A DNA stretch of 64,000 bases. It comes from a virus. Its lineage: Duplodnaviria; Caudoviricetes. The notes beneath the pieces are model-generated. The model made no database searches and had not been told where the DNA came from. It saw only the letters and a program-made list of their open reading frames with translations. Positions 1 through 64,000 of this stretch are shown here, piece by piece. Made by a program: the position numbers and the translations under genes. How positions within the stretch are numbered: position 1 is the stretch's first letter; each line of letters opens with the position of its first letter. Where the stretch lies: positions 54,426-118,425 of the IMG/VR virus record IMGVR_UViG_3300013121_000009; one strand, 5' to 3'.

Positions 1-1
1 G

Positions 2-214
2 AACTCTGTAGTCCAAATTAATGAGAGTGGACAAGAAGGTTGGATTGGATGCTTGGTTCAGGTATCTGAAGTTAAATCTTGGGGCATTCAAGGCTGGGTT
101 AAGATTCCTATGCAAGGAGAAGCCTATATTCGAGTTAAGAATGGAGAATTTGATTATATTGGTGAAGCAGTTATGATTCACGGAAATCAAGTTTTAGATG
201 AAGAAGATAAGTGA
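2..214 (+). CDS. hypothetical protein, 5'-partial
   Basis: Open frame from the window edge (NSVVQINESG...VLDEEDK) to TGA at 212-214; overlaps next start; absent from ORF track. Confidence 0.7.
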   Translation, partial: NSVVQINESGQEGWIGCLVQVSEVKSWGIQGWVKIPMQGEAYIRVKNGEFDYIGEAVMIHGNQVLDEEDK

Positions 215-515
215 TAAACGTAGGGCTAGACTTAAGGAGAAATCTGAAGAGACTAGAAAACTACACATATTTATGAAAGAATGGTTTGATAAGCAGAACC
301 CAAAGGTTTGCTGGTCATGTGGTCAAAAACTATATGAATTTAGTACTGCTTATGTAGACCACCTTTTAAAAAAGAGCAAATATCCACAATACTCATTAGA
401 CGAAGATAATTTATTTTTGTGTTGCCTGCTGTGCCATGATTCAAAGGAAAATGGGCACCCAAAGCCAAAACATAAGGAAGCAATTCTAAACATTGAGAAG
501 ATTAAGGGAATATGA
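198..515 (+). CDS. HNH-family endonuclease (zinc-binding)
   Basis: CWSC...VDHLLKKS...NLFLCCLLCH matches CxxC-DH-N-CxxCH HNH pattern. Confidence 0.75.
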   Translation: MKKISDKRRARLKEKSEETRKLHIFMKEWFDKQNPKVCWSCGQKLYEFSTAYVDHLLKKSKYPQYSLDEDNLFLCCLLCHDSKENGHPKPKHKEAILNIEKIKGI

Positions 516-525
516 ATTTTGTGTT

Positions 526-572
526 AACTCTAGGATAAATATTCCTAGAGTTTCATATTTTATGTATATTTG
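526..572 (+). promoter_or_regulatory. Bacteroidota-type promoter -7 element with upstream 10-bp inverted repeat
   Basis: TATATTTG (TAnnTTTG) at 565-572, 16 nt before ATG 589; AACTCTAGGA (526-535)/TCCTAGAGTT (543-552). Confidence 0.55.
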
Positions 573-588
573 CTAATAAACAAAATAT

Positions 589-978
589 ATGCAGGTAAAA
601 ATTTTAGTTATAGAGAAGGAAGATATTAATCAGGAAGTAAGTAATCAGCTTTCCAGATTTATGGAAGAACATAATAGAGAACTTACTGATGAAGAAAAGC
701 AAGAACGAGAGTTGAGAAGATTAATATCAGGAGAAGAAGAAATGAAACCTCCACCAATCTTCCGCCAAGAAGTAAATATGCTAGATTTTGCAGAGTTTGT
801 AGATTTTTATTTTAAGAAATCATCTGTAGATTGTATATTTAAGTCACCAAAGGCTGTATCAACTCCGAAATATACTGACGTGGAATTAATGGTCATAAAA
901 ATTGGATCAGTAGAATATGAAGCGTTATTTGACCAAGAAATATTTAATGAATTAATAGAACATTTAAACAAAGACTAA
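589..978 (+). CDS. hypothetical protein
   Basis: 129-aa ORF, TAATG-coupled to next ORF. Confidence 0.75.
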   Translation: MQVKILVIEKEDINQEVSNQLSRFMEEHNRELTDEEKQERELRRLISGEEEMKPPPIFRQEVNMLDFAEFVDFYFKKSSVDCIFKSPKAVSTPKYTDVELMVIKIGSVEYEALFDQEIFNELIEHLNKD

Positions 979-1346
979 TGATTTTTAACTATATTGAAGA
1001 AAAGCCAATTCCAACAGATGATAAAGGTGGATTTGAAGTTATCAAACTCCATAAAGGTTTTAACATTGACCATATGATAGATTATGTATTAGTAAGTAAA
1101 CTATCAGATGGGAAAATACTTAAGAACTTATTTATAAGAATGAATCAATCTAATACTGTAGAAGTTCCTAAAGAATTTATTACAGGAAAAGGAAGAAAGG
1201 AAATAAAATATGTAAAGGAAGTAATGCCAATTGAACATAAGATTTTTGACACTGAGACAGTAGATGCATTTTTGACAGCTTTAGGAATTGACCCAACAGC
1301 ATCAAACGTATTTGAAGAAGTCAAAGAGCTAGAAACCACTATATAA
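978..1346 (+). CDS. hypothetical protein
   Basis: 122-aa ORF followed by terminator. Confidence 0.75.
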   Translation: MIFNYIEEKPIPTDDKGGFEVIKLHKGFNIDHMIDYVLVSKLSDGKILKNLFIRMNQSNTVEVPKEFITGKGRKEIKYVKEVMPIEHKIFDTETVDAFLTALGIDPTASNVFEEVKELETTI

Positions 1347-1362
1347 TTTTGTTTTTTAAAGT

Positions 1363-1405
1363 AAAAGGAGAGATGGGTAACACCGTCTCTCCTTTTTTTT
1401 TTTTT
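1363..1405. terminator. bidirectional intrinsic terminator between convergent genome arms
   Basis: AAAAGGAGAGATGG-gtaaca-CCGTCTCTCC followed by a 13-T run; A-run on the other side. Confidence 0.9.
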
Positions 1406-1418
1406 GCCAGGTCTTTTC

Positions 1419-4400
1419 CTAGTTTATCTGAACCATATAATCGTATGATTTCAGTAACTGCTTAGGATGTGTAATATTTAATTTTAATCCTAGTGCTCTC
1501 ATAAATTGAGCTACTACTTTAGAATCACCCTTATTAAATAATGGAGTATCTTTCTGGTAGTATAAATCTTCTTCAAACCAATCATATCCCATAGTAGAAC
1601 CTACTGCATTTATTGGAGTAACTATTATATTAGTTAATAGGTTATATAGATTACCTACAGATCCCATAGCTACATAAGGAGTTTTTAATACTGAATAAGT
1701 TTCTTGTAAAGAAATAGGTGGAGCAGATGTTTGAAGCTCATGTCCAATTCTTAATAAGATGTACTGAGCAAACATTGCAGCATCTCCATCATCATCGTCA
1801 TCATAGTAACCTAAAGCTAGAAGAAGCATCATAAATCCAGCCATCATGTAGAGTTCTATCATAGTTTTTTTGATAGCTGCCACTTGCTGGTCTGTATATT
1901 GTTCAGTAAGAGAAGAGTCTTTTACAAATGGTGCAGCAAGTGTTGCTCCTAACTTCTTAATAACATTTTGTCTATACATTATTAAATCTCTAAGAAAAGT
2001 CATTATAAATACTTTGTAATGACCTTCTCGATAGGTACCCATTTCAAGATCAAACCTTTTCATTCCAAATCTATTTACAAAAAGTGGAATAAAGAACTTT
2101 TTCATAAAAATCATTAATCTAGCAACAGAGTATTTTTCTACTAGAGATTGGTCAAATTTAGCATATGAACCATTCAATGCTTTATTTATAGCATGAATTT
2201 TATTAGTAAAATCTTTTAAATGTTCATATGTTAAAGGAACACCTTCTTCATATTCTATTCCATCCTTGATTTTAGGTAAACCTTTATCTCCTTTTTCAAA
2301 AGCATCCATAAGAGAAATAGCAACCCTTTTTCCATTAGTTACTTTGAATACTTTCTTAGCATTCATCATAGCTATGAACGTTGATACTTGAAGTTCCCAT
2401 TCTCCCATATTTTTACCAAAGAAGAATAGGTTTTTAGCTCCTGCTCTGCGTGTAGACCATTGTTCTTTTTCTCCAAATTCATTTTCGAATTCTCCCTGGA
2501 GTGGATCAAAAAAGTCAAGCATCTGTCCAAATAGAGATTTATCGTGAGTTTTACCTGCATCTGTCACTATATCTCTAATAGTTTCAGGTCTTATTAAGTA
2601 AAGTTTGGCTCTTTTAAAATCTTCTTTGAAGTTAAATTCTTGATTACCAGTAGCTTCAATAAGCATTTGAAGATTACCAGAGAAGAAGTTCACTATCCAG
2701 TTAGGAATATTAAGGAACATCATATTTTTACCAGCAAAGCTATTAATAGCATCAGCTATCTTGGTATCTGTTAAAGTTTTTCCAAATGTAAACATATTGT
2801 TAACTGATACTAAATCTTTCTTAAATTCATCATAGAATATTCTGTTTATTAAGTCTCTAATATTATTTAGACGAGTGCTATCTGTAGAATTAACAGATAC
2901 ATTTAAACCTAGATTTAAACTTTTATTCAATTTATCTTTTACGACATTTACGAAACCTTCTTTTTTAACTTTATGTGAAGATAGTGCTCCTTCAAGAGTT
3001 TCAAAGAATGCGAGTTTTTTCTCTAGTATCTTAGCTTTTGTAGCTGACATCTGATATTTAAGAATAGAACCAAATACATCGTAGGATTGATCTTCCATGT
3101 CTATATCTTGAGAATATCTTACTGGAATAAATTTAGTCTCTTCTCCTGATAAGTTAGCAAGTACATGTCTATCTTTAAGTCCTAAATCCTTGAGACCATC
3201 TGAATAATCTTGAGCGTTTTGATATAGATTCCTCATAGAACCTTTAATAGTATTATATACTCCTTCATCAGTTATTCTTTCCCATGTGGATTTCTCAATT
3301 GAAGGAATAGCATAATACAATTTATTTGAAGTATTCAAACCTTTTTGTATTTCTTGCATTTCTTTCATTAAGAATTGAATATTCTCAAAGTTAACTCTAT
3401 CTTTTTCAGAAGTTCCTCTTTCTAGTTGAATATAAGAAGCTTTTCCTGCATTATCATCACCTTCTAATTGAGAAGGTTTATAATATTTAGAAGTTTTCTT
3501 TAGCTTTGGTCTACCAAACTCATCCTTATAGTTAGGATTTAACCATTCATCATTAACAAAAGATGTAGTATAAGCTAGAGAAGGAACTTCTTCATAGTAA
3601 TTAGAATCTAAAGGAACAGTTCTCCTATAGATATAAATTGGAATTTCTTCGTCCTTCTTGATAGGATTCATGTTTTCATCTACCTGTAAGTTTCCATTTT
3701 TATACGTATTTTTCTGTATAGTTAGATGCGAATTAGAATACCAAGGAGTAGACTTAAACTCATTAAATAAAGCTGGGTCTATATTAACTTGGTTAGGAGT
3801 AATTGTAGTCCCAGTTTCTGCTGATTTTCTAGCACAGAATTTAGATAGTTCTCTATTATAATCTTCATAATACTGTTCAGTATTTTCTCTTACTTGTAAA
3901 TCAGATAAGGCATCAAAAAGGGTATATAGGGTTTGTTTATCTTCATCTGTCATACCTAGAGACTCAATAGAGTTTTTAAGTCTGTCTATTTCTAATTCTT
4001 TACCTTTTACTTCTTTTAGAGTAGCTTCAGGGATAATCTGTGTAGTAAATTCTCCTTCATTTTTATAAGGAGCTGTTATTCTAAAAAGGGACTTCCATAC
4101 AGCTTGAATTCTTTCTTGAGTATTATCCGAACCAACTTGATATTCTTTCATGATAGTTTCAATCATGTTAAAGATTTCATCCCTATGTTCATAAAATTCT
4201 GGTTTGAGTACTGTTCTTGAATTGCGAGCATTCCACTCAGCAAATTCACGAGAATCTTCACCAAAGTCATTAATCATATTTTGTTTTAATCTTTGCCATA
4301 AGAATATATTAGTCTTAGTGGTTCTAAATTTCTTAAGATTTTCCCTTCTCTTTAATAAGAGTTGCTGAACTTCTTTATCAATACCAGTTTTTGGTGAGCC

Positions 4401-7400
4401 ATCTTCATGTAATTCTGAAAATAATAATGAATATTGTCTCCAGAGTTCAATAATTCTTTCAGCATGTTCTTGACTAATATCTCCTTGTAAATACTGAGTT
4501 GTTGAATAGCCTGATTTAATAGTGCGAATTTCATCAAAGATAGTATCAACCATCTCTTTAGGATTAAGAGTTCTTTTTCCATCAGTAAAATCTTTATCAA
4601 TTTCTTTTAGAACTCTATAGTATTCGTCCTTATATTTATTTTCGAAATGAAGTAACTTATAAGCTTTAATATTAGCTTTAGCTTTATCAATTTCAATTTT
4701 AGCCTTAGCTTCAGCTAAAACATCACTCTTCTTCCTAGCTTCATCTTTGGCTTTAGTAGCCTTGTTTAACTCATATGTTAATTTATCTAGGTGATAGAAA
4801 ACATGCTCATCAATATCCGAGATTAGATGAAGTTGTTTATGTTCTAGCCCAGTCATTGTATCAATTCTGGAAACAACATAAATCAAATCTTGATTCATTT
4901 TTTTAATTCTATCACGAATATCACCAAAAACCTTTATTCTTTTTTCAAATTCTCTACCAAATCTTTCAGAATTTTCTATAGATTTAAATCTTAAATCCAT
5001 TAAGGAATCTTTTAGAATATTAGTAGAAGCAGATATAATATAGTCTGGGTTTGACATATTAGCCATAAAATTGGAATAGAACCAGTCTGAATCACCTAAT
5101 TCACCTTTAATCATTTCTCTAATTACAGATTCACTTGGTAAACTTTCTATTTCCTCTTGATATTTTTCAATATCATTTTGAATTTTTTTTCTTCTATTAT
5201 CATCAGCAGGTAGTGAATCTAAAAGTTGCTGTTTTTTCTGTTTTCTATCTATGAGTTCCCTTGCTACCCTATCTTTATATTCTTGTGGAAACTGAGCATT
5301 TAAAACTTTAGCAAGAACTGGTAGAGTTCTATCTTCATATGTTCTTTCTATTTGATCAATATAATCTAACCCTTTACCAACCATTTGTTTGAAAAGATTA
5401 CTATCTTCAACTTCTGCTAGGTGATTAAGTTTAATTTCTTCTAAAATAGGTCTATAAGAAACAGCTAGTAATTTTAGTTTGCCCCATTCTGACAACATGT
5501 CAAAATCATCTTCATATTCTTTACCAATCAATGAAAGCTGATTTTGTCTTATATTTTCTAGAGAATTACTAATTTGTTGAATAAAACCTAGGTACTGAAC
5601 AACAGATGCCCTAAAGACATCTATTCCTTTCTCTTTATTTTTAAAGATATGTATTATATTTGAACGTATTAACTTAATAACATCTTCTGAGAAGTCTCCA
5701 GATCTTTCTTGGAATTTATCAAAGAGATGTCTTTTGAATTCATCTTCTGAATTTCCATATTGCTTGATGGTTGACTCTATAATTTCGAAGATTTCTTCTA
5801 GTCCCTTGGAAAGATTTTCTGAATTCTTTAATTGGTTTTCTATAGTTTCACCTTCAAGTTCAAGTTGAGTTTTAACTCTAGGTCTTTCTACAGGAGTGTG
5901 TATAATCTTGTCAGCAAAGTTTTTGTTATACTTAACTTGGTATTTCTGTAATTGGTTTTTATCGAATGAATGTCTATTAGAAAATGGGTTGAAATCTATT
6001 TGTATAGGGAACTGGATAACTGGTTTTCCATTTCTAGAAGCTATTTCTACACTAATTGGAGAATCTTCAGTTTCTTGAATACCCTTTTCTCTTCCTATAA
6101 AGATAGGAACTATTTGTAAGTCAACTACTTTTATTCCAGTTAATTCTAGAAGTTTAGCATAGGCTGATAATTGCTTTTCGAAGTATTTTTGCCTAATCTT
6201 AGAAGCTGCTTGACCATCAAAACCAAAATACATCTCATCCATCTTTTTTTCAGAGATGTTATCTGCATCATCAGCTATCATTGGTAACATATTCTTAAAA
6301 TCATGAATAATAGCAGTACCATCTTCTAGAATTTCTATAATATCAGGTGTTCCAGCTACTCTATTATTCTGTTCTATCTGATTAATAGCTTTTCTATCTC
6401 CTAGAGTAACTTCAGTTAGAACTATTGAACCTTTGTCTCTGAGTGCTTGTACATATTTAGCTATATAATCAAGTATAGCTAAAGACACTTCCTTATTTCC
6501 ACCAAAGAATTTGTTTAAATCGGATTTTTCTGCTATCTCATTGAGATTAATTTTAGATATAGGTTTTCCTTGGTTTACCAATTGATTTAATAAGCTATGA
6601 ACAGCAGTACCTACTTCAGCAAACTCTAAGAATATGTTAGAGAATTTAGATACTTGTATCTTTTGAGATACAGAAATATAAGGTACTGTTATTCCTGTAT
6701 CATCTAGAGTAGAATATGTATGACCGACTGCTTCAAAATCAAATAAGTTTGTATTATCTATAACACTATCTAGAGATTCTTCCTGAGATACAGTTTTAGG
6801 CATATCCTGAAGATTCTTAATCTGATCTTCAGATAAGTGAAAATTAGTAGCACTTGGGATATCTCCTAAATTAATAGTAGTTCCTGTCTGCATTAAGTGC
6901 TTAATTAACTCTTGAGCAGACATATTAGGTAAATCCATAATATCAGATTGGATATCTGGATTAGAACCTATCATTCTTTCTACAAGACTTAAAAGCCAAT
7001 CCTTAAATTTTTGCCACCAACTTTTAGCCTTTTCATCATCTATAGCTCCAGACATCATTCTAGAAAGAGCCTGGGTTAGAAACTCTCTATTCAAATCTAG
7101 AATAGAATCATAAACATCTTTGTATTCTTCAAATATACTATCTTTTAACTCAGGAAATAATTGCTTTGCTTCTAATAGAAGACTTTGGTAAAGTGAGCTA
7201 TTTTCTACTTCTAATGCATTAACAAAGGGGTGTAGATACTCTTCAATAGCTACATCCTGAGTAACCCTTTCCTTTATTAAGTAAACGTTACCATTATGAT
7301 AAAAAGATATTACCTTCTTGTTAAGTTTATCTATAGCTCTGAACTGTCTTTGAATCTCTTCTGGGAGAGTACTTATTTGAGCTTCAGTAATGACTCTAGT

Positions 7401-8321
7401 TCTAATTTGTGGAAATAATTTAGAAAATCTGTCAATAATTGGTTTTATTGCACTTGAGAAAAACTTTTCTGGAGATATTGACTTGTTAATATTTAAGAAA
7501 ATTTTTTCTTCAGATTTTTCATCAATTTTTACTTCATTCCATGTATTTCCGTATTCGTCAGTAATTAATGCTGGGTTATATCCTTGTTTTTTAAGAATGT
7601 TAGTTACAGTGTTCTCATAGAAATTATAAATAGGTTTTAAAGCACCAAATCCTTCTTTTTCAATTCTATCAAGTTCTTGTTTAAGTTGTTTTATTTCATT
7701 ATTAATATCTTCTACATTTTTTAAAGAATCTTTTAAAGAACTTGTAGGGGATGCAGAATAAAAGTTTTCTCTACCATTTATTCTTCTAAATTCATTAGCT
7801 TCTTCTTCAGTATTAAAATAATGTTTTTTATTACCAGTTACCTCACTAACCAACCAAGGTTTATTATTACTTGCAGTTTTCTTTTTTTCTTCAAGTTCTT
7901 TAATCCTATCTTCTTTCTGCTTTTTAAACTCTTCTAAAGTAGTGTGGCCTTCTACTTTACTTGCTGTATTACCACTAGGAAATAATACTTTCTCATATCC
8001 TTTCTTAGCACTATCTTGTATAATAGATTTAACAAAGAATGTAACCCAGTTGTTATCTTTGTTTAGAAGTTGAAGAAATTGGTTTTCTTTAGTTTTAGAA
8101 AGTTCGTCTGCCCATTGCATAGCTTCCTTACCAGTAATTGACCCTTCTTTTTCAGCAGCCTCTAAATCTTTAGTATTAGTTAATAATTGATTAGTTCTAC
8201 CTTTTTGAAATACATCAGATTGTACTTCTAGTATTCTACGAGTTTTAGGTTGTTGACTTTGTAACAACTTAATTAATTCTCCTTCTGTGTATTTTACACC
8301 TTTATATTCGTAACAAGCCAT
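1419..8321 (-). CDS. giant virion cargo/polyvalent protein (half of an ExQSD domain, zincin-like EExxH, PD-(D/E)XK nuclease, long helical C-terminus)
   Basis: 2300 aa; RILEVQSD; EEYLH (7230-7244); GTAVH..EVTL..AGTPDII..IHDFK..QLSAY (~6100-6730); last gene of the cargo cluster as in crAss-like phages. Confidence 0.8.
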   Translation of the reverse strand: MACYEYKGVKYTEGELIKLLQSQQPKTRRILEVQSDVFQKGRTNQLLTNTKDLEAAEKEGSITGKEAMQWADELSKTKENQFLQLLNKDNNWVTFFVKSIIQDSAKKGYEKVLFPSGNTASKVEGHTTLEEFKKQKEDRIKELEEKKKTASNNKPWLVSEVTGNKKHYFNTEEEANEFRRINGRENFYSASPTSSLKDSLKNVEDINNEIKQLKQELDRIEKEGFGALKPIYNFYENTVTNILKKQGYNPALITDEYGNTWNEVKIDEKSEEKIFLNINKSISPEKFFSSAIKPIIDRFSKLFPQIRTRVITEAQISTLPEEIQRQFRAIDKLNKKVISFYHNGNVYLIKERVTQDVAIEEYLHPFVNALEVENSSLYQSLLLEAKQLFPELKDSIFEEYKDVYDSILDLNREFLTQALSRMMSGAIDDEKAKSWWQKFKDWLLSLVERMIGSNPDIQSDIMDLPNMSAQELIKHLMQTGTTINLGDIPSATNFHLSEDQIKNLQDMPKTVSQEESLDSVIDNTNLFDFEAVGHTYSTLDDTGITVPYISVSQKIQVSKFSNIFLEFAEVGTAVHSLLNQLVNQGKPISKINLNEIAEKSDLNKFFGGNKEVSLAILDYIAKYVQALRDKGSIVLTEVTLGDRKAINQIEQNNRVAGTPDIIEILEDGTAIIHDFKNMLPMIADDADNISEKKMDEMYFGFDGQAASKIRQKYFEKQLSAYAKLLELTGIKVVDLQIVPIFIGREKGIQETEDSPISVEIASRNGKPVIQFPIQIDFNPFSNRHSFDKNQLQKYQVKYNKNFADKIIHTPVERPRVKTQLELEGETIENQLKNSENLSKGLEEIFEIIESTIKQYGNSEDEFKRHLFDKFQERSGDFSEDVIKLIRSNIIHIFKNKEKGIDVFRASVVQYLGFIQQISNSLENIRQNQLSLIGKEYEDDFDMLSEWGKLKLLAVSYRPILEEIKLNHLAEVEDSNLFKQMVGKGLDYIDQIERTYEDRTLPVLAKVLNAQFPQEYKDRVARELIDRKQKKQQLLDSLPADDNRRKKIQNDIEKYQEEIESLPSESVIREMIKGELGDSDWFYSNFMANMSNPDYIISASTNILKDSLMDLRFKSIENSERFGREFEKRIKVFGDIRDRIKKMNQDLIYVVSRIDTMTGLEHKQLHLISDIDEHVFYHLDKLTYELNKATKAKDEARKKSDVLAEAKAKIEIDKAKANIKAYKLLHFENKYKDEYYRVLKEIDKDFTDGKRTLNPKEMVDTIFDEIRTIKSGYSTTQYLQGDISQEHAERIIELWRQYSLLFSELHEDGSPKTGIDKEVQQLLLKRRENLKKFRTTKTNIFLWQRLKQNMINDFGEDSREFAEWNARNSRTVLKPEFYEHRDEIFNMIETIMKEYQVGSDNTQERIQAVWKSLFRITAPYKNEGEFTTQIIPEATLKEVKGKELEIDRLKNSIESLGMTDEDKQTLYTLFDALSDLQVRENTEQYYEDYNRELSKFCARKSAETGTTITPNQVNIDPALFNEFKSTPWYSNSHLTIQKNTYKNGNLQVDENMNPIKKDEEIPIYIYRRTVPLDSNYYEEVPSLAYTTSFVNDEWLNPNYKDEFGRPKLKKTSKYYKPSQLEGDDNAGKASYIQLERGTSEKDRVNFENIQFLMKEMQEIQKGLNTSNKLYYAIPSIEKSTWERITDEGVYNTIKGSMRNLYQNAQDYSDGLKDLGLKDRHVLANLSGEETKFIPVRYSQDIDMEDQSYDVFGSILKYQMSATKAKILEKKLAFFETLEGALSSHKVKKEGFVNVVKDKLNKSLNLGLNVSVNSTDSTRLNNIRDLINRIFYDEFKKDLVSVNNMFTFGKTLTDTKIADAINSFAGKNMMFLNIPNWIVNFFSGNLQMLIEATGNQEFNFKEDFKRAKLYLIRPETIRDIVTDAGKTHDKSLFGQMLDFFDPLQGEFENEFGEKEQWSTRRAGAKNLFFFGKNMGEWELQVSTFIAMMNAKKVFKVTNGKRVAISLMDAFEKGDKGLPKIKDGIEYEEGVPLTYEHLKDFTNKIHAINKALNGSYAKFDQSLVEKYSVARLMIFMKKFFIPLFVNRFGMKRFDLEMGTYREGHYKVFIMTFLRDLIMYRQNVIKKLGATLAAPFVKDSSLTEQYTDQQVAAIKKTMIELYMMAGFMMLLLALGYYDDDDDGDAAMFAQYILLRIGHELQTSAPPISLQETYSVLKTPYVAMGSVGNLYNLLTNIIVTPINAVGSTMGYDWFEEDLYYQKDTPLFNKGDSKVVAQFMRALGLKLNITHPKQLLKSYDYMVQIN

Positions 8322-8323
8322 AA

Positions 8324-8809
8324 TTAATTATTGTTTAATTTTTTAAGTTCCCAAGCTTTAATATTAGCTTGTCTACGTTTTTCAATAGTTTCTGGAGATT
8401 GTTTCCTACCTTTTAAAGTATTAGCAATCTTACTTTTAATCTCTTCAGAATGTCCAACTTCTCTATGAAACTTTTTTACAGAATCTGAAATTTTAGATTT
8501 AACTTCTTCTGTATGATTTAAACCCCATCTTCCTTCCACTTTTGAACAAATATTATAATTAGGTTTTAAAGTATCAATATAATATTGTTCTTTTATAGGT
8601 AATTCTTCTTTACTACATTCTTCTATTAAAAACATTGTAAAATTATCTTTATCATATTTATTATAAGAATTTTGAAGATGGGTATTTTTATGAATACCTA
8701 ATCTTAATCTTCTAAAATGGTCAGATTTTCTATTATAGAAATGTGTAGCACTTCCTATATAAAATTTACCATTTGCTTTATTTTCTATTTTATATATTCC
8801 TGTTTTCAT
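8324..8809 (-). CDS. free-standing GIY-YIG homing endonuclease with NUMOD3 repeats
   Basis: MKTGIYKIENKANGKFYIGSA; HTEEVKSKIS/HSEEIKSKIA/QSPETIEKR; start moved to ATG 8809 (TAATG overlap). Confidence 0.92.
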   Translation of the reverse strand: MKTGIYKIENKANGKFYIGSATHFYNRKSDHFRRLRLGIHKNTHLQNSYNKYDKDNFTMFLIEECSKEELPIKEQYYIDTLKPNYNICSKVEGRWGLNHTEEVKSKISDSVKKFHREVGHSEEIKSKIANTLKGRKQSPETIEKRRQANIKAWELKKLNNN

Positions 8810-10191
8810 TATCCGCAAGGTACTTTTTTTATTGTTCCTGAAGCAATTAAATCTTCTAAAAATCCTGTAAAAGGATATTTGTCATCTGAACGAAACCAAC
8901 CAATACCATTATCAGTACTAAACTGTGCATGACCTTTAATAGAAGGTGTAATACCTGGAGTACTTATTTCATTCTCAGTATAATTAGTGCCACCTGGAAC
9001 TGTTAGATTAGAATAATATTGAGTTGGTTGTCCTTTTTCTTGTGATATAATACCTCTATCTGTATAAAACTCACTTTCTTCTGGAGCTATTGATTTAGTT
9101 GCAATAGCAGTATTAATCTCAACAGTATGAGAATAGTTAGCTAAAAGGTTGGTCAATATCTCCTCTCTATTTCTTGTACCAAAAGAAAGGATTAAATCTT
9201 TCTGTTCTTTAGGTATTTGAAGTTCTGTTAGAATTTTATCAATAGACCAACCATTTTTATCTCCTTTTCTAAATGTTTCATCGGCCTCAGGGCTCGATAA
9301 TATTTTTACTGATTTTAATGAATAATCAACATTAAATTGAGTTTTATTTGAAGGATTAAATGATGTTCTATTTTTCCAAATCTTTGAACCATCTTCTGTT
9401 TGAGTATATTTTGGTCCGAGTTTTTCTTTATATTTCATAGAATTTACTACAGGTTTCCCTGTAATATTTGCTATTTTTTGAAGAATTTCTGAGGCTATAC
9501 CTATACCTCTAATTTCGATTGGAAGTTGTATAAAATTTACAACTATTTCAGAACCCATATCTCTTATTATAACTTGGGATTGACCTGTTTCGAAGTCTTC
9601 TGAATTTTCATCTACAATTTGCTCTTTGCCAAGAAAAACATTAACATTCTGATTATCACCAGAAGTTCTTCCTAATTTTACAGTAATATTACTTCTAACT
9701 TTTGGAGTAGGTTTACTAAGATGAAATTGAATTTCCTTAGAGTTTTCTTTCTCAAATCTCCTATTTGTTTCCTTAATAATATCATCAATCTTCTGAACTT
9801 GTTCAGAAATTTCATTCTGAGAACTAGTATCTGAATCACCTTCATCATTGATAAAGTTAACTTCCTTATTAACTGTATTATAAGTATCCTTATATTTTTG
9901 CCAGTAAGTTTCTACCAGAGAGTCAGATGGCTTAATATAGATGTACTGCCCACCAGGGATTTGTCCTCTGGAAGCAATAGCTTCTTTGAAATTTGTATTA
10001 AGTTTTAAAACCATAGACTTGGCATAACCCTGTGCTAAATCTTGCCTTCCTTGAAATTTATCTATAGAAATAAATAAATCATTTCCTAGAGCAATAGCTT
10101 TAGGTTTTCCATCTCTATGTGCATTTATTACTAAATTCTGGGCCTTTTTGATAATCCCTTTTTCTATATCTATTCTACATTTTAAGCTCAT
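8809..10191 (-). CDS. virion cargo protein with GNAT-like domain and N-half of ExQSD domain
   Basis: Likely start ATG 10191 (TAATG overlap, MSLKC); IRGIGIASEIL GNAT motif A; PGGTNYTE...GHAQF..IGWFRSDD near C-terminus. Confidence 0.7.
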   Translation of the reverse strand: MSLKCRIDIEKGIIKKAQNLVINAHRDGKPKAIALGNDLFISIDKFQGRQDLAQGYAKSMVLKLNTNFKEAIASRGQIPGGQYIYIKPSDSLVETYWQKYKDTYNTVNKEVNFINDEGDSDTSSQNEISEQVQKIDDIIKETNRRFEKENSKEIQFHLSKPTPKVRSNITVKLGRTSGDNQNVNVFLGKEQIVDENSEDFETGQSQVIIRDMGSEIVVNFIQLPIEIRGIGIASEILQKIANITGKPVVNSMKYKEKLGPKYTQTEDGSKIWKNRTSFNPSNKTQFNVDYSLKSVKILSSPEADETFRKGDKNGWSIDKILTELQIPKEQKDLILSFGTRNREEILTNLLANYSHTVEINTAIATKSIAPEESEFYTDRGIISQEKGQPTQYYSNLTVPGGTNYTENEISTPGITPSIKGHAQFSTDNGIGWFRSDDKYPFTGFLEDLIASGTIKKVPCG

Positions 10192-13100
10192 TAGCAATTG
10201 TTTTCTTCTGTTAAATCAATTTCAGGTAATCCTTCTGGAGCCGCTAATATACGACTATTTTCTTCATTTTTAGTTTTTAATGCATATAATAATGGAGCTT
10301 CATAATGGAAATCCTTTAAATTCATTAAATATCCTGGAGGGCTTCCAATAATACCTGGAACATTTGGAACAAATTCAAGTTTTACACCAGGTATTTGTGA
10401 CATCCAATTATAGATAGTTCCTGTTTCATAGAATGCTCCAAATTTTTGAAGTACAAAGTTATGGAAAGTTTGGTCTGAAGTACTATTCTTAAGTTCAGCC
10501 TTTACCATTTCTTTCATAGCTTGTAAGGATGGTTCTTGTGTTAACATTGTATGTATTAAACCTAGAGAACCTCTTCTTGTAAGATACTCCTTGAATAATT
10601 GTTTTAATTCTTCATCTGTTCTTGGAATAATTTCTTCTCTACCTGCATACAAAGCAGCGGTTCTTACATTTCCTTGTGTTAATTTAGTAATTTCTGCTCC
10701 AGAAAAATACATAGGTACATCTTTACCAAAAGCTTTAATATGCTCTTGAATAGCTCTTGTAGCCAATGGCATAAAATATTGCTTTTCAAGTTCAAGTCTT
10801 TTATGTTCTTCATAAAGAATACTATTAATATCTTCATTGGCATTCTTAAGATTTTCTTTACTCTGTTCAATTCTCTCATTAGCAACTTTCTCAAAGTATG
10901 CAATTCTAGACTCTATAGAGTTATATTTTTCTACACTTTTGTCATAAGTCTTCTTATCAACTTTATAGAATTCAGTCCGTCCATTTCCAGCATAATATAT
11001 TTCATCATCTTTTTCAAATGCAAATCCTGCTGTACCATCTAGATTTATTGACGAATACTTTTCTTCCAGTGATTTTCCAGATTCGTCTCTAGCTTTTTCA
11101 TAATCTTCTTTAGAAATTTCAGTTGCAACTTCTTTTATTGGGAACATAGGTTGAAGGGAATCTTCTTTTCTAACATATTCATCTAAAGCTTTTTGAGCTT
11201 GAACTGCAACTTGTTCTTTAAGATTAACTTCATTACTTTGGACTACTGCAACAAGTTTTTGAAAAGTTCTTAAATCAACATATTTTAAGAAGTTTTCTTT
11301 AGTCTGTAATAAAGATTGGATTTTATAGTTTCTAACTTGATCCATTTTGAGAGTTGTTAATCTCTTAGTTGGAGCAGCTTGCATTCTTTTTGCTAAAAGA
11401 ATTAACATATATTCTACGTTATCAGATAACATATCAGATAATTCTGTTCCTCCTCTTCTTCTAGGTCTTCTAATAGGTCTTAATGTTAATATTGTATTTT
11501 CATTTCTTTTTTCTGCAACTTCTCCATCCACCATAGTAAGAGTATTGTTTCTATAGAAGTATTCCAAACCTGCATAGTTTTTGTCTACAAAATATTGGAA
11601 CATCTTTTTCTCTATTTTAGCAACTACTGGACTTTGTTCATACATTCTTTTTCTCTGTTCATAAGTTAAATATGGATCATCTTCCCAATCTGAATCCCAG
11701 TTTCTAGAATAATTAATCTTTTGAATTTCTTTACGTAATTCATTCAAATCTTCTTTAGTAAGAATTCTTTTTAAACCACCAGCTTTGAAAAAGTTAAACA
11801 TATCATGTTTTACTTCATATGTCTCATCAATTAATTTAGCAGTTCTAGCAATAGCCATTTCTACTGATTCTCCATAACTTCTTGATAAATCAATTGACTC
11901 CTGAAAGGCAGCTCTTAGAGCTTCGTAAGCTTCTTCAGAACTTCTATATCCACCTAAAGGATGATTTAATTTTTCTTCAATCATTTGATATAAGAAAGAC
12001 TTACTTCTTGATGGTAAAGTTGCATTATAGATGTTAACTTTTGGGGCCTGCGGAGTTAAATTTCCTATATTTTCTTCCTTAATTCTTTCTATTTCTTCTA
12101 TTCTTCTATTTAAGTCAGCTTCAAGGTTAGGAATCTTTGCAGAATCCATTTTCTCTTTATTATCATTTTGTAACTCATGGAATAAAACAGCATCTTTAAC
12201 TTTCGAATCTTTTGAAGAATAAAAATAGGTTAAGTTTACCCAAGAGTTAGGTGCAAGATTAAAGTGACCTCCGCCTTTGAATACAGTATCATTGAATCTT
12301 AAACTTATTTTATTATGATAAATTTCTCTTTTTCCAGCTAATCCTAATTCTGCAATTAATTGGTCTCTTCTTTCAACTGTTATATTTCCAGCTTGTACCT
12401 CTGCTTCAATTTGAGCCATGTCGTAGTTCTTACTTGATACTCTATCTGGAACATTGATAAATGTTTGGTCAACTCTATAGCTTAGATACTTTTGCTCTTT
12501 GGCAAAACCTAATACATAGTTTAATTTTAAGAAATTATGAACTTCATTAACAAACTCTTCACCTGTTATACTTTTCAGAGAAGGATTTTCTTTTTTAATT
12601 AAGTCAATTATTGATTTGTATATATTAAGCTCTTCCTTTTTAACTCCATCTAATTTAAATTCTTGACTTAAAACTATAGGGTGTTTTCTAAATTTCTCTA
12701 AAATCTTAGGAAGACCTCTTAAAGCAGGTGATATCCCATTAATATATTCATTATTTCTTTTGAGGTCTTCTATTTCAGAAGGTGTAAGTTTTCTAGTAAT
12801 TCCTACTGAAGTTCCTTGTTTTACTGTCCATACTTCTGGATACCATTGTGCCCTGAAGTTTTTTGAATCTGCAATATCATAGAATCTTTTTATAGTTTTC
12901 TTTAAGAATTTAGTCTTAAGTTTAAATTGATTATTAAATAAACTATCTAAAAACTTCTTAGAGCTTTCTACTTCTATAACTTTTTTATTAGGATTTACTT
13001 CATCTTCATCTAATACTTCATCTGAGAAATAAACCTTTTTATTTAATTCTCTATATTCTTCTGGAGTCATTAAATCTGTCATATCTCCTGAGAGAATCTT

Positions 13101-16100
13101 CATCGCAGCTACTTCAAAAGGGTCATTTCTTAAAGCTTTGAATCTTGCCAGCAAGTTATTAATCCACTCTACGAATTTCTTTAAGAATGAATAGTCTGCT
13201 GGAGAACCGTGCTTTTCTTGAATTCTATGTATTGCTTCAGCTACAAGTTGTCCTATAGCTTCTTCTTTTAAAGTACTAAAATTATTGTAGTTAAATAACT
13301 CTCCATATTTAGTTTTGATTAATTCTTCAGCTTTTTTAGTAGAAGTTGCTGAATTCCATAATAATCTACTTAAAACTGAGTCTTTTCTTAATAGTCTATA
13401 CCAGAAGTGAGCAGCTTCTTCAGGAAGTTTATTCCAAGCTTCAGGTCTAGTTTCTAAGTTGTCTACAATATCTACTGTCATATCTATAAAGTTAGCAGCA
13501 GCTATAGCATCTCCTACTACAGTTCCATTTTGGTCTATAATATCAGGTACTAATCTTTCAGGGATTCCTAATTCTTGTAAGAAATTAGATACAGCATTCA
13601 GAGTATTAATATGAAACTCCATTTGCGTATCATCCTCAGTATCTAAACCAAAGAGTTGTTCTCTTGGAGTATTCATATCCATCTTGTAACCAGTCTTTAA
13701 GTCTACATTTTCTATATAGATTTCACCTGTTTCCTTACTTACTAAGTCGTAGTACCCATTGGCATTTCTAATCCAAGATGAATTGTGTGGTGCTTTTTTA
13801 TTCTTTCCGAATTCTTTAAGGAAAGATGCAGCAGTGAAGAATTCTCTTGGTTTATCAGGTAATCTATTAAATCTTTCAATATCTACGTCATCAATAATCT
13901 TTTCTCTTCTGAAACCTTTTTCTGGAGCTGTATCTAGAGAATAATCTTTATATCTCATAGATTCTACTCTTGTGAGATTTCCAGATACTTTTCTCTGACC
14001 TTTTCCTCTGAATTTATTATTGTTAGCATAGAATAACTCAGTAAATGAATTTAAAGCATTGGCTTTTTCATTAATTGATAGTTTTTCGTATTCGTTAACA
14101 GCATAGTCTAGTAATCTAGATATAACTTCTGGATTAATAACATCTGTAGAAGAAATAGGAGTTTTATTTAACCCTGACTGGAAGAATGATAAGAAAGCGA
14201 ATTTCTTCATAAATTCTTGAGTGTCAGGATTATTTTCCAATTCTTCAAATTGGTCTATATAGTCATTCTGTAACTGAATATCTTTATTAAAATAAATGAG
14301 GGCTATATTCTTAATCTTATCAGACATTTCTGAATTCTGATTAGATGTAGAAATAACTAGGTTATCAATAATAGAGTACATTTCCTTAAGTTTAGGGTAT
14401 TTACTTTTAAGTTCTCCTAATTCTAAATAAAGTTTAAATAGAAGTTCTTTACCAAAAGCTACTGGATCTGACTCAAATTTACTGAATGAACCAAACTGTG
14501 ACTCAAAGTATTTCATACCTTCATCAGAATTCTTAAGGAAGTTCTGGAAAATAAAATGAACGAAGTCATTCTTGAAAGTTCTTTCATAAGCTTCGTGAAG
14601 TCTTTTAGGTAAATCCGAACCTTTTCGATCTTCCATTTCTTTATAGATTCTATCATTTAGTTGTGGAGAGTTTAGGATTGGAAGGACTTTATTAGCTATT
14701 TCACTTGAGAAATCAGAAGTATCAAATATAGAAACTATTGAATGATTCTTAATCTTATCAAAGTTAATAAGCATACGTTTATCCTGAACAGCCTGGTAAT
14801 CTTTTTCTCTCCTGTAGGCATTAAATGAGCTTTTTGTCATAGCTGTATCAAAGTTTACAGAAGATTGAGCTTCTCTAAAGTCTGATGCTATTCCTTCCAT
14901 AGCTATAAACTGCCATAGATATAAAGCTTGAACTTGAGCTTCATTTTTATTTCCTATAAAGTATTGGTTAGATTTTCCTAAATATTTATTAAGAACTTCG
15001 GACTCTAAAAGTGCACCTGGATTGGTTCCTGCTCTATGTAAAGTTCCTTCCATAGAAATAAATGGAGAAGACTCATCTGTCGGAAGACCTACATATTTTA
15101 AAGCTTCATGAATTGGATTAAATCTTTTAGTAATAGATTTAGATTCTAGTTCTTGTTTAGCTATAACATATTTTTTAATAATTGGTTGATTTAATAAGAA
15201 TACTATATTCTTAATTGGTAAACCCATATGTAATCCCAGGAATAAAACTGGAGCTGTACTTGTTCCAATATTAACATAACCAGATTTTGGATTATTGGCT
15301 ATATCTACATAAAGGTTAATAAGCTGAGAGATAGCTGTAGCTTTTGAAACTCCATTTAATAATTTAGATTTAGCTAGAGAAATATTTCCTTCGCTATCTC
15401 TTAATCCATTAAATAGAATTAGGTTTTTTTCTAAATATTCAGCAGAAATTTTAACATTAGCTTCTGCAAGTAATTTAGTAAATGTATTAGCTTGAGCTGC
15501 TATACCTAGGGAGTCTTTTCCTTGATAAAGTGAGTCTGCTTTATCTTCATTAACAGTAGGAGAGAACATTTTAGTTAGCTTAACATCTGTGTTAACTTTT
15601 TCTGTTTGTTTATCAACAAGTTCTGGGTTATTAATTCTGATTAACCTATCTATTAATTCATCAAATAAATATGTAGAGTTTGGTGTAATTAAATTAAGAA
15701 GATTGTCAGGTCTTAGAATAACTTCTTCAGCTACTCTGATAATTTCATTCTCTAAAGAACCTTTGTAATTAAAGAAATCCCACTCAGCTTTTTGAGCTTT
15801 TTGTCTAAATTCATTTAATTCTTCTGATAAATCAAAAGAATAACCCCAGATTCTTTCATAAAGTTCTGATATTTCAGGGATTTCCTTAACTGCTTTAATT
15901 TTAGTTTTTCTTCCATCTACAGTAAATGTATTTGATACATATTTTTCAAGTTCTTCTTTCTCAAAGTTTTTAGCCTTAATAATTGATGATAAAGTAATTC
16001 TATCGTCAATAGCTTTAAGGATATCCAGCATAGTTATCACTCTATCATTATAGTCTTGTAATAACTTGTTCTTAATATCATAAAATGGAGTTTCTTCAGA

Positions 16101-19100
16101 TAAATCAGTGTACTCATCAAATATAGCTTTTAAGAATGAAGCATTATTCACCTTTAGGAAATTTCTAATTTCTTGAGATATTGTAAACTTCTGATTATCA
16201 GATTCTTTTCTGATAGTTTTCCATTCATCAAATAATTGCATCATCTCTGCATAAATCTTATTCTTTTCCTTGAAGAGTTCATTAAGTTCTATCTCATCAA
16301 TAAGATTTCTTTTTTCTCTTCTATGAACAGCCAAGTCATTTTTTAATTCAGAAATTCTATCAAATATCTTTTGTTTAATCTTAGCTCTTTCAGAGAAAGC
16401 GTAATTAGTAAGAACTCTTTTTTCTTCTTTGATGCGAGTTTTAGCTTTTTTAAGTTCATCCATAGCTTGAAGCATAGGAATTTCAGCTTCGTTCTTAGTT
16501 TGGAACTTCCTAGTAATGTAATTACCTTCATTGTCTATATTAGGCATGAATGTATTCAATTTGTCAATATCAAAGTCAGAACCAGATTTAGCTGTCATCT
16601 CTGTTGGTACTATAATAATGGAACCTGCTCTTTCTGGTAGGAATTCTTTAATTTCCATTACTTCCATAGAGTTATGTTCCTGAGTAGGAATACGATAACC
16701 AACTATAGTTAAAGATTGAGAATCAATTCTTCCTTGAGCTATCAGACTATTAAGTCTTTCCAGAGTACCAATTGGTTCTCCATCAATTTCGCGCTTTAGA
16801 AGTTTCTTGAACTCACCTGAAAGTGCTACTTTAATTTGAGATTTTCTGATAAGAGTATCTCCAGCTTTATAGTAATATGTTCTTAAATCGTTAGTACCAT
16901 TCTCCAGGGATGTAGATTGGGAAGAACCAAATTTCTCCCATCCAGTACTTGAAACCTGAATTTTCATTTCTCCCCTGGTTTTTTGACGTACTAGTCTTTT
17001 GTTTAATACAGCCTGAATAATAGAATCAATTACAGATCTTTGTAGAGAAACATCTAACCTATTTTTGAATTCTCCTGATGGGAGTAACTCAAAAGTTTTT
17101 AAGATATTCTTATTAATAACTTTCTTCTCGATTTCTTTCTTAATAAAGTCGATGAATTTAACTTTATCATGAATATTATAGTTTCCACCTGCATCTTTAG
17201 TAATAGATGCAACCTTAAAGATACTTTCTCTTTCTATATCTGTAAGTTCTTGAATAAGACTTTTATATTTAGTGAAGGCTTCTTTTAGTTCTGGAGTTGT
17301 TTCTCCTTCATCGAATGTATCAAAAAGTAGCTTTCTAAACTGAGTTCCGAATATAAGTCTAGTATCAATCTCTGGAGAGATTTTTACTTGTTCTTTAATA
17401 TTATCAAGAAAGCCTTCTCTAACAGAATAAGTTCCTTTATCCTGTGAATAAGTATCTAGAAGAGAATGAATAGTATGTGGAATTCTAGCTTCTAAATCAA
17501 TGTCATAGAATTGATCAGGTTTCTGAGTTTCAGCTTTATCTCCAGATTTAAATAGAGCATAATCAGCATCTTCTATCACCATTCTCTCCATATGTTTTTC
17601 CCAATTGGTACCAGCAACTGCTTGTGGTATAATTGGAAATACTGAGAACTTGTGAAAACCTATTTCCTGTATAACATCATTTTTAATATTACCAAAGTAC
17701 TGAAGTTTTTGAGGCTGAAAGTAAGATATCTCTTCTTCATTCAATTCGTTCTTAATCAATTGATCTCTTAGTTCCTGTGAAACAGTTTCATTTCTTTGTT
17801 CAAGATTATTAATTTTTCTATTTAGCATATCCCACTGAATAGCTTTCATATAGGCTTCCTGCATTCTATCATCCCATCTTCCTGATAGCATTTGCATTTT
17901 TCTAAAGAAATCTAAAGTAATAGCACCCTGTCCATCTGTTTCATTTACAGAACTATAAGCTTTTATAATAGTATCTCTTACAGCCATAAGCTGTGCTCTT
18001 CTTGAGTCTGAGAGATTTTCTTTTCTTAATTGTACATCCACTAATTCTACGTAGTGTTCTAAATATGCAGATTTTGGCTTAATATCATCAAATACTATAA
18101 ATCGAGTAATTCTTGAAGAAGCTTCTCTTTGAGAAATTTTAGGGAATTCCGCTCCTGTAATCTCCTTAAAGGAAGCTTTCATCAAACCTCTTTGAGTTAC
18201 TTGAGATAAATCTTCAAAATCTTTTAATAGTTGTTCATCTGTAGTTGGAATAGTTCCTGTAGCAGATCCTCCAGCTACACGCTTATGAGGGTCATTATAG
18301 AAGAATGTATTTCCAAATATAAGCTTGGAAGATTCTATATTAAAAGCTATTTGATTAGTAATATATTTTCTTATAAAGTTGTCTTTTTGATTTTCTGTCC
18401 CAGTAACATGTTTCCAGACTCCTTTATCTTTCATATATTTGATATGTTTAGCTACTTCTTTATTTAAGAAGATATTAATGCTAGTATCAATGTCAGCTTG
18501 ATTTTTAGCTATAACTCTATCAATATCATCAATATTCTTAGCTTCTAGAAGAGCTTCTCTTAGTCCTGGAACTTCAGATACTATGTCACGGAAGATACCA
18601 AATTGGTACCCTTCTTCATTTTTAATATTTCCTGAAAGTTTTACAAGTTTAGTTAATTCTGGATTACCATCCCTGTGAGAAACCATAATAGCTAATTCAT
18701 CTCTCAGATATCCTTCCATAGCAAGTTTGAACTCCTGAGAGTTTCTTACTAAAGGGCCTTTAAGACCAAAAGCATAGAACATAGATTTATCACCTAATTG
18801 AATTGTAGGATAAATATTATGATTTACCAGATAATGTGCATCCATAAGAACCTTATCTCCAATATAAAGAGATTTAGTTTTATCACCTTCTGTCTCAGAA
18901 CCTGGATTTCTTTCTGATGCCATACCATTATAGTTATGTATAGCAATAGGTTCAACATCTTTTCTAGAACCATCTCTATTGAAATAGTAAGAAAGAAGTT
19001 GAGAGTTTCTCATATCTAAGAAACCTTTATTATTTAAGAATCCTTTATAGTGTTCAAATCCAGGGATTTGTATAATAGATTGAAGAGAAGGATAGTTTTT

Positions 19101-22100
19101 AGTATCATTTAGAATACCCATAACTGTGTGAATTCTATTCCACATAGTTTGTTCATATTCTGTTTTACCATCAGCATTTCTCACTGAATTAGAAATGTAA
19201 GAATCTTCATATTTATCATATGCTGTAAGTAATCTTGTCACAAATGATTTTACACTTGATGTTCGATCCCATTTTTTCTGGGTATCCCAATTGAAAGTAA
19301 GAGCGTCATCATATCCTATATCTGTTCCTAGAACTTGGTAAATATCCTTAATAGGATTACCACTCTTTCTGGAAGCTTCTCTTTTTAACCATAGAACTAT
19401 GTGTTCTTTTACATATCCCATTTGAGATGCTAGTCCTGACTTATTTAATAATTCAAGAGTAATAGGAATTCCTAGATTTCTATAGAATTCTAGTGCACTA
19501 CCTTTGAAGTTTTCTATCTCATTTATAGTTTTTTCATCATAATTAATTACAGTTTCTCCATCAGCATTATTTGAGATAAATTTAGTAGGTTTAGTAAGTA
19601 AGAATTGAGATCTTAAATTAGCATGGATTTTTTCTTTATTAAGATTAGTAATTGGAGAGTCTTTAAACTCAAGTTCTCCAGCCATTCCATCTTCATCCCA
19701 GTTCTTATCAATAAACATTATTTTAAGAGGTGTTGAAGGTCTTGAAAATGTAGCTAAGAATCTAGCTTTCATATTAAAAGCAGAACTAGAACTACCTGCT
19801 AAAAGTCTATCCATTATTATTTTAATCTCAGGGTATTTTTTAGACAATGCTTCCATAATAGCTAATTGTCCATTAGATCCATATAAATTTTTTACTCCTG
19901 AAAGATTTCTAGTAAGAATACCTATAATCTTTCTAGCATCTATTAATCTTGGAAGACCAAATTCTGGGTCTAAATATCCAGGAATTGATATAGATTCTAT
20001 CATTCTTACAATATTTGGATCTGTATAATCATAAAATGATTGTTCAGAAGCTACGTTATCATTGTAAGAGTCTCTTCCTTTATTTTCAAATTGATTACTT
20101 TCTGGATCTTTATATACAAAAGTTCCATCTTCTTCAATATCAAAATCTTTCGAAATATTCGAAATGGTTTTTGACTGTGCTAGATGTGCATCTTTAACGC
20201 CTTTATTATTATTGTCTCCCCAATTGTCAAGAATTCTTTGTTGATTAGCAATAATAGGGTCTGTTTTAGCTGCTTCTTCACCAATAGCTTCTATTCTTTC
20301 TAGTTTTAAATATTCGATATAGTCTTTTACTAGCCCGTAGAGTGAGTCTAGTTTTTTAATTTTCTTGATATCAAGAGTTGTGTATCCTTTAGAATATAAA
20401 ACTTCAGTTACTATTGCTTCTACTCCATTAATAATTTTAGTATAATCTCGGCTAGAAAAAGCTGGAGATATATCTGAATTTAAATTAGAAAAGTAGATAT
20501 TATCTGTTGAAGGGACTCTTCCTTGAAAATCTCCTTTCTTAAGTGTTTTATATAATGTGTCTAAAGAAACATCCTTAGAGCCAAACAAGCTCTTTAAGAA
20601 AGCCCATATCTTCTCAAATATAGACTTTCTCACTGGATAATCTCCTAGAATTTTGCCTGTTTGGTCGAATTTTGAGAAATCCCTGGCAATGAATTCTTCC
20701 ACTTCAAGATCTGAAGCATTCTTAAGCTTTGATACTTTTTCTCTAGTTTCGTCATAAAGTTTCTTTTTCTCGTCTTTTGTTAAGTAAAGCTGTGAGAAAT
20801 GGTGCCAAGCTTCATGGAATAAGTCAGCTCTAGTAGCACCTTTATATAAGGTAATGGCTGATGCTGACCAAGTTGCCCATGCACTTGAGTTAACTATTTC
20901 TGCTAAATTTTGTACGTTTACATCTCCAAAGATACGTTTAACTTCTTCAATATCTGTATTTGTTACCTTTAAGGAAGGTACTGGAACTTGCTTTTTGCTA
21001 GATTCTAGCTTAGTTCCTTTGATTTTATCCTGGAGAGCTTTTTTTCTTTTTGATACTTCTGATTTATCTGGAATAATGTTTTCTTTCTCTGTAAGAGTAG
21101 AATTATCTGTAGAAATAACTAGAGACTCTGAAGTAGGTTCTTGAATTTCCTCTTGTTTTATAATAGATTTATTAGATATTTTAGGTTCTAATAATTGTAA
21201 TTCTTTTTCTAATTCATTGAGTCTATTTTTTAACTCCAGAATATCTTCTTCAGTAATTTCTTCACCTTTTTCTTTCTTAGTTCTAATTCTAGCTACAAGT
21301 AAATATAATCCTGCTAGTGCTTGTGAACTACTTCCTAAAATATTACTCAACGCTTTTTTAAGACTTGCAATTCTATCATCCAAAGTCTTAATAACTATTT
21401 CTGGAGATTTATTATTTAACCAATCAGCATAGGTTTTTACATTTTCAGCAGAAAAATAATTTCTTAAATATTCTGAATAACTTTCAATTGAGCCTACTTC
21501 TGGTAAAATATAGAAAGATACATCATCTGTTAACTGATTTTCAATTGAAGAAAATATTTCTTTATTAATTCCCATACATCCCATTGAAGCAGCATTATTA
21601 GTAGGATCTGAATCTCTTAATAATTGTTCTCTTACTTTTAAATTAGCATGAAATCCTATATATGAAGTCTCTCCTGTATTTTCTCTATAAACCCCCGTTC
21701 CTTGTAATACCCATTTATACTTAGCTCCATAATCTTTATCTTCAGCTTTTTTGGCTTGATATACTCCTGCTGGAGTAATTTTTAACTTAGCTATTTCATA
21801 TTCTTCTTGAGAATATCCTATTTTAGCTAATTCATCTGATTTTCTAATATCTCCTTTATTTTTTCCTATAACGATATCTCCAGAATAAACTATTCTTCCA
21901 TCAGCTTTAAATATAGTTACATTTCTTTGTTTTTTATTTACTACTACATAATCTCTGTCTCCATATTTTTGTTTATGGAGTTTATTAAGATTATCAAAAT
22001 TTAAAGTCTCATTAGTTATTATTTCTATAGTTTGAGCATTGTTGAAATTTGCTGTTTGTATAGAAACAGCACTTACACTTGAAAAAGATATAGCTCCTAT

Positions 22101-22619
22101 AATAGCAACCTTGATTACTCTATTATATAATTTCTTTAAAATTTCTAGAATTTTATCAGAAAAACCTTTAAATCCAGCCTGAAGTTTTGACAAAGATGAT
22201 GCAACATACTCTTCTTTAGTTTGCCCTTCTTTATCAGCTTCTTCTTGAAGAATTTTTATTTCTTCATCTGATAACTCTTCATTGATTGCATCAGAAATTG
22301 TTTCATTTATTTTTTCTTCATTAGCCTTTTCTTCATCCTTTGGGGGATTAATTTCGTTAAAAAGTTGTTTAATTTCATTAATCTCAGCTTTAATTTCAGC
22401 TACTCTAATATCTATTTGTTCCTGAGAAAGCTCATCAGATATTGCTGGTATTTTCAAACTTTCTTTCAAAGAATTTAATTTATCTTCCAACTTTGAATGG
22501 TTTTCTTGTATAAGTGAGCTAGCAAGAACTTTTTGTTCTTGTTCACTCATTCCATCTTTGTAAAGTTTTTCAAACTCTTTCTCTAGGCTTGTACCTTTAA
22601 AACAACTTCTTACTGACAT
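10191..22619 (-). CDS. crAss-like virion RNA polymerase polyprotein with YkuD-like and zincin domains
   Basis: YRIPTQ...SGSDFDIDKL (DFDID 16563-16577) and TDGQG, as in phi14:2 gp66-type single-chain RNAPs; HEAWH 20802-20816; FH..SMGC YkuD-like ~21498-21953; EEAAH 13407-13421. Confidence 0.92.
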   Translation of the reverse strand: MSVRSCFKGTSLEKEFEKLYKDGMSEQEQKVLASSLIQENHSKLEDKLNSLKESLKIPAISDELSQEQIDIRVAEIKAEINEIKQLFNEINPPKDEEKANEEKINETISDAINEELSDEEIKILQEEADKEGQTKEEYVASSLSKLQAGFKGFSDKILEILKKLYNRVIKVAIIGAISFSSVSAVSIQTANFNNAQTIEIITNETLNFDNLNKLHKQKYGDRDYVVVNKKQRNVTIFKADGRIVYSGDIVIGKNKGDIRKSDELAKIGYSQEEYEIAKLKITPAGVYQAKKAEDKDYGAKYKWVLQGTGVYRENTGETSYIGFHANLKVREQLLRDSDPTNNAASMGCMGINKEIFSSIENQLTDDVSFYILPEVGSIESYSEYLRNYFSAENVKTYADWLNNKSPEIVIKTLDDRIASLKKALSNILGSSSQALAGLYLLVARIRTKKEKGEEITEEDILELKNRLNELEKELQLLEPKISNKSIIKQEEIQEPTSESLVISTDNSTLTEKENIIPDKSEVSKRKKALQDKIKGTKLESSKKQVPVPSLKVTNTDIEEVKRIFGDVNVQNLAEIVNSSAWATWSASAITLYKGATRADLFHEAWHHFSQLYLTKDEKKKLYDETREKVSKLKNASDLEVEEFIARDFSKFDQTGKILGDYPVRKSIFEKIWAFLKSLFGSKDVSLDTLYKTLKKGDFQGRVPSTDNIYFSNLNSDISPAFSSRDYTKIINGVEAIVTEVLYSKGYTTLDIKKIKKLDSLYGLVKDYIEYLKLERIEAIGEEAAKTDPIIANQQRILDNWGDNNNKGVKDAHLAQSKTISNISKDFDIEEDGTFVYKDPESNQFENKGRDSYNDNVASEQSFYDYTDPNIVRMIESISIPGYLDPEFGLPRLIDARKIIGILTRNLSGVKNLYGSNGQLAIMEALSKKYPEIKIIMDRLLAGSSSSAFNMKARFLATFSRPSTPLKIMFIDKNWDEDGMAGELEFKDSPITNLNKEKIHANLRSQFLLTKPTKFISNNADGETVINYDEKTINEIENFKGSALEFYRNLGIPITLELLNKSGLASQMGYVKEHIVLWLKREASRKSGNPIKDIYQVLGTDIGYDDALTFNWDTQKKWDRTSSVKSFVTRLLTAYDKYEDSYISNSVRNADGKTEYEQTMWNRIHTVMGILNDTKNYPSLQSIIQIPGFEHYKGFLNNKGFLDMRNSQLLSYYFNRDGSRKDVEPIAIHNYNGMASERNPGSETEGDKTKSLYIGDKVLMDAHYLVNHNIYPTIQLGDKSMFYAFGLKGPLVRNSQEFKLAMEGYLRDELAIMVSHRDGNPELTKLVKLSGNIKNEEGYQFGIFRDIVSEVPGLREALLEAKNIDDIDRVIAKNQADIDTSINIFLNKEVAKHIKYMKDKGVWKHVTGTENQKDNFIRKYITNQIAFNIESSKLIFGNTFFYNDPHKRVAGGSATGTIPTTDEQLLKDFEDLSQVTQRGLMKASFKEITGAEFPKISQREASSRITRFIVFDDIKPKSAYLEHYVELVDVQLRKENLSDSRRAQLMAVRDTIIKAYSSVNETDGQGAITLDFFRKMQMLSGRWDDRMQEAYMKAIQWDMLNRKINNLEQRNETVSQELRDQLIKNELNEEEISYFQPQKLQYFGNIKNDVIQEIGFHKFSVFPIIPQAVAGTNWEKHMERMVIEDADYALFKSGDKAETQKPDQFYDIDLEARIPHTIHSLLDTYSQDKGTYSVREGFLDNIKEQVKISPEIDTRLIFGTQFRKLLFDTFDEGETTPELKEAFTKYKSLIQELTDIERESIFKVASITKDAGGNYNIHDKVKFIDFIKKEIEKKVINKNILKTFELLPSGEFKNRLDVSLQRSVIDSIIQAVLNKRLVRQKTRGEMKIQVSSTGWEKFGSSQSTSLENGTNDLRTYYYKAGDTLIRKSQIKVALSGEFKKLLKREIDGEPIGTLERLNSLIAQGRIDSQSLTIVGYRIPTQEHNSMEVMEIKEFLPERAGSIIIVPTEMTAKSGSDFDIDKLNTFMPNIDNEGNYITRKFQTKNEAEIPMLQAMDELKKAKTRIKEEKRVLTNYAFSERAKIKQKIFDRISELKNDLAVHRREKRNLIDEIELNELFKEKNKIYAEMMQLFDEWKTIRKESDNQKFTISQEIRNFLKVNNASFLKAIFDEYTDLSEETPFYDIKNKLLQDYNDRVITMLDILKAIDDRITLSSIIKAKNFEKEELEKYVSNTFTVDGRKTKIKAVKEIPEISELYERIWGYSFDLSEELNEFRQKAQKAEWDFFNYKGSLENEIIRVAEEVILRPDNLLNLITPNSTYLFDELIDRLIRINNPELVDKQTEKVNTDVKLTKMFSPTVNEDKADSLYQGKDSLGIAAQANTFTKLLAEANVKISAEYLEKNLILFNGLRDSEGNISLAKSKLLNGVSKATAISQLINLYVDIANNPKSGYVNIGTSTAPVLFLGLHMGLPIKNIVFLLNQPIIKKYVIAKQELESKSITKRFNPIHEALKYVGLPTDESSPFISMEGTLHRAGTNPGALLESEVLNKYLGKSNQYFIGNKNEAQVQALYLWQFIAMEGIASDFREAQSSVNFDTAMTKSSFNAYRREKDYQAVQDKRMLINFDKIKNHSIVSIFDTSDFSSEIANKVLPILNSPQLNDRIYKEMEDRKGSDLPKRLHEAYERTFKNDFVHFIFQNFLKNSDEGMKYFESQFGSFSKFESDPVAFGKELLFKLYLELGELKSKYPKLKEMYSIIDNLVISTSNQNSEMSDKIKNIALIYFNKDIQLQNDYIDQFEELENNPDTQEFMKKFAFLSFFQSGLNKTPISSTDVINPEVISRLLDYAVNEYEKLSINEKANALNSFTELFYANNNKFRGKGQRKVSGNLTRVESMRYKDYSLDTAPEKGFRREKIIDDVDIERFNRLPDKPREFFTAASFLKEFGKNKKAPHNSSWIRNANGYYDLVSKETGEIYIENVDLKTGYKMDMNTPREQLFGLDTEDDTQMEFHINTLNAVSNFLQELGIPERLVPDIIDQNGTVVGDAIAAANFIDMTVDIVDNLETRPEAWNKLPEEAAHFWYRLLRKDSVLSRLLWNSATSTKKAEELIKTKYGELFNYNNFSTLKEEAIGQLVAEAIHRIQEKHGSPADYSFLKKFVEWINNLLARFKALRNDPFEVAAMKILSGDMTDLMTPEEYRELNKKVYFSDEVLDEDEVNPNKKVIEVESSKKFLDSLFNNQFKLKTKFLKKTIKRFYDIADSKNFRAQWYPEVWTVKQGTSVGITRKLTPSEIEDLKRNNEYINGISPALRGLPKILEKFRKHPIVLSQEFKLDGVKKEELNIYKSIIDLIKKENPSLKSITGEEFVNEVHNFLKLNYVLGFAKEQKYLSYRVDQTFINVPDRVSSKNYDMAQIEAEVQAGNITVERRDQLIAELGLAGKREIYHNKISLRFNDTVFKGGGHFNLAPNSWVNLTYFYSSKDSKVKDAVLFHELQNDNKEKMDSAKIPNLEADLNRRIEEIERIKEENIGNLTPQAPKVNIYNATLPSRSKSFLYQMIEEKLNHPLGGYRSSEEAYEALRAAFQESIDLSRSYGESVEMAIARTAKLIDETYEVKHDMFNFFKAGGLKRILTKEDLNELRKEIQKINYSRNWDSDWEDDPYLTYEQRKRMYEQSPVVAKIEKKMFQYFVDKNYAGLEYFYRNNTLTMVDGEVAEKRNENTILTLRPIRRPRRRGGTELSDMLSDNVEYMLILLAKRMQAAPTKRLTTLKMDQVRNYKIQSLLQTKENFLKYVDLRTFQKLVAVVQSNEVNLKEQVAVQAQKALDEYVRKEDSLQPMFPIKEVATEISKEDYEKARDESGKSLEEKYSSINLDGTAGFAFEKDDEIYYAGNGRTEFYKVDKKTYDKSVEKYNSIESRIAYFEKVANERIEQSKENLKNANEDINSILYEEHKRLELEKQYFMPLATRAIQEHIKAFGKDVPMYFSGAEITKLTQGNVRTAALYAGREEIIPRTDEELKQLFKEYLTRRGSLGLIHTMLTQEPSLQAMKEMVKAELKNSTSDQTFHNFVLQKFGAFYETGTIYNWMSQIPGVKLEFVPNVPGIIGSPPGYLMNLKDFHYEAPLLYALKTKNEENSRILAAPEGLPEIDLTEENNC

Positions 22620-23299
22620 TATTGTTTATTTATCATTAAAAACATCCTTATTATTAGATAAACTTCGTCATCGTCATCTAACTTTTTAACCTTTCTTATT
22701 ATTAATATTCCTGGAAATTTAATATCTTCAGAAACTTCACTAATTTTCTCTACTATTTTAGCTTCTTCACTACCTAGTAAATCATCTACTAATATAACAC
22801 TATCTTCTATATTTTTGTATATTTCCTTTATTAATTGTTCGTTAACATTTAGGTAATCTTCTTTTAATAAATTAATACTCTTAAAAGTTTCTTCCGATAG
22901 TATTATTATATCTAGTTTCGAAAGGCCAATTTCTTTAGAAATTTCATCAGTAGTATTAATTGTTTCATCCTTATTTAAACTAATTGACTTACTATCTGAA
23001 TCTGTTAATGTTACAAAGTCCGAAAATACTTTTTCTAGAAACTTTGAATCATTATCAGTAGTCGTTATTGAATCATTTTTAGATAATCCTATTGATTTTA
23101 TTAAAATATCTGAAAAACTTACTGAATCATTTAAAGTTAATGTATAATTATTTATAACTACAGGAAAAAGAAAAGGAACTGGTTCTCCATTAATATAATA
23201 TGTTATAGTTCCCGTATCACTATTACTATTATAAACTCCTCTAACTGGTTCACCATTAATGTAATAGGTTAGATTTCCTGTGTCATATTGTGCTGCCAT
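22619..23299 (-). CDS. hypothetical structural protein with 18-aa repeats
   Basis: TYYINGEPV twice; about six 18-aa D-x6-D-x3-K repeats. Confidence 0.65.
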   Translation of the reverse strand: MAAQYDTGNLTYYINGEPVRGVYNSNSDTGTITYYINGEPVPFLFPVVINNYTLTLNDSVSFSDILIKSIGLSKNDSITTTDNDSKFLEKVFSDFVTLTDSDSKSISLNKDETINTTDEISKEIGLSKLDIIILSEETFKSINLLKEDYLNVNEQLIKEIYKNIEDSVILVDDLLGSEEAKIVEKISEVSEDIKFPGILIIRKVKKLDDDDEVYLIIRMFLMINKQ

Positions 23300-23361
23300 T
23301 AGCTTAAGTTACTATTTGTTTTTTCTTTCCATCTACACAGTTAAATATCATTTCTTTAGTT

Positions 23362-25860
23362 TTATGTGACTGAAATAGAGTCGATATTAATCCAGCCAGT
23401 ACTGCCATCACAATCTACATAAAATTCCATACCAACATTATCCGTAACAGCACTTGGTAATGTATAAGATAATGTCTCCCAAGCTCCATTAGCAGCATTG
23501 GTGGCTGTTGCGGCTACTATGTCAGAATTATAAGCAGATGCATGTGCTGATGGATTTGCCTTTAAAATCAACCTTGGCTGATTTCCATTATAAGCAGTTC
23601 CATCTCCTATTACAGATTTTCTTACCTTGATAGATATTGTCGCTGTTGTTCCATTGGCTACTGCTACTTGAAAACTACTGCTACTTAATTTATATGAAGC
23701 TGAGTTAGGAGTTAATCTCTGGCTCACAGAAGCAGAATCATAGATTGTAGAGTCATTGGATATAGTGCCGTCTCTCTTAATTACCCTATGAACACCAGCC
23801 GAATTAAATCGTTGGAACCTCAAAGCATTTGTTGGTGACATTTGAGCTAAGTTAGATATAAGGGTACCTGTTGATATCGTACAATTTCTAAACGTAGCAT
23901 TAGAAGAAGCCGCTTGATAAAATTGATTTCCCATACCTATAACACTTGAGCTATATGAAGATGTACCTCCTAAGTTACAGTTATCAAATATTACATCCTT
24001 AACAAGTGTCCCAAATACAACTCCAGTATTCCCACCTTGTCCAGAACAGTTCTTAAAAGTAATATCTTCCCCTACCATTATGGAAAAATGAAATGTATTA
24101 CTAAAACTTGTAACGGTATCAAAAATTACATTCCTTGGTGGTAAGCTTGAATAACTCCAAGGGGCAAGATTTATACTTGTGCCATTGTTCCAAAAAGTAG
24201 AATTTGAAAATGTGGTAACGGTAGCTGTTGAATAACTGTTTATAAAACAACTCACATACATTCCCGTAGTAAGACTATATGCTGTATTACCAGATATTGT
24301 CCCTTCAATAACTCCTCCAAATAAATACCCACAACTACCACCTGCGACAGTGTTATTAATTAAATTAAGGAATATCCTTGTTGTTGCGTAAGTTGCAGCA
24401 AGAGTTTCTATGTTTATCATACCTGGGTTGATACCTTGTCGTTGCCCCATAAAACAATTATTTTGTATGGTGACATAATGTGTTTGAGTAACCAATGGTT
24501 GATATACAAGTATATGAGTATTTGGGGTACCATACGCTACACAACCATCTATAGTAACTCCTCCGTTAAAATTGGATATAACTACCCCATAACTATAACC
24601 AGCATAAAAATCCATAAATACACAGTCCTTTAAATTCGCTGAACCCGTTGGTGCTTGTATTATAAGTTCTATTCCTCTTTTACCACCCGCAGACGAACCC
24701 AAGTATCTAAACTCTATATTATCACAATCTACTGTAGCTTTATTGTAGGCAATAATGTAATATGTGTTAACAGTGCTTGTCCCGTATATCTGAAAATTAG
24801 ATGTAAGGTTTATGATATCAGCTTGTATACCTGTAGTGGCATTACCTCCGTGTGCATAAGTTAAAGCGGCTATTGTCAAGGTTGTTCCAGTAGCGGTAGC
24901 TGATAGATTCTTTACTTCATTGCCAGATGAATAAGCGGTATTTGGAAGTCCTATTGTATCTCCACTTAACCAAGCTGTAGAAACATCGGTAGTAAGAGAA
25001 GTAGCACCAGCAGATGCATCAGCAGCTAATTTAGCCTTTCTTGTTTTGGCAGTTCCATATGCTCTGAATGTTCCATAATTCCTTATAATTATTCCAGTAT
25101 TTACTGCCGTAGAAGATGTAACTGTAAACACAAATGAAGAAGTAGAAGGTAACCTTGTTCCTGTACTTGAAAATTCCACTATTCCATTATGGGAAACTAT
25201 AAAATTCTTTGTATTATTTACAGCTAATTTATATGCTGTTGAAGCTGAATTTTGACCAAGTATCTTCCCATAAGCTCCAACCTCTATTAACCCATAAGAA
25301 GTGGCTGCTGTGTTATCAAAAGTTACTGTATTAATAGCTGTAGTAGCTGCTGCTGTAATATCCCCACAAATTATGATATCATCTGAAGCCGCTAATGAAG
25401 CAGTAGTTGAAGTAACTAACCCTCTTGACCAGTTACCTGCTGTTGCATTTCTATATACAGTTACAGTTCCAGCAACTGAAGATAATACTCTTACCTGATA
25501 GTTGGTAGCAGCAAGAAGAGCTTGAGGAGCTGCAAATTTAAAGTAACACCATCCCCCATCATAGGTTGTGTCATTGTTTATGATATCTGTAGCGTTACAG
25601 GTAACTACATCAACTTGAGCTAATGAAGTACTATTCCATAATTGAACAGAAAATGTTCCTGTAGGAGATGTAGTAGTTCCTTTTACTCTTAGTAATATCC
25701 CTTCTACTGTAATTGCCCCTGGCATAAAGTTAGCACTGGCAACATAGGATGTTGTAGTAGCTGTAGAACCTGCTTCACTATACAAATAGGATGTAGTATC
25801 TACTACTTTCCAAGATGAAGAAGACCAATTAACAGAGGAGCCAGAGAATAGTGTTGCCAT
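23362..25860 (-). CDS. tail spike/fibre-like protein with probable beta-helix (pectin-lyase-like) region
   Basis: 832 aa, T/S/G/A/N-rich, repeated TFxNC/IxNN beta-helix-like rungs, C-terminal beta-sandwich-like segment. Confidence 0.6.
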   Translation of the reverse strand: MATLFSGSSVNWSSSSWKVVDTTSYLYSEAGSTATTTSYVASANFMPGAITVEGILLRVKGTTTSPTGTFSVQLWNSTSLAQVDVVTCNATDIINNDTTYDGGWCYFKFAAPQALLAATNYQVRVLSSVAGTVTVYRNATAGNWSRGLVTSTTASLAASDDIIICGDITAAATTAINTVTFDNTAATSYGLIEVGAYGKILGQNSASTAYKLAVNNTKNFIVSHNGIVEFSSTGTRLPSTSSFVFTVTSSTAVNTGIIIRNYGTFRAYGTAKTRKAKLAADASAGATSLTTDVSTAWLSGDTIGLPNTAYSSGNEVKNLSATATGTTLTIAALTYAHGGNATTGIQADIINLTSNFQIYGTSTVNTYYIIAYNKATVDCDNIEFRYLGSSAGGKRGIELIIQAPTGSANLKDCVFMDFYAGYSYGVVISNFNGGVTIDGCVAYGTPNTHILVYQPLVTQTHYVTIQNNCFMGQRQGINPGMINIETLAATYATTRIFLNLINNTVAGGSCGYLFGGVIEGTISGNTAYSLTTGMYVSCFINSYSTATVTTFSNSTFWNNGTSINLAPWSYSSLPPRNVIFDTVTSFSNTFHFSIMVGEDITFKNCSGQGGNTGVVFGTLVKDVIFDNCNLGGTSSYSSSVIGMGNQFYQAASSNATFRNCTISTGTLISNLAQMSPTNALRFQRFNSAGVHRVIKRDGTISNDSTIYDSASVSQRLTPNSASYKLSSSSFQVAVANGTTATISIKVRKSVIGDGTAYNGNQPRLILKANPSAHASAYNSDIVAATATNAANGAWETLSYTLPSAVTDNVGMEFYVDCDGSTGWINIDSISVT

Positions 25861-25866
25861 AAGTTA

Positions 25867-26076
25867 TTAAATACTTTCTAATAGGTATTGATTTTTGTAA
25901 AACAAGCAAGAAATTACCTTCTCGTTTTCAATACGTTCCTGTAAGGTATCAGTTACTCCAAACTGTTTGTCTATTCTAACTATAGGCATTATTCCTTCAT
26001 CATCTATAAGAACGAAAGTGGTGAAGAGTATATCTCCTTCTTGTTGGTCATTGATTTGTTCTACCTGATATGCCAT
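25867..26076 (-). CDS. hypothetical protein
   Basis: Likely start ATG 26076 (MAYQ); fills the gap between neighbours. Confidence 0.6.
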   Translation of the reverse strand: MAYQVEQINDQQEGDILFTTFVLIDDEGIMPIVRIDKQFGVTDTLQERIENEKVISCLFYKNQYLLESI

Positions 26077-26084
26077 ATTAAAAA

Positions 26085-26576
26085 TTAAGAGATAGTGAGT
26101 GTCCACGTAATTACTATAGAATCTCCTGCTGCTTTATTTACTACACTAAAAGAAGCAGACATCCACATATTTACAGTATTAGCTGTAACTACATCAAATG
26201 TACCTGCTTCTGTAATAGCTCCAGTACCAGTTCCTGCTGGAAAAGTTGCAACTACAGTTACTACTGCATTATTTCTTGTTTTAGAATCAAATGCTACTCT
26301 AGCTACTTCTGTTCCTAAAAGAGTTGCTGCTGGAGAACCTGTTCCAATTGCCATCCATCCCATTTTATCTAGAGTAGGAGCTCCAAGAATTTGATCTGCA
26401 ATCCCATATTTACCTGCTGTAGTCACAGTATTATGAACGAATCTTTCATCTTTTTGATTTCCATTTTCATCTAATAATTGAATATGCATATTCACATCAA
26501 AATAGAGTCCTTCTGCAAATCCTTTTCCTGTTTTTAACCCAATAGAATCTTGAGCCTGAGTTTTGTCATATATCAT
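26085..26576 (-). CDS. phage structural protein (fibre-base-like beta-sandwich)
   Basis: NTVTTAG...MAIGTG...GAITEAGTF...NKAAGDSIVITW, a pattern common in phage fibre-associated proteins. Confidence 0.6.
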   Translation of the reverse strand: MIYDKTQAQDSIGLKTGKGFAEGLYFDVNMHIQLLDENGNQKDERFVHNTVTTAGKYGIADQILGAPTLDKMGWMAIGTGSPAATLLGTEVARVAFDSKTRNNAVVTVVATFPAGTGTGAITEAGTFDVVTANTVNMWMSASFSVVNKAAGDSIVITWTLTIS

Positions 26577-26926
26577 AATTGTTTTGCTTTTACTTTTTTA
26601 ATGGTTCCATCGAAACCCCTTTCGACTGTAAATTCCCACTCCCTTTCTTTATTTAATGATTTACCTAGAGATTGTACTTCTTCCAGGTTGAGTTGTAGCA
26701 AATCTACGATTTTTTTAGTTTCCTGTGTATTGTCAATAGGTTTTATTTGTGTTAAGTTTTTAGATATAGAATCCAGTCTTAGTCCTAGTTGTTCCAGGAG
26801 AGGTTTAATAGGATCTTCCTTTTGTACAGATTTAAGTATAGAATTAAATATAGACTTTAGTTCTTCATGTCTTTGTTTCTCTAAAGCAAGGTCAAATTCT
26901 CTATCATCAACTTCTATTTCTGCCAT
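26573..26926 (-). CDS. hypothetical coiled-coil protein
   Basis: Likely start ATG 26926 (MAEIEV); C-terminal WEFTVERGFDGTIKKVKA. Confidence 0.65.
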   Translation of the reverse strand: MAEIEVDDREFDLALEKQRHEELKSIFNSILKSVQKEDPIKPLLEQLGLRLDSISKNLTQIKPIDNTQETKKIVDLLQLNLEEVQSLGKSLNKEREWEFTVERGFDGTIKKVKAKQL

Positions 26927-29900
26927 ATACAATTAATTATATCTTCTAATTCTTTTGCTTTTCTTTTAATCTCTTCTTGTTGGTCAGCAACTGTAGCATC
27001 TTGCTTCTCAATTGATTTTCCTTTATTTGTAATAACGACTTTTTCAGTAGCTTTTTTACTTAAAGTTTGGGTATCTTCTATTAAATTAAGTGATAATTCT
27101 GGTCTAGGTGTTTCTTCTTCCTGTTTCTCTGGAGTTACAACTTCAGTAGAAATAGTAGGAACTTCTTCATCGAATTCACCAGGTTTTAGAGTTTCATACT
27201 CTATAGCTCTAGATAAAGGTGACATTACCATGTTAGGATTTCCATCCTTAGTATCTGGTAACATTAACTTAATTTTAGTAGATGGTTCTGCTGTTTCAAT
27301 CCACCATTTTAAGTAAGCATCCTGAGTTTTTAGTGGTAGATATTCTAATCCATCCTTGCCTTCTCGAATAGCATCAACTGGGTTGATTGCTATATTAGTT
27401 CTTAATCCAGACAATATTTCCTGAAGACTATTTTTATCAATTGAATTTAAAGCTGATACTTCTTTTCCAGATACTTTCTTGTTTTTTGTTACTAGAAAAA
27501 CATTCTTAATTTTCCATCCTTCCTGAGTAGCTGAAGTAAATATCTTAAACTGTCCTATTACTTTTCCATTCTTCATTCTGGATATAGAAATAAATGGAGC
27601 TTTTCCTTTTCCGTGTTCTTGGAATGCCATCTGGACACTAAGAGTTTCTCCTTTCCCTACATTAATATTTGAATTGTTATAGATAATAGACTCCAAGAAT
27701 TTCTGTACATCTTCTGGGTTAACTTTAGATTTATTATTAATAATATTTTCAAACTCTTTAATTATCTTAGTAATTACTTCCATATGACTAGTTTTTGACA
27801 AATCTTTGGCTAGTAATGGAATTCTTAAATAAGGTATTGATTCCACACCTTCTTCAAAAGTATCTGATCCATTTTTTACTAATAGATAAGGGAAACCTTT
27901 CATAATAGGAACTCCACCTTCAACTCCTTGAATTTGAGGACCATAACCTGGAACTTCAAAGTCTATAAAGTCTGATAATGTTCCATCAGCTTTAAAAATA
28001 GTTCCTGGTATTAATGGACTAGATGCCGTCTTAGCATAGAATTTAAATTTACCATTTGTAATTCTTTTTATCTGTACATTAATTATATGAGTAGGATTAG
28101 CATTTAAATAAGCTCTTGATTCTAAATCTCTTACAGTATGAGCAAAATAATTACCCTTATCATTAACTTCATAACCTGAACCGTTCCAGAATAATTTTAT
28201 AGGCTCAGTTGTATCTTTCTTAACAGCTACTAGAACTTGACCTCTTTTTTGTGGATCATTATTCCAATATTCTTCTTGAAATAGTTGATTTTCTCCAAAG
28301 AATCTTTCATCTGGAACCATAAGAATAAACTCAATGTTATTAGCTAACATGAATTCAGGAAGTGTTTCAGAACCTGGTCTTGTAAAGAAGTTAAGTATTT
28401 TCTGAAATCTCAAATAAGCTGGAGCTAATTTTTCTCCTTTATCTCTAGAATCTGTAAAGATAGTTGCTGGACCTTTTGTAGTTGCACCTGAGGTAGCTGT
28501 TGGGATATCGTTTTCTTCCTTAATTATCTTTTCTTCTTCTTGAGCTTGGTCTACCTCTTCAAGACTTTCTGTAGGTTCTTCTATACTTTCTGGAACTATT
28601 ACAACTTCTGGTACATCTTCAACTGGAGCTTCTTCTTCTGGACTTTCAACTTTTATTTCAGTTGGTATATCTCTTCCTTCAATTAAATCAGCTCTAAGTT
28701 GAGCTAATTCTTCCATGTTTTTCTGATGTTCCTTAATATTTTCTTCAGTGACTTTAATTTTTTCTTCTAAATCTTTTATCTTACTTTCATGTTCTACTTT
28801 TTCCTCTGGAGTTAGAGTATCTATATTAATAGCTTTTAATTCATCTAAAGCTGTTTTTTGTGCATCTAAATCAGCTTCATTTTCACTTATTAGTGTTTCA
28901 ATTGCTGATATTTGTTTTGCCAAACTGTCTATAGATTCTTCTTTATAATTTTTTAGAACTGAGTATCTTGCTTCTCTTATTCTTTTTAAATAAGCACTAT
29001 TATGTGCTTTATAAGTAGTAATATACTTATCTAAAAATTCTTTTTGTCCTTCTGAAGTCTGGAGTCTTTTATTAGCATCTAGAAATAAACTTAAAGCATG
29101 ATTCATTAGATTTAAATCTGCTAAACCATTAATAATTTCATCTACTTGACTTTTTAGTAAAGGTTTATCATAACCTTTATTTTTAAGTTCATTTTCAAGA
29201 ATATGAGAAATAATATTTTTATAGGCAGCAACTGATTTTGGACTTGATTCATCTCCTGCTGCTTTAACTGTTTCATAAACTTTAATTCTATTATTTGTTT
29301 CAGTTATAAATTCACGTAAATCTTTAATTTTAGTTTTTAGTAAATCTCTTTCCTTTATTTGTTTATCTAAAATTTCTTGGTTAAATAAATGTGAGTCTTT
29401 CTTAGCTTCTTGAATTGATTTTGCCAGAATATTATATCTATCTATTGCTGAACTAAGTTCATTTTCTTTATTTGCAAAATGATTGTTTATTTTTTCAATA
29501 TTTATAATATCTCCTACAAGGTCTTGCATAAATGGATATTTATCTATAATATCCTGAATATCTGCTGGAATTCTTGAATTCAAATCCTCCATATATGACA
29601 TTCCATGTGCCATTGTTGTTTTTAAGTCCTGGAATGCTGTCCATCTTAAAAAGTCTTTTGCAGGATTAAGTTCTGTTGTCAATGAATTATTAACTAATTC
29701 TACAGTGTTTTTTATGTGTTTAGCTTTTTGTATAATATTATCTACATATGAATCTATATTACCATATAAATCATTTTTTTCATCTTCAGTAAGACCATCT
29801 GTAGAAACATTCATTAACTTCATAAATTCTTCTGGAGCTAATTCTTTGAATGTATTCAATTTTTCTAGGGCTGCTTCAAATTTATTCAACTTAACAGCAG

Positions 29901-31638
29901 ATTCTATCATATTAAATAACTGGTCATGTTGTAAAGCCTTGAATGCCAATACATTTCCCGTTTTTACTGCATTAGCCATTTGACTTGCTAATACATGAGT
30001 CGTTACTGCTGCATCAAATGCTATTCCATCTCTTTCTGAAGTTTCCTTGATATATTCTAAGAATTTATCAGAAGAAATAATATTTTTAGCTTCGAAAGAA
30101 TTATATGTATCTATTAGGCTTTTTCTATAATCTTCACTTGCTTTAGTTTCTCCAGTATATTTACCATATGCAGCTTTCCCTACATGAACCATAGACCCAG
30201 TAAGACCTCCTATAAAAAAGTTCTCTAGGCCTTCTTTATCAAACATTCTACTTAATCCATAAACTTGTGATTCTACATAATCACCTAAACCACCCCTTAT
30301 CTGATGGTTATATTTTTTAGAAGCATAGTCATGAGTTGCTTTTTCAAAAGAATACTGTAATGCTTCTTGAATACCTTCTGACCAAAAATCTCTGGAAGCT
30401 TCAGACTTGGCAACCATATAAGCTTTTTCTCCCCAGCCTATATCTTTTCCAGCTCTTGAAATAATATTTCCAGCTTTATCAATAAATTCTCTAGAGCCCC
30501 ATCCTTCTATATCTCTGGCAAACATACCTGTAACAGAAGATTTAAATGGAGAAAATATTCCTCCAAACTGTATGGCATTCGTTACAGCTAAAGTTACTAA
30601 GTTTAATCCATAACGAACATTGGCAGAAGCATCAGCAATCTTTCTAATCTCAGTATATTCTGATGCATTAGGAAGCCTATTATTTTTATCTATAAAATCT
30701 GCAATTAAATCTCTATTAATACCAATAGCTCCATCAATGCCTTCTACAGAAGCTTCTCCACTGGCTGCATTAAAATCTATTGCTGCTGCTTTAGCTAAAG
30801 TAAATGCTTTTTTTCCAGCAGATGCTGTATCCCAAGCTTGAGTTGCATTCTTCATAAAACCTAAAGTTCTAGAAGTCATTACTCCTTCTTCTACTAATGT
30901 ACCAGCCTTTGCAATCTTATTTACATTTAAAAAAGCTTTCTCTAACCAGCTTGCTGCTTTTCCTAACTGAAGTCCTATTAATGGCACGGAAGCTTCTGGC
31001 CCTGCAATGAATGAAATAGCAGCATCTTGAATAGCAGCAGCAGCAATAGCACCACCCATAAAACCTAAATTCTTTACAAATTTATCTCCCCAAAAGTTAC
31101 CAAATCCTGATGTAAATGGAAGAAAACCTTTTAAAGGATTTTTAGAATTTCTTTCTTCTGCTGAATAATAATTAGGAAAATAATCTTCCCATTTTCCTTG
31201 CATTGAAAAAAGTCTTCTATTTGTATCTGTATCATAATACCCTGGAGTAAATGAAGGAATAAATGAAGATAGAAAAGCTGGAAACATTTTAGCAGAACCG
31301 TTTAATGTTTTGCTCATCCACCCTTGTTTTTGAGCATTTAAATCTTCATTATCATAATATCTTGGGTCCTTAAAAATAGGATCTTTCTTATGCCAAGAAG
31401 ACTGAAAATATCGTGAAGACTCAGAAGGTGTTGCATAATATCTTCCTGTTTGCTTCTCTTTAGCTAAAGCTTTATATTCTTCAGAAAAATCCTGATTAGA
31501 AGTTAAATTTCTAAAGTCGAATGTTGCGGAAGGTTTAAAGTCATTAATAATAGGATTAACTACAGTATCATTTTCAGGAACAGAAGGCTGTCCTTTATCT
31601 GGACTAAAGTCTAAACTAGTAACTATATTATCAATCAT
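26914..31638 (-). CDS. large virion cargo/ejection protein with N-terminal Gly/Ala-rich hydrophobic helices
   Basis: 1574 aa; NLGFMGGAIAAAA, EGIQEALQ, FFIGGLTG segments, coiled coil, acidic linker; position upstream of vRNAP as in crAss-like phages. Confidence 0.75.
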   Translation of the reverse strand: MIDNIVTSLDFSPDKGQPSVPENDTVVNPIINDFKPSATFDFRNLTSNQDFSEEYKALAKEKQTGRYYATPSESSRYFQSSWHKKDPIFKDPRYYDNEDLNAQKQGWMSKTLNGSAKMFPAFLSSFIPSFTPGYYDTDTNRRLFSMQGKWEDYFPNYYSAEERNSKNPLKGFLPFTSGFGNFWGDKFVKNLGFMGGAIAAAAIQDAAISFIAGPEASVPLIGLQLGKAASWLEKAFLNVNKIAKAGTLVEEGVMTSRTLGFMKNATQAWDTASAGKKAFTLAKAAAIDFNAASGEASVEGIDGAIGINRDLIADFIDKNNRLPNASEYTEIRKIADASANVRYGLNLVTLAVTNAIQFGGIFSPFKSSVTGMFARDIEGWGSREFIDKAGNIISRAGKDIGWGEKAYMVAKSEASRDFWSEGIQEALQYSFEKATHDYASKKYNHQIRGGLGDYVESQVYGLSRMFDKEGLENFFIGGLTGSMVHVGKAAYGKYTGETKASEDYRKSLIDTYNSFEAKNIISSDKFLEYIKETSERDGIAFDAAVTTHVLASQMANAVKTGNVLAFKALQHDQLFNMIESAVKLNKFEAALEKLNTFKELAPEEFMKLMNVSTDGLTEDEKNDLYGNIDSYVDNIIQKAKHIKNTVELVNNSLTTELNPAKDFLRWTAFQDLKTTMAHGMSYMEDLNSRIPADIQDIIDKYPFMQDLVGDIINIEKINNHFANKENELSSAIDRYNILAKSIQEAKKDSHLFNQEILDKQIKERDLLKTKIKDLREFITETNNRIKVYETVKAAGDESSPKSVAAYKNIISHILENELKNKGYDKPLLKSQVDEIINGLADLNLMNHALSLFLDANKRLQTSEGQKEFLDKYITTYKAHNSAYLKRIREARYSVLKNYKEESIDSLAKQISAIETLISENEADLDAQKTALDELKAINIDTLTPEEKVEHESKIKDLEEKIKVTEENIKEHQKNMEELAQLRADLIEGRDIPTEIKVESPEEEAPVEDVPEVVIVPESIEEPTESLEEVDQAQEEEKIIKEENDIPTATSGATTKGPATIFTDSRDKGEKLAPAYLRFQKILNFFTRPGSETLPEFMLANNIEFILMVPDERFFGENQLFQEEYWNNDPQKRGQVLVAVKKDTTEPIKLFWNGSGYEVNDKGNYFAHTVRDLESRAYLNANPTHIINVQIKRITNGKFKFYAKTASSPLIPGTIFKADGTLSDFIDFEVPGYGPQIQGVEGGVPIMKGFPYLLVKNGSDTFEEGVESIPYLRIPLLAKDLSKTSHMEVITKIIKEFENIINNKSKVNPEDVQKFLESIIYNNSNINVGKGETLSVQMAFQEHGKGKAPFISISRMKNGKVIGQFKIFTSATQEGWKIKNVFLVTKNKKVSGKEVSALNSIDKNSLQEILSGLRTNIAINPVDAIREGKDGLEYLPLKTQDAYLKWWIETAEPSTKIKLMLPDTKDGNPNMVMSPLSRAIEYETLKPGEFDEEVPTISTEVVTPEKQEEETPRPELSLNLIEDTQTLSKKATEKVVITNKGKSIEKQDATVADQQEEIKRKAKELEDIINCIWQK

Positions 31639-34454
31639 CTTATGTATTTAAGTTGTTGTATTCTTTTCGCTAATTCTTCTCTAGAATAATTATCTTCATT
31701 ATTCTGTAAATTATCACCTATAATTTTTCTATAAGCATATTCTATGGAAGGAATATTAGAACCTGCCTTATATCCAGGAAGAGTTGGAAAGATACTAAAG
31801 TCCAAAGTTCCATCTGAATTTTTCTTCGCCACCCTGTATGTACCTATATCTATTTGTTGAAACCAGTATGTTTTTCCCATCCAATCAAATCTATATTGTG
31901 CTATTTGGTCAGCACTTCCTCTTTTTGCCTCTCTATTATAACTAAATTGTACATTCAATATATTCTCTATATCATAGACTACTGGACTATAAATATTGTG
32001 TTGGTCTAACCAATCTTTACTTACTGGAATTTCTCTATCTTGAACTCCTATTAATGCGTTATTGCTTTCATAAGAATATTTAATTTTATATCCTGAATTA
32101 TCTTTTGTTGGAACCAATTTTACACTCTTTATCTTAGTTTTATCAATATCTCCTTGTCCTGCTATCAATACTTTCATATCTGAATCCAAAGTTGAACCTG
32201 GAGAATTTGATACATTTAAATTTCTTGGATATAATTCAGAGCCAACTGGACTTAAAGAAAGAGAACCTATGTGGTCTTCCATGTATCCATCAACTGTTTT
32301 CTTATATTTTTCATAAACATCATCAAGTTGTTTAATTGCAATATTTGGCATAGGTATTGCATCTCTTTCTGCTCTAGATAAGGCATTAGGAGAATAATCT
32401 CCTTTGTAGTATTTTTCTCTAATAAACTTTTCTGGTACTCCATTTAGTGTTGCTATCTCCTGAAGAGCCTTATATGGATAAGATAATGTTTTACTTAGAA
32501 AAGCTTTTGCATATTTTTCAGGAATTATAAATTCTTTTGATACTGGATATCCTTTATTATATCCATAATTTGATTCAAATACAAATTTTCCTATTTTAAC
32601 TCCATCTAATCCACTCTCTGCAACTTCCATTGCATCTTTTTTAAAGTCGTTAAAAATAGATACCCTAGCTTGATATGCAGATTTTTTAGTTGAATAATCT
32701 TGAAGAAATGTTCTAATTTCTGATGCTCCTGGATTTTTGTTTTGAGAATTATATAGATACTCTCCATATGTTAATTCAGAACCAGAAATTTTCTTATTTA
32801 AGTCTTTCTTAGGATCAGCATCAAATTCCATTTGTATTTTTTGATACTCATCTACTTTTTGTTTAAAAGCAGAAGAACTAAGACCTGAAGAGCCTTTTTC
32901 ATAAACTCCAGTATTAAACTGAGATAAAGCATCCTTGAATGCTTGTCCAGAAGACATGTCTATTTCTTCCTGACCTGTTTCTAAATTAACTTTCGAACCT
33001 ATTTCATTTCTTAATCCATTAATTTCATTTAAATAAGAGTCTTTTGTATACTTGTTTTCATCTTGTTTTTCACTTGCTACTGCTACTTGTACTGGGCTTT
33101 CTGGAGTTGAACCTGAAGCTCCACCTCCAGAAGAACTGCTACCACCACTACCACTGCCACTGCTACCTAGCCCAAGTTCCTTTTCCCACATCATTTTTTC
33201 TAAATCATTAGCTAATTTTACATCTGCTTCTTTCAAAGTATTACTTAACTCTTTATCTTTTAAAGCAAATGGATCTGCTGTAATTTCTCTAGATGTTTGA
33301 TTGTAAGCCCAACCTTCAGCAAATCTACGTTTCTCATTTCTCCACCAAACTTGAGTCTTTAAATTATCAAGCTGATTGGCATTTAACTGTGTTTGATATT
33401 CAATAATTTTACCATTAGAATCTTTAATTGGCTTATAAATATCATCAAATTCATTTAAATTTCGATCAACTTCTTCCATCATAACCTTATTATCATTATA
33501 AGAAGCTGTATATTTTGTAAGTTGTCCATTTAAATCTTCAAGAGCTTTTTTCTTGGCTAAAGCATCAGATGACCCATATTGAGACTCTAAATATTTTTTT
33601 GAATCTGGAGTATCATTATTTATATCTTTTATTCTTGAAGTTATATATCCTCTTTCTTTATCTATTACTTCATTTACATCTGCAAAACTTTTTCTTTCAC
33701 TTTCTATTGCACTTCTTTGAGAATCTAATAATAAATTCTGAGGAGTAGTAGAATAAGTCTGTGCTCCATTTACTTCTGCTTGAGCTAAAATTTTTGACCC
33801 ATTTGGAAGAATTTTCATTATATCTTCCATTGATCTAAAAGTTTCTTCCTGTTTAAAAATCCATCCTTTTCCATCAGCAGTTTGAAAAACTTTTGTATTT
33901 GCTGGAAGATCCTTTACTGATTCTCTCATAGCCTTATTTAAGTCTATATATTCTATAGGTGCAGCTACTTGGGCACTCATCATAAAATCTTTGCTAGACA
34001 TTTTTATATTTCTACTAGCTTTTTCTAAGGTATGTGATTCATTTTTTGGATCATATAATTCTGGCTTATTTTCTCTCCATTGATCATAAGTAGCAAATGA
34101 TTTATTCTGCATCTTAGTAAATGAAGCAGCATATTGAATTTCCTTATCGTTGGTAATAGGCTTGAAAAGGTTATCGACCTTTTTAATATTATCTGGATTT
34201 AGTAAATCTAATTTTACTGTAGTATTAAGATCATCCTCCATTTTCTTGAGCATGTTATCTTTTTTATCAGTAATTTCCTTTGAAGCCCAACGGGTATCAA
34301 TACTTAATAAGGCATTTTCCTTATTAGATATAATATCAAGAACCTTGTCATATTTATTTTGTTTTATCTGAGCTGCTTGTAATATATATTGGATTGGCTC
34401 CTGATATGGAGTTACAGATGGGACATTTGGCTTACTTAAATAACTTATTGACAT
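31635..34454 (-). CDS. virion cargo protein
   Basis: 939 aa, helical N-terminus (PYQEPIQYILQAAQIKQNKYD), Gly/Ser linker, cargo-cluster position. Confidence 0.65.
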   Translation of the reverse strand: MSISYLSKPNVPSVTPYQEPIQYILQAAQIKQNKYDKVLDIISNKENALLSIDTRWASKEITDKKDNMLKKMEDDLNTTVKLDLLNPDNIKKVDNLFKPITNDKEIQYAASFTKMQNKSFATYDQWRENKPELYDPKNESHTLEKASRNIKMSSKDFMMSAQVAAPIEYIDLNKAMRESVKDLPANTKVFQTADGKGWIFKQEETFRSMEDIMKILPNGSKILAQAEVNGAQTYSTTPQNLLLDSQRSAIESERKSFADVNEVIDKERGYITSRIKDINNDTPDSKKYLESQYGSSDALAKKKALEDLNGQLTKYTASYNDNKVMMEEVDRNLNEFDDIYKPIKDSNGKIIEYQTQLNANQLDNLKTQVWWRNEKRRFAEGWAYNQTSREITADPFALKDKELSNTLKEADVKLANDLEKMMWEKELGLGSSGSGSGGSSSSGGGASGSTPESPVQVAVASEKQDENKYTKDSYLNEINGLRNEIGSKVNLETGQEEIDMSSGQAFKDALSQFNTGVYEKGSSGLSSSAFKQKVDEYQKIQMEFDADPKKDLNKKISGSELTYGEYLYNSQNKNPGASEIRTFLQDYSTKKSAYQARVSIFNDFKKDAMEVAESGLDGVKIGKFVFESNYGYNKGYPVSKEFIIPEKYAKAFLSKTLSYPYKALQEIATLNGVPEKFIREKYYKGDYSPNALSRAERDAIPMPNIAIKQLDDVYEKYKKTVDGYMEDHIGSLSLSPVGSELYPRNLNVSNSPGSTLDSDMKVLIAGQGDIDKTKIKSVKLVPTKDNSGYKIKYSYESNNALIGVQDREIPVSKDWLDQHNIYSPVVYDIENILNVQFSYNREAKRGSADQIAQYRFDWMGKTYWFQQIDIGTYRVAKKNSDGTLDFSIFPTLPGYKAGSNIPSIEYAYRKIIGDNLQNNEDNYSREELAKRIQQLKYIR

Positions 34455-34456
34455 TA

Positions 34457-35236
34457 TTATATATGTTTAAATTCCCATCTGAATCCGTAAGCTGATTTTC
34501 TCTTTCCCTTACAACAAGCTGATATAGGAGCTGATGAATAAATTTTTAAAAATTTTGCAACATCGGTAGCACTCTCAAATTCTCTTATAATTTTACCTTC
34601 TAAATTTAACTGCAAAACTGGTTTTTTCTTTGTTCTATTATATTCAAAAAGTATTTTCATATGTGATTTTGAATTAATTTTTCCTTTCCTTAAGTTTTTT
34701 AATCTCTCACTTTTTAAGATTTTTTCTTCCTCTGACATATTATTCCATTTTTCTTTCCAAGTTTTAGACATTTTAATACGAGATTTTTCAGTATGTTTGT
34801 AACCAGTTGTTATACCAGCAATTTTACAAATATTATAACCCTTATCTTTTTCATAAGATTTATAGAAATTTAACCAATGTTGTTCTCTTTTTTCAAGTTC
34901 TTCATTATTAACTTCTTCAATTATTTTAAATCTAAAATGCTCAGAACTATATTTTTTCCAACATCTTTGTAAATAGATAGAATGATGTTTTCCATTATTT
35001 AAATCCATGAAATGTCTTTTAATTCTATCATAGCAATTTATTGAAGAACCTATATATTTTTTCCCTGTAAGAATATTTTCGATAATATAAATTCCAGATT
35101 TAGAATTTGTCTTTCTATCTACTTTTTCTAAAAGAAATCCAGCAGGAATTGAATCCTGATTGGATATATTTTGAATTTCTGGAGCTGAAATAGGATTATG
35201 TAGATTTCCTGCTGGACACCCTAGAGCTTGTGTCAT
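34457..35236 (-). CDS. free-standing GIY-YIG homing endonuclease (NUMOD3 + NUMOD1)
   Basis: SGIYIIENILTGKKYIGSS; HTEKSRIKMS; KKPVLQLNLEGKIIREFESATDVA...ISACCKGKRKSAYGFRW. Confidence 0.92.
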   Translation of the reverse strand: MTQALGCPAGNLHNPISAPEIQNISNQDSIPAGFLLEKVDRKTNSKSGIYIIENILTGKKYIGSSINCYDRIKRHFMDLNNGKHHSIYLQRCWKKYSSEHFRFKIIEEVNNEELEKREQHWLNFYKSYEKDKGYNICKIAGITTGYKHTEKSRIKMSKTWKEKWNNMSEEEKILKSERLKNLRKGKINSKSHMKILFEYNRTKKKPVLQLNLEGKIIREFESATDVAKFLKIYSSAPISACCKGKRKSAYGFRWEFKHI

Positions 35237-35301
35237 AATATTCTATGTTAAGTTTTAACTTCCTATGTTATATATTTAAATGCATTTCTTAAGCCTCATA
35301 C

Positions 35302-35332
35302 TAATTTACAACATTATAGTTATGTATACAAA
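35302..35332 (-). promoter_or_regulatory. possible promoter upstream of second GIY-YIG gene
   Basis: TTTG-N20-TAAATTA in a 118-nt intergenic gap. Confidence 0.35.
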
Positions 35333-35354
35333 TAAATTTCATTAATTTTTAAAG

Positions 35355-38129
35355 TTATGTTGTTGAAGCTTCATTACCACCATCCATATTAGCAATTTTT
35401 ATTTTCCCTTTATCATCCTTATACCAATAAGAATTAGTTCCAGGAATTTTCTTAAATTTCTCGCTATTAGAACTTCCTGTATTTGAGTTGATAAATTTCT
35501 CTATCTGATTATACTGTGCTATCTTATCCTTATTAGGTACTAATTTTCCAGATATAGGGTCATAGTCATAAACTGTATTAGACAATCCAAGTTGCATAGC
35601 TCTGTCTTCTTCTGCTTTTCTAAGTCCAATATTTGTCATATAGTCAGCAGTTGCATATTGTTGTTGTCTTTGATTTTCAAGAGTTTGTAACCATTCTTGC
35701 TCAAATTGTTTTCCTAGATTTTGGTTAGATTTTAACCATTGATTTAAATATTCAGTTCCTGATACACCTTTTTGAGTTTTAAGAGCTTGTTCTCTATTAT
35801 ATTTATCTGTCAATAATTGATTATTAACATTTTGATAATTTGATTGTATTTGAGCTAATCTAGCATTTCTTACAGAAGGGTTTCCTGTTGCTTGAGCTTG
35901 CTCCGTTAATAAACCTCTTTGATTTTCATTTAATTGAGCTTGAACTGAAACATCAGTATTAATATAGTCTGCTGGATTGTGATATTCATCTTGTCTTAAA
36001 ACAGGAGATATTAACGGTTCGAACATTCTAGGAAGAGCATTTAAATATGGTGCAGCGTTTCTTAAGCCATATCTAATTCTATCCATAATAGATGTCATAG
36101 AAGCAGGGTCTGATGACTCAGATTGATATGCATCTTCTTTAGCTTTATTTTCAGCATCTTTATCTATTGGATTATCATTTTTAGTAACATTAGAATTTAA
36201 ATCTCTGAAATATTGTGAACCATCCATGTTATAACCCATTACAAGTTCATTTCCCGAAAGATTTGGAAGTTGTTTATGTGCTAAATTACGCTCATCTGAA
36301 GATAACTGATTAATATTCATAGGAGTTTCATATCCATATAAGAAATCTCCATTATTTCCAGATTTATTACTTTCAGGAGTAGTACTAGTATTAGGATAAC
36401 TTCCCATTCTTCTAGAAGCAGATCTCAATAAAGATTCAGTAACAACATCCCAAATATTATCTTTGTTTTTTTCAAGATTCCAGTTAGAAGGTTTATAACT
36501 AGGCGTAGACCAACTATCAATTCCTAGTTGATTTACCCTTTCTGAATCTGAGTTTGGGTTTCCAAAAACTTTTATGAAATAGTCAGTTAGAGGATTTACC
36601 ATTTTATTAAATTCTGGATTTCTTTTTCTTTTTTTAAAATCCATTGAATTATAGTCAGAATCTCCAAGAATTTTTTTAAGCATTCCAGATAGTTGTTTTT
36701 TATCTTCCTCTGTTGCTGAACTTAGTGCATCTTTAAATATTAATCCATCACTAGCTTTTACAAATCCACCCTTCTCAAATTTTTGAGTATTTCTTTTTCC
36801 TAAATTAGCTGTTCCAAGTCCATAAACATAGTTAGCATAACCCAATCTTCTCCTATCGTTAGCTTCTTTTTCCCCAGGTATTTCATACTTTTTACGTACA
36901 ATCATAGTAGCTTCTTCTATAGAATTTGCACCAGCAAGTTGTTTTGCTACTGCTGCGTGACTAGTTGAAAGCTCATGGTCCACATAAGAAAGCTGAGTAT
37001 CCATATCGTATGGGTTTAGCTGATTTTGTTCTGCCCAAGTCTTAAAGTTGATTTTTCTATCTTTAAACCATTGAGCAATGCCAAATGCTCCTATACTATT
37101 AGTTACAGTAGGATTTAAATTAGATTCTTGAATTAGATTTCCAACAATTCCTGCTGCTTGTACAGGAGTGTATCCCTTATCAATAAAGAAGTTATTTGCA
37201 TAATTAGCTCTTAATTTTAAATCTCCTGTAAGTTTCACATTTTCAGGAGCTTTAAATGTTTTTCCAGATAAATCTGGTGTCATTCCTGACTGGTGAGCTA
37301 ATGATATAAAATCTTCAAATGAAGTATCTGGCTTAAGTTTATCTGCAAATTGAGAGAACTTTTCTATAGAAGCGTTCATTCCATCTGCCGCCTTAAGCAT
37401 TGGTTCTAGACCTATCTTAGAATTTAAGAATTGTTGTGCTTTATTTCTAGCTAGAGTTCCTCTTTTTGTAATATCTTTGATATGAGAACCAAACTCAGCC
37501 ATATTTTGATTTATATAATTAGCCTTTTCTTTCTGTTCTTTTAAATTAAGAGCAGATTCTTGTCTATTATTAAGTTCTTTTCTAGCCATAGCTAGTTTTG
37601 TAAGCATTATTCCTAAACTTTCTTCTGATATCTTATCAACCATTCCTTTACTCTGAAGCTCATTAAAGTTTTTCTGGATTTTTTCTTCCTGATTTGATAT
37701 ATAATCTGAAGCTTCCTTATGAGATTTTCCTTTAAAATTTTTATTCCCAATCTTAAAGTCAGTATCAATTTTAAATTTATGTGAATTTATTACAGAACCT
37801 GGTTCTAATCTAACATCTACCCCATCCTGTTTATGTGAAGCACTACTTCCATCATTAGGAATTTCGTAAGTAGTTTCTCCAGAAACTGGATTTTCAGACT
37901 TTTTTATAAGTTTACCACCCAAAGAAGAAGGCTTTGAATCAGATGCTACTGTAACATTTTCATTTCTCTCTGCTTCAATATCTACTTTATTTGGCTCATC
38001 AAATGCCTTTGATTTTTCCATCAAGTTTTGAACAACTTGATTTTTTACAGCCTTATCATCTATCATATCCAATTTTTCCTGGATATGTGGAGGCAGGGTG
38101 TCTATAAATTGTTTTTGTAATAGTTCCAT
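35355..38129 (-). CDS. virion cargo protein with phage tail lysozyme (Phage_lysozyme2-like) domain
   Basis: GYTPVQAAGIVGNLIQESNLNP..GAFGIAQW..R (~36830-37200). Confidence 0.8.
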   Translation of the reverse strand: MELLQKQFIDTLPPHIQEKLDMIDDKAVKNQVVQNLMEKSKAFDEPNKVDIEAERNENVTVASDSKPSSLGGKLIKKSENPVSGETTYEIPNDGSSASHKQDGVDVRLEPGSVINSHKFKIDTDFKIGNKNFKGKSHKEASDYISNQEEKIQKNFNELQSKGMVDKISEESLGIMLTKLAMARKELNNRQESALNLKEQKEKANYINQNMAEFGSHIKDITKRGTLARNKAQQFLNSKIGLEPMLKAADGMNASIEKFSQFADKLKPDTSFEDFISLAHQSGMTPDLSGKTFKAPENVKLTGDLKLRANYANNFFIDKGYTPVQAAGIVGNLIQESNLNPTVTNSIGAFGIAQWFKDRKINFKTWAEQNQLNPYDMDTQLSYVDHELSTSHAAVAKQLAGANSIEEATMIVRKKYEIPGEKEANDRRRLGYANYVYGLGTANLGKRNTQKFEKGGFVKASDGLIFKDALSSATEEDKKQLSGMLKKILGDSDYNSMDFKKRKRNPEFNKMVNPLTDYFIKVFGNPNSDSERVNQLGIDSWSTPSYKPSNWNLEKNKDNIWDVVTESLLRSASRRMGSYPNTSTTPESNKSGNNGDFLYGYETPMNINQLSSDERNLAHKQLPNLSGNELVMGYNMDGSQYFRDLNSNVTKNDNPIDKDAENKAKEDAYQSESSDPASMTSIMDRIRYGLRNAAPYLNALPRMFEPLISPVLRQDEYHNPADYINTDVSVQAQLNENQRGLLTEQAQATGNPSVRNARLAQIQSNYQNVNNQLLTDKYNREQALKTQKGVSGTEYLNQWLKSNQNLGKQFEQEWLQTLENQRQQQYATADYMTNIGLRKAEEDRAMQLGLSNTVYDYDPISGKLVPNKDKIAQYNQIEKFINSNTGSSNSEKFKKIPGTNSYWYKDDKGKIKIANMDGGNEASTT

Positions 38130-38132
38130 CAG

Positions 38133-38153
38133 TATAATTTAATAAATTATTTC
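38133..38153 (-). promoter_or_regulatory. putative late promoter, copy 1
   Basis: GAAATAATTTATTAAATTATA, identical to 51893-51913, 3 nt before ATG. Confidence 0.55.
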
Positions 38154-38166
38154 CTAATATTTAAAG

Positions 38167-39549
38167 TTATTTTTTATTGTAGTTTTCAAAATCTTGATAT
38201 ATAGAATCAATTATTCCCTGATATTTTGGATTAAATTCCTGAACTCTTTTTCCAAACTCAGCTAATTCATTTCCATAATTATTTTGAGAAGACACTCCTT
38301 TATTTCTTTCATTAAAATCTGCGTAATCCATAGCCTTCTTTTTTTCTACAGTAGCAATATGTTCTCCCCAAGCAGTAAAAGGAGCAGCAAAAATACTAGT
38401 TAAAGCCCCTAAAGCCTTACCTGCTCCAGGGATAGGAACTACATTTCCTATAGATTCTCCTATTTTACCAATTTGCCCTGCTTTTTGTAAAGCTCTGGCA
38501 GCAGATTCATCTCCCGCTAAAGAAGCAATTGCTCCTCCACCTTGAATAACTGCATCTCCAGCAGAACCTATTATATCTAATGGATTAACTTTTAGTTTCT
38601 TTGATGGATTTCCTTCATCTCCTATCCCAGTTCCTTTTATACCTACTTCTTGCTCTGGATTTCCATTTTCTAAGTTAACATTTGTAATACCTATTCCACC
38701 TTGTTTTCCATTTTTAATATTATTAAAGTCAATACCTATTCCACCTGGTCCTTGTCCATATTGAGTAGTTTTATTTAAATCTATCCCAGTATATCCAGAT
38801 AATTGACCAAATTTGAAGTTTTCAACTCTATTCCCTGGATTAAACGTGTCGAATCCATTATAAGCTTTAATAAACCCTCCCATTTTCATAGGTTCTCCTT
38901 TGAGTAAGGTTTTTCCATCAAGAGAATAACCAACTGATTTATTATCCTTATCGTAGACATTAAAATAGCCTTTAGGTGTTTTATTTAAAAAGTAATCCTT
39001 ACTAAGCATTTCTGTTTGTAATAATTTTTCCTTAATTAAATCTGGATTAATTAGATTTCCATTTACATTATCCCAATTAAATGTACTTTTTACATCTTGA
39101 TTATATGAAGTAAGAGAATCTCTTTCTCTAGAATTTTCAATTGAACTATAAGGATTAACATTTATTCCATCTTGAGCCATTTGTTCTCCCTGAAGCTCTT
39201 GAGCCATTTGTTGAATAGCTTGTTGTTGATTCTTGGGATTCATAGCTTGAAGTTGTTTCATAATTTCTTGAGGGTCAACTTTTGCTTTTTGAGCATATGC
39301 TTGAATTATCTGAGTTACTTGATCTTGAACCTGAGTACCATCTTCAGCATGATGCCATTTAGCAGCATTCTGGGCAAAGATTGCCCTCTTCCTAGTTAAA
39401 GGATTTTTGGAATGCGTTAATTCTTCAGTGGATTTTCCAGTTCTTTTCTTTAAAGCATTGAACTTACCTTTATTTTCAGGTTTTATATGAATAGTTCCAC
39501 CATTTTTCATTTGAAGAAATTCTTCTTCCGTAACCCATCTTTTTGCCAT
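38167..39549 (-). CDS. virion cargo protein
   Basis: 460 aa; GGTIHIKPENKGKF...RKRAIFAQNAAKW motif familiar from crAss-like cargo genes; Q-rich segment; Gly/Ala-rich C-terminal helices. Confidence 0.65.
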   Translation of the reverse strand: MAKRWVTEEEFLQMKNGGTIHIKPENKGKFNALKKRTGKSTEELTHSKNPLTRKRAIFAQNAAKWHHAEDGTQVQDQVTQIIQAYAQKAKVDPQEIMKQLQAMNPKNQQQAIQQMAQELQGEQMAQDGINVNPYSSIENSRERDSLTSYNQDVKSTFNWDNVNGNLINPDLIKEKLLQTEMLSKDYFLNKTPKGYFNVYDKDNKSVGYSLDGKTLLKGEPMKMGGFIKAYNGFDTFNPGNRVENFKFGQLSGYTGIDLNKTTQYGQGPGGIGIDFNNIKNGKQGGIGITNVNLENGNPEQEVGIKGTGIGDEGNPSKKLKVNPLDIIGSAGDAVIQGGGAIASLAGDESAARALQKAGQIGKIGESIGNVVPIPGAGKALGALTSIFAAPFTAWGEHIATVEKKKAMDYADFNERNKGVSSQNNYGNELAEFGKRVQEFNPKYQGIIDSIYQDFENYNKK

Positions 39550-39559
39550 AATATTATTT

Positions 39560-42500
39560 TTAATCTTCTATTAAATACATTTTTTTGTTTCCTTCTATCT
39601 TAGTGTCAAGAACTTTTATAGTTCCTCCAAATTTTTTTTTCTCTATAGCTTTTTTACCTAAAGTTCCTGTGGCTACCCCTCCAATTATAGTTTTATAAAT
39701 ATTAGGATTAGTCATATCAAACATTCCATTATTATACATTAATGATTTTACATTAAACCTATTTGAATCTATTGCATATACTGATGCTGGATTTGTTTTT
39801 TGTTTACCCATTACATCTATTACATTATCTATTCTTGCTATAGGTTCTTTATTTGCATTCTTAACATATTGAGCATATACATCTGTTGAAAGATATTTTT
39901 TATTTGGATCATAATCAAGTAAATTATACTGTGACTGATTTGTTTCTAAATTTAGATTATGATTATCCGTAAATTGTCTTGTATTATTTGCTATATTTTC
40001 ATCATAATCAAGAAGTCTCCAGTTCCTATTGTTTGCATTTCCAACAACTGTATTTTTATTTTTAGGTATTCCAAATTGATAGATACCGTCATTCCAATCA
40101 TGAATTGACTCATCTGGTTTAAAATACCTGCCTTTAGATTTTGGTGCATATGTTTCTGCGGATAGCTTATCGCTAGTTAAGAATGTTGCATAATCATTTC
40201 TATCTCTATTAGCAAAATCATCTATATGTTGAGGAGCACCTCTATATGCAGGATTTTTATACATATCTTCTGATAGTTTTTTACTGCCTGCGTAATTTAT
40301 AGTATTTTTAGAGTTCATTTGAACAAATTGTTCTGGAGTACCATTGAATGCAGATCCGTCTGAATATTTCATCCATGTACCATTCTGTTTAGCATTCTTT
40401 TCTATTTGTAAATATTCATCCATTAGTGGTTTGTTGGATGGTATTTCTTTATTCCATTTACCCCAATCTATTTCTGATTTAAAATTCTGTGTTGTTTTAG
40501 GTGCTTCTATTTGTTTATATCCTTTTAGCCAATGCTCTTTATAAAAATTTACTTCATTAGAATTAATTGGTCTTGTAGAGGTAGCATATCCTTCTAAATT
40601 TGATGGAGCTACTAATTTTCTTTTTCCTTGAGAAGATGAAACCATAGGTACACCTTTGCTTTCTACTAAAAAAGGACCAGGGTATCCTTGTCCACTCATA
40701 CCTTTACTAATGCTATTATATCTACCATAATCCAAGGGAACTCCTTTAGAGTAAAACAGATCGTTGTTTGCTGCTTTTTTTAAGTTAATTCCACCATTAG
40801 GATTTCTACCAGGACCAGCAGTTTCATTAAATAATTTACCAGCATCTGATTGACCAAATCCTTGAAGATTACCACTTTCTTTATTTATTATATTTTCTAT
40901 ATTTGGAGATCTATGATAATAAGCCTCTGGATTAGGTTTAAACGCAAAAGGATTTAATTTATAAGCTTTTTGTAGTGCTTTAATTTCATTAGGATTTAAA
41001 TTTTTCAATCCCTTTAACCCAGCTCCTACTCCTAAGAGGTTTATAGGATCTAATGCTATATCAGCAACCATAGCTTTTACAGGATTTTTTTTACTATCTA
41101 TATTTAATGCTTTGGAAGGTTCTAATTCATTATTCTTACTTAAAGCATAAGTTGCAGCAGCTTGAGGTAATCCTAATATGGACATTAAAGGTGCAACAAA
41201 TAAAGAACCTTCAAGAGAACCTGAGTAATCATCACTTATTTTTTTTGAATATTTTTTAGTAAAATCTTTTACTGATTTAGGGCTTTGTGCTGTTATAGTT
41301 ACTTCAGGTAATTCTCCTCCATAATATTCATGTTCTATATTTCCTCCAAATTCTTTTTTATCAAGGCTATTCATACTTATTCCTACTCCTACAGGTGCTG
41401 CTACTCCAAACATTTTGTTTAAAGCCCTAGATAAACCTTCAGGAGAACTTATAAAATCAGCAAATTTCTTACTAATTGGAGTTTTTCCTTGAGCTATATC
41501 TTTTATAATTCCTTTTGCCATATCATCTGTTACAACAGTTTCGGGATTAAACCTGTAATGATTTCTAATCTGATTCAGTCTTGCATGGATTTCAGTAGGT
41601 TGTGAAAAATACTTTGCGTCTTTACTGATTACTTCATTTCTAATTATATCATCAAAACTTGAAGGTTTTACCATTTCAGATAAAATATCATCTTTATTAA
41701 CAACCTTTTTTAATAGGGATTTGTACTGTTTTGAAATTCCTATATTTCCATCTGTTAGTTTATGAGTACCTTCATGTACAGCAGTACTAGATGGACTCAC
41801 TGCATCAGAAAATACTAAAGCTTTTTTATCAGCTCCTGAATAAACCCCAGCATGAGAAACCCCTTTTCTTCTTAAAAACTCTCTTTCCAATTCATCAGCC
41901 AACTCAGAATATTGCTGAGTTCCATTAGTTATATCAAATACTGGATCGTTAAATTTATTATATTTTCCAGCCTCTTTTAAAAATGAGTTATTTTTTTCTA
42001 ACCTTTTTAAAATTTTAGGATGCTCATACCAATTTTTCATCCATTCGTTTCCTTTAGAAATTTCCAATGCAGACTGCTCTCTTTGGACCTCAGTCATATA
42101 AGGAATATCTATTACTTCGTCTTTAGATGGAGCTTTATTCATCCCATTATTACCTATTTCTGATTTAAAAGATGAGGTAGGATTGGAATTTTCTGTCACA
42201 TTAAAAATTTTTTGGTCTTCAAAAGGAATAACAAACTCTCTATCAGGCGCACGGCTTAATGTTTTATCATATTGTTGGTATTGACTTAGTTTAGATTTTG
42301 GTACTTTTAAATTAATAATTTCAGGGTTTGTAAATTCTCTGTCTTTTAAATACCAATTTAAATCATTTTTATCATTTGTAAACCATTGACCAAAGTATTT
42401 TTCTTCAGCAGCTTTTCTAGCTAATATTTCAGGTTTATTAAATACTTGAGGTATTTTACTTTCTGCTGCTAACTGTGCAAACGATTTAGCCCCTTTCTGT

Positions 42501-45007
42501 TGAATTCTATATAAATCTACTAAATCTTCTAGTGTTGTAGGTTTAGGAACTTCTTTATATCTTTTTAACCAATCTTTTTCTAATATTCTTCCTTTATTAA
42601 TTGGTATATTTTCATCAGAAATTTGACTCCAAGTTTTATTACCTTTCCCTTTATATCTTAATCTAAAACTTGTAGCATCTTTAGGAACCTCAGCAATAAA
42701 ACCTTTCCCATATTGACTAGCTGTTTCAAATTTTGGGGTATAATATGTACCATTAAATTGTTTTGACATATTAAATCCATTATACATACTTGGTTCAACA
42801 TTTTGTTTTGCTCTGAATACTCCACTTTCTAAGGCATCTTCCATTCCTTCTTTACCTATACCTCTATACATCATTTTAGGATTAGGTTTAAATGCCCAAG
42901 GATTTAATTTATAAGCATTTGGTAAATATTTATTACCTAAGTTATTTATTAAATCTCCAGTACCAGCTAAAGGATTCGCAATATTGTTAATAAATTCTCC
43001 TGTAGTATTAGCACTAACTCCTGCTAAAGCCCCAAACCCTAAGGGCATTGCTACACTTAAAGTAGCTTGACCATAATTTCCTTTTTCTAAATTTAATGGA
43101 ATTCTACCTAATCCTGAAGCCATATTTCCTATTCCTTGAGTAATATCTAATATGTTTGGTATATATTTTCCAACATAAGGTATATTTTGTAAAGCTATTT
43201 TATCCCCTATTGCTCCTGTTTCATTCGCCAAATCTTGAGATGATTGAATTCCAGTAGTTTTTCTTTTTTGATAAGCTTGTTCGGATAATTTTAATCTTTG
43301 ATTTTTATCTTCAACTTCTTTTGCTTTTATGTTCTTTACAGATGTTGGGCTTTTTTGTAATTGTTTAATTTCTTCTTTGGATAATTCTTTTTTTGGACTT
43401 AATTTAGTCTTTGTATTGTCAGATATAGAACCTTGAATAGGTACATAATAAGGATTTTTGAATGCTGGTTTTCCATCCTCTGCTATTATAAAACCTCCAT
43501 GACTATACTGAGATTCAAAACCACCTGGTCTTTTCTCTCCAATAGATGAGATTTTAAATTTCTTACCTTTTTGATTTTCTAGTATTTTAATAACTTCTTT
43601 ATTATTTTTTATTTCTTCAGGTTTTAACATCTTCTTTGTTTCTGGGTCATAGTAAATCCTATCATATACTTCAAAAGGTTTGCCTGCTCCAAAAAGTTCA
43701 GATACTTCTGTATTCTCATTAACATTATGACCTCTCATTTTCATATATGCAATAAGAGCCAGATTATTTGCTTTGTTTGATGAAGCTCCTTCTCCTCCTA
43801 TGAATGGATTTAAATCCCATTTATCATATATGCTCATATATTTTCCCAGAGAATCTTCTGATGAGTTTACTGTAAAATCACCTAAAGGATTATCTTGAAC
43901 CCATTTTGCTGTTTCAGGATTATCCCAGGGTACATTAGCTTTTTTTAGAGAGTCTAATTTCCAAGGAAATACATTAGTTTTCTCATTAAAAATAAACTTA
44001 TTTTCTGGTTTATCGCTATTATTTAAAGAATTTTGAAAATCGTTAATTTCTTTAAATTTAAGATAATCATTTAAAATCTGTTGCTTCATTGAATCAGACC
44101 AATAATTAGGTCTGAAATAAACTTGATTAGGATTTTTAGAATTTGTTGGTTTATAATCACTTACTCCAAAGCTGTTTTCCTTTTGTGGCATCCCAAGATA
44201 TAACCTGAATGCATCATCTCTTTTTGGAATCTGATAATAAATATTCTTATCAGAAACTTTTCCATTTTCTAAAACTTCTCCTTTTGCATACCAAAGTAAG
44301 TCATTTTTATCTCTCCCAGTATTTTTATTGTATTCTCTAAATCTTTTTAAATTACCAGAAAGATCACCATATCCTTGAGGGGTGATATTATTAAAAGCTC
44401 TTTCAGACTTATCTTTAACATAAGCTTTTCTCTGTTCTTCAGTAATTCCTTGAAGAAGCATCTCTTTCTTAGCTTTTACTAAATTTCCATCTTCAGATTC
44501 AATAAATCCTCCGTCTTGCATTAAAGATTTATGACTTCTTGAAAACATATTATGATTTTCATTAATCAAGTCTTCCCTTATTTGCTCCCAGTTCTTTCTT
44601 TCTATTATAGGTTTTTTTAAATCTGTATTCGGTATATATTCCCAGTCTAAAGTATTACTTTTCCATTCTCCACCTAAATACTTGGTTTCATCATTATAAT
44701 ATTTACTTTCTGAAGAAAATGTAGGATGATTAGGAAGCTTAAATTCATCTGTAAGATGATATTCCTGATCATCAGATAGTTTTTCCTTACCATATTTTTT
44801 AAAATATCCACTCAAATCATAATTACTATCATCTTGTAACCTTTGGGGAAGTTTTTCTTTCCACTTATCAAAACCTTTAATTTCCCTTTTATTTAAAGGT
44901 GTTCTTAAATTATCCCATGTTGTCTCTACATTTTCTCCATAAGTTGCCCCGTCATCTATGAGATAATGCTTTTTACCATCTATTATTTTCTCAGCTAGGA
45001 TTTTCAT
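39560..45007 (-). CDS. polyvalent multi-domain cargo/effector protein (zincin, ART-like modules)
   Basis: 1815 aa; HEGTH...EIHARL zincin; three YR..(Y/F/L)T..A/L..Y modules; internal repeated linkers. Confidence 0.65.
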   Translation of the reverse strand: MKILAEKIIDGKKHYLIDDGATYGENVETTWDNLRTPLNKREIKGFDKWKEKLPQRLQDDSNYDLSGYFKKYGKEKLSDDQEYHLTDEFKLPNHPTFSSESKYYNDETKYLGGEWKSNTLDWEYIPNTDLKKPIIERKNWEQIREDLINENHNMFSRSHKSLMQDGGFIESEDGNLVKAKKEMLLQGITEEQRKAYVKDKSERAFNNITPQGYGDLSGNLKRFREYNKNTGRDKNDLLWYAKGEVLENGKVSDKNIYYQIPKRDDAFRLYLGMPQKENSFGVSDYKPTNSKNPNQVYFRPNYWSDSMKQQILNDYLKFKEINDFQNSLNNSDKPENKFIFNEKTNVFPWKLDSLKKANVPWDNPETAKWVQDNPLGDFTVNSSEDSLGKYMSIYDKWDLNPFIGGEGASSNKANNLALIAYMKMRGHNVNENTEVSELFGAGKPFEVYDRIYYDPETKKMLKPEEIKNNKEVIKILENQKGKKFKISSIGEKRPGGFESQYSHGGFIIAEDGKPAFKNPYYVPIQGSISDNTKTKLSPKKELSKEEIKQLQKSPTSVKNIKAKEVEDKNQRLKLSEQAYQKRKTTGIQSSQDLANETGAIGDKIALQNIPYVGKYIPNILDITQGIGNMASGLGRIPLNLEKGNYGQATLSVAMPLGFGALAGVSANTTGEFINNIANPLAGTGDLINNLGNKYLPNAYKLNPWAFKPNPKMMYRGIGKEGMEDALESGVFRAKQNVEPSMYNGFNMSKQFNGTYYTPKFETASQYGKGFIAEVPKDATSFRLRYKGKGNKTWSQISDENIPINKGRILEKDWLKRYKEVPKPTTLEDLVDLYRIQQKGAKSFAQLAAESKIPQVFNKPEILARKAAEEKYFGQWFTNDKNDLNWYLKDREFTNPEIINLKVPKSKLSQYQQYDKTLSRAPDREFVIPFEDQKIFNVTENSNPTSSFKSEIGNNGMNKAPSKDEVIDIPYMTEVQREQSALEISKGNEWMKNWYEHPKILKRLEKNNSFLKEAGKYNKFNDPVFDITNGTQQYSELADELEREFLRRKGVSHAGVYSGADKKALVFSDAVSPSSTAVHEGTHKLTDGNIGISKQYKSLLKKVVNKDDILSEMVKPSSFDDIIRNEVISKDAKYFSQPTEIHARLNQIRNHYRFNPETVVTDDMAKGIIKDIAQGKTPISKKFADFISSPEGLSRALNKMFGVAAPVGVGISMNSLDKKEFGGNIEHEYYGGELPEVTITAQSPKSVKDFTKKYSKKISDDYSGSLEGSLFVAPLMSILGLPQAAATYALSKNNELEPSKALNIDSKKNPVKAMVADIALDPINLLGVGAGLKGLKNLNPNEIKALQKAYKLNPFAFKPNPEAYYHRSPNIENIINKESGNLQGFGQSDAGKLFNETAGPGRNPNGGINLKKAANNDLFYSKGVPLDYGRYNSISKGMSGQGYPGPFLVESKGVPMVSSSQGKRKLVAPSNLEGYATSTRPINSNEVNFYKEHWLKGYKQIEAPKTTQNFKSEIDWGKWNKEIPSNKPLMDEYLQIEKNAKQNGTWMKYSDGSAFNGTPEQFVQMNSKNTINYAGSKKLSEDMYKNPAYRGAPQHIDDFANRDRNDYATFLTSDKLSAETYAPKSKGRYFKPDESIHDWNDGIYQFGIPKNKNTVVGNANNRNWRLLDYDENIANNTRQFTDNHNLNLETNQSQYNLLDYDPNKKYLSTDVYAQYVKNANKEPIARIDNVIDVMGKQKTNPASVYAIDSNRFNVKSLMYNNGMFDMTNPNIYKTIIGGVATGTLGKKAIEKKKFGGTIKVLDTKIEGNKKMYLIED

Positions 45008-48000
45008 TATCTAGATGATTTAAGAGTTTTATTAAATATCAATTTAAGTATATATTTATAGTCAGATGTCTGATCTTGAATAAAGGTGACATCACAGAAT
45101 TCGCCTCTGAACTTCTGGTTGCCAAGTCTCATGTCCTTAACCTTTTGGTAATCTACGTTGTTAACAGTTCTATCCACTCCATTCTTAGAATTTAAGAATA
45201 TAGGAATTGAGTTATTCTTATCTCTGACTATATCAACAAATTGATTAATTCTAAATTTATGACCTTCAACTCTAGAGCAAAGAACATCTATAGAATCTAT
45301 ATTTACTATAGGGTACTTTAAAGATTCATAAGGTTTTGAGTTATCTTTCATTACTATATTTAGAATTCCAGAAGATTGATTATCTGAAGATATTATTAAT
45401 TTACTAAAGTTTATCTTATGATCTTCAACTATGTCTTGATAGTTTCCATTAAGATATTTTTGAACTTTAAGTACATATTCAACTGTATGAAATATAGAAT
45501 TTTCTTGTTCAGAAGCTGTAGTTATTCTAACTTCGAAGGGTTCAAATCTATTAAAATACTCTTGAAAATTATTCTTACTCCAGTGTGAATAGAAGTAATT
45601 ATTATAAATTTCTCCAGAATAAAACTTGTTAATTCCTTCCATATAATAATTAGGTTGGAATGAATGAAATGATATCCATGACTTATATATTGGAGAATAA
45701 GAAGCAGTCCAACCTACATTTTCCCAAATATTTTCATCATTAAAGTTAACAACTTTTCCCTTGTAAAGTAATGTTCCAAATTCATCAAAAGTTAAATTTT
45801 TTAACTCATTATCATTTTTTAAAATATAGTCCTTTTTGGTTAAGAACCAGAGATTAAATCTATTATCAAATATAGAACAGAAACCTACTCCTAAAAAAGG
45901 ATTATCTTTATTAAACTTTTCGATATTAATTTTCCCTGAAAGTTTTTTTAGAATCTCATCAAATTTTAATGGTATATTTTCATAGAACCAATTAAACATT
46001 CCTGCATTAGATATTTCATCTAGTTGTCCAGAAAATTGAAATATTTTATTTCTTTCATTATCTATAAAGAAAGAACCAAATTGAGATGTATTAAAAGCCC
46101 ACTTAGCTTTAGAACCAGCATAACCTGTGTCTGTTTCTAAGAATGATTGTGGTCTTTGACTAAACATTCCACCAGTTCCTACTGTTACTGAGGTTCTATC
46201 TAACTGTAGAGTATCAAATGCATTAAATACCTGAGAACCATTCTCGTATCTTACAAGAACTTTTTGAGAATCAAGAGCTTCTATATCTGTTATTGAACCT
46301 AAATTTGAATCTGCATCATAATAATTATTTGCTGGATAAATTATCCAACTATCTGAAGTTTCTTCTTCAGAACTTTGTTTAGAATATATTATTCTTCTTG
46401 GATGTGAATTTTTACATTTTGTATTTGGGACGAAATCAGCAGCCTGGGTAAATAATGACTCTTCTATATTTTGCTTTGAATAATCAAAGTTATAATAATA
46501 AGTATTATCAAAGTTTATACTAACTTTAACTTCTTCCATCCAATCATAAAGATTTGTATCTTTAAGTTTTGGGAACCAGGTATCTTGAATATTTGCTTCA
46601 GAATACCTTAATTCTGTATTTATTGAACTTTCGGCAAAGAAGTTAACTATTCCTGTATTAAATAAGTATAAGAATCCATTGTTTGTTCCTCCTGTAAAGA
46701 TATTGCAATCTCCCATTCCACAATCTAGATGAGAAGAACCTCCATCTATTACGTATTGTTTTAATATTCCCCCTCTCTCATTACTCAAGGTATATATTGG
46801 AGAGATTACATTATGATATTTTTTATCTCTATAAGTCATTCCAACTGGAGACAATCCTATAAAATTAACTTTAAAAAATGAATGTTTCCTTTTTAGGGAA
46901 AATCTTGTAATAAATGTATCTCCTCCAAAAACTGGTTTTTTCTCAAAGACATTATGATATTTTCCAGTAAGTACATATTTTATTGACTCTAAACTTCCAT
47001 ACTGATTTGGAATTTTAGCTTTCAATGAGCCATAATATGAAGAGATATACTTATAATCTTCTGTACACTGTGAATCTACTTCAAATGAATCTTTACAATT
47101 CATTATTTTATTACTTACTTTAATTTTACATTCACATTTATCATTACTGCTTACTGTCCATCTTGATTCATCAATTATTGTTGGGTCAGAAATATCACAA
47201 TTTGTAATAATACCTACTGAAGATTCGCGAAATCTATTATTAATTACATTTGGGTCTGTTTGGAACTTATTATCTGAATTTGCTACTAGATAACTAGCAT
47301 CAACAAGTCTTCTTCTTAAATTACTATTAGTTACAGGAATAAAACTTGAATAATCTCCTACTGATTTAAAGGCACATGCATAATTTGAAGAACCACTAAT
47401 AATTGCAGGTTTTAATAAAGGGTGACCTTCTACCTTATCGAACCTTCCTAAAGATGTTCCAAATTCTAAAGAATGGAGATTTAATTCTTGTCCTAAGAAA
47501 GGTTGTTTAAAATGAGTATCTGGGCTATGAAAAGTAAATATTGACTTTTGATAAGAAGTAGCAGGAGTATAGTCAGAAGCAAAGCTATCACTTACACCTG
47601 TAAAGTTTCTAATATCTTCATCATCTGGTGGATAAAAATTAAATCTTGCTGCATAATGAACTCCAGTAGGATGCAGCCTTATTACTTTTTCATAAACTAT
47701 AGTAAAAGGTACAGTTGGAGTGAATGTAGCTAATCCATCAGGTAAGTTAATCTTAATATCTTCTGGAAAGGGATTATTAAATACATCACCTGCATTTGCT
47801 AATATATAATTACCATCATCTAATTTATATGTAGCAGTTCCATCTGCTGGAATATTTACAGTAGCTGTATCAGTACTTGAAGCATTTGAACTAGTAATAA
47901 AAGGATCTTCTCTTAAATCATTAAATGGATAATTTGGATAATATTTTTTTATAACTTCTCCTGTAGACGGATTCACATCTACATAATCTTTCATATTATA

Positions 48001-49776
48001 TAAAAGTCCTTTTGCAATTATTGATTTATTCCCAGTTCTATCTCCTCTAACTAATTCATAACCTGATATTAAATCTGCTTCTTCTTGAGAAATTAAACCA
48101 AAAGATATTGCTTGATTTATATACTGTAAAAGGTTATCTCCTTTTAACCTAACTCCCATAGGATATATGTACGTATTTGGATTTTCGTATCCTACTGATA
48201 CTCCTGATGCCGAATACGCAAATGCAGCATTATGATGATGTACTAAGTTATTACTAGGAAACTTGTGATGTCTAATTTTCTTTCCAGATAGTGAAGAATA
48301 TACTTCTTCATTACAAGGATAATTAATTGTTGATTCCCAATAAGCAAAATCTCCAGATTTAATTACTTCATCAGAACAAGCATCTATTAGAGTTTCATTT
48401 AATTCATAATCAATTGTTGCAGTGTCGTAAATTTGCCAGTGAAATAACTCTTCAGAATTATCATCTTGACAATAAGTTTTATCTTCGAATTCGTAAAAAT
48501 TACATTCCTGTCCATAAGGTATATTATCTTTTGTGTATTTAATTAAATCTCCTGGTTTAGCTTCTCTTCCTGGAATATGAAAAACAGAAGTCTTTCTTCC
48601 ATTAGATAATAAAAATTGAATACCAAATGGATAGACTTCCCCTCTCTGATATCCCAGATAATCAGTAGTATTTAATGGATTTTTATAGGAACTATCGAAA
48701 ACATCTGCTTTTTTTCTAGTAATTATCCATTCTAATTGTATTAAGCTTGCTAATGGCTGATAATTTGTTTCATCCTGAGTTGATAAATTACCTCTTATTA
48801 AAAAATTATTAGCACTAGTAATAGTTTTTGAATTATAATAATCAGGATATAATCCTAACAAAAGATCCGCTGATAAAAGCCTAGTCGTTTCTCTACCAGT
48901 ATAAATATAATTTTCTACTGATATTGGTAGAGTTGCCACTACTTCATAAGTAGGAGTACCTTGAATTGTCTTTATAACCGCTAGATTTATATAGTCATAT
49001 TTTGAATCAATATTTTCGAATGTAACTTGTATGGATTTGTTAGTTAATACATTACCTTCTGAACCTTCTACTGATTCGTAAGAACCAAACCTATCTACAA
49101 AAATTGGAACTATGTTAGTTTTACTGTAATATGAAGATTGTTCATCTCCATTAATATTAGCATAACATACAGCAAACTGATAAACTCCAGTTCTTAGGTT
49201 TCCAGTTTCATTTACATTAGTAATTTTAACTACTGGTGGAGTTAAATCATTTTGAATATTTATTGCTTCACAATCAAAAACATCAGTTGTAATAGGACAT
49301 TCTCCTTCTTCAACTATTTTTACATATGGAGGATCATCCATATTTATTCTTCTATCTCTATTATATCCATCCTGGAAACTAATTATTAATTGACATTTCC
49401 AGTATTTATATTTAGCTTTAATTGGATAATTGACTTTAAAATTGAAACAAGAATTAAATTTTGTTTCATATCTACATTCATCAGGATAGAAATAACCTAT
49501 CTCAGATTTATCAAAAATAGGATTAACTAAAAAAACAACGTGGAAATTACGCTCTTTAATATACTCTGAGCCAATTTCAATGTAACCTTCTGGAAATGTT
49601 CCACATCTCTCATTGGATGGCGCATTTTGCACGTAAGGTACATCTCCTTCAAATGAAGAGACTATACCATTTTTCATATGATGATATTCTCCATCTTTGA
49701 GAGATGTTTTATGAAGATCTTTTTTTAATCCAATAGTACTGGTAACTTTACCTTGTATTGACTGATTTTCTGACAT
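45007..49776 (-). CDS. tail stabilisation/muzzle protein
   Basis: 1589 aa beta-rich; GLKKDL start, GYQRGEVYPFGI, VFGGDTFI, WISFHSF; follows ring genes as in crAss-like phages. Confidence 0.8.
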   Translation of the reverse strand: MSENQSIQGKVTSTIGLKKDLHKTSLKDGEYHHMKNGIVSSFEGDVPYVQNAPSNERCGTFPEGYIEIGSEYIKERNFHVVFLVNPIFDKSEIGYFYPDECRYETKFNSCFNFKVNYPIKAKYKYWKCQLIISFQDGYNRDRRINMDDPPYVKIVEEGECPITTDVFDCEAINIQNDLTPPVVKITNVNETGNLRTGVYQFAVCYANINGDEQSSYYSKTNIVPIFVDRFGSYESVEGSEGNVLTNKSIQVTFENIDSKYDYINLAVIKTIQGTPTYEVVATLPISVENYIYTGRETTRLLSADLLLGLYPDYYNSKTITSANNFLIRGNLSTQDETNYQPLASLIQLEWIITRKKADVFDSSYKNPLNTTDYLGYQRGEVYPFGIQFLLSNGRKTSVFHIPGREAKPGDLIKYTKDNIPYGQECNFYEFEDKTYCQDDNSEELFHWQIYDTATIDYELNETLIDACSDEVIKSGDFAYWESTINYPCNEEVYSSLSGKKIRHHKFPSNNLVHHHNAAFAYSASGVSVGYENPNTYIYPMGVRLKGDNLLQYINQAISFGLISQEEADLISGYELVRGDRTGNKSIIAKGLLYNMKDYVDVNPSTGEVIKKYYPNYPFNDLREDPFITSSNASSTDTATVNIPADGTATYKLDDGNYILANAGDVFNNPFPEDIKINLPDGLATFTPTVPFTIVYEKVIRLHPTGVHYAARFNFYPPDDEDIRNFTGVSDSFASDYTPATSYQKSIFTFHSPDTHFKQPFLGQELNLHSLEFGTSLGRFDKVEGHPLLKPAIISGSSNYACAFKSVGDYSSFIPVTNSNLRRRLVDASYLVANSDNKFQTDPNVINNRFRESSVGIITNCDISDPTIIDESRWTVSSNDKCECKIKVSNKIMNCKDSFEVDSQCTEDYKYISSYYGSLKAKIPNQYGSLESIKYVLTGKYHNVFEKKPVFGGDTFITRFSLKRKHSFFKVNFIGLSPVGMTYRDKKYHNVISPIYTLSNERGGILKQYVIDGGSSHLDCGMGDCNIFTGGTNNGFLYLFNTGIVNFFAESSINTELRYSEANIQDTWFPKLKDTNLYDWMEEVKVSINFDNTYYYNFDYSKQNIEESLFTQAADFVPNTKCKNSHPRRIIYSKQSSEEETSDSWIIYPANNYYDADSNLGSITDIEALDSQKVLVRYENGSQVFNAFDTLQLDRTSVTVGTGGMFSQRPQSFLETDTGYAGSKAKWAFNTSQFGSFFIDNERNKIFQFSGQLDEISNAGMFNWFYENIPLKFDEILKKLSGKINIEKFNKDNPFLGVGFCSIFDNRFNLWFLTKKDYILKNDNELKNLTFDEFGTLLYKGKVVNFNDENIWENVGWTASYSPIYKSWISFHSFQPNYYMEGINKFYSGEIYNNYFYSHWSKNNFQEYFNRFEPFEVRITTASEQENSIFHTVEYVLKVQKYLNGNYQDIVEDHKINFSKLIISSDNQSSGILNIVMKDNSKPYESLKYPIVNIDSIDVLCSRVEGHKFRINQFVDIVRDKNNSIPIFLNSKNGVDRTVNNVDYQKVKDMRLGNQKFRGEFCDVTFIQDQTSDYKYILKLIFNKTLKSSR

Positions 49777-49782
49777 AAGTAA

Positions 49783-50628
49783 TTAATATAAGTAATGGTA
49801 TCTTTTTCTAAAATCTCTTTTCAGAGTATTATTTATAGACATTAATGTACTAAACTCAGGAGTTGTAGCCAATGTAATAGCTGCATTTTTTGCCTTAATA
49901 AAATCTTTTTCCACTAATTGTAAAGCCTGAGCTATCTCTAGTCTTTTATTTATATATAAGTCTGAAAGAATCCTATATTTAAGAGCCTGTTCATAATATT
50001 CTAAAATAATAGGATTATCCAAACATTGAGGGATATTATCTCTATTATTTAAGGAAGCTGTATAAAGAATATATAATTTACCTTCGTCTATACAGTCTGT
50101 CCATATCTGACCATTTCTTATTTCCATATAATATTTAGAATCTGAATATATGTTTAAACAGTCAGAGGCACAATACTTCCTTTCAGTTAATCTTATGATA
50201 TACGTTTCACAAAACTCCATAGATACATCTTCTAATTCACAAACTAATGTAGGTTTCTTTCCACATTTGAGTTTAAAACTACAACAAGGATTATCCACTA
50301 TAGATAATTCTTCTGCTGTAGGACATACTCCTGTAAGAGTTTCAGTTTTAATTTGTGGAAAATGATGTATAACTTTCTGTGTATCAACCACTAAGGCTAA
50401 GTCTAGTAATAAAAAATCATCGGGAAGAACTGCTGATCCACTCTCAATAGTTAACATAGCTTCCTTTGTTGGATTTATTTTAAAACCTAGAGTAGCATTA
50501 CAGTGATCTATTACTTTATAATATTCATCAATAATTACTAAATCAGAATCAAAATAACTCTTCAAGGAAGAAGAAACTCTATTAAATACTTCTGAAGCGT
50601 CTATATATTTTCTTAACGTGTATTTCAT
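49783..50628 (-). CDS. tail ring/adaptor protein
   Basis: AVLPDDF..G KLYILY..P pattern of tail tubular/adaptor proteins; directly before muzzle gene. Confidence 0.65.
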   Translation of the reverse strand: MKYTLRKYIDASEVFNRVSSSLKSYFDSDLVIIDEYYKVIDHCNATLGFKINPTKEAMLTIESGSAVLPDDFLLLDLALVVDTQKVIHHFPQIKTETLTGVCPTAEELSIVDNPCCSFKLKCGKKPTLVCELEDVSMEFCETYIIRLTERKYCASDCLNIYSDSKYYMEIRNGQIWTDCIDEGKLYILYTASLNNRDNIPQCLDNPIILEYYEQALKYRILSDLYINKRLEIAQALQLVEKDFIKAKNAAITLATTPEFSTLMSINNTLKRDFRKRYHYLY

Positions 50629-50630
50629 AT

Positions 50631-51302
50631 TTACTTAATATTAGAGTTTTTATTTGTATTCTCATCTTCTACAAGCCTTTGGTCAAATCCAAAGAGTTCT
50701 TTATTTACTTCTTGAAGAACTGCTGACCTTAAATCAGAAGGTATCTTCCACTCTAAATCCTGCATTCTTACACAGGTATTTGGAGTTTTACAAGAATTTA
50801 AATTTAATATCTCAAGAGGATTCTCAAAATAAGCTTCCATTGTGACAGCTTTTGGTGTGTCTCTAAAAGGAATATAAAGATAATCATTTTTAATAAAGGC
50901 TTTTATACCTTGTGGTTTATACTTAGATTTTGATAGTCTAACTACATCATTAATAGTTATAAAATCAATTCTCTCAGAAGTATCTAAAGTGTATATCCCT
51001 TTAATAACAGAAGATAGATTGCTTTCTGCTATCTTGGGAATTTTTATTTTTGATCTTAAAATTTTACATGCTGGAATTTCCTTACAGCAATCTATAGAAT
51101 TAACCAATTCCATCTCTAAACAATTCAGAACTGTATAGAGAAAATTGTTATTATTAAGATTAAATCTATCATTCTTTTGTTTGATAAAAGTGAGAGTAAT
51201 ATTTTGAATTTTATTCCAAATATATCTATCTGTTAATCTAATATCATCAGAAAAAACTTTATTCTCACTTTTGATTTGAGAAATCGCCTGGCCTATTGTC
51301 AT
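50631..51302 (-). CDS. tail ring protein
   Basis: DDIRLTDRYI, LRSKIKIPK, YFENP; synteny with crAss-like ring genes. Confidence 0.65.
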   Translation of the reverse strand: MTIGQAISQIKSENKVFSDDIRLTDRYIWNKIQNITLTFIKQKNDRFNLNNNNFLYTVLNCLEMELVNSIDCCKEIPACKILRSKIKIPKIAESNLSSVIKGIYTLDTSERIDFITINDVVRLSKSKYKPQGIKAFIKNDYLYIPFRDTPKAVTMEAYFENPLEILNLNSCKTPNTCVRMQDLEWKIPSDLRSAVLQEVNKELFGFDQRLVEDENTNKNSNIK

Positions 51303-51887
51303 TTAAAAGTCGTCAAACATGTTATAATAATCAAAATTTGAATTTCTATTTTTTGGAGCATATATAGACTTATAGTCATCAAATGAAACTCCTTTTTCTT
51401 GCATTCTTTGAATAATAGTTCTATTTGGAAGAAAAAACCATCTTTTAATATCCATAGTAGAACCTACTACTCTTTTATGTCTTGGAACAATTCTAATAAT
51501 AAGAAATTTACCATAAACAGATTTCTTTTTCTTTTGGTGGGCTATTCTTGAAGTCTTTTTTAATCTCATTTGGTCAACTAAGTCTAACTTCAATTTGAAT
51601 TTTCTAAAAACTATTCCATCTGGGTCTTCTATTAATTTCTTTCTAACTTTTTCCATAAAAGTATTGATTACTTTACCAAAAAACTTAACATCTAACGGTT
51701 TTTTGGAATTCTCTCTATACTTCATCCAAAGTCTATATCTCTTAATAAATGAGTTCTTATCCGTATCATATAGTGGAAAATGAGTGTAAGGGTTCCTTAA
51801 TAGGATATGTTTCCCACCCTGAGCTTCCCTATCTTTTTTTGAAATCACTTTAGGTAGCCTAGTCTTCTCATATTTACGAATATTCAT
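51303..51887 (-). CDS. basic IHF/HU-like protein
   Basis: Very basic; helix-helix-DGIVF-strand pattern; position matches the IHF-like gene of crAss-like structural modules. Confidence 0.5.
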   Translation of the reverse strand: MNIRKYEKTRLPKVISKKDREAQGGKHILLRNPYTHFPLYDTDKNSFIKRYRLWMKYRENSKKPLDVKFFGKVINTFMEKVRKKLIEDPDGIVFRKFKLKLDLVDQMRLKKTSRIAHQKKKKSVYGKFLIIRIVPRHKRVVGSTMDIKRWFFLPNRTIIQRMQEKGVSFDDYKSIYAPKNRNSNFDYYNMFDDF

Positions 51888-51892
51888 CTCAC

Positions 51893-51913
51893 TATAATTT
51901 AATAAATTATTTC
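51893..51913 (-). promoter_or_regulatory. putative late promoter, copy 2
   Basis: 21-bp identity with 38133-38153, just downstream of a terminator, 5 nt before ATG. Confidence 0.55.
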
Positions 51914-51927
51914 GATAAATACATAAT

Positions 51928-51964
51928 AAAAGGGAATAACCTTTTAAGTTATTCCCTTCTTTTC
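51928..51964 (-). terminator. intrinsic terminator after metallophosphoesterase
   Basis: 11-bp stem AAGGGAATAAC/GTTATTCCCTT, 7-nt loop, T-rich tail. Confidence 0.8.
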
Positions 51965-51981
51965 AGACTAAAATTGACCAT

Positions 51982-53328
51982 TTATAGTGGTTGTCTAAGG
52001 ATATCGCACAAACCTACTTGTTCATCAACTAAGAATGTAACCATCCTAGCTGTCTTTATGTTGTAGCCTTTTTTATCGTCCCATTTTCCTACAGATTTAG
52101 AAAGTTGCGGAACCCTGAAACAAAGTACACCATTTTGGTCACTTGATAGTTCCGTATGTTTATCTCCTGAAAATACATAATAATGTTCACAGAAACTCCA
52201 GTCTTCTTTTGCCCATACTGGAAATTTACTTGCTAACATTTTTGGACTCATATCATCTCCATGATTAAAACAAAATAGGGAATTGCCGTATCTTAAAATT
52301 TTCGTATTATCAGTAGATGAAGAGAATGTTACATTAGTGTTAAGTCTAAAATATGATTCTAGGAAATTAACAAGGTGCCATCCAGCAATTTCATCATGAT
52401 TTCCTGGAAGAAATACTACTTTAACTTTAGGGCAAATGCTTGCTAAAAGTGTAAGTGTAACTACTTCAAAATCACAAATTTTCTTAAATGCTTCCTGATA
52501 AGAAAGGATATTTTGTTGAGGTGTTCCTTTAGTAGTTAATCCAGTCCATTCTGAATTAAACTCATCAGAACCAACAATATATACAACTTCATCAAGATTA
52601 TTAGCTACTTGAGCTTTTTCAATTACTCTTGCTAAAGCTATAGTAACTTCTCTAAATCTCTGATCAATATCATTATTTCCATTGATATCATATTTATTAA
52701 AATGAATATCCTGGCGTGGTAATATTAGACAGGCATTAGATTTTGTAGAATCATATCTTATTTGATTCATATCAATTTTAGGGAGAGGTGTAATTGTTTT
52801 TAGATAATCATTAAAAGAATCTTTCCAGTTAATATTTACAGTATTCTTCAATGCAGTTAATCCTATAGTCATAGTAAATTGGTCAGTAAATGACTTTTTA
52901 TTATAAACTATTCTAGAAATCTTAAACTTAGATTCATCAATATTAAACTGCTTGATTATCTCTTGTTCCGTAGGAACAGTATCAGTAGTGAACTGAATTT
53001 GAGCTGTTCCTGTATCTTTGTTTTCGAAATAGGAATGTGACATTGCATCATTTACTACTTCTTTTGCTACTTCCTTAGTTCCTACAATTTGTACAAAATT
53101 ATTACTGTGTGTTCCAGTAATTGATTTTTCTTTCCTGAGTATTCTAAATCGTGCTCTTATATATTCTGCATCTAATATAGCCTGAATGCCTGCTTCTTTA
53201 CTAATTCCTTCTGAAACTTCTTTCCATGAGAATTTTTCTTGAGTTTTGCTCGTACCTAATCTCCAGCTTTCTATTTGGGAATAATGCCTTTCTAGGTATG
53301 AGTCAATAATATCTCTTAGTTCTTTCAT
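51982..53328 (-). CDS. calcineurin-like metallophosphoesterase with N-terminal extension
   Basis: DIH, GSD, PGNHD, NHGD, GDKH motifs in order. Confidence 0.85.
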   Translation of the reverse strand: MKELRDIIDSYLERHYSQIESWRLGTSKTQEKFSWKEVSEGISKEAGIQAILDAEYIRARFRILRKEKSITGTHSNNFVQIVGTKEVAKEVVNDAMSHSYFENKDTGTAQIQFTTDTVPTEQEIIKQFNIDESKFKISRIVYNKKSFTDQFTMTIGLTALKNTVNINWKDSFNDYLKTITPLPKIDMNQIRYDSTKSNACLILPRQDIHFNKYDINGNNDIDQRFREVTIALARVIEKAQVANNLDEVVYIVGSDEFNSEWTGLTTKGTPQQNILSYQEAFKKICDFEVVTLTLLASICPKVKVVFLPGNHDEIAGWHLVNFLESYFRLNTNVTFSSSTDNTKILRYGNSLFCFNHGDDMSPKMLASKFPVWAKEDWSFCEHYYVFSGDKHTELSSDQNGVLCFRVPQLSKSVGKWDDKKGYNIKTARMVTFLVDEQVGLCDILRQPL

Positions 53329-53366
53329 AAATAATTTTTAATTAACTAAATGGGACTATTTCCATG

Positions 53367-53392
53367 CAAAGATAATGCACGTATGTTACGTG
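53367..53392 (-). promoter_or_regulatory. Bacteroidota-type promoter -7 element plus palindrome
   Basis: TATCTTTG at 53374-53367; CACGTA-N3-TACGTG at 53378-53392. Confidence 0.55.
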
Positions 53393-53407
53393 GAAGTTAT
53401 TTGTACA

Positions 53408-53851
53408 TTAAGAAAAGTATAACCTTGATTCTGCCTTTCTTCTTGCTGTTAAGCCTGCTAATACTCTTCCACCTGCCTTATTCCATAAAGTAAATTGATG
53501 TGCTATCTCTGGATCTGTAGGGTCAGCATTTACCTTTTTTAGAAGTGTTGATTTCATTAAATTCTTTATTCCTACATTGAAAGCAAATGAAACTAAGGCA
53601 GAGAATTGATTATCATTGATAACAGAATGAATTAAGGGAGCAACTCCCTTAGAAAACTGTGTTACATGAAATAATAGTAATGCATCAGCTTCCTGCTGGG
53701 TTATTTGCTCTCCTTGTTTCACTTTCCTACCATCCTGATAATAAGTTGCTCCATAACCTATTGTCCAAATTCCTACTGAATCCTGGTAGGATTTTAATCT
53801 ACAACCTTCAAAACGCTTTATTAAGTCTATTCCTACTTGAGTTATTTTCAT
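53408..53851 (-). CDS. endolysin, GH24 phage lysozyme
   Basis: FEGCRLKSYQDSVGIWTIGYG (E-x8-D-x5-T), ALVSFAFNVG, GLTARRKAE; start ATG 53851 via ATGA overlap. Confidence 0.95.
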   Translation of the reverse strand: MKITQVGIDLIKRFEGCRLKSYQDSVGIWTIGYGATYYQDGRKVKQGEQITQQEADALLLFHVTQFSKGVAPLIHSVINDNQFSALVSFAFNVGIKNLMKSTLLKKVNADPTDPEIAHQFTLWNKAGGRVLAGLTARRKAESRLYFS

Positions 53852-54459
53852 AATCCTAAAAACGCTAACCATTTATAATTTTTCGAAACTCTTCCTAAGA
53901 TAAAACCTAAAGTAATACACACTAGTATTACTACTATCCAAGCTATAAATGGAGATTTATGCACAGTTTTATTTAAATTCTTTAGAGGAGCCGAGTTTAA
54001 ACTTTTTCTTAATTTAAGATTTTCTTCAGAAATTATTTTGATTTTATTTGCCAGAGTTATACTATCATTTCTTAATTGAGAATTTTCAATATCTTTTTGT
54101 TGTATAGAATTTGTAAGTATAGTCTTTTCATTATTTGAACTCTTAATAACAACTTTTTTTGGTTGTATTTTACCTGATAAATCAGCATAAGTTTTAAGTT
54201 GCTGGTTTAGAGATGCGTTCTCGCTCTTTACCTGTACATAATCCATCCATAATTTATAGTATTCATCTGTCTTATCCACGTAAGCTTTAAGAAGAGTTTT
54301 ATTCTTAGATGCACAATCCTTATCTTGACCTAATTGTAATTCAAGTTTTGTACTTAATTCTTGTTTAATATCTTCAGGTTTTGGAGATTTTACTGGTTTC
54401 TGGGTTACTGTACATCCTATAACTAGTGATATTAGGAATGTTAAGGTTTTTCTTTTCAT
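53848..54459 (-). CDS. putative unimolecular spanin
   Basis: Lipoprotein signal MKRKTLTFLISLVIGC, coiled-coil body, C-terminal TM helix FIAWIVVILVCITLGFIL; next to endolysin. Confidence 0.7.
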   Translation of the reverse strand: MKRKTLTFLISLVIGCTVTQKPVKSPKPEDIKQELSTKLELQLGQDKDCASKNKTLLKAYVDKTDEYYKLWMDYVQVKSENASLNQQLKTYADLSGKIQPKKVVIKSSNNEKTILTNSIQQKDIENSQLRNDSITLANKIKIISEENLKLRKSLNSAPLKNLNKTVHKSPFIAWIVVILVCITLGFILGRVSKNYKWLAFLGL

Positions 54460-55163
54460 GATATTTTTGATTGTTTCTTAGATAATTTCTCTACTAGACC
54501 TAAAATAGAAATTATGTGCCCATCATGTGGGCTTCTATTTATTATAGCTCTATATTTAATTGGGAATGTTTCTTCTGTTAAAGGATTAGTAATCATATAC
54601 GAACTAGATATTTCTGTCCCACCATCTACTACATTTACCCATTCTTCTTTAGCTCTTTCTCTATCTGATTCTACTATAAAATTAACCCATCCATGTCCTA
54701 GTAATTGCTCTTCAGTTCCTCCAAACAGTTCTGTTAAAGCTTTATTTGCACCCGTACAATTTCCAATATTATCATTTCTAAACATTGCTGATTTTGATAA
54801 TTGAAATTCAGCATCTCTTTCAGAGAGAATATATTTAACATTTGAATGGATTTTAGTTACTAAATCTTTCAATGAACCTCCACCGTTTGGTTTTAATTCT
54901 GAAGATATATCAACTAACTGCTTAGTCATTGATTCAATATGTTCAAAAAGTGTCTGTTGATTTTTCACAATATTACTTAACTCTAAAGCCTTTAATTTCT
55001 TTTCTTCTTCCCTTTTATTAATACCTGGTTCAATTATTTTCTTCCATACTCCCCAATAGGCTAGTGCAGCAGTACAAACTGAGCCACCAAATATTATAAT
55101 TAGTGAATAAATAGTATGACCGAGTACACCGTAGTCAAGAGTTTGTGCATGAATTGTATCCAT
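54456..55163 (-). CDS. membrane-anchored PAS-domain protein in lysis cassette
   Basis: N-terminal TM helix, coiled coil, ELKPNGGGSLKD, then AMFRNDNIGNCTGANKALTELFG..EQLLGHGWVNFIVESDRERAKEEW (PAS consensus). Confidence 0.75.
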   Translation of the reverse strand: MDTIHAQTLDYGVLGHTIYSLIIIFGGSVCTAALAYWGVWKKIIEPGINKREEEKKLKALELSNIVKNQQTLFEHIESMTKQLVDISSELKPNGGGSLKDLVTKIHSNVKYILSERDAEFQLSKSAMFRNDNIGNCTGANKALTELFGGTEEQLLGHGWVNFIVESDRERAKEEWVNVVDGGTEISSSYMITNPLTEETFPIKYRAIINRSPHDGHIISILGLVEKLSKKQSKIS

Positions 55164-55171
55164 AGAGAAAC

Positions 55172-55501
55172 TTAGGGGTTTTCAGGAACATCTATGTTTT
55201 TCTGCGTTCCGTGCTCATCCTCTTCATATGAACTCCAACTTTGTGATGGAGTTGAAGATTTTATTATTTGAACTAAATTTGTTGCAGTTACACCAAAAAT
55301 TCCCAATAGTGTGATATAATATAAATGTAATTCTATTTGTTTAATTATTTCAATATTTGCTAGTTGTACACTTCCAGATGCAATTGATATTAATAGAGTT
55401 GCTACAATAAGATAAAAAGCCTGTAAAGCTATAAATCTCCTGCTAGATACTTTATTACTATCGGATAATAAAAGAGAGAACCATCTGAATATCTTTTTCA
55501 T
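55172..55501 (-). CDS. putative holin
   Basis: Two TM helices after VSSRRFIA; likely start ATG 55501; head of lysis cassette. Confidence 0.65.
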   Translation of the reverse strand: MKKIFRWFSLLLSDSNKVSSRRFIALQAFYLIVATLLISIASGSVQLANIEIIKQIELHLYYITLLGIFGVTATNLVQIIKSSTPSQSWSSYEEDEHGTQKNIDVPENP

Positions 55502-55502
55502 A

Positions 55503-56036
55503 TTAGCAACAATCACAAGATTTTTGAATTATTCTCGCTAATTCAGTATTAGTAACTTTAAAGCATTGATCTTGACTTTCCGTAGTTCCACAATCTCCAC
55601 AGTCAATATATTCCACTAAATAGTAAGGAGTATCCTTATCTAATTCTTGTAATGAGAAACTTATTGCTCCTTGAAGAGTGCCTGCAAATAATTCTGCATC
55701 ATCCGTATCAAATATTTTATAGGATTTTGCACAACCAACTGGAGTTGGACCTGAAGAAGAGAAGAATGTATATGCAGGTAGTCCTAGTACTGTAGTTGCT
55801 CTATGAAGTTTTACAGATGCTTGAGGTACAATACATAAATCAGATGAAGCATTACAAACCTTTTGGTCAATCTTTACCAGTATTTCATCTAATCTATCAC
55901 CATAATCTACTTCAACACAATTTAAACCTTCTCCATAATATTTTACACATCCTGCTGATATAATTTCTTTACAAGCAGTACATGAACCTGATGGAGGGCA
56001 ACTAGATATAGTTATTGTTTTACACTTTTTTGCCAT
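55503..56036 (-). CDS. Cys-rich fibre-associated structural protein
   Basis: Shares C..CVKYxGE..C N-terminal module with the 471- and 406-aa ORFs. Confidence 0.55.
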   Translation of the reverse strand: MAKKCKTITISSCPPSGSCTACKEIISAGCVKYYGEGLNCVEVDYGDRLDEILVKIDQKVCNASSDLCIVPQASVKLHRATTVLGLPAYTFFSSSGPTPVGCAKSYKIFDTDDAELFAGTLQGAISFSLQELDKDTPYYLVEYIDCGDCGTTESQDQCFKVTNTELARIIQKSCDCC

Positions 56037-56193
56037 GATTTATTTTTTGAATTTCCTGTTTCTGAAGATTTTGTACTTCAGCTCCTATCTTTTGAATAAG
56101 ATTAAATGATAATTTTGCTGGTAATTCTGCCAATCCCTTAACAATTAAATCTGCTTCTTGCAGTGAGATTTCTAATATAATTTTCTTTTCCAT
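56020..56193 (-). CDS. small protein, possible fibre chaperone (57 aa, below ORF-track cutoff)
   Basis: MEKKIILEISLQEADLIVKGLAELPAKLSFNLIQKIGAEVQ...KKV; fills the gap directly after the fibre gene. Confidence 0.65.
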   Translation of the reverse strand: MEKKIILEISLQEADLIVKGLAELPAKLSFNLIQKIGAEVQNLQKQEIQKINHGKKV

Positions 56194-56206
56194 ATTTATT
56201 TATTTA

Positions 56207-57622
56207 TTAATGTAAATCTGTCCAACCAGTTGCTGTAGTATATCCTTGATATTTATCATTTCCTGGATTATATCTAATACATCCTACTTCTGCTGTTACA
56301 GCACCAGTACTTTGTGAAATTCTAATCCAGTTACTGTTTATAATTACTAAGTTTGTTTCTTGTGCCCATCCTTTTCCAGCTCCAGTTCCAGTATTCGTAA
56401 ATAAGTAATACTCATCTACGTTAAAGGTTGCTATATGTTTACCAGATGCATCAACTTTGATTTTATCTGTAGTGCCCATACCAGTTGAAGATGAAGTAAT
56501 TGATGTACTTGCAATGTTGAAAACAAGATTGGCTTGTGGTATACCAGCTCCATGAACAACAGCAATATCAGAACCGAATAGCCAAGATGACTGGTTTCCT
56601 GTTCCACCACTTGTATAAGCAAGGTCAGAACCAAACATTGTACCACCAGCTCCTGCTAAACCACCATTTACATTCAAATCAAGTCCCATATAGAAACCTA
56701 AAGCTGTAGTTAAGTTGATGTTAGTACCTATTGCATTTGCTAATACACCATTTAAAGTAATATCTGTTCCAATAAATGTTCCTCCTACTACTGGTCCAGC
56801 AGCAGTTATATTTGAACCTATTCTAATACAACCATCATATGTACTGAAGTCATCAAATACATCTGTACCTATAGATATAGAAGTAAAATTTGAATCATAT
56901 CTAAATCCTCTGCTTTGTGTTGATTCATCTGAATCATTTAGTGATATAATGCCAGTAGAAGAAAGATTTATTCCTTCAGTTTTAGCTATTAATTCAGATA
57001 GTTTTGATGCATTAGTACCTAAAGATAAGAAATATGAACCTGCTCCAAGTAAAGAAGTATTTTCTATAAGTGTTCCACCCAATTTAAATAAATTAACTCC
57101 TGGACTAGGATTAGATTCAGTAATCCCGTTAGAAGAATTATAGTCTATAACTGTAGGAATAGTAACAGTTTCGGCTATCCAATTTCCATCAATATCACTC
57201 CATCTAAGAAATTGACCATCTGTAGGATTAGCATCTACGTTTCCTAAAGAATTCAATTCACATGCAGATAACTCTGAACAACTAAACGTATAAGCTTCTG
57301 GGAATTCTATAGAAGAATTTACCCATTTTGTTCCATCCCAAGATAAAACTTGATTACTAGAAGGAGAAGAAACTACAACATCTGCCAAGTCATTTATACT
57401 ACAAGAGTTTAACTCAGCGCAACTAAATTGATATTGAGACTCATCTAATTCACATAATAATGTAGCCATACTCTCGATAATAGTATTAAGAGTAGCTCCT
57501 TCTGTTATATTAGCACAACTAAAAGTTTCTCCATCATAATTGATACATGATGATAAATAAGTATTTAGACATCCATCATCTTCTGGAATATCTAAGGGAT
57601 CAGGACAGTTGTTACAAGACAT
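56207..57622 (-). CDS. tail/head fibre protein
   Basis: Two FSCxELxxC..DL.DV..P..QxLxW..W repeats, Gly/Thr-rich shaft, GCIRYN..KYQGY...W end motif. Confidence 0.7.
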   Translation of the reverse strand: MSCNNCPDPLDIPEDDGCLNTYLSSCINYDGETFSCANITEGATLNTIIESMATLLCELDESQYQFSCAELNSCSINDLADVVVSSPSSNQVLSWDGTKWVNSSIEFPEAYTFSCSELSACELNSLGNVDANPTDGQFLRWSDIDGNWIAETVTIPTVIDYNSSNGITESNPSPGVNLFKLGGTLIENTSLLGAGSYFLSLGTNASKLSELIAKTEGINLSSTGIISLNDSDESTQSRGFRYDSNFTSISIGTDVFDDFSTYDGCIRIGSNITAAGPVVGGTFIGTDITLNGVLANAIGTNINLTTALGFYMGLDLNVNGGLAGAGGTMFGSDLAYTSGGTGNQSSWLFGSDIAVVHGAGIPQANLVFNIASTSITSSSTGMGTTDKIKVDASGKHIATFNVDEYYLFTNTGTGAGKGWAQETNLVIINSNWIRISQSTGAVTAEVGCIRYNPGNDKYQGYTTATGWTDLH

Positions 57623-57653
57623 TTTTTTATTTTTAAAATATTTAATTACAAAT

Positions 57654-58874
57654 TTACGCTATTTTTTGAACTAATACTAATGTAGTAAAGGCATTACGAA
57701 TGTCTATAACATCATTACTAACTTCTCCTTCCCCATCAATATTATCTGTGGCATCCCCAGTATTTACTTCGTAGTAACATTGAGCATCATCTCCAGTATT
57801 GGAACCAGCCTGTGCGTCTAATTCTGTGACTGTTTTAGCATATTCCCCAGAACTTGTTGGGATATTTGTATTATGTAACCCTTCATAAATTGTTCTACCA
57901 TTTACGTTATGAGTTAAAATCCAATCATAGGTATGTTTATGCGCAGGAAGATTAGAAGCAGTCAAAGTGAGAGAATCAGAACCTCCTGCTTCTGCTGAAG
58001 CATCATAATCAGAATCATTAATATCAAACCCTCTTAAAGTAGCTTGTTTATGATTTTCTGTAGAATTGTTTCCATTACAAATTGCCCACTTAGTCCATTT
58101 CGTATTAGCTTTTCCAGCTCCCCAAGAACTTCCAGTAAGAATAAAATCTACAAGATTTTCTTGAGAAATACCCATTTTGGTTCCTTTAGGTAGACCTAAA
58201 TCCCAGTATTCATTAGATTGTAATATATTTACAATTTCAGTAGTAACTATATCTGAGATATCTTCTTCAGTTATTACTTTATTTACTTTAATAGTAACTT
58301 TAGCAGTACACTCTTTTTCTCCTTTTACTACTTTATATATAAGAGAGTCATTTCCAAAGAAGTCAGTACTAGGAGTATATGTTATTGTGTTATCCACATT
58401 CCTTACTGCTACACCATTAAGTGGTGGGGTAATAATACTTACGACTGCTGTACCTGAAACTTGAACTAGATAGTCATTAAATAATATATCTATATTTAAA
58501 GATGAATTTTGATCTAGCTGAACTATGTCATTACTACAGATAAGAATAGAGAAATCCGAAATTTTAGAATATAGAGAGCAAATATTATCTCTATAATATT
58601 CTAATATTGTCCCTACAGTTATAGAACCAGGAATTTCAATATCTGGATTAGCTTCTATAACACATGCTAAATCAATTGATGATAAATCATAGTCAATAAC
58701 TTCAGTCTGTACTTCACAGTATTTATCTAAAAGTTTCTTTATCAAGTAGTTAAGAAGAGTAACATCTTCACATCCGTTTGATTCTAAACATTCAGGGATT
58801 TCTCCTGTATATTTAATCAAATCTGTACTTGTTATTTCGCATTTTGGAGCAGTTTCTCCAGAGTATTTTGACAT
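57654..58874 (-). CDS. fibre/collar protein with Ig-like (Big_9-type) domain
   Basis: IDILFND..PLNG..ITYTP..DFFGNDSLIY Ig-like; WAICNG and GGSDSLTLTASNLPAHKH collar-type motifs. Confidence 0.7.
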   Translation of the reverse strand: MSKYSGETAPKCEITSTDLIKYTGEIPECLESNGCEDVTLLNYLIKKLLDKYCEVQTEVIDYDLSSIDLACVIEANPDIEIPGSITVGTILEYYRDNICSLYSKISDFSILICSNDIVQLDQNSSLNIDILFNDYLVQVSGTAVVSIITPPLNGVAVRNVDNTITYTPSTDFFGNDSLIYKVVKGEKECTAKVTIKVNKVITEEDISDIVTTEIVNILQSNEYWDLGLPKGTKMGISQENLVDFILTGSSWGAGKANTKWTKWAICNGNNSTENHKQATLRGFDINDSDYDASAEAGGSDSLTLTASNLPAHKHTYDWILTHNVNGRTIYEGLHNTNIPTSSGEYAKTVTELDAQAGSNTGDDAQCYYEVNTGDATDNIDGEGEVSNDVIDIRNAFTTLVLVQKIA

Positions 58875-59194
58875 TATATTAATGATTTAATTTTTTCTAA
58901 AAATCTCTTATCACAATTATTTAAATAAATTTCTTTAGAATAAAAATCATCTAGAGAAGTTTTTCTTATATAGCTTGGAAAAATAGTATTTTTCTCCTGA
59001 AATTTAATAAATTTATATTTTAGTAACTTAATTTTTTCTTTTAGTATTTTTATATAATCATCCAGTATATCTATTTTATCTTCACATTTCTTAAGATTAT
59101 ACTCTTTAGAAACCATTTTCATATATACTTGACTTGCAAATTTACATTCTAGTTTATTCAACATTTCTTCTAAAGTTCTTAAGTTTACTCTCAT
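58874..59194 (-). CDS. hypothetical protein
   Basis: 106-aa ORF coupled to neighbours. Confidence 0.6.
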   Translation of the reverse strand: MRVNLRTLEEMLNKLECKFASQVYMKMVSKEYNLKKCEDKIDILDDYIKILKEKIKLLKYKFIKFQEKNTIFPSYIRKTSLDDFYSKEIYLNNCDKRFLEKIKSLI

Positions 59195-59195
59195 A

Positions 59196-59450
59196 TTAAT
59201 AGTTTTTAATTATTTCTGCATATTTACATGGATACTTATTAAAGACAGCTATCTGCGATCTAACTATAGCTTTCTTATTATTTACATTTGGAGATTTATC
59301 TTCATTTAGTTTTTTCAATAAATTATTAAGAAAATCTAAAGTCATTGTACAATTCTCATTTTTTGATAACTTGTAACATTGTGAGCATTTTCCAGAAATT
59401 AAATTGCATCCACATCCAACATCAGTGTTACATGAAATACATCTAGCCAT
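59196..59450 (-). CDS. small Cys-rich protein
   Basis: Likely start ATG 59450; CISC..GCGC..CSQC. Confidence 0.6.
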   Translation of the reverse strand: MARCISCNTDVGCGCNLISGKCSQCYKLSKNENCTMTLDFLNNLLKKLNEDKSPNVNNKKAIVRSQIAVFNKYPCKYAEIIKNY

Positions 59451-59985
59451 AGCATTTACAATTTTTTTCAAAACTATCTAATAAAGAACATGCATAATCA
59501 TATAATTCTAGTGATTGTTCATATTTACAACAGTCAGCCATATATATTGCGGCATCTATAAATTGTCTTATTTCCCTTAATTTTTCTAAATCACTAGAAT
59601 AATTCTTCTTTGTACATTTTTCAATTTCAAGAGAGCAAAATGCATTATTCCATTTAATTTCAAGTTTAGTAGTCCTAAGAAATCTGTATTCTATGAATAA
59701 TTCATCATTAGGGCATATTGAGTAATTAACAGTCCATAACCCATCAGGAAGATCTGATAATCCATCACTTGTAGTTACATTAGTTATCCCTAAAGTATTA
59801 CTATTAATAATTACATTAAAATGTATCCCTACATTAAAACTTACATACTTATCTGATCCTGGATATTGAATTACCATTAAAGGATTAGAAGGTGTTATAT
59901 CTGGATTATAAAATGATGCATCCTTAAGAATTAGTATCTTAGGGTTCAAAACATCATCTTTATAAATATCTAATTGTGAAATCAT
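59443..59985 (-). CDS. structural protein, probable tail hub/fibre-docking
   Basis: LKDASFY, LPDGLWTVNYSICP; synteny with crAss-like hub genes. Confidence 0.5.
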   Translation of the reverse strand: MISQLDIYKDDVLNPKILILKDASFYNPDITPSNPLMVIQYPGSDKYVSFNVGIHFNVIINSNTLGITNVTTSDGLSDLPDGLWTVNYSICPNDELFIEYRFLRTTKLEIKWNNAFCSLEIEKCTKKNYSSDLEKLREIRQFIDAAIYMADCCKYEQSLELYDYACSLLDSFEKNCKCYG

Positions 59986-60737
59986 TTTATTATGTAGTAT
60001 AATTCTTCTGCAATTGATTTAATAATTACTGCTTTATCATAAGAAATATCTAAAATAGATCTAGCTTGATACCAGTCAGATTTATTTAAGTTAAAAAAAT
60101 CATCTAAATCCCTTCCTGTATATTTTCCATCTCTCATTCCTATAATAAGAACTTTAGATGCAATTACTGGGTCTAATAGAAGTTCAGGTTTATTAATCAA
60201 ATCTATGTTAAATCCCAATCTATTTAATAGGATAGTAAATCTTTCATAATTTACATACCAAGCTAACTTATAGAAACCTCTACCAAAGTAGACTTTCCCT
60301 GTTCGCTTATCTGGAATTCCATATGTTTTTCCTCTACCTTTATCTATCTCTTCCCTAGATCTAAAAGTCTTATTAGTCTCCCAAAGTACAGTTGCTAATA
60401 TATATGCAACCATTCTTAAGTCTGTAACATCAAGTTCAATACATTCATATAATAAAGTACCAATGTTCTCTTTTGATGTACTATCTAGTTGTTTTTTAAA
60501 CTTAGAACCTTCTAGAAAATTGATAATTACATCAACCGTCTGCTTAAGATTCTCCATTTTAAGTCTTGGAGGTGAAGGTAACATTACCTGATTTTTAGGA
60601 ATTTTTAATTCTTGACCTATAAAATAGTTATTAGGTTTTATAATCTCATTTATACCCATAAGATCTGTAACACTAACTCCTAATTTTTTAGCGATTGAAA
60701 TTAAATTCTCCCCTTCTTCTATCTGATATTTCTCCAT
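59982..60737 (-). CDS. LysM + GH19-like protein
   Basis: YQIEEGENLISIAKKLGVSVTDLMGIN..GQELKIP LysM; AYILATVLWET..YFGRG..NY GH19-like. Confidence 0.8.
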   Translation of the reverse strand: MEKYQIEEGENLISIAKKLGVSVTDLMGINEIIKPNNYFIGQELKIPKNQVMLPSPPRLKMENLKQTVDVIINFLEGSKFKKQLDSTSKENIGTLLYECIELDVTDLRMVAYILATVLWETNKTFRSREEIDKGRGKTYGIPDKRTGKVYFGRGFYKLAWYVNYERFTILLNRLGFNIDLINKPELLLDPVIASKVLIIGMRDGKYTGRDLDDFFNLNKSDWYQARSILDISYDKAVIIKSIAEELYYIIK

Positions 60738-60750
60738 GTTTCTTTATTTA

Positions 60751-60798
60751 AAGAAGAAAAGGAGGAGCTTATTATAAAATAATCCTCCTCCTCCCTTC
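60751..60798 (-). terminator. probable intrinsic terminator after the 654-aa gene
   Basis: Imperfect GGAGGAG..TTATT/AATAA..CTCCTCC stem followed by TTTTCTTCTTT on - strand. Confidence 0.6.
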
Positions 60799-60814
60799 AT
60801 TAAGTTACTTAATA

Positions 60815-62779
60815 TTATCTGTACAGGTTACCTGTATGGTCAGAGCTTACTAAGTCAGGTCTAGCAGAGATAATCCATCCTTCAAGAACATTCTCGAAAT
60901 CTGTAGTGTCTGCTTCTTCTGGGAATGCGAAAGTCAGTGTTGTTCTGATATCCATACCACCATAACCCAAGTTTTTGTTGTATTTGTCAATTGCTTCGAA
61001 TTCTAAGTAGTAGAACTTGAAGAATTTAGAAGTGTCAATGAAATCATAGTTATAACCATAAATTTCTCTCCATCTCTTATCATCAGTGTAGTGTTGTCCT
61101 TTAAATGACATATTTTCAATGTAGTCTCTAAGAACTGTCTCACCTGTACCTGTTGGGTATTTAGGAGCTTGAATTAGAGTTACTGGCCATTGTTCGACAC
61201 ACTCATCAGCATTATCCCAAATTGAAGGAGTATTTTGACGAACTGTAATCTTAGGGATATCAAGTTCTACAAAATCATCATATTGGAATGAGCATTTGCC
61301 AAATTTAGTATCAACATATCCACCAACTAATTTAATACCAATGTTATCAATTGCATTACCTGTTACAGTATCACAAGGGCATTCAGTCCAATGGAAACCT
61401 TTATAAGGATCTAATGTACCAAATGTTGGGATTCCTGTTTCACACTCATCTTCTAACACTAAGTCAGAGTAGATTTCAATTGTGAATGAGTTAGCACATG
61501 AACCATCAGTATCTTGAGCTAGTGAACTATCTACCACCATTGGGTTATCTGCATATTGAGCTTCTAGAGCTGCTAATGTATTAGAACCATCGGTATCACA
61601 TTCTTCATCTCCTACTACTAAACAAAGTGTTTTCTTAACTTTGTAAGGTGTAATAGTAGACTTAACCCAAGGAACTTCTACTGCTGAAGTAAGAACACAA
61701 ACTGGAGGGATTGTATCTACCAATACTACAGTATCTCCGCTTACAGCATTTGTGATAGGTGTTGTTGCACTTGAACCTCTTGCTTCATAAGTTGAAACTC
61801 CGTTAGCAAATACTAAACGAACTACAGTTGAAGCTTCAATATAAGCATCATAATCTGTATGAATATCTGTAAGAGCAGTAGATGAACCATCGTCAGCTCT
61901 TGTTATAAAGAATTTGTATTTAACATCTTCTCCTGTAAGTGTATATCCTGATGGACATTCTCCTGGGCAACCTTTGATAGTTACTACATTAGATGTAGAA
62001 TAAGGATCTGGATCTGGATCTGTACCAACTTGTACTAATGAATATGTACTAAAGATACCATCTCTTGATTCTAAAGTTACTCCTAATCCTGGATATGCAG
62101 CCTGAAGTGCAGCTAGATTTTGGATAGAGCCATCATCAGCAATTGTTAAAGTAAATTTCTTAAATGTAGTTTTATCAACACTTGGAGGTGTGGAATAAGC
62201 TACAATTTTCTCAGCTTTAACAAAAGGAGAAATTGTTTGACTTGCGTTAATTGCTTTTACGAAGTAGTCAACCATATTTTCTGGAAAAGCTACACAATCA
62301 TCTCCACCACAAGAACTAAATGTATAGGTATAAGTTTCAGTAAGAGGTTTAGCTCCAAAGAAACGAGATACTGGAGAACCTTCAACTTGTACAAACAAGC
62401 TATAGGTTTTACCACATTCTGCTGTGATAGTTTTACAATCTGTAACTCCATCCCAACCAATAGTAACTATTTGATTCTGAGGTCTTTGCGGAAGTGACTT
62501 TCTGTAAGCAATTAATTTACCAGCCTGAATAGGAACTGATTTTGTAGAAACAGATGAATTGGTCCAACCAATTTTATCTGGATTTGGGCTTCCTTGTGCT
62601 ATAATGATTTCTCTAACTGAAGAAGCAGATGTACCAACAGCAAGAGCTTTATAAGTCTGACTATTGAATAAACCAATTTGAAGAGGAACTAAATCTGCTG
62701 TAGTTTTAGTTGCATCTGTCAATACTGCTCCTGTTCCTACGAAATAATTGTAGCTTAAGGATTCTTTGTAATTTTGCAT
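60815..62779 (-). CDS. major structural protein, probable auxiliary capsid/decoration protein
   Basis: 654 aa, beta-rich, own upstream gap and terminator; position after ring gene as in crAss-like phages. Confidence 0.55.
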   Translation of the reverse strand: MQNYKESLSYNYFVGTGAVLTDATKTTADLVPLQIGLFNSQTYKALAVGTSASSVREIIIAQGSPNPDKIGWTNSSVSTKSVPIQAGKLIAYRKSLPQRPQNQIVTIGWDGVTDCKTITAECGKTYSLFVQVEGSPVSRFFGAKPLTETYTYTFSSCGGDDCVAFPENMVDYFVKAINASQTISPFVKAEKIVAYSTPPSVDKTTFKKFTLTIADDGSIQNLAALQAAYPGLGVTLESRDGIFSTYSLVQVGTDPDPDPYSTSNVVTIKGCPGECPSGYTLTGEDVKYKFFITRADDGSSTALTDIHTDYDAYIEASTVVRLVFANGVSTYEARGSSATTPITNAVSGDTVVLVDTIPPVCVLTSAVEVPWVKSTITPYKVKKTLCLVVGDEECDTDGSNTLAALEAQYADNPMVVDSSLAQDTDGSCANSFTIEIYSDLVLEDECETGIPTFGTLDPYKGFHWTECPCDTVTGNAIDNIGIKLVGGYVDTKFGKCSFQYDDFVELDIPKITVRQNTPSIWDNADECVEQWPVTLIQAPKYPTGTGETVLRDYIENMSFKGQHYTDDKRWREIYGYNYDFIDTSKFFKFYYLEFEAIDKYNKNLGYGGMDIRTTLTFAFPEEADTTDFENVLEGWIISARPDLVSSDHTGNLYR

Positions 62780-62879
62780 GTTTTTTTAATTTTTTGGTTA
62801 AAAATCTTTCTTTGTAATTTGTTTAAATTTTTCTTGTCGTTCAATATAATATAACATAATTTCCTAAATTATCCTAACT

Positions 62880-63581
62880 TTATTCATCTAATTGTAAATT
62901 TTGTTGAGCTATCTGATTGCCAAACTGGTTTTGGATATCTCCCTGAATAATTCGAGCTGTTTCATCTATACACATTTCTATAACATCTTCAGGTAATTCA
63001 GGATCTATATTAACAGAAGGAGTACCATCTAGTTTTATATACCCTTGAATATCAACCTCTTTAGGTTTTCTTAGATAAGTTAAGTCTAGATGAATAACTG
63101 AGAACTTATCTTGTGTATAAATTTTTATCTTATTCTTTACTAGGGTTACTACTGTTTCGCCCCATTCAAAGTTAGGATTCATGTTTTCGTTACCAAGAAT
63201 TGTATTTATATTTGATTCTTCTCCTTGGTAATTAAATAATTCTTTTAATTTACAATAAGGATTTGAAGCCGTTGTAGTAGACCTCACATATCTAAAATAG
63301 TTATCTGGTAATTCTTCTGTTAAGTAATATCCTTTCTTTCTGGTTACACTTAATCTTAAAGGGTCATCTGATAATAGATACTTAAAGTCTTCAACTCTCT
63401 TTCGAGTTGCTTCAAATCCTTGTTTGTAATTATTATTAGCTCCATAAAGTCTGTTTAATACAGACAATTGAGCCTTATTAAAGTCCTTAATTATCTCAAA
63501 GACAGGAATATTATCATAATCTTGGGTGTCTTTCTTATTTACCCTTTGTTTTACTTTTAATACTACGTCTTGAATTTTCAT
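62880..63581 (-). CDS. tail ring protein
   Basis: FNKAQ, ELPDNYFRYV, NPNFEWGET, TYLRKP; crAss-like synteny. Confidence 0.65.
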   Translation of the reverse strand: MKIQDVVLKVKQRVNKKDTQDYDNIPVFEIIKDFNKAQLSVLNRLYGANNNYKQGFEATRKRVEDFKYLLSDDPLRLSVTRKKGYYLTEELPDNYFRYVRSTTTASNPYCKLKELFNYQGEESNINTILGNENMNPNFEWGETVVTLVKNKIKIYTQDKFSVIHLDLTYLRKPKEVDIQGYIKLDGTPSVNIDPELPEDVIEMCIDETARIIQGDIQNQFGNQIAQQNLQLDE

Positions 63582-64000
63582 TAATAAACTTTAATTTCTT
63601 TTTCTACGTCAGCAAAAATCTCGTCATAAATATCCTTATTCTTTATAGAAGATAAGTATTTGAATGCATCATCTGGTATTCTTCCGAGCAATTGTCCTGT
63701 TTTTGCGTAGTATAATTCTCTTTCCTTATTCATTCGTATAACATTTAGGTAGATAGCATATTTAATAACTACTTTAAGAGTCAATTCTTCTCTATCCATT
63801 GTTGCTACTGTGATGAAATTCTTATAATAAGTTCTGCCATCCTGAGTTTTTACACCGTCAACAATCCCTTTAATATAGTCATCACCTCTTTTATATAACC
63901 TATCATCTGATTCTTGATTATATGATTTATCTGGGGCAAATAAATACTTGATAACAAGTAAGAATTTAGCTTTTTCTTTCGTAGATAATTCATCTAATAA
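63581..64000 (-). CDS. hypothetical protein, 5'-partial (structural module)
   Basis: Frame open from window edge (LLDELSTKEK...) through the 72-aa track ORF to TAA 63581-63583. Confidence 0.75.
   Translation of the reverse strand, partial: LLDELSTKEKAKFLLVIKYLFAPDKSYNQESDDRLYKRGDDYIKGIVDGVKTQDGRTYYKNFITVATMDREELTLKVVIKYAIYLNVIRMNKERELYYAKTGQLLGRIPDDAFKYLSSIKNKDIYDEIFADVEKEIKVY

Follow-up and report, generated by a model that had tools for sequence, protein, structure and literature searches.

Crassviruses must pack and deliver giant proteins that amount to several megadaltons, and the order of this cargo has been described as "likely controlled by packing and mutual interactions" (PMC10172136). 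Packaging and ejection of the proteins of the RNA-polymerase cargo block are known only for phages phi14:2 and crAss001; virions contain the giant proteins that flank the polymerase, and some phages carry all three in fused form (PMC10172136; 10.1101/2020.03.07.982082). A 64,000-nucleotide stretch of a Caudoviricetes genome (IMG/VR record IMGVR_UViG_3300013121_000009, positions 54,426 to 118,425; hereafter the window) raises the question of whether the few cysteines of such proteins hold the cargo together. A covalent, reducible head-to-tail chain would, if real, provide a concrete mechanism for cargo packing and delivery order.

Giant cargo proteins of the window

Judging by their sequences, four proteins of the window (Table 1) make up, as four links, the conserved RNA-polymerase cargo block of Crassvirales, which other lineages encode as two, three or four proteins. 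The sole Cys of link 1 lies five residues from the C-terminus and none is found near its N-terminus, which therefore makes link 1 an outer end of the putative chain; link 4 lacks a C-terminal Cys and would therefore be the opposite outer end. Together, the 1574-, 4142-, 460- and 2300-aa proteins hold 8 Cys in 8476 residues. Counting of their positions confirmed the original prediction that six of the eight sit at the six inner termini (within 6 residues) and that the two outer termini have none. Random placement of the eight Cys would make at least six of them terminal with a probability of 9e-13; with the termini allowed the 1.5% Cys content seen in the remaining proteins of the phage, the value is 1e-4. 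Link 3 corresponds in relatives to the N-terminal portion of the last giant protein, and the internal Cys of link 4 is not conserved. A Pfam search matched no family in link 4, including the zincin-like protease domain of the gp65-type link.

Table 1. Features of the cargo region of the window. All genes of the block lie on the minus strand, and gene direction runs from high to low coordinates; codon positions are in brackets.
Feature	Length (aa)	Coordinates	Strand	Details
Upstream Cys-free proteins	939, 924, 460, 1815	31635..45007	-	No Cys (4138 residues in total)
Second GIY-YIG endonuclease gene		35236-34457	-	PHROG 314, E 4.4e-32
Link 1	1574	26914..31638	-	Sole Cys1570 (26929-26931); tail INCIWQK
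Inserted ORF	117	26926-26573	-	Sub-threshold Pfam CENP-Q match
Inserted ORF	163	26576-26085	-	PHROG 5417, function unknown
Inserted ORF	832	25860-23362	-	13 Cys
Inserted ORF	226	23299-22619	-	Last of four ORFs before vRNAP gene
Link 2, virion RNA polymerase (vRNAP)	4142	10191..22619	-	6VR4 match; YkuD; alignment A1; Cys6 (22602-22604), Cys348 (21576-21578), Cys4142, final residue (10194-10196); start MSVRSC, end EENNC
Link 3	460	8809..10191	-	ATG start; Cys5 (10177-10179), Cys459 (8815-8817); start MSLKC, end KVPCG
GIY-YIG homing endonuclease gene	161	8324..8809	-	PHROG 314, E 1.5e-31
Link 4	2300	1419..8321	-	Cys3 (8313-8315), internal Cys1496 (3834-3836); start MAC

The vRNAP, a polymerase of the two-barrel type, matched PDB 6VR4 (E 2e-16), and its catalytic DFDID residues D2015, D2017 and D2019 were invariant in 37 homologues; in alignment A1, the DxDxD motif was invariant and C4142 near-invariant. 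Residues 223-353 matched the YkuD L,D-transpeptidase domain (Pfam PF03734; 26.4 bits, cut-off 23.4), and Cys348 falls in the SMGC (345-348) of this match, which fits the S-x-G-C catalytic motif. Among 120 vRNAP homologues (23-39% identity), with an overall Cys content of 0.05%, 110 carried a Cys within the last 10 residues and 46 carried one at position 3-6.

The terminal Cys of the window are thus real, but the termini that the original prediction had described as facing one another are not all adjacent on the DNA. Four ORFs (22619..26926) are inserted between the genes of link 1 and the vRNAP; these are not members of the chain, homologues of them were found in none of 84 related loci, and the two matches given in Table 1 were their sole family hits. 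The 161-aa GIY-YIG gene exactly fills the break between links 3 and 4, and the matching break in loci L005 and L008 also holds homologous endonucleases. The second GIY-YIG gene interrupts the upstream block of proteins, one of which (924 aa) has a phage tail lysozyme domain. These are probably further ejected cargo outside the Cys chain and, since none of the four has any Cys, the depletion of this residue extends more widely than the chain: the eight cargo proteins hold 8 Cys in 12,614 residues, far fewer than the 1.5% in other ORFs.

Terminal cysteines in relatives, split genes and fused genes

To judge from their sequences, the same terminal-Cys rule is followed by relatives in habitats as far apart as sea water and the human gut. 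In 82 non-identical related IMG/VR loci, 165 complete giant proteins (413,073 residues) contained 241 Cys, and 207 of these (86%) lay within 10 residues of an end, at positions 3-6 only on the N-terminal side and -1 to -9 on the C-terminal side. The outer ends of the chains never bore a Cys. When the C-terminal Cys of the upstream protein was scored against the N-terminal Cys of the downstream protein, 121 adjacent cargo pairs had both, 123 had neither and 12 (7 + 5) were discordant (Fisher 9e-57), which bore out the co-occurrence that had been anticipated; inserted endonuclease genes account for most of the discordant pairs. With both proteins of at least 400 aa, the counts were 98 both, 49 neither, and 2 and 0 discordant; at complete vRNAP junctions on the upstream side they were 45, 11 and 0. 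Extra links of 169-328 aa had exactly two Cys each, one per tip. Phylogenetically controlled independent pairs all pointed in the expected direction but were underpowered (p 0.25-0.5), as the N-terminal Cys state shows a minimum of 8 changes across the 120-homologue tree and 3 across the tree of loci.

Comparison of split and fused genes revealed that every junction in split genes has a Cys pair while the fused forms that were checked have none at that place, as had been predicted for fused homologues. Homologues in the locus proteins, 65 for the 2300-aa protein and 24 for the 1574-aa protein, were colinear with the fused forms. The N-terminal ~700 aa of link 1 correspond to the N-terminal part of fused vRNAPs of 3764-4777 aa, which start without a Cys; on this correspondence the 1574-aa protein counts as a chain member even though four genes separate it from the polymerase. 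Fused link 1-vRNAP proteins carry Cys at the C-terminal end only. The link-1 region was present in 0/46 homologues with an N-terminal Cys versus 35/74 without one. At the other end of the polymerase, 7 of the 10 vRNAP homologues without a C-terminal Cys have the link 3/4 regions fused on, and one protein (P0046), with link 3 fused on, ends in the same tail as link 3 of the window. The break between links 3 and 4 falls between GWFRSDDKY and KTRRILEVQSD, which are 2 residues apart in the uninterrupted protein of locus L001, and each half acquired a 19-25-residue peptide bearing the Cys. We considered and rejected a split intein (an N-intein of ~100 aa that starts with Cys behind the N-extein, and a C-intein whose final Asn precedes a Cys, Ser or Thr), because the 0-8 residues beyond the C-terminal Cys and the 2-5 ahead of the N-terminal Cys leave no room for one.

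Cultured phages obey the rule as well, namely phi14:2, crAss001, crAss002 and the p-crAssphage-type genome crAssphage ZA. The phi14:2 block gp65-gp66-gp67 (GenBank tags gp076-gp078; gp66 is PDB 6VR4) has Cys1797 only in gp078 (1797 aa), Cys3 and Cys2179 in gp077 and Cys3 only in gp076. In crAss001, gp47 (2341 aa) has Cys2339 only, gp50 has Cys5, Cys1334 and Cys2404, and gp49 has Cys5 only; since the gene of gp47 lies on the opposite strand from those of its partners, a DNA-level or translational-coupling cause is excluded. Both blocks include a homologous vRNAP with the DFDID site and share the terminal-Cys layout of the window. The window differs in having four links rather than three, in the four foreign genes that separate link 1 from the polymerase and in the endonuclease gene that occupies its last junction. 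crAss002 and crAssphage ZA conform provided that their polymerase begins at an internal Met with Ser-Cys directly after it, and start codons in the GenBank records of crAss002 and p-crAssphage-type genomes are probably wrong. For annotation, the rule also finds chain members that are non-adjacent or on opposite strands, and it separates split from fused forms. What these comparisons demonstrate is the rule itself, that it is conserved, that it goes with the splitting and fusion of genes, and that it holds whether or not the genes are adjacent.

Probable disulfide clasps and competing explanations

We consider it probable, on the analysis as a whole, that disulfide clasps join the cargo links into one thread. 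At each division of the block into separate polypeptides, one link has a Cys among its C-terminal few residues and the following link has one at residues 3-6, and nearly all other Cys have been purged. By analogy with the pre-ejectosome cryo-EM structure of cyanopodophage A4 (Anabaena phage A-4L), in which gp27 Cys1715 is disulfide-bonded to gp26 Cys5 (PMC12002296), the two thiols of each junction would most likely form an inter-chain disulfide in the particle, and head-to-tail re-joining would restore a single unbranched thread of ~8500 residues. Since the bond would lie no more than ~7 residues from a chain end, the joint would be hardly thicker than one extended chain and could therefore trail the preceding link through portal and tail. 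A Cys-free interior would avoid wrong pairings and let the proteins unfold, and the reducing cytoplasm might then free the links from one another. Against a disulfide thread speak particle assembly in a cytoplasm that is reducing, the oxygen-free life of gut crassviruses, the lack of thioredoxin and glutaredoxin among the proteins encoded by the phage, and the 7-8 internal Cys that Intestiviridae polymerases retain.

The likeness to A4 is close in layout. Its gp27 (1717 aa, upstream) and gp26 (1114 aa, downstream), large ejected proteins encoded by adjacent genes, each have a sole Cys, at 1715 and 5; as in the window and its relatives, the sole or nearly sole Cys of one protein sits a few residues from its C-terminus and the following protein has one at residues 3-6. 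The A4 bond was seen in the particle. BLASTP of the window proteins against gp27 and gp26 gave no homology (best E 0.23), and the likeness is one of layout, not descent; A4 is a member of another family, Saffermanviridae, its one bond links just two proteins and no polymerase is involved, and its description derived no general rule and made no tie to gene splitting or fusion (PMC12002296). A second precedent comes from Schitoviridae, whose ejection proteins (N4 gp50, DEV gp71-gp73) are Cys-suppressed, a trait attributed to envelope passage (PMC11445570). There, too, Cys is nearly missing from the giant virion RNA polymerase and the proteins that accompany it, but the suppression is complete, so that terminal Cys and pairing are lacking, and the polymerase is of another family. 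Disulfides do occur in particles of crAss001, where they join tail hub and ring proteins (PMC10172136). Our literature search found no paper describing a terminal-Cys chain for Crassvirales, and the word "cysteine" is absent from PMC10172136 and the gp66 preprint; the remark in the original prediction that no description was known needs qualifying by the A4 disulfide and the Schitoviridae suppression.

The disulfides might instead be static rivets that stabilise a pre-ejectosome or cargo core in the capsid and fix a 1:1:1 stoichiometry, as proposed for A4, with no threaded chain and with the proteins exiting singly once the core disassembles. In A4, a cleft of gp26 in a pentameric ring accommodates the C-terminal helix of gp27, a contact that the bond "further stabilises" (PMC12002296), and mass spectrometry of crAss001 suggests similar copy numbers for its three RNAP-associated proteins (PMC10172136). 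A rivet, however, could be anywhere on the surface, which gives no reason for 207/241 Cys to lie 1-9 residues from a chain end, and leaves the Cys at both tips of tiny 169-aa links unexplained; we therefore regard this alternative as unlikely.

Less probable still is non-covalent docking of the terminal peptides, with the Cys forming a shared metal site or a packing contact and no disulfide. Assembly in the reducing cytoplasm would suit it, and the N-terminal Cys sit within longer conserved motifs, which suggests folded docking elements. However, each junction offers only two thiol ligands, one per peptide, with no conserved His or additional Cys nearby; the identical signature in A4 is a disulfide, and the near-total purge of other Cys fits thiol-pairing chemistry better.

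In chains of three or more links, Cys counts alone do not separate head-to-tail joining from another topology, in which the N- and C-terminus of each middle link close on each other and the two outermost links are paired. This arrangement is very improbable, as head-to-tail is the sole option in the two-link chains of 10 loci, a new split makes its pair at two new ends that are neighbours in the uninterrupted protein, and A4 joins a C-terminus to the next N-terminus. That the terminal Cys have no function, being due to chance, neutrality at floppy ends or footprints of homing-endonuclease cassettes, is scarcely credible: although endonuclease genes occur at some junctions (window, L005, L084), most junctions have none, 127 distinct junction sequences (20-35% protein identity) retain both Cys, the outer ends never bear one, and the P of 1e-4 in the window already allows background Cys at the ends.

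Beyond the disulfide-joined thread itself, we offer more tentatively, as a possible though rather doubtful extension, that the joined links form one translocation substrate. Each unfolded link would drag the next through portal and tail, the chain would dictate the order of entry, and cytoplasmic reduction would serve as the release step and as the switch freeing the polymerase. The original prediction had assigned a specific docking tag to each junction; this is doubtful, as N-terminal peptides at two different junctions of L005 are close paralogues, a point against ordering by tags, and similar C-terminal tails were found at different junction types. The clasp might also be portable, in that Cys-tipped tail and head peptides would let an endonuclease gene, or any break, split a giant cargo gene with its function kept, as a covalent stand-in for an intein without splicing. 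In Aeromonas phage Aeh1, the ribonucleotide reductase gene is reportedly split by a free-standing homing endonuclease gene. The window resembles it in having a GIY-YIG gene in a break within a conserved block, with both halves retained, but differs in that each half bears an added Cys-tipped peptide, which suggests covalent re-joining over plain reassembly.

Cysteines at the inner termini of the giant cargo proteins

The virus record comprises 118,425 bp with 31% G+C and an estimated completeness of ~97%, the window being its right-hand 64 kb, and all relevant genes are carried on the minus strand. Together, the four links of the cargo (the 1574-aa protein, the virion RNA polymerase, the 460-aa protein downstream of it and the 2300-aa protein) contain eight cysteines in 8476 residues. 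Six of these lie ≤6 residues from the six inner termini, and the two outer termini of the set have none. With random placement of cysteines, P = 9e-13 for the observed clustering; when termini were given the 1.5% cysteine of the phage's other proteins, P was still 1e-4. The cysteine positions of the original prediction were borne out, although its layout had overlooked four ORFs upstream of the polymerase gene and the endonuclease gene that precedes the last link. The cysteine pattern is real, and it is both strongly conserved and found widely across Crassvirales.

Coordinates of cargo genes and associated features (window positions unless a related locus, L, is named)
Feature	Coordinates	Strand	Cysteines	Remark
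1815-aa protein		-	0	first in transcription order
460-aa protein (upstream)		-	0	second in transcription order
924-aa protein	35355-38129	-	0	third in transcription order
259-aa GIY-YIG endonuclease	34457-35236	-		after 924-aa gene
939-aa protein		-	0	after 259-aa endonuclease
1574-aa protein (link 1)	26914-31638	-	1570	after 939-aa gene
117-, 163-, 832- and 226-aa ORFs	22619-26926	-	13 (832 aa)	between 1574-aa and polymerase genes
Virion RNA polymerase, 4142 aa (link 2)	10191-22619	-	6, 348, 4142
YkuD-like L,D-transpeptidase domain	21576-22000	-		within polymerase
460-aa protein (link 3)	8809-10191	-	5, 459	downstream of polymerase
161-aa GIY-YIG endonuclease	8324-8809	-		between 460-aa and 2300-aa genes
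2300-aa protein (link 4)	1419-8321	-	3, 1496	last in transcription order
177-aa ORF	55503-56036	-	15	structural region
84-aa ORF	59196-59450	-	8	structural region
Polymerase, crAssphage ZA	L088:16095-28370			annotated ATT start
Polymerase gp33, crAss002	L089:15966-28703
628-aa ORF	L084:16817-18703			cargo block
Cys3-Tyr-Tyr head family	8250-8321; L005:760-8496; L005:10631-16633; L084:18705-22661
Proteins with P-loop domain	L005:8510-10030; L082:17018-23938; L002:9263-17689

The polymerase matches phi14:2 gp66 (PDB 6VR4; E 2e-16) and its DFDID site is invariant; Cys348 is the cysteine of S-x-G-C in the YkuD-like domain. A similar stretch within the separate 628-aa ORF of L084 is 28% identical to polymerase residues 224-374. 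PHROGs and Pfam gave no match for the 1574-, 460-, 226- and 832-aa proteins, nor Pfam for the 2300-aa protein, and megablast of positions 8000-12000 against the phage collection gave none. Homologues of the four-ORF block were absent from all 84 related loci; its 832-aa product, with 13 cysteines, contrasts with the neighbouring proteins and may be an external protein (fibre or receptor-binding). The structural region has two small cysteine-rich ORFs, strikingly unlike the cargo genes. With its phage tail lysozyme domain (PF18013; E 1e-32), the 924-aa protein is probably a peptidoglycan hydrolase that is ejected without belonging to the cysteine chain.

The terminal-cysteine rule among relatives

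Among 120 polymerase homologues from the protein database (23-39% identity; 239 cysteines in 473,965 residues), 110 have a cysteine in the last ten residues, and 45 of the 46 with a cysteine at position 3-6 also have the C-terminal one. The 165 complete giant proteins of 82 non-identical IMG/VR loci contain 241 cysteines in 413,073 residues, 207 of which are ≤10 residues from an end; these occupy only positions 3-6 at the N-terminus and -1 to -9 at the C-terminus. First proteins of a chain have the C-terminal cysteine only, middle proteins both, and last proteins the N-terminal one only. Chains of two (10 loci), three (25) and four links (7) sum to 5388-8424 residues (8476 in the window), and extra links of just 169-328 aa have exactly two cysteines, one per tip.

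As predicted, a C-terminal cysteine co-occurred with an N-terminal cysteine in the next protein: adjacent gene pairs of the IMG/VR loci had both in 121 cases, neither in 123 and were discordant in 12 (98, 49 and 2 for proteins ≥400 aa), Fisher values of these tables counting related sequences whose events are not independent. In most discordant pairs an endonuclease gene separates the two cargo genes, just as it does in the window, and in one case the cysteine is 19 residues away from the end. The polymerase-core tree requires at least 8 changes at the N-terminus and at least 5 at the C-terminus; in the locus tree, the state of the upstream junction switches 3 times, with both sides switching together in every case. 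Phylogenetic independent-pairs tests were concordant with expectation and underpowered (p 0.25-0.5). The stronger argument is conservation, as 127 distinct junction sequences retain both cysteines and almost all other cysteines have been purged.

The rule extends to cultured crassviruses. In phi14:2, where the three proteins are all constituents of the virion, gp078 ends in its one cysteine, gp077 (the polymerase that was crystallised) has cysteines at 3 and 2179 of 2180 residues, and gp076 has no cysteine but Cys3. In crAss001, gp47 has only Cys2339 of 2341 residues, gp50 has Cys5, Cys1334 and Cys2404 of 2412, and gp49 has Cys5 only. Since the gene for crAss001 gp47 is on the other strand, the rule belongs to the proteins and not to gene junctions in the DNA; given also the four intervening genes of the window, neither a motif in the DNA nor translational coupling can be its cause. 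In both crAss002 and crAssphage ZA, cysteine is the second-last residue of the giant protein upstream, and the polymerases, which retain 7-8 internal cysteines, have an internal Met-Ser-Cys 21-32 residues past the annotated start. This is probably the true start, the annotated ones lying too far upstream, and it fits the terminal-cysteine rule.

Split and fused forms of the cargo

The first 700 residues of the 1574-aa protein correspond to the N-terminal region of fused polymerases of 3764-4777 aa, and the window polymerase matches farther along the same chains. The fused proteins have the C-terminal cysteine only, and among the database homologues the link-1 region is present in 35 of the 74 without an N-terminal cysteine, the closest relative (P0002) included, but in not one of the 46 that have it. 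Because of this colinearity and the split/fusion pattern of the cysteines, we regard the 1574-aa protein as link 1, though it does not adjoin the polymerase.

At the other end, seven of the ten homologues without a C-terminal cysteine have regions of the 2300-aa protein fused there, one of them (P0031) with the 460-aa region as well. In another homologue, P0046, the 460-aa region is fused on, and the tail is the one that ends the window's 460-aa protein. In four related loci (L001-L004), the last giant protein includes the 460-aa protein as its N-terminal portion, and the corresponding site is without cysteine. The expectation that cysteine pairs vanish in fused homologues therefore holds for link 1 and the polymerase and, in these loci, for links 3 and 4. 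The window's break between links 3 and 4 falls between GWFRSDDKY and KTRRILEVQSD, which only 2 residues separate in L001; both halves have acquired a cysteine-bearing peptide of 19-25 residues, with an endonuclease gene in between. This window contributes a chain of four links whose first member does not adjoin the second, and a conserved block cleanly broken where an endonuclease gene sits.

Proposed joining of the links and its alternatives

The crAss001 atlas lists gp45, gp46, gp47, gp49 and gp50 as cargo, proposes partial unfolding for extrusion and describes disulfide bonds of tail hub with ring proteins, with the cysteines of the cargo never mentioned (PMC10172136). The gp66 preprint, in which three proteins are virion-borne and fused in some phages, leaves cysteines unmentioned, and gp66 was purified in DTT (10.1101/2020.03.07.982082). 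Cysteine suppression in Schitoviridae ejection proteins is documented, with a periplasm rationale (DEV paper, PMC11445570). Our literature search for terminal-cysteine pairs or disulfide-linked cargo in Crassvirales found nothing, in line with the original remark that no description was known, but the same kind of bond has been seen by cryo-EM in cyanopodophage A4 (Anabaena phage A-4L), between gp27 Cys1715 and gp26 Cys5 (PMC12002296). In the A-4L genome, these are the sole cysteines of 1717-aa and 1114-aa proteins encoded by adjacent genes. Thus, in one particle of solved structure this signature marks an actual bond, although the A4 proteins have no sequence similarity to those of the window. 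By analogy, the window system would be a variant, with several links and a polymerase among them, of a bond that has been seen one time, in a podophage unrelated to this phage.

On this analogy, the most likely reading, and a reasonably probable one, is that within the particle the two cysteines of every junction are bonded as a disulfide between chains, so that the links follow one another head to tail. Cysteines a few residues from the ends would make a slim joint, a cysteine-free interior would avoid wrong pairs and allow unfolding, and cytoplasmic reduction would let the links come apart; bond, threading and release alike are what we infer. The A4 bond is also the model for a static rivet, a function we think rather unlikely here. 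Weighing against the disulfide, assembly takes place in the reducing cytoplasm, and the gut hosts are anaerobes. A search of the phage genome for thiol oxidases and reductases found no glutaredoxin or thioredoxin; the Erv1 model matched none of the control genomes and so does not bear on the matter. Complex prediction for the last 250 aa of the polymerase with the whole 460-aa protein, from our own alignments, scored 0.02, the partner's fold being uncertain, and carries no weight on binding either way. A clasp that is non-covalent or metal-mediated seems improbable. A different pairing topology has very little to commend it, and terminal cysteines devoid of function, conserved as they are, can hardly be credited.

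A specific docking tag for each junction had been proposed. One head-peptide family, with Cys at 3, two Tyr ~4 and ~9 residues later and then an acidic helix, occurs across junction types, even inside a single phage, and in L005 the head peptides of two different junctions are close paralogues. This sharing favours a clasp that can be moved from junction to junction over tags specific to each. The chain interpretation is partly supported: the cysteine pairing and its loss in fused forms stood, and the specific tags are doubtful. A split intein was rejected since the terminal cysteines leave too little room for one at the junctions.

Both GIY-YIG homing endonuclease genes of the window lie between giant cargo genes, and their products are 33-48% identical to those at cargo junctions in L005 and L008. 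A stretch of 159 aa, 90% identical between L005 and L082, was considered as a recent endonuclease-cassette insertion and rejected, its flanks being ~22% identical: it is a P-loop domain (GHPTIGKS), 80-90% identical among cargo proteins otherwise only ~22% identical, and resembles an accessory module that distant crass-like phages have exchanged. Finally, cysteine-free proteins just upstream of link 1 in six loci (L012, L013, L015, L017, L020 and L026) share a motif a few residues from the C-terminus (Asp/Asn, Pro, any residue, Ala/Gln, Leu), absent from the window's 939-aa protein, which could be another docking or processing signal.

Follow-up and report, generated by a model that had tools for sequence, protein, structure and literature searches.

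A GIY-YIG homing endonuclease gene bordered by cysteine-bearing tags splits a conserved module of a giant phage protein

Introduction

Selfish endonuclease genes are not known to persist within coding sequence other than in introns or inteins, apart from the single case of Aeromonas phage Aeh1, in which tails that reassemble the halves offer a third way. The order nrdA-a, mobE, nrdA-b in that phage is said to have been described by Friedrich et al. 2007 as 'genes in pieces'. The minus strand of the window, as we call the whole 64,000-nucleotide stretch of viral DNA analysed here, raises the question of how an endonuclease gene could have come to interrupt the gene of a giant protein, and what the short peptides that border it may do. 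An earlier note had read the locus as one polyvalent-protein domain split across two genes around a GIY-YIG endonuclease, with new end-tags and no intron. Polyvalent proteins of phages, reportedly treated by Iyer et al. 2017, are giant proteins that string together variable effector domains, and the split protein probably belongs to this kind, as a protein inside the virion or ejected from it. We consider it likely that a mobile cassette was copied into the gene of this giant protein and that its tags bring the separately translated halves together; as part of the same explanation, neither RNA nor protein splicing would occur at the locus.

Gene layout and the unsplit module

The features of the locus are listed in Table 1. 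The upstream half-gene lies in a frame of 462 codons (8809-10197), of which the ATG at 10191 is the likely start. Its conserved 'A' part contains the motifs PGGTNYTE, KGHAQF and GIGWFRSDD, so that the product reads ...PGGTNYTE..GHAQF..IGWFRSDDK, followed by the tail with its VPCG end and a stop codon at 8811-8809. The endonuclease ATG (8809-8807) overlaps this stop by one A (TAATG), and its own stop (8326-8324) is separated by a 2-base gap (TAA-tt-ATG) from the ATG of the downstream half-gene, which begins MACYEYKG and reads KTRRILEVQSD from residue 26. The motifs of the 'B' part are KTRRILEVQSDxFQKGR and NNWVTFFVKSIIQDSAKKGYEKVLFPSG.

Table 1. Features at the split locus (positions in the window)
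Feature	Position	Strand	Description
Upstream half-gene	8809..10191	-	460 aa from ATG at 10191
Split module, conserved 'A' part	8878..9330	-	residues ~290-440 of the 462-codon frame
C-terminal tail tag	8812..8877	-	22 aa, ...FTGFLEDLIASGTIKKVPCG, member of conserved tail family
GIY-YIG + NUMOD3 homing endonuclease gene, free-standing	8324..8809	-	161 aa
N-terminal leader tag	8247..8321	-	25 aa, MACYEYKGVKYTEGEL..., member of conserved leader family
Split module, conserved 'B' part	7452..8246	-	2300-aa protein, residues 26 to ~290
Downstream half-gene	1419..8321	-	2300 aa
Cys/Cys gene junction of the same design, without endonuclease	10189..10196	-	4142-aa protein / 460-aa protein

The search for uninterrupted homologues that the earlier note had proposed found the module contiguous elsewhere. 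Matches to 'A' (residues ~290-440) and 'B' (residues 26-276) fall in the same polypeptide in 102 of 120 homologues, where 'A' precedes 'B' by 3-202 aa (median 38), and the module is unsplit in 66 of 80 viral loci; these 66 have no endonuclease at the window's site. Splits inside the module number 14, including that of the window, and each carries an endonuclease; no intra-module split without one was found among the 80 loci. The proposal that a free-standing GIY-YIG gene splits the module is borne out. The halves are indeed consecutive parts of one module, for which neither Pfam nor the PDB has a name.

More broadly, the module has no match in Pfam, PHROGs, a PDB sequence search, Foldseek against the PDB or the ESM Atlas, and the 2300-aa protein has no Pfam match. 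In homologues of 1.3-4 kaa, the domains beside the module are Zeta_toxin, ART-PolyVal (PF18760), LysM, helicase or PD-(D/E)XK. Both halves keep every invariant motif, in the window as in 13 other split lineages that are 40-60% diverged. An AlphaFold model of an unsplit relative (L011; 44-sequence alignment) reached a pLDDT of 65; the best conserved motifs of 'A' stayed under 50, and a single fold of the two halves was not recovered.

The endonuclease and its relatives

The reading frame of the endonuclease is unlike that of either neighbour, with a start and a stop of its own. The 161-aa product matches GIY-YIG (PF01541; 2.4e-10) and NUMOD3 (7e-5, above the curated cut-off) in Pfam, and 'homing endonuclease' in PHROGs (2e-31). 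In an alignment of five cassette endonucleases, G4-I5-Y6, Y17-I18-G19, R27, E74 and N98 are invariant, which is consistent with an intact GIY-YIG enzyme that keeps the catalytic Arg, Glu and Asn. It is 92-93% identical to the endonuclease of locus L025, and the relatives at L054 and L062 carry NUMOD3 plus an HTH. The cassette endonucleases as a whole belong to at least seven GIY-YIG lineages, with less than 45% identity between lineages, and homologous tags lie beside all of them. Tags do not travel with this endonuclease family in general: some 60 more distant relatives from other phages are intergenic and have no Cys tags.

Conserved tail and leader families

The tags had been taken to be new, an assumption that the fetched proteins overturn, as both tags of the window are members of conserved families and 53 distinct tails were counted. 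Tails have about 20-27 aa, comprising an amphipathic helix, SG, a short strand, a Cys, 0-1 further residue and the stop; leaders have about 25-33 aa, comprising Met-Ala-Cys, a beta-hairpin Y-x-Y-K-G-x-x-Y and a helix, and follow the pattern M-A/S-C-x-Y-x-Y-K/N-G-x-x-Y-T/S-x-x-E-L/F. No charge complementarity between tail and leader is seen. A tail HMM gave 74 terminal matches and eight internal ones, all of the latter in one tail-plus-extension form, and no match on unsplit proteins. The idea that the variable linkers of unsplit proteins are scars, that is, fused former tags, was abandoned on the lack of internal tail HMM copies there and on weak pairwise scores.

The linkage between tags and endonuclease is tight. 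Each of the 11 distinct canonical tails in the loci has an endonuclease after it, and nine of 12 canonical leaders come directly after one, with two more after another inserted ORF; a canonical leader at a junction without endonuclease occurs in L029 and L166. Exact-pattern scans for the tail DNA retrieved only three viral contigs and one metagenome contig, with an endonuclease in each. The tags are constrained as coding sequence: differences among tails by codon position are 0.44/0.21/0.54, different codons stand behind 64 of 175 identical residues, and the ATG-GCT-TGT leader start is conserved at the same position in all cassettes. They are conserved as peptides across lineages. In an AlphaFold model of a natural 222-aa piece (P0200) that bears both a leader and a tail of the canonical kind (pLDDT 72), only the two helices were confident.

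Recurrence and transfer of the cassette

As the earlier note had supposed, tail, endonuclease and leader together act as a cassette: the unit recurs at different break points and lies in an island of high identity. Thirteen further cassettes were found at four or more break points: at the window's own site (site 1; L025, L029, L030, L164 and L170), after QSDxFQKGR (site 2; L005, L041, L050, L062, L063 and L078), at site 3 (L054) and at one further site (L031). The window's site is a hypervariable native linker of 3-202 aa, a range that spans tail plus leader, so the window alone cannot show that the tags are foreign; that proof comes from L054. At this locus an invariant run is interrupted between SIIQDSAKKG and YEKVLFPSG by a tail of 27 aa and a leader of 33 aa; unsplit proteins lack any linker at that point. 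Because the break sits in an invariant motif without a native linker, the L054 tags are borne by the insert and must have arrived from elsewhere, with the endonuclease.

Counted from the tail stop, the window and L025 are 90-100% identical between -120 and +500 and about 40% identical outside. This island of about 620 nt, which takes in tail, endonuclease and the first part of the leader, is on sequence comparison a recent transfer. The window's tail shares 93-97% nucleotide identity with those of L025, L029 and L030, and at site 1 three unrelated endonuclease lineages follow a nearly identical tail, with recombination within the opening 27 nt of the endonuclease ORF.

Cysteines and native gene boundaries

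Cysteine makes up 0.09% of residues in the protein family, in which 231 of 265 proteins begin M-x(0-4)-C. The window's giant proteins have mainly terminal cysteines, with one internal Cys each in the 4142-aa and 2300-aa proteins. The product of the upstream half-gene has only two (residues 5 and 459), and the 2300-aa protein has them only at residues 3 and 1496. The preceding 4142-aa protein ends ...EENNC (TGC-TAATG) and the next begins MSLKC; a boundary of the form ...C(x0-3)stop / M(x0-4)C without endonuclease, between the preceding giant protein and this one, is found at about 45 loci. These native boundaries share their cysteines with the cassette tags but not the tail sequence.

Discussion

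In the explanation that we favour, the cassette would consist of a free-standing GIY-YIG/NUMOD3 gene together with a C-terminal tail and an N-terminal leader, copied into the coding sequence of a nearly Cys-free giant protein. Its landing place would be the variable loop between GIGWFRSDD and KTRRILEVQSD of one conserved module, and its likely route the repair of an endonuclease-induced break in a co-infected cell, the crossovers falling in DNA of the conserved motifs. Each of the three genes would be translated on its own, with stop/start coupling via TAATG and the 2-nt spacer, and tail and leader would reunite the halves, probably by pairing as one small alpha/beta unit. The two terminal cysteines, the sole ones nearby, could lock this pair by a disulfide in the virion, and a pair so locked would copy the Cys-end/Cys-start design of native giant-protein boundaries. 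Homing route, docking, disulfide and retained function are the parts of this explanation that we infer. We suggest only tentatively that tail and leader may form a self-contained, transferable dock-and-lock module, a mini-domain with a Cys-Cys staple, borrowed from the phage's head-to-tail stringing of giant proteins. Were this true, such a pair would let a homing endonuclease enter coding sequence anywhere without harm, which would add a third strategy to introns and inteins.

Alternatively, both split and tags might be older than the endonuclease, with native Cys/Cys boundaries whose conserved junction DNA is invaded by GIY-YIG genes, as between T4 genes. The roughly 45 endonuclease-free boundaries, including the window's own TGC-TAATG junction between the 4142-aa and 460-aa proteins, fit such a history, as do the three unrelated endonuclease lineages behind the same site 1 tail, with their recombination in the first 27 nt of the ORF, and the leaders of L029 and L166. 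We nevertheless regard it as unlikely, as the 14 splits, that of the window included, all carry an endonuclease and none without one was found among 80 viral loci, all 11 canonical tails precede an endonuclease, native boundaries resemble the tags in cysteines and not in tail sequence, and the homologous L054 tags inside an invariant motif must have come from elsewhere with the endonuclease. That the split destroyed the module, leaving tolerated relics whose tags are neutral read-through into cassette DNA, would agree with the AlphaFold model, which leaves the most conserved part unfolded; it is made very improbable by the invariant motifs intact in both halves of the window and 13 split lineages, by the conservation of the tags as peptides and by open frames of 460 and 2300 codons.

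Removal of the interruption at the RNA or translation level, through a group I/II intron or a ribosomal bypass between the Cys codons, would yield one protein. Two Cys codons do flank the gap like matched take-off and landing codons, and in T4 gene 60 a bypass element is paired with mobA (10.1101/2022.08.31.505936). Such an event appears extremely unlikely here, given that an Rfam cmscan at E<=10 returned only noise and no intron match at the locus, the endonuclease ORF leaves no more than 66 + 75 nt (141 nt) beside it, a hop of 495 nt has no known precedent, tag variation follows a coding pattern rich in synonymous changes, the ATG-GCT-TGT start is kept in all cassettes and the spacing from Cys to chain end varies. 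The absence of an intron, claimed from the outset, is upheld: there is neither room for one nor an Rfam match, and the tags vary as coding sequence does. A very small split intein or self-ligating element would splice the halves covalently, and both the order of half and tag, free-standing endonuclease, tag and half, as in 'fractured genes' (PMC2677866), and the Cys at both junctions recall it. This reading is likewise extremely unlikely, since tail plus leader amount to 47-60 aa (22 + 25 aa in the window), far short of a HINT fold, with no Pfam intein or Hint match, no terminal His-Asn and, in each tag, a Cys at the opposite end from that which intein chemistry requires.

Our preferred reading of a tagged mobile cassette has partial parallels. 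The T4 gene 39/mobA/gene 60 cassette, reportedly described by Bonocora et al. 2011, likewise moves an endonuclease and accessory sequence as one unit, there splitting a topoisomerase gene, but the accessory element is an RNA bypass signal, of which none is evident here. In PKS/NRPS systems, short C- and N-terminal docking peptides order and join consecutive giant polypeptides, and engineered dock-and-lock tags add Cys locks; the analogy is functional only, without homology, and binding of the tags described here is putative.

The precedent that the earlier note had named, mobE in nrdA of Aeh1, stands: endonuclease-derived tails rescue the split NrdA and are essential (Crona et al., NAR 2011, PMC3045599). 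As in Aeh1, what is otherwise one gene is divided by a free-standing homing endonuclease, with neither intron nor intein, and the halves have C- and N-terminal tails missing from unsplit relatives (proven here by L054). Crona et al. proposed tails as a general way to neutralise fragmentation, expected to differ case by case, and noted tail-like extensions on T4 gp39 and gp60 (PMC3045599). The concept is already published; the reusable Cys-bearing tag pair is new. Aeh1 has an HNH endonuclease at one site, with unique tails of opposite charge that lack database matches (PMC3045599), whereas the tags described here form one homologous family at four or more sites and with at least seven GIY-YIG lineages, each with a terminal Cys and no charge complementarity, mirroring native Cys/Cys boundaries. 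Fractured genes (Dassa et al. 2009, PMC2677866) share the order of half and tag, endonuclease, tag and half, occur mainly in phage and reuse a portable tag pair in different host genes. Their tags are splicing intein halves of more than 100 aa combined, unlike the present 47-60 aa without intein motifs, which could at most dock or form a disulfide.

If confirmed, the conserved tag family would turn a curiosity into a general, evolvable strategy and supply two natural peptides of roughly 25 aa with which split proteins could be rejoined. Given the reducing cytoplasm, the tags could become disulfide-linked only after release or inside the virion. In crassvirus virions, inter-subunit disulfides occur and cargo is extruded partly unfolded (PMC10172136). 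Nearly Cys-free giant proteins that start and end with Cys represent a rule in these phages, one that makes the idea of a covalent chain of ejected proteins directly testable. Terminal cysteines are general at every gene boundary of the family, with or without an endonuclease.

Gene organization of the split locus

The layout described in the earlier note, which had been read from the sequence alone, was confirmed to the base. The 161-aa middle product is identified as an endonuclease by GIY-YIG and NUMOD3 matches in Pfam (2.4e-10 and 7e-5, respectively) and by the PHROG 'homing endonuclease' (2e-31), and its catalytic positions are conserved in alignment. The 22-aa tail of the 460-aa protein (...FTGFLEDLIASGTIKKVPCG) has the final stretch ..IASGTIKKVPCG. 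The junction between the 4142-aa and 460-aa genes has the same stop/start overlap design as that between the 460-aa and endonuclease genes, but lacks an endonuclease.

Genes, junction and domain at the split locus, with positions in the window
Feature	Position	Strand	Details
4142-aa gene	10191-22619	minus	C-terminal end ...EENNC
YkuD L,D-transpeptidase domain	21498-21953		Residues 223-353 of the 4142-aa protein; Pfam 1.1e-5, above cut-off
4142/460 gene junction	10189-10196	minus	TGC-TAATG stop/ATG overlap, no endonuclease
460-aa gene	8809-10191	minus	N-terminus MSLKC; late motifs PGGTNYTE, KGHAQF and GIGWFRSDDK, then 22-aa tail
Endonuclease gene, 161 aa	8324-8809	minus	ATG overlaps the 460-aa gene stop as TAATG
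2300-aa gene	1419-8321	minus	ATG 2 bases past the endonuclease stop; N-terminus MACYEYKGVKYTEGELIKLLQSQQP, then KTRRILEVQSD

The window also contains virion-structural and tail-fibre genes. Neither PHROGs nor Pfam confirmed a virion RNA polymerase identity for the 4142-aa protein. Outside the window, at G000:C1:26919-27749, the early/replication half of the same 118,425-bp genome (GC 30.9 %) encodes another GIY-YIG-like protein, of 276 aa and unrelated to the first.

A single module on both sides of the endonuclease

When the 300 N-terminal residues of the 2300-aa protein were used in a word-indexed search, over 717 relatives were retrieved, 1.3-4 kaa in length. Local BLAST on the best 120 of these found both halves of the module in one polypeptide in 102, with the A part (residues ~290-440 of the 460-aa protein) matching just upstream of the B part (residues 26-276 of the 2300-aa protein). 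The site is likewise unsplit in 66 of the 80 viral-contig loci that encode the A part. The claim that the motifs on either side of the endonuclease are consecutive in one module is thus borne out by co-occurrence. The unit of both parts occupies positions from ~40 to ~2600 in otherwise different proteins, and therefore travels as one module. The split module had no Pfam, PDB or fold match and AlphaFold left its most conserved part unfolded, so that the description of the two halves as one domain is shown by co-occurrence and not by structure.

The linker between GIGWFRSDD and KTRRILEVQSD is hypervariable (3-202 aa, median 38), and the loop carrying the cassette of the window is a general insertion hot spot. 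In six unsplit relatives (L045, L062, L063, L074, L078 and L004), this linker accommodates entire inserted domains, either a P-loop domain of ~180 aa (GHPTIGKS) or one resembling Zeta toxin (GTSGSGKST).

Recurrent tag-endonuclease-tag cassettes

The fetched DNA holds 13 further cassettes, all in the order tail-Cys-stop, GIY-YIG gene and Met-Ala-Cys-leader. Five share the break point of the window (L025, L029, L030, L164 and L170), six lie ~12 aa past QSDxFQKGR (L005, L041, L050, L062, L063 and L078), one lies at another break point (L031) and one (L054) lies within the invariant run SIIQDSAKKG/YEKVLFPSG. Their endonucleases represent seven or more lineages that share less than 45 % identity with one another, and those compared with Pfam are GIY-YIG + NUMOD3.

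Many short proteins retrieved with the 460-aa protein in a full HMMER scan stop 26-40 aa past GWFR with the tail of the window or variants of it (...SGILQKNCS, ...SGQLEINCK and ...GKLKIDCN), amounting to 53 distinct tails. The same leader or its variants MACKYTYKGTTYNSKEEF and MSCIYKYKGKDYTKDEF form the N-terminus of many relatives. With tag HMMs, each of the 11 distinct canonical tails found in the loci has an endonuclease next; of the 12 canonical leaders, nine follow an endonuclease, two follow a different inserted ORF (666-783 aa) and one is located at a native boundary. The tail HMM had no internal match in unsplit proteins. In unrelated phages, less closely related endonucleases adjoin ordinary genes that lack such tags; the tags therefore belong to the host-protein family of the window.

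An intron is made very unlikely by cmscan, which gave only noise around the endonuclease at E<=10, by the mere 141 nt of DNA outside the endonuclease ORF and by the coding-like variation of the tags across cassettes, with tail differences at codon positions 1/2/3 of 0.44/0.21/0.54 and different codons at 64 of 175 identical residues. The reading of no intron in the earlier note is supported. Tail and leader together make up 47-60 aa and hold no intein motifs, making an intein very unlikely, and bypass is likewise very unlikely given the coding-like variation and the ATG-GCT-TGT start, which is conserved at the same position in every cassette.

The main rival explanation is that endonucleases invade tagged junctions already in place. 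It is kept alive by one tail common to three endonuclease lineages, and is weakened because the loci sampled contain no endonuclease-free split within the module. The evidence for tags arriving with the insert comes from L054, and not from the site of the window itself: unsplit proteins have no linker in the invariant run, and the 27-aa tail and 33-aa leader there are plainly additional to it.

At the nucleotide level, the window and L025 are 90-100 % identical from ~120 nt before to ~500 nt after the tail stop, a tract spanning the tail, the entire endonuclease and the beginning of the leader, as against ~80 % over the conserved motif codons and ~40 % farther out. The tail of L030 is 93-97 % identical to that of the window and its endonuclease is of a different lineage, with the changeover past the first 27 nt of the endonuclease ORF. 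This is the pattern expected of break-induced gene conversion between diverged phages, which would have been followed by shuffling between cassettes, and homing is presumably the route of cassette movement.

[quoted passage not shown] Those authors proposed a general mechanism and expected such tails to be case-specific and undetectable by similarity, whereas the tags described here have terminal cysteines and can be recognized by similarity as a reusable family. The interpretation in the earlier note is supported in part: the cassette reading holds, the tags that it took for new form a conserved family and the concept has one published precedent, Aeh1, with reassembly of the halves a putative step. 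Fractured genes (PMC2677866) have gene order and portability in common with the cassettes, but use split inteins.

A bigger insert occurs at the third break point (L062:7683-10644, L078:7896-10917, L009:835-4297 and L164:9429-11706). Its tail (..LEKEGLLEIDC) runs on in frame for ~65 aa (KGKLKAEKGL...GLVIPKN) and is followed by a 577-783-aa ORF starting MYKNINVEAEHNELILEN, which had no Pfam match, and by a leader M(S/AN)CIYKYKGKDYTKDEF; in L164, an extra GIY-YIG gene comes after. In L166 and L171 (154-166 kb), the canonical MACKYIYKG leader directly follows ...LEEYCE-TAATG with no endonuclease, and the frames around it contain very many in-frame TAG/TAA stops, suggesting that these phages have reassigned stop codons.

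Cysteines at chain ends

Cysteine makes up only 0.09 % of residues in the protein family, but the N-terminus has the form M-x(0-4)-C in 231 of the 265 proteins fetched, and the C-terminus the form C-x(0-2) in 94. At ~45 loci, the upstream giant protein meets the present one at an endonuclease-free boundary of the form ...C(x0-3)stop / M(x0-4)C. The variable spacing of these cysteines argues for a protein-level role. The cassette tags thus mimic a native boundary, and may act by docking of the tail strand with a leader hairpin and locking by a disulfide between the tail and leader cysteines. Virion disulfides and cargo extruded partly unfolded are known from a crassvirus (PMC10172136), a comparison that implies neither crassvirus kinship of the present phage nor ejection of these proteins.

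Among the giant minus-strand genes of the window (1419-45007), the scarce cysteines lie mainly a few residues from the chain ends, as in MSVRSC...EENNC, MSLKC...VPCG, MAC... and ...NCIWQK of the 1574-aa protein. Three occur in the 4142-aa protein, at residue 6, at the YkuD site and at the C-terminal position. The split locus has two in its 460-aa protein (residues 5 and 459) and two in its 2300-aa protein (residues 3 and 1496), and the 1815-aa, 924-aa, 939-aa and other 460-aa (38167-39549) proteins are free of cysteine.

Follow-up and report, generated by a model that had tools for sequence, protein, structure and literature searches.

A YkuD-fold domain within the giant RNA polymerase-containing protein of a crAss-like phage

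The giant RNA polymerase-containing protein of an uncultured crAss-like phage carries, in its N-terminal part, a domain with the YkuD (L,D-transpeptidase) fold, set between two hydrophobic segments in a cassette of ~400 aa. The protein, P0001, appears to be a crassvirus RNAP-containing cargo protein and is encoded by a giant ORF of 4,142 aa on the minus strand, at 10191..22619 of the window (the whole stretch of 64,000 nucleotides of DNA that was analysed). The domain itself is confirmed; to the reading that it is a Cys/His enzyme of a mobile cassette and acts on the host wall during injection, with a weak lean toward hydrolysis, we give an even chance. Such an enzyme would bear on how crassviruses transfer megadaltons of cargo protein and a polymerase through the Bacteroidota envelope; peptidoglycan receives no mention in the structural atlas of PhiCrAss001 (PMC10172136). 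In the papers we found on crAss or Crassvirales together with YkuD, transpeptidase or peptidoglycan, the fusion is not described; what is new is the placement of YkuD between membrane-type segments in a cassette, the recurrence of that cassette in giant proteins, and the retention of the YkuD Cys by proteins otherwise almost free of Cys.

Results

A crassvirus polymerase protein and its gene neighborhood

The 118-kb genome is that of a crassvirus: a muzzle protein encoded at 45007..49776 on the minus strand matches PF25731 with 172.9 bits, which places the phage as Crassvirales-like. The gene context is also that of crassviruses, with the muzzle protein upstream of the giant ORF and, downstream of it as in phi14:2, a gene on the same strand (1419..8321) for a 2,300-aa homologue of the RNAP-associated phi14:2 gp65 (E 2e-12). 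As a separate observation, the giant ORF shares its gene block with a second wall enzyme, a 924-aa, Cys-free, cargo-like protein that has a phage tail lysozyme domain (35355..38129, minus strand; PF18013, 113.6 bits). Neither the giant protein nor a 300-aa piece of it containing YkuD matched a family in PHROGs.

That the domain is fused into the N-terminal part of a virion RNA polymerase protein had been proposed in the original prediction, and homology bears this out. The region of P0001 homologous to the crAss-like virion RNAP gp66 of phi14:2 (PDB 6VR4) spans aa 1377-2498 (15126..18491, minus strand), with E 2e-16 for aa 1499-2136 by phmmer and E 5e-26 for aa 1377-2139 by blastp, and it encloses a DFDID motif at aa 2015-2019 (nt 16563-16577, minus strand); in a tblastn search the RNAP region matched 99 crass-like phage records. 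Judged by this homology, P0001 contains a crAss-type virion RNA polymerase core, which is of the crass two-barrel type, whereas the N4 RNAP is of the T7-like type. P0001 resembles phi14:2 gp65, gp66 and gp67 and PhiCrAss001 gp47, gp49 and gp50, both in its gp66 homology, DFDID included, and in the confinement of Cys to the ends. From the proteomics of phi14:2 and PhiCrAss001 we infer that P0001 is present in virions and ejected into the host; the RNAP-associated proteins of crassviruses are virion cargo and are partly unfolded during ejection (PMC10172136). Between the cassette and the polymerase region lies HEAWH, a zincin-like metal-protease motif at aa 602-606 (20802..20816, minus strand), identified as a motif alone with no HMM hit backing it. 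The context of this motif in P0001 is similar to one in the giant metagenomic protein P0003, and a zincin domain has been described in crass RNAP-associated proteins (bioRxiv 10.1101/2020.03.07.982082).

Identity and fold of the domain

Pfam, an AlphaFold2 (AF2) model and alignments together confirm that aa 223-375 (21495..21953, minus strand) form a genuine YkuD-fold domain, for which enzyme activity is predicted. A YkuD-like domain had been proposed at 21498-21953, corresponding to aa 223-374 of the minus-strand ORF, and both profile search and structure prediction uphold it. PF03734 (YkuD), with a curated gathering cut-off of 23.4 bits, matches aa 223-353 with 26.4 bits when the whole protein is searched and with 31.3 bits (E 3.5e-7) in the 300-aa piece; a six-frame search of the whole genome found the domain of P0001 as a single copy, with 32.2 bits. 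The AF2 model of aa 191-420 has a pLDDT of 64.6, with a core at 85-88. Foldseek with this model gave 56 matches at E<=1e-3, to YkuD-fold structures only, and VIA-align superimposed it on B. subtilis YkuD (1Y7M) with Z 14.0 and an rmsd of 2.3 A over 112 residues; 84 chains had Z>=8, and all 50 of the 50 entries listed have the L,D-transpeptidase fold. P0001 is thus like B. subtilis YkuD, E. faecium Ldtfm and M. tuberculosis LdtMt2 in its PF03734 match and its fold (Z 13-14). A phmmer search with the 230-aa domain found nothing in the PDB at E<=10; a profile search, as opposed to a single-sequence one, reached 7O21 and Ldtfm.

The conserved motifs of the domain are DK/NKK, GxxxGD, TPAG, H324, R330, N342, SMGC348MG and YILPE, and the strings first picked out by eye (VVVNKKQRNVTIF, ITPAGVY, IGFH, AASMGCMGI and YILPE) are all present. 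So is the hydrophobic stretch noticed before the domain, VIKVAIIGAISFSSVSAVS; it occupies aa 168-186, a short way upstream of the proposed boundaries.

A reduced catalytic motif

The predicted catalytic base, His324 (codon 21648..21650, minus strand), and the predicted nucleophile, Cys348 (21576..21578, minus strand), the sole internal Cys of P0001, are invariant across alignments of the relatives (11 sequences), and a profile alignment pairs them with IH and SHGCIN in Ldtfm of E. faecium. TPxG, the catalytic His and [ST]xGC likewise align with B. subtilis YkuD, Ldtfm and LdtMt2. The canonical motif of the Ldtfm and LdtMt2 literature is H-x(14-17)-[S/T]-H-G-C-h-N/R, whereas P0001 reads H324-x23-S-M-G-C-M-G: the His-Cys gap is 23 residues instead of 14-17, and the His at C-2 and the Asn or Arg at C+2 are missing, so that the full canonical motif is absent. 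The claim that the His and SxGC signature is kept therefore stands for the two invariant residues, but the signature around them is reduced. The nearest relatives have S, G or A at C+2, and a second group of giants retains GC[IV]N.

The C+2 position, taken by itself, weakly favors hydrolysis over cross-linking. An Arg at this position is exposed in many L,D-transpeptidases, and the hydrolase DpaA of E. coli has Ala (PMC10653827); our lean toward hydrolysis follows from the missing residues at C-2 (His) and C+2 (Asn/Arg), the second of them lacking in DpaA as well, and the small C+2 residue here is like Ala145 of that enzyme (PMC10653827). Among structures, the hydrolytic YkuD-fold enzyme Bd1075 of Bdellovibrio is both the top Foldseek match and the best profile-sequence match (E 9e-4), and the hydrolases Pgp2 (C. 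jejuni), Csd6 (H. pylori) and DpaA/LdtF (E. coli) are within the Foldseek top 30. Unlike these hydrolytic enzymes, P0001 has no NTF2-like partner domain.

Cys348 stands out further against the composition of the proteins that carry it. P0001 contains three Cys only (C6, C348 and C4142), and the cargo-like ORFs in the window have 8 Cys in 12,624 aa (0.06%) versus 2.0% in the remaining ORFs. The giant cassette proteins have 0.05% Cys and all retain the YkuD Cys, which is the single Cys of P0014 (7,308 aa), P0007 (4,466 aa), P0008 (2,672 aa) and P0015 (2,019 aa). Retention of the active-site Cys in giants that are nearly free of Cys suggests selection on this residue and supports the prediction of catalysis.

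Layout of the cassette and its predicted topology

The cassette of ~400 aa consists, in order, of an acidic stretch, a basic helix, hydrophobic segment 1 (TM1), YkuD, a helical extension, hydrophobic segment 2 (TM2) and a basic cluster. All of its parts are on the minus strand. The acidic helical N-terminal region, aa 1-150 (22170..22619), ends with the conserved start of the cassette (..TKEEYV..), and BLAST alignments of P0001 to its relatives start at aa 14-111. A basic amphipathic helix with TM1 occupies aa 151-190 (22050..22169; TM1 aa 164-190), and a linker, aa 191-222 (21954..22049), leads to the catalytic domain. Beyond YkuD are the helical extension, aa 376-423 (21351..21494), with the pattern YxxYL..(T/S)(F/Y)xx(F/W)L conserved with the nearest relatives; the short TM2 (aa 424-443) with the basic cluster RIRTKKEK, aa 424-451 (21267..21350); and a conserved acidic helix, GEEITEEDILELKNRL, aa 452-470 (21210..21266), at which the cassette ends.

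By hydrophobicity, TM1 is in the highest 0.02% of the protein (KD 1.84) and TM2 in the highest 0.15% (KD 1.32-1.48), and the net charge is +2 before TM1 and -1 after it. The basic flank before TM1, together with TM2 and its basic cluster, suggests a candidate hairpin with YkuD outside the membrane and the remainder of the protein within the cell, and the charge pattern accordingly predicts a periplasmic YkuD and a cytoplasmic polymerase. Counting against such a hairpin, the segments are only moderately hydrophobic, with approximate Hessa sums of +2 to +4 kcal/mol (+3.7 and +3.9 for P0001); a second AF2 model, of aa 141-470, has pLDDT <50 at TM1 and is uninformative on the hairpin. It had been suggested that the protein is either processed or spans the envelope. 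TM2 and the basic flanks favor the spanning protein, and processing is also compatible with them.

The same architecture is found, in part, elsewhere. A hydrophobic segment precedes the YkuD Cys by ~160-240 aa in 10 of 12 giant relatives, where it ranks in the top 0.01-0.7% of each protein, with a net charge of +1 to +5 before it and -2 to +1 after it. TM2 and a basic cluster (RKRR, KKKR, RRRR) are common to P0001, P0002, P0005, P0006 and P0014; this pair is absent from P0003 and P0004, in which the cassette is the end of the protein, and the distant giants P0007, P0008, P0012, P0015 and P0016 have TM1 and no clear TM2, with hundreds to thousands of residues downstream. In small cellular relatives the same distance separates the Cys from an N-terminal anchor, which is what exported enzymes would have. 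Unlike exported cellular L,D-transpeptidases, the domain described here is embedded in a phage protein of 4,142 aa between two hydrophobic segments, and the upstream stretch as an N-terminal signal peptide is ruled out by its position thousands of residues inside the relatives' proteins.

Recurrence of the cassette

An exhaustive HMMER search found 22 relatives; a word-indexed protein search among proteins of 2,278-7,249 aa returned the query alone. Other giant metagenomic proteins also have the cassette, whether at the start, in the middle or at the end, and two of them, P0002 and P0003, contain a polymerase motif as well. The order is YkuD, HExxH, DFDID in P0001; YkuD at about residue 1650 and ADLDVDKLY near residue 3,500 in P0002; and HEAFH at 1692, GYDFDVDKLY at 3051 and YkuD at 4218 in P0003. 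Fusion of the YkuD cassette with a polymerase is recurrent, in these three orders. DFDID in P0014 and DYDGD in P0007 were rejected as polymerase evidence, their context being unlike the GYRIPT...DFDxDKL region. No match was found for P0003 and P0007 in the PDB, or for the P0001 RNAP region among the giant relatives by phmmer.

In a tree of the 22 YkuD domains, P0001 has no firm placement, owing to its long branch, and two or more groups of giants are seen, so that a single origin of the cassette is not established. YkuD has no match anywhere in the genomes of the five nearest reference crassviruses (phi14:2, cr108_1, cr4_1, cr111_1 and cr10_1), which marks the domain as accessory; by this comparison, the cassette is an accessory insertion. 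A tblastn search of 50,697 phage records with the 300-aa YkuD piece gave no match, and IMG/VR pattern scans with that piece and with P0003 found no relatives.

Discussion

In the model to which we give an even chance, the giant protein would be made in the cytoplasm, packed into the capsid and, at infection, extruded unfolded through the tail. The two hydrophobic segments would then lodge as a hairpin in the cytoplasmic membrane, with their basic flanks inside, and the YkuD domain would refold in the periplasm. There Cys348, activated by His324, would attack stem peptides of the host peptidoglycan at the carbonyl of meso-diaminopimelate, and the acyl-enzyme would most likely be resolved by water, as in an L,D-carboxy/endopeptidase or an amidase-type hydrolase. 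Such hydrolysis would thin or open the wall locally, beside the tail-lysozyme cargo protein, and the zincin-like and polymerase parts would pass to the cytoplasm, either remaining tethered at the entry site or later being cut free. Counting against the hydrolase reading, a carboxypeptidase reaction alone would not open the wall mesh.

T7 gp16 is the ejected podovirus protein with an N-terminal lytic transglycosylase. P0001 would be like it, and like the N4 vRNAP gp50, as a large ejected protein bearing a wall-active or membrane-binding module and ending at the inner membrane, but the fold here is that of a Cys/His enzyme acting on stem peptides rather than one that cleaves glycans. In the N4 model the N-terminal domain of the vRNAP lies at the inner membrane and tethers the polymerase there; the required peptidoglycan-hydrolysing activity has not been found in the N4 ejection proteins (PMC13434306), which, unlike P0001, are without a wall enzyme.

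With a putative wall enzyme that has a Cys nucleophile and sits between membrane-type segments in the polymerase protein itself, it becomes testable which portion of the protein the envelope retains, and which residue attacks which bond. Carbapenems are inhibitors of L,D-transpeptidases, and a carbapenem block of entry becomes testable as well. Apart from the active site and the two ends, these proteins have next to no Cys; this simple rule may flag ejected proteins, and their key residues, in uncultured phages.

It is possible, though rather unlikely, that the domain is instead a covalent anchor, in which a transpeptidase or a long-lived acyl-enzyme ties the membrane-embedded N-terminal part to the sacculus and so fixes the conduit and the polymerase. 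In YkuD enzymes the stem peptide becomes bound as a thioester, and LdtA-C of E. coli attach a protein, Lpp, to peptidoglycan (PMC10653827); membrane-type segments flank the cassette, which would suit an anchor, deacylation could be slower without a His at C-2 and an Asn or Arg at C+2, and cutting is already available from the separate tail-lysozyme protein. However, we identified neither an acceptor Lys/Gly tail nor another motif for attachment, the lost C+2 groove residue argues against two-substrate chemistry, and a thioester link is labile. An elaboration that we hold to be unlikely is a self-anchoring device, in which the membrane hairpin and a reduced YkuD site durably bonded to the sacculus would rivet the conduit and polymerase, with early transcription helping to pull the genome in. 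If true, it would introduce a new class of injected protein, one that hijacks the wall by covalent attachment.

Very unlikely, in our estimation, is wall repair or resealing, by which 3-3 cross-links made around the puncture would prevent lysis from without or block later phages. True L,D-transpeptidases share the fold, and the lysozyme-bearing cargo protein makes damage that might need containment, but the canonical C-2 His and C+2 Asn/Arg are missing in the nearest group, few copies per virion would make few cross-links, and the literature searched holds no precedent.

We regard as highly improbable an action in the producing cell, whether as an extra lysis enzyme or as a Cys/His protease for maturation of the cargo chain or of the giant protein itself. 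Cleavage of crass giant proteins into components has been proposed (bioRxiv 10.1101/2020.03.07.982082), and among the catalytic domains listed for phage lytic proteins YkuD is a rare one, with 10 PhaLP entries (PMC8310338). Against this, P0001 is without a cleavable N-terminal signal peptide that would take it to the wall from within the cell, the phage brings lysis genes of its own, among them a LysM endolysin (59982-60737), and a zincin-like motif is already there for processing. Furthermore, YkuD enzymes cut L,D bonds of stem peptides, not ribosomal peptide bonds. Finally, we give next to no credence to a catalytically dead wall-binding module that would merely position the protein, which might be read from the reduction of the motif to SMGCMG and the longer than canonical His-Cys spacing but has against it the invariance of His and Cys and the keeping of this Cys in Cys-purged proteins, even as the only one in the 7,308 residues of P0014.

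The YkuD domain and the polymerase that carries it

P0001 is encoded by an uninterrupted ORF of 4,142 aa on the minus strand (10191-22619), whose ATG overlaps the stop codon of the gene before it; the window makes up the latter half of a 118,425-nt IMG/VR record with an estimated completeness of 97% and a G+C content of ~30%. The phage is crass-like, since it encodes a crassvirus muzzle protein (1,589 aa; 45007-49776; PF25731, 172.9 bits), 99 records of crass-like phages match the polymerase region of P0001 with ~25% identity, and the 2,300-aa protein downstream of P0001 matches gp65 of phage phi14:2.

The original prediction placed a YkuD-like domain near the N-terminus of the virion RNA polymerase, and both the identity of the domain and the fusion are borne out. 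Every string it quoted is present in P0001, the hydrophobic stretch being aa 168-186, and nucleotides 21498-21953 (minus strand) encode aa 223-374. The Pfam YkuD model matches aa 223-353 with 26.4 bits when the whole protein is searched and 31.3 bits (E 3.5e-7) when a 300-aa piece is used, above the gathering score of 23.4 bits, and this is the sole YkuD match in the whole genome. Modelled with AlphaFold2 from an 11-sequence alignment, aa 191-420 (mean pLDDT 64.6, beta core 85-88) are assigned to the YkuD fold: Foldseek returned 56 PDB matches at E<=1e-3, those listed being L,D-transpeptidases, their hydrolytic cousins Bd1075, Pgp2, Csd6 and DpaA, and one multidomain peptidoglycan-enzyme entry, and VIA-align superimposed the model on B. 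subtilis YkuD (Z 14.0, rmsd 2.3 A, 112 residues), with Z>=8 for 84 chains. A profile built from the alignment detects Bd1075 (E 9e-4) as well as E. faecium Ldtfm, and TPAG, IH and SHGCIN of Ldtfm align with TPAG, H and [ST]xGC of the P0001 family; His324 and Cys348 of P0001 are invariant in alignments of its relatives. The YkuD domain is real.

It also sits in a virion polymerase protein. With phmmer, P0001 matched a single PDB entry, 6VR4, the crass-like virion RNA polymerase gp66 of phi14:2 (E 2e-16, aa 1499-2136, including GSDFDIDKL), and by blastp the similarity to gp66 reaches across aa 1377-2498. P0001 also has a zincin-like motif, HEAWH, at aa 602; a zincin domain has been described for crass RNA polymerase-associated proteins, and some phages encode these as a single giant fusion (bioRxiv 10.1101/2020.03.07.982082).

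A recurrent cassette and its predicted topology

When aa 141-440 were compared exhaustively with 1.84 billion representatives by HMMER, 22 relatives emerged. Most are unnamed giants from metagenomes, 860-7,308 aa long, and several are encoded on contigs of 94-133 kb. The likeness reaches far outside YkuD (aa 73-499 of P0001 align with aa 1379-1783 of the relative P0002, for example) and delineates a cassette consisting, in order, of an acidic stretch ending in ..T.EEF(V/I), a basic amphipathic helix, a first hydrophobic segment, a linker of ~35 aa, YkuD, a helical extension, a short second hydrophobic segment, a basic cluster (RIRTKKEK, RKRR, KKKR, RRRR) and an acidic helix, GEEIT.EDI..LK.RL. 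The cassette is joined to crass polymerase at the start, middle or end of different giant proteins: in P0002 it lies at ~residue 1650, with ADLDVDKLY near residue 3,500, and in P0003 it is C-terminal, with HEAFH at 1692 and MGYRIPT...GYDFDVDKLY at 3051. The cassette is also found in giants in which no polymerase motif was seen, the YkuD match is absent from the five nearest reference crassviruses, phi14:2 included, and tblastn with the 300-aa piece found no match among 50,697 deposited phage records. A second giant group (P0007, P0008, P0012, P0015, P0016) has YkuD with canonical GC[IV]N and an upstream hydrophobic segment, and lacks a clear second segment; its members fall beside small cellular enzymes in a tree, a hint that the domain was captured more than once.

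The first hydrophobic segment falls within the top 0.01-0.7% of 19-mers by hydrophobicity in each giant, lies ~160-240 aa before the YkuD cysteine in 10 of 12, and is flanked by net positive charge before and neutral or negative charge after. In small cellular relatives an N-terminal anchor lies equally far from the cysteine, so the cassette resembles a membrane-anchored periplasmic enzyme that has been captured. The second segment and basic cluster are present in P0001, P0002, P0005, P0006 and P0014 and missing in P0003 and P0004, whose cassette ends the protein. The positive-inside rule thus predicts a hairpin with the N-terminus in, YkuD out and the remainder in. The original prediction had pointed to the puzzle of a periplasmic enzyme on a cytoplasmic polymerase, to be explained by processing or by a protein spanning the envelope; this topology would settle it, and the original interpretation as a whole is supported in part. 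The hydrophobic segments are only moderately hydrophobic, AlphaFold2 confidence for them is low, and no clear second segment is seen in a more distant set of giants. In the current model of phage N4, a membrane-associated N-terminal domain goes with a tethered polymerase (PMC13434306).

Membrane-type segments are also predicted in other RNA polymerase-associated cargo proteins. The 2300-aa protein (1419-8321, minus; aa 2152-2173) and phi14:2 gp65 (aa 1290-1312) have in common a strongly hydrophobic stretch close to the C-terminus, and phi14:2 gp67 has two near its N-terminus (aa 91-109 and 168-192).

Catalysis and cysteine content

Many L,D-transpeptidases have an exposed Arg two residues after the catalytic cysteine (C+2) and a two-entrance groove, and the hydrolase DpaA has Ala at C+2 and a single-entrance cleft (PMC10653827). 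The motif of P0001 is SMGCMG, and its nearest group has S, G or A at C+2 and lacks the C-2 His; the second giant group keeps GC[IV]N. Together with the hydrolases that rank among the best fold matches, the C+2 residue leads us to lean weakly towards a hydrolytic YkuD domain, which may instead act as a covalent anchor or in cross-linking.

A dead binding module is argued against by the cysteines. Cargo-like ORFs of the window have 8 Cys in 12,624 aa and other ORFs 136 in 6,817 aa; P0001 has three (C6, C348 and C4142, its last residue). Eleven YkuD-bearing giants total 39,042 aa and have 21 Cys, of which 11 are the YkuD cysteine; it is the sole one in P0014 (7,308 aa), P0007, P0008 and P0015. 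Its retention in such cysteine-poor sequences strongly indicates that the thiol is required, and the depletion would also fit proteins that pass unfolded through the oxidising periplasm.

In consecutive RNA polymerase-associated cargo proteins (1419-31638), cysteines lie almost only at protein ends: the 1574-aa protein has one, fifth from the end, the 462-aa protein one near the start and one second from the end, and the 2300-aa protein C3 and an internal C1496. The pattern is alike in phi14:2, where the sole Cys of gp67 is its last residue, gp66 has only C3 and a second-from-end Cys, and gp65 has only C3; P0002-P0006 have a C-terminal Cys within 1-4 residues of the end. Such positions suggest that split cargo proteins are linked head to tail by disulfides.

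Other wall enzymes and neighbouring genes

The same gene block encodes a Cys-free 924-aa protein (35355-38129, minus) with a phage tail lysozyme domain at aa 308-436 (PF18013, 113.6 bits), likely a second virion-borne wall enzyme, so the phage may carry both glycan-cutting and peptide-acting enzymes into the envelope. Wall enzymes on ejected phage proteins are known, T7 gp16 being an example. YkuD is a rare catalytic domain among phage lytic proteins, with 10 entries in PhaLP (PMC8310338), and our literature search found no paper on YkuD within the cargo or polymerase proteins of crassviruses.

Two GIY-YIG-type homing endonuclease genes (8324-8818 and 34457-35236, both minus; phrog_314, E ~1e-31) sit among the giant cargo genes, the former between the 462-aa and 2300-aa ORFs. 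A 235-aa protein with a PAS-fold match (54456-55163, minus; PAS_3, 28.1 bits against a cut-off of 25.6) is encoded within a few genes of the one for the LysM endolysin (59982-60737).

Follow-up and report, generated by a model that had tools for sequence, protein, structure and literature searches.

A PAS-domain membrane protein encoded in the lysis cassette of an uncultured tailed phage

The window analysed here comprises the final 64 kb (64,000 nucleotides) of a 118,425-bp IMG/VR virus record (IMGVR_UViG_3300013121_000009) that is rated 97% complete, and its G+C content is 30.5%. Following tail-fibre-like, Cys-rich genes, five closely packed genes on the minus strand form a cassette. It begins with the gene of a Cys-rich protein of 177 aa (55503-56036), followed by that of a holin-like protein with two transmembrane (TM) helices, which is 114 aa long when read from a GTG (55172..55516; TM scan). 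Next comes the gene of a PAS membrane protein of 235 aa, with exact ORF limits at 54456..55163, and then that of a u-spanin-like protein of 203 aa (53848..54459), in which a lipobox (LVIGC, Cys16) is combined with a C-terminal TM helix (residues 171-189). The gene of a soluble GH24 endolysin of 154 aa (53408..53872; PF00959, phrog_7) ends the cassette. The 2-TM gene and the 235-aa ORF are separated by 8 nt. The stop codon of this ORF (TGA, 54458-54456) lies within the start codon of the 203-aa gene (ATG, 54459-54457), yielding an ATGA overlap, and the 203-aa gene in turn overlaps the endolysin gene by 25 nt. An earlier note on this DNA had read the order as holin, TM-coiled coil-PNGGGSLKD-PAS, u-spanin and endolysin, with an ATGA overlap to the spanin gene; the ORF map, the TM scan and Pfam reproduced this order, the first of these genes being holin-like by shape and place.

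Promoter scans gave no matches above chance, and TAnnTTTG was no commoner than in shuffled sequences. Terminator-like hairpins exceeded the chance level (6 versus a shuffle mean of 1.2). The sole intergenic hairpin is a palindrome at 53378-53392, which is not followed by the required T-run on the coding strand. PADLOC returned no match to a defence system.

With respect to the partners of the PAS gene, the 2-TM protein is likelier 109 aa long, starting from the ATG at 55501, which is also used by a public gene call (P0155). Its conserved N-terminal element (W..LLLSD....S.RRF) is followed by two TM helices, and its C-terminal tail is acidic. Few relatives of this family were found, and no match was obtained in Pfam, PHROG, PADLOC or NCBIfam; since no family matched, the protein can be called a holin by shape and place only. 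The possibility that the gene encodes an antiholin from a dual start (GTG, then ATG) was considered and dropped, the added residues (MIVAN) being uncharged. The endolysin was recognized with E-values of 8e-44 (PF00959) and 1e-54 (phrog_7), and the TM scan revealed neither a SAR segment nor a TM helix nor a hydrophobic N-terminus. Therefore, it would need a hole-forming holin. In the 203-aa protein, the part between the lipoprotein signal and the C-terminal TM helix is helical, and the N-terminal lipoprotein signal and the C-terminal TM domain (TMD) that characterize u-spanins thus stand in one chain. No family match was obtained for it in Pfam or PHROG. Its counterparts in three records of the survey described below (L005, L007 and L094) possess an N-terminal signal without the lipobox Cys plus a C-terminal TM helix, and because of this its membership of a u-spanin lineage is uncertain. 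The presence of a lipobox/C-terminal-TM gene suggests that the host has a two-membrane envelope.

The 235-aa protein itself is built from four consecutive parts. Hydropathy placed a TM helix at about residues 17-39 (55047..55115, minus strand). It is followed by a helical, coiled-coil-like stalk (residues 40-90; 54894..55046, minus strand), by the motif PNGGGSLKD (residues 92-100; 54864..54890, minus strand) in the loop between the stalk and the N-cap helix of the PAS domain, and by the PAS domain (residues 126-226; 54486..54788, minus strand), which was identified by Pfam, AlphaFold2 and Foldseek. An AlphaFold2 model calculated with 106 relatives as input reached a mean pLDDT of 91. In this model, residues 11-90 form a single unbroken helix (pLDDT 94-95), which comprises the TM helix and the stalk, followed by a loop (91-97; PNGGGS), the N-cap helix (98-122) and the PAS domain. 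The five strands of the latter (126-130, 136-139, 184-193, 198-210 and 217-226) form an antiparallel sheet with flanking helices, in agreement with solved PAS domains. Coiled-coil-type Pfam families matched the stalk weakly only. The N-terminal flank of the TM helix is acidic and free of K/R, and the C-terminal flank, WKKIIEPGINKREEEKK, is basic (WKK..K.R). Based on these flank charges and the positive-inside rule, an N-out/C-in topology is predicted, with a 16-residue N-terminus outside and the remainder of the chain in the cytoplasm. A periplasmic location of the PAS domain was considered and dropped, given the N-terminal flank without K/R and a fold of the cytoplasmic PAS type.

The PAS assignment was obtained by independent routes. 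PAS_3 scored 28.1 bits (cut-off 25.6), PAS_4 25.1 bits (cut-off 23.1) and TIGR00229 27.8 bits (cut-off 22.9). PAS_3 was matched by 92 of 106 family members, and only PAS-type families recurred. In the Foldseek comparison with the PDB, the 35 best matches listed were all PAS or LOV-PAS domains, with 3lyx in first place (E 1.7e-9), followed by FixL, ARNT and LOV-HK. Near-invariant positions in the family are G134, N140, G148, G156, G158, W159 and W175. As regards ligand binding, neither a conserved His in helix 165-181, as expected for a heme ligand, nor a LOV-type Cys or NCRFLQ-type motif was seen when alignments A2 and A3 were read by eye. A search for output domains (HisKA/HATPase, GGDEF, EAL, HTH) gave no match, PAS families being the only ones found. 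Since no other domain was detected and the chain stops 9 residues past the PAS fold, an output domain is absent. Thus, the claims of the earlier note that the protein is membrane-anchored, has a PAS fold and carries no kinase or other output domain were borne out, both by the HMM and structure comparisons that it had proposed as a check and by the single TM helix.

Bacterial PAS sensors such as histidine kinases, diguanylate cyclases, FixL and LOV-HK likewise have a canonical PAS domain after a signalling-type helix, but they possess a kinase, GGDEF, EAL or HTH output, and the 235-aa protein has none of these.

The protein belongs to a large family that is confined to phages. A first, word-indexed search returned three near relatives only, and an exhaustive HMMER search yielded 2421 cluster representatives at E <1e-3, 341 of them at <1e-10. 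The members are mostly 170-260 aa long and show the same build as the 235-aa protein. Among the 150 best HMMER matches, 138 were shorter than 300 aa; an N-terminal hydrophobic helix was present in 85 of these 138 (by a threshold set in this analysis) and a strict PNGGxSxxD-type motif before the PAS domain in 68. The PNGGxS element was not found in the long bacterial matches. The nearest ESM-Atlas clusters were 100% viral, one of them having 1142 members, and look-alikes in BFVD are named 'PAS domain [uncultured Caudovirales phage]'. When P0001 and two distant family members were compared by tblastn with 50,697 cultured-phage records, no match was obtained, and a single-protein scan of IMG/VR found nothing. 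In rare variants, either another PAS domain (P0016, P0027) or a receiver domain (P0132) is added, which points to generic signalling.

The residues P92, N93, G94, G95, G96, S97 and D100 are invariant in alignments A3 and A8. The N-terminal part of the 235-aa protein matched phrog_9869 (E 2.8e-5) and, weakly (0.013), phrog_15431, which bears the label 'holin'; these matches cover the motif region rather than the whole profiles. Both groups contain actinophage proteins that resemble the 235-aa protein in their N-terminal TM helix, helical stalk and motif element, and which are likewise encoded beside endolysin and holin genes; unlike the 235-aa protein, they lack a PAS domain, the chain stopping shortly past the motif helix. 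When 25 N-terminal modules of the PAS family (A8) were aligned by hhalign with five PAS-less proteins (A9), the probability was 98.35% and the E-value 1.1e-14; the aligned stretch of 37 columns has E-hydrophobic-x-PNGGxS-hydrophobic-(K/R)-D-x-hydrophobic at its centre. By this profile comparison, the 37-residue element is homologous between the PAS family and the PAS-less actinophage proteins. The gene of the Thermobifida phage P1312 (P1312_040) lies 4 nt ahead of an amidase gene. In the Streptomyces phage TurkishDelight the order is endolysin, holin and the PAS-less gp37, and in the Arthrobacter phage Sonali it is the PAS-less gp22, endolysin and holin. The PAS-less gp72 of the Arthrobacter phage Salgado is a RefSeq 'holin' by annotation only. 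Thus, the statement of the earlier note that small membrane proteins encoded next to phage holins carry PNGGxS motifs proved right for the lysis cassettes of P1312, TurkishDelight and Sonali, and the shared element is the portion of the 235-aa protein that is tied most specifically to lysis cassettes.

A survey of homologue neighbourhoods had been set beforehand as a refutation test of the link to lysis. Scanning IMG/VR with the pattern [EQ][LV]xPNGGGS gave 74 loci, corresponding to 39 non-redundant records, or 40 including the window; about one third of the records had no interpretable context, and many are fragments of 5-50% completeness. In 13 of the 40 records (window included), a recognizable endolysin was encoded no more than about 1 kb from the PAS gene, with four endolysin types and both gene orders represented. 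A candidate endolysin was detected in 16 records in total (window included), being adjacent in the 13 and far off in three, and uniform placement in records of 15-170 kb would give roughly 5-10% adjacent. PF00959 was present in 6 of the 39 records, and in five of these its distance from the PAS gene was about 1 kb or less, the endolysin gene being the next downstream (L010, L019, L020 and L029) or the third downstream (L027); the match in L057 was weak and 48 kb away. All four records with PF13539 had it within about 1 kb: beyond an inserted homing endonuclease gene in L004, beyond a gene for a protein with a signal and a C-terminal TM helix in L005, as in the window, and just upstream of the PAS gene in L023 and L024. 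In addition, phmmer and Pfam identified an M15-like protein upstream of the PAS gene in L018, a GH108 protein directly downstream in L038 and a PG_binding_1 protein directly upstream in L043. PF01510 occurred once (L032), 31 kb away, GH19 gave a single sub-threshold match 10 kb away (L007), and SLT (PF01464) was found in 0 of 39 records. The linked members fall in at least 5-7 separate clades of a quick IQ-TREE tree in which many deep forks are uncertain, and the G+C content of the linked loci ranges from 26% to 68%. The endolysins of the GC-rich clade have G/A-rich, SAR-like N-termini; their genes overlap the PAS gene by 4 nt in L019, L020 and L029 and lie 54 nt from it in L010. Thus, lysis linkage was far above chance, with one clade (RNR/Mom) unlinked, and the 235-aa protein, as a membrane protein whose gene belongs to a lysis cassette, agrees with this part of the description of a holin.

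Different contexts were found where no endolysin was linked. In type A, which with nine clusters is the largest clade, a sigma-factor-like gene stands two places ahead of the PAS gene, and the genes downstream of the PAS gene encode a two-helix membrane protein of 70 aa and a papain-like protein of 308 aa. Read by eye, the latter shows the motifs Q...GDCV(A/S)HS, GWNHAM and QNSWG (papain-type Q/C/H/N). In L061, the sole type A record checked for this, a WCGPC thioredoxin follows the papain-like protein. The 239-aa and 308-aa neighbours of type A had no sequence match in Pfam or the PDB. The type A block is another membrane/envelope module. In type B (three clusters), the PAS gene is located among genes for a DnaB-like helicase, ribonucleotide reductase and a Mom-like protein, and no lysis gene is nearby; in L022 it lies between an exonuclease gene and a ferritin-like gene. 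Neither type B nor L022 has the appearance of a lysis locus.

The nearest relatives of the 235-aa protein are those of L094 (66% identity), L004 and L005/L006 (42-46%) and L007 (40%). In L004, L005/L006 and L094, the gene immediately ahead of the PAS gene is a homologue of the 2-TM gene; in L007 this homologue lies about 1.8 kb upstream, and a second copy is present 1 kb further upstream. The gene order in L094 is holin-like protein, PAS protein, coiled-coil protein with an N-terminal TM helix, protein with a signal and a C-terminal TM helix, and exonuclease homologue, and L007 is similar. At the corresponding place in L094 and L007, the two nearest relatives with enough flank, no endolysin was found.

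A full-text literature search found no paper joining PAS domains to holins or lysis cassettes, and no published description of a PAS membrane protein in lysis cassettes came to light. The best functional analogue of the 2-TM/PAS pair, by build, is LysF1a/LysF1b of the F1-cluster mycobacteriophages Girr and NormanBulbieJr (NBJ), in which a 2-TMD gene is followed by a 1-TMD gene with an ATGA overlap (PMC13056207). LysF1b, a 124-aa protein of N-out/C-in topology, has one TMD, which is followed by basic residues, and its cytoplasmic part is helical and extended (PMC13056207). Deletion of the LysF1a/LysF1b genes changes lysis in Girr and NBJ, and deletion of lysF1b results in severe lysis defects; in phages with lysF1b alone, lysis persists and can be triggered by energy poisons (PMC13056207). 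The 235-aa protein likewise has a single TMD, a predicted N-out/C-in topology, basic residues past the TMD, a helical cytoplasmic part and an adjacent 2-TMD gene, and in both systems the two genes are packed or overlapping in the lysis cassette. The two proteins differ in that LysF1b has no globular domain, whereas the 235-aa protein adds a PAS fold. They are likened here by build and topology; LysF1b-like proteins show minimal identity to each other (PMC13056207). The hosts of the LysF1b phages are mycolata, whereas the lipobox/C-terminal-TM gene suggests a two-membrane envelope for the host here.

Control of lysis timing through a soluble domain has a precedent in the class III holins T4 gpt (IIIa) and phiKZ gp142 (IIIb), which combine a single TMD with a large soluble domain that is the site of timing control (PMC12894885, PMC11413866). 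In phiKZ, gp142 has a large cytoplasmic regulatory domain that is bound by the cytoplasmic regulator gp143 (PMC12894885), and T4 RI and RIII are described as signal-dependent antiholins (PMC11413866, PMC8385771). Both gpt and gp142 are oriented N-in/C-out, in contrast to the N-out/C-in topology predicted for the 235-aa protein, and have neither a PAS domain nor sequence similarity to it.

Taking architecture and neighbourhood together, the 235-aa protein probably helps to set the time of host burst. Our main reading, to which we assign a probability of roughly 0.5, is that it is a lysis protein, either of the holin type or acting as the partner of a holin, in which the cytoplasmic PAS domain is regulatory. 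It would be a single-pass inner-membrane lysis protein with a short N-terminus outside and its bulk inside the cell. Together with the adjacent 2-TM holin-like protein, with which it may interact as activator, co-holin or inhibitor, it would decide when the membrane lesion forms, and the lesion would give the soluble GH24 endolysin access to the wall. The TM helix and the stalk with PNGGxSxxD could be regarded as a lysis-cassette module, standing alone in the actinophages, to which the C-terminal PAS domain would have been added as a cytoplasmic regulatory domain. This domain could govern how the protein binds to itself or to a partner, and may do so upon a cue from the cytoplasm. The position in the cassette, the conserved 2-TM/PAS pairing, the endolysin linkage, the membrane module of type A, the motif homology, the likeness to LysF1b and the phiKZ precedent support this role. 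Type B, L022, the endolysin-less L094 and L007 and the fragmentary records were counted against it, as were the 2-TM neighbour without a holin-family match, the variants with another PAS or a receiver domain and the conserved heme His or LOV Cys that was not seen.

The place of the gene directly after a holin-like gene, which is usual for holin/antiholin pairs and conserved here, would also suit a dedicated antiholin. Such a protein would hold the 2-TM holin inactive through its membrane helix or stalk until the PAS domain changes state with redox, energy or a metabolite, which would parallel T4 lysis inhibition on the cytoplasmic side. Input is a typical function of PAS domains, and regulators acting on the cytoplasmic part of holins are known in T4 RIII and phiKZ gp143 (PMC12894885, PMC11413866). 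However, in L019, L020 and L010 the PAS protein is encoded just upstream of a SAR endolysin with no small 2-TM gene evident on the PAS-gene strand, which fits an effector better than an inhibitor, and the 1-TMD analogue LysF1b promotes rather than delays lysis (PMC13056207). We therefore regard the antiholin function as rather unlikely. The SAR-type endolysin genes directly downstream of the PAS gene in L010, L019, L020 and L029 bring to mind a function resembling that of the Mu releasin gp25, i.e., freeing a membrane-tethered SAR endolysin. The gross build is the same, and the Mu releasin was named as the closest likeness of LysF1b with respect to structure and membrane topology (PMC13056207). 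Against this, the endolysin of the window has no SAR or TM segment, and several other linked endolysins (M15_4, GH108, PG_binding_1) are soluble too, so that a releasin-like role is very improbable.

A role outside lysis was weighed as well, in which a membrane-tethered PAS protein would merely ride in late operons beside lysis genes, for example heterodimerizing with host PAS kinases to disturb signalling, or acting in superinfection exclusion. It would accommodate type B and several single loci without lysis neighbours as well as the variants with a receiver or second PAS domain, and the structural neighbours of the PAS domain include sensor kinases and ARNT-type heterodimerizing PAS domains. 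Against it speak the tight adjacency of the gene, in many clades and in either order, to endolysin genes of four unrelated families, the confinement of the PAS-less homologous module to lysis cassettes in actinophages and the missing PADLOC match. A non-lysis function is thus judged improbable, and the holin-type or holin-partner reading is preferred.

The fitness of phages is set by the timing of lysis. To our knowledge, few input signals are known: holin concentration and membrane potential in general and, for T4, N4 and ICP1, superinfection. With a sensor-type domain in a membrane protein of the lysis cassette, the question of whether phages read host physiology before lysing would become directly accessible. 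In its broadest and more tentative form, the holin-type reading would mean that thousands of uncultured phages possess a protein of the holin class into which a cytoplasmic PAS sensor is built, and that an intracellular signal gates the lysis clock through this sensor. If this somewhat doubtful extension were true, the gate would be the redox or energy state or a metabolite, and not holin concentration alone. It would represent a general, undescribed mode of lysis control in phages whose hosts span 26-68% GC, and it would reach protease-based modules in records without any of the five endolysin families tested.

The family, which has thousands of members but none detected by tblastn in the cultured-phage records named above, would be of use also as a marker. 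The conserved PNGGxSxxD element of 37 residues joins the lysis cassettes of actinophages with those of phages apparently infecting Gram-negative hosts, and could be used to recognize, by sequence, lysis proteins of a class that lacks annotation. Among 185,579 species genomes, the variant PNGGSSL[RK]D occurred at eight loci only, which were mostly actinobacterial and matched over the motif region only.

In the small clade around the window, counterparts of the u-spanin-like gene of the window cassette are located at the viral loci L094 (1504-2338), L005 (5942-6403) and L007 (5933-6412). All three combine a signal peptide lacking the lipobox Cys with a C-terminal TM helix. At L094, an additional overlapping gene encodes a coiled-coil product with an N-terminal TM segment. 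Thus, given the missing lipobox Cys and the extra gene at L094, the envelope-spanning component is variable inside this clade. The phage of locus L007 also carries the 2-TM holin-like gene twice, as diverged copies (1619-1906 and 2830-3153), and a 482-aa gene intervenes between these copies and the PAS gene. At another locus with a PAS-gene homologue, L004, a homing endonuclease gene (3505-4125; phrog_314, 4e-23) interrupts the neighbourhood by sitting between the PAS gene and an M15 endolysin gene.

The top NCBIfam match of the window endolysin (53408-53872) was the model of the gene-transfer-agent endolysin BgtA, with 4.8e-41 and far below the cut-off of this model. Just upstream of the cassette, a 177-aa protein (55503-56036), for which no family match was found, ends C-terminally in CDCC. 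It shares a Cys-rich N-terminal segment with two fibre-like proteins of 471 aa (56207-57622) and 406 aa (57654-58874). The window phage is without a close cultured relative. Its 654-aa protein (60815-62779) has cultured relatives only in Leptolyngbya phage Lbo-JY46, where the identity is 27%, and in a crAss-like gut phage, where it is 23%.

In the largest PAS clade, two further genes lie 3' of the PAS gene (L028, 5715-6641; L061, 5724-7346; L047, 5764-6690). One encodes a 70-aa membrane protein with two helices, the other a 308-aa protein. The 308-aa protein carries putative papain-type Q/C/H/N motifs and had no match in Pfam or PDB sequence searches. Searches for five endolysin families (PF00959, PF01510, PF13539, PF01464 and PF00182) detected no member in the complete 166.8-kb record of this clade. 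L061 additionally encodes a WCGPC thioredoxin.

A variant architecture was observed in the PAS-family member P0132 (362 aa), in which the family build of TM segment, stalk, motif (here PNSGSSMRD) and PAS domain continues, as a fusion, into a receiver domain of the response-regulator type (PF00072, 2.5e-17).
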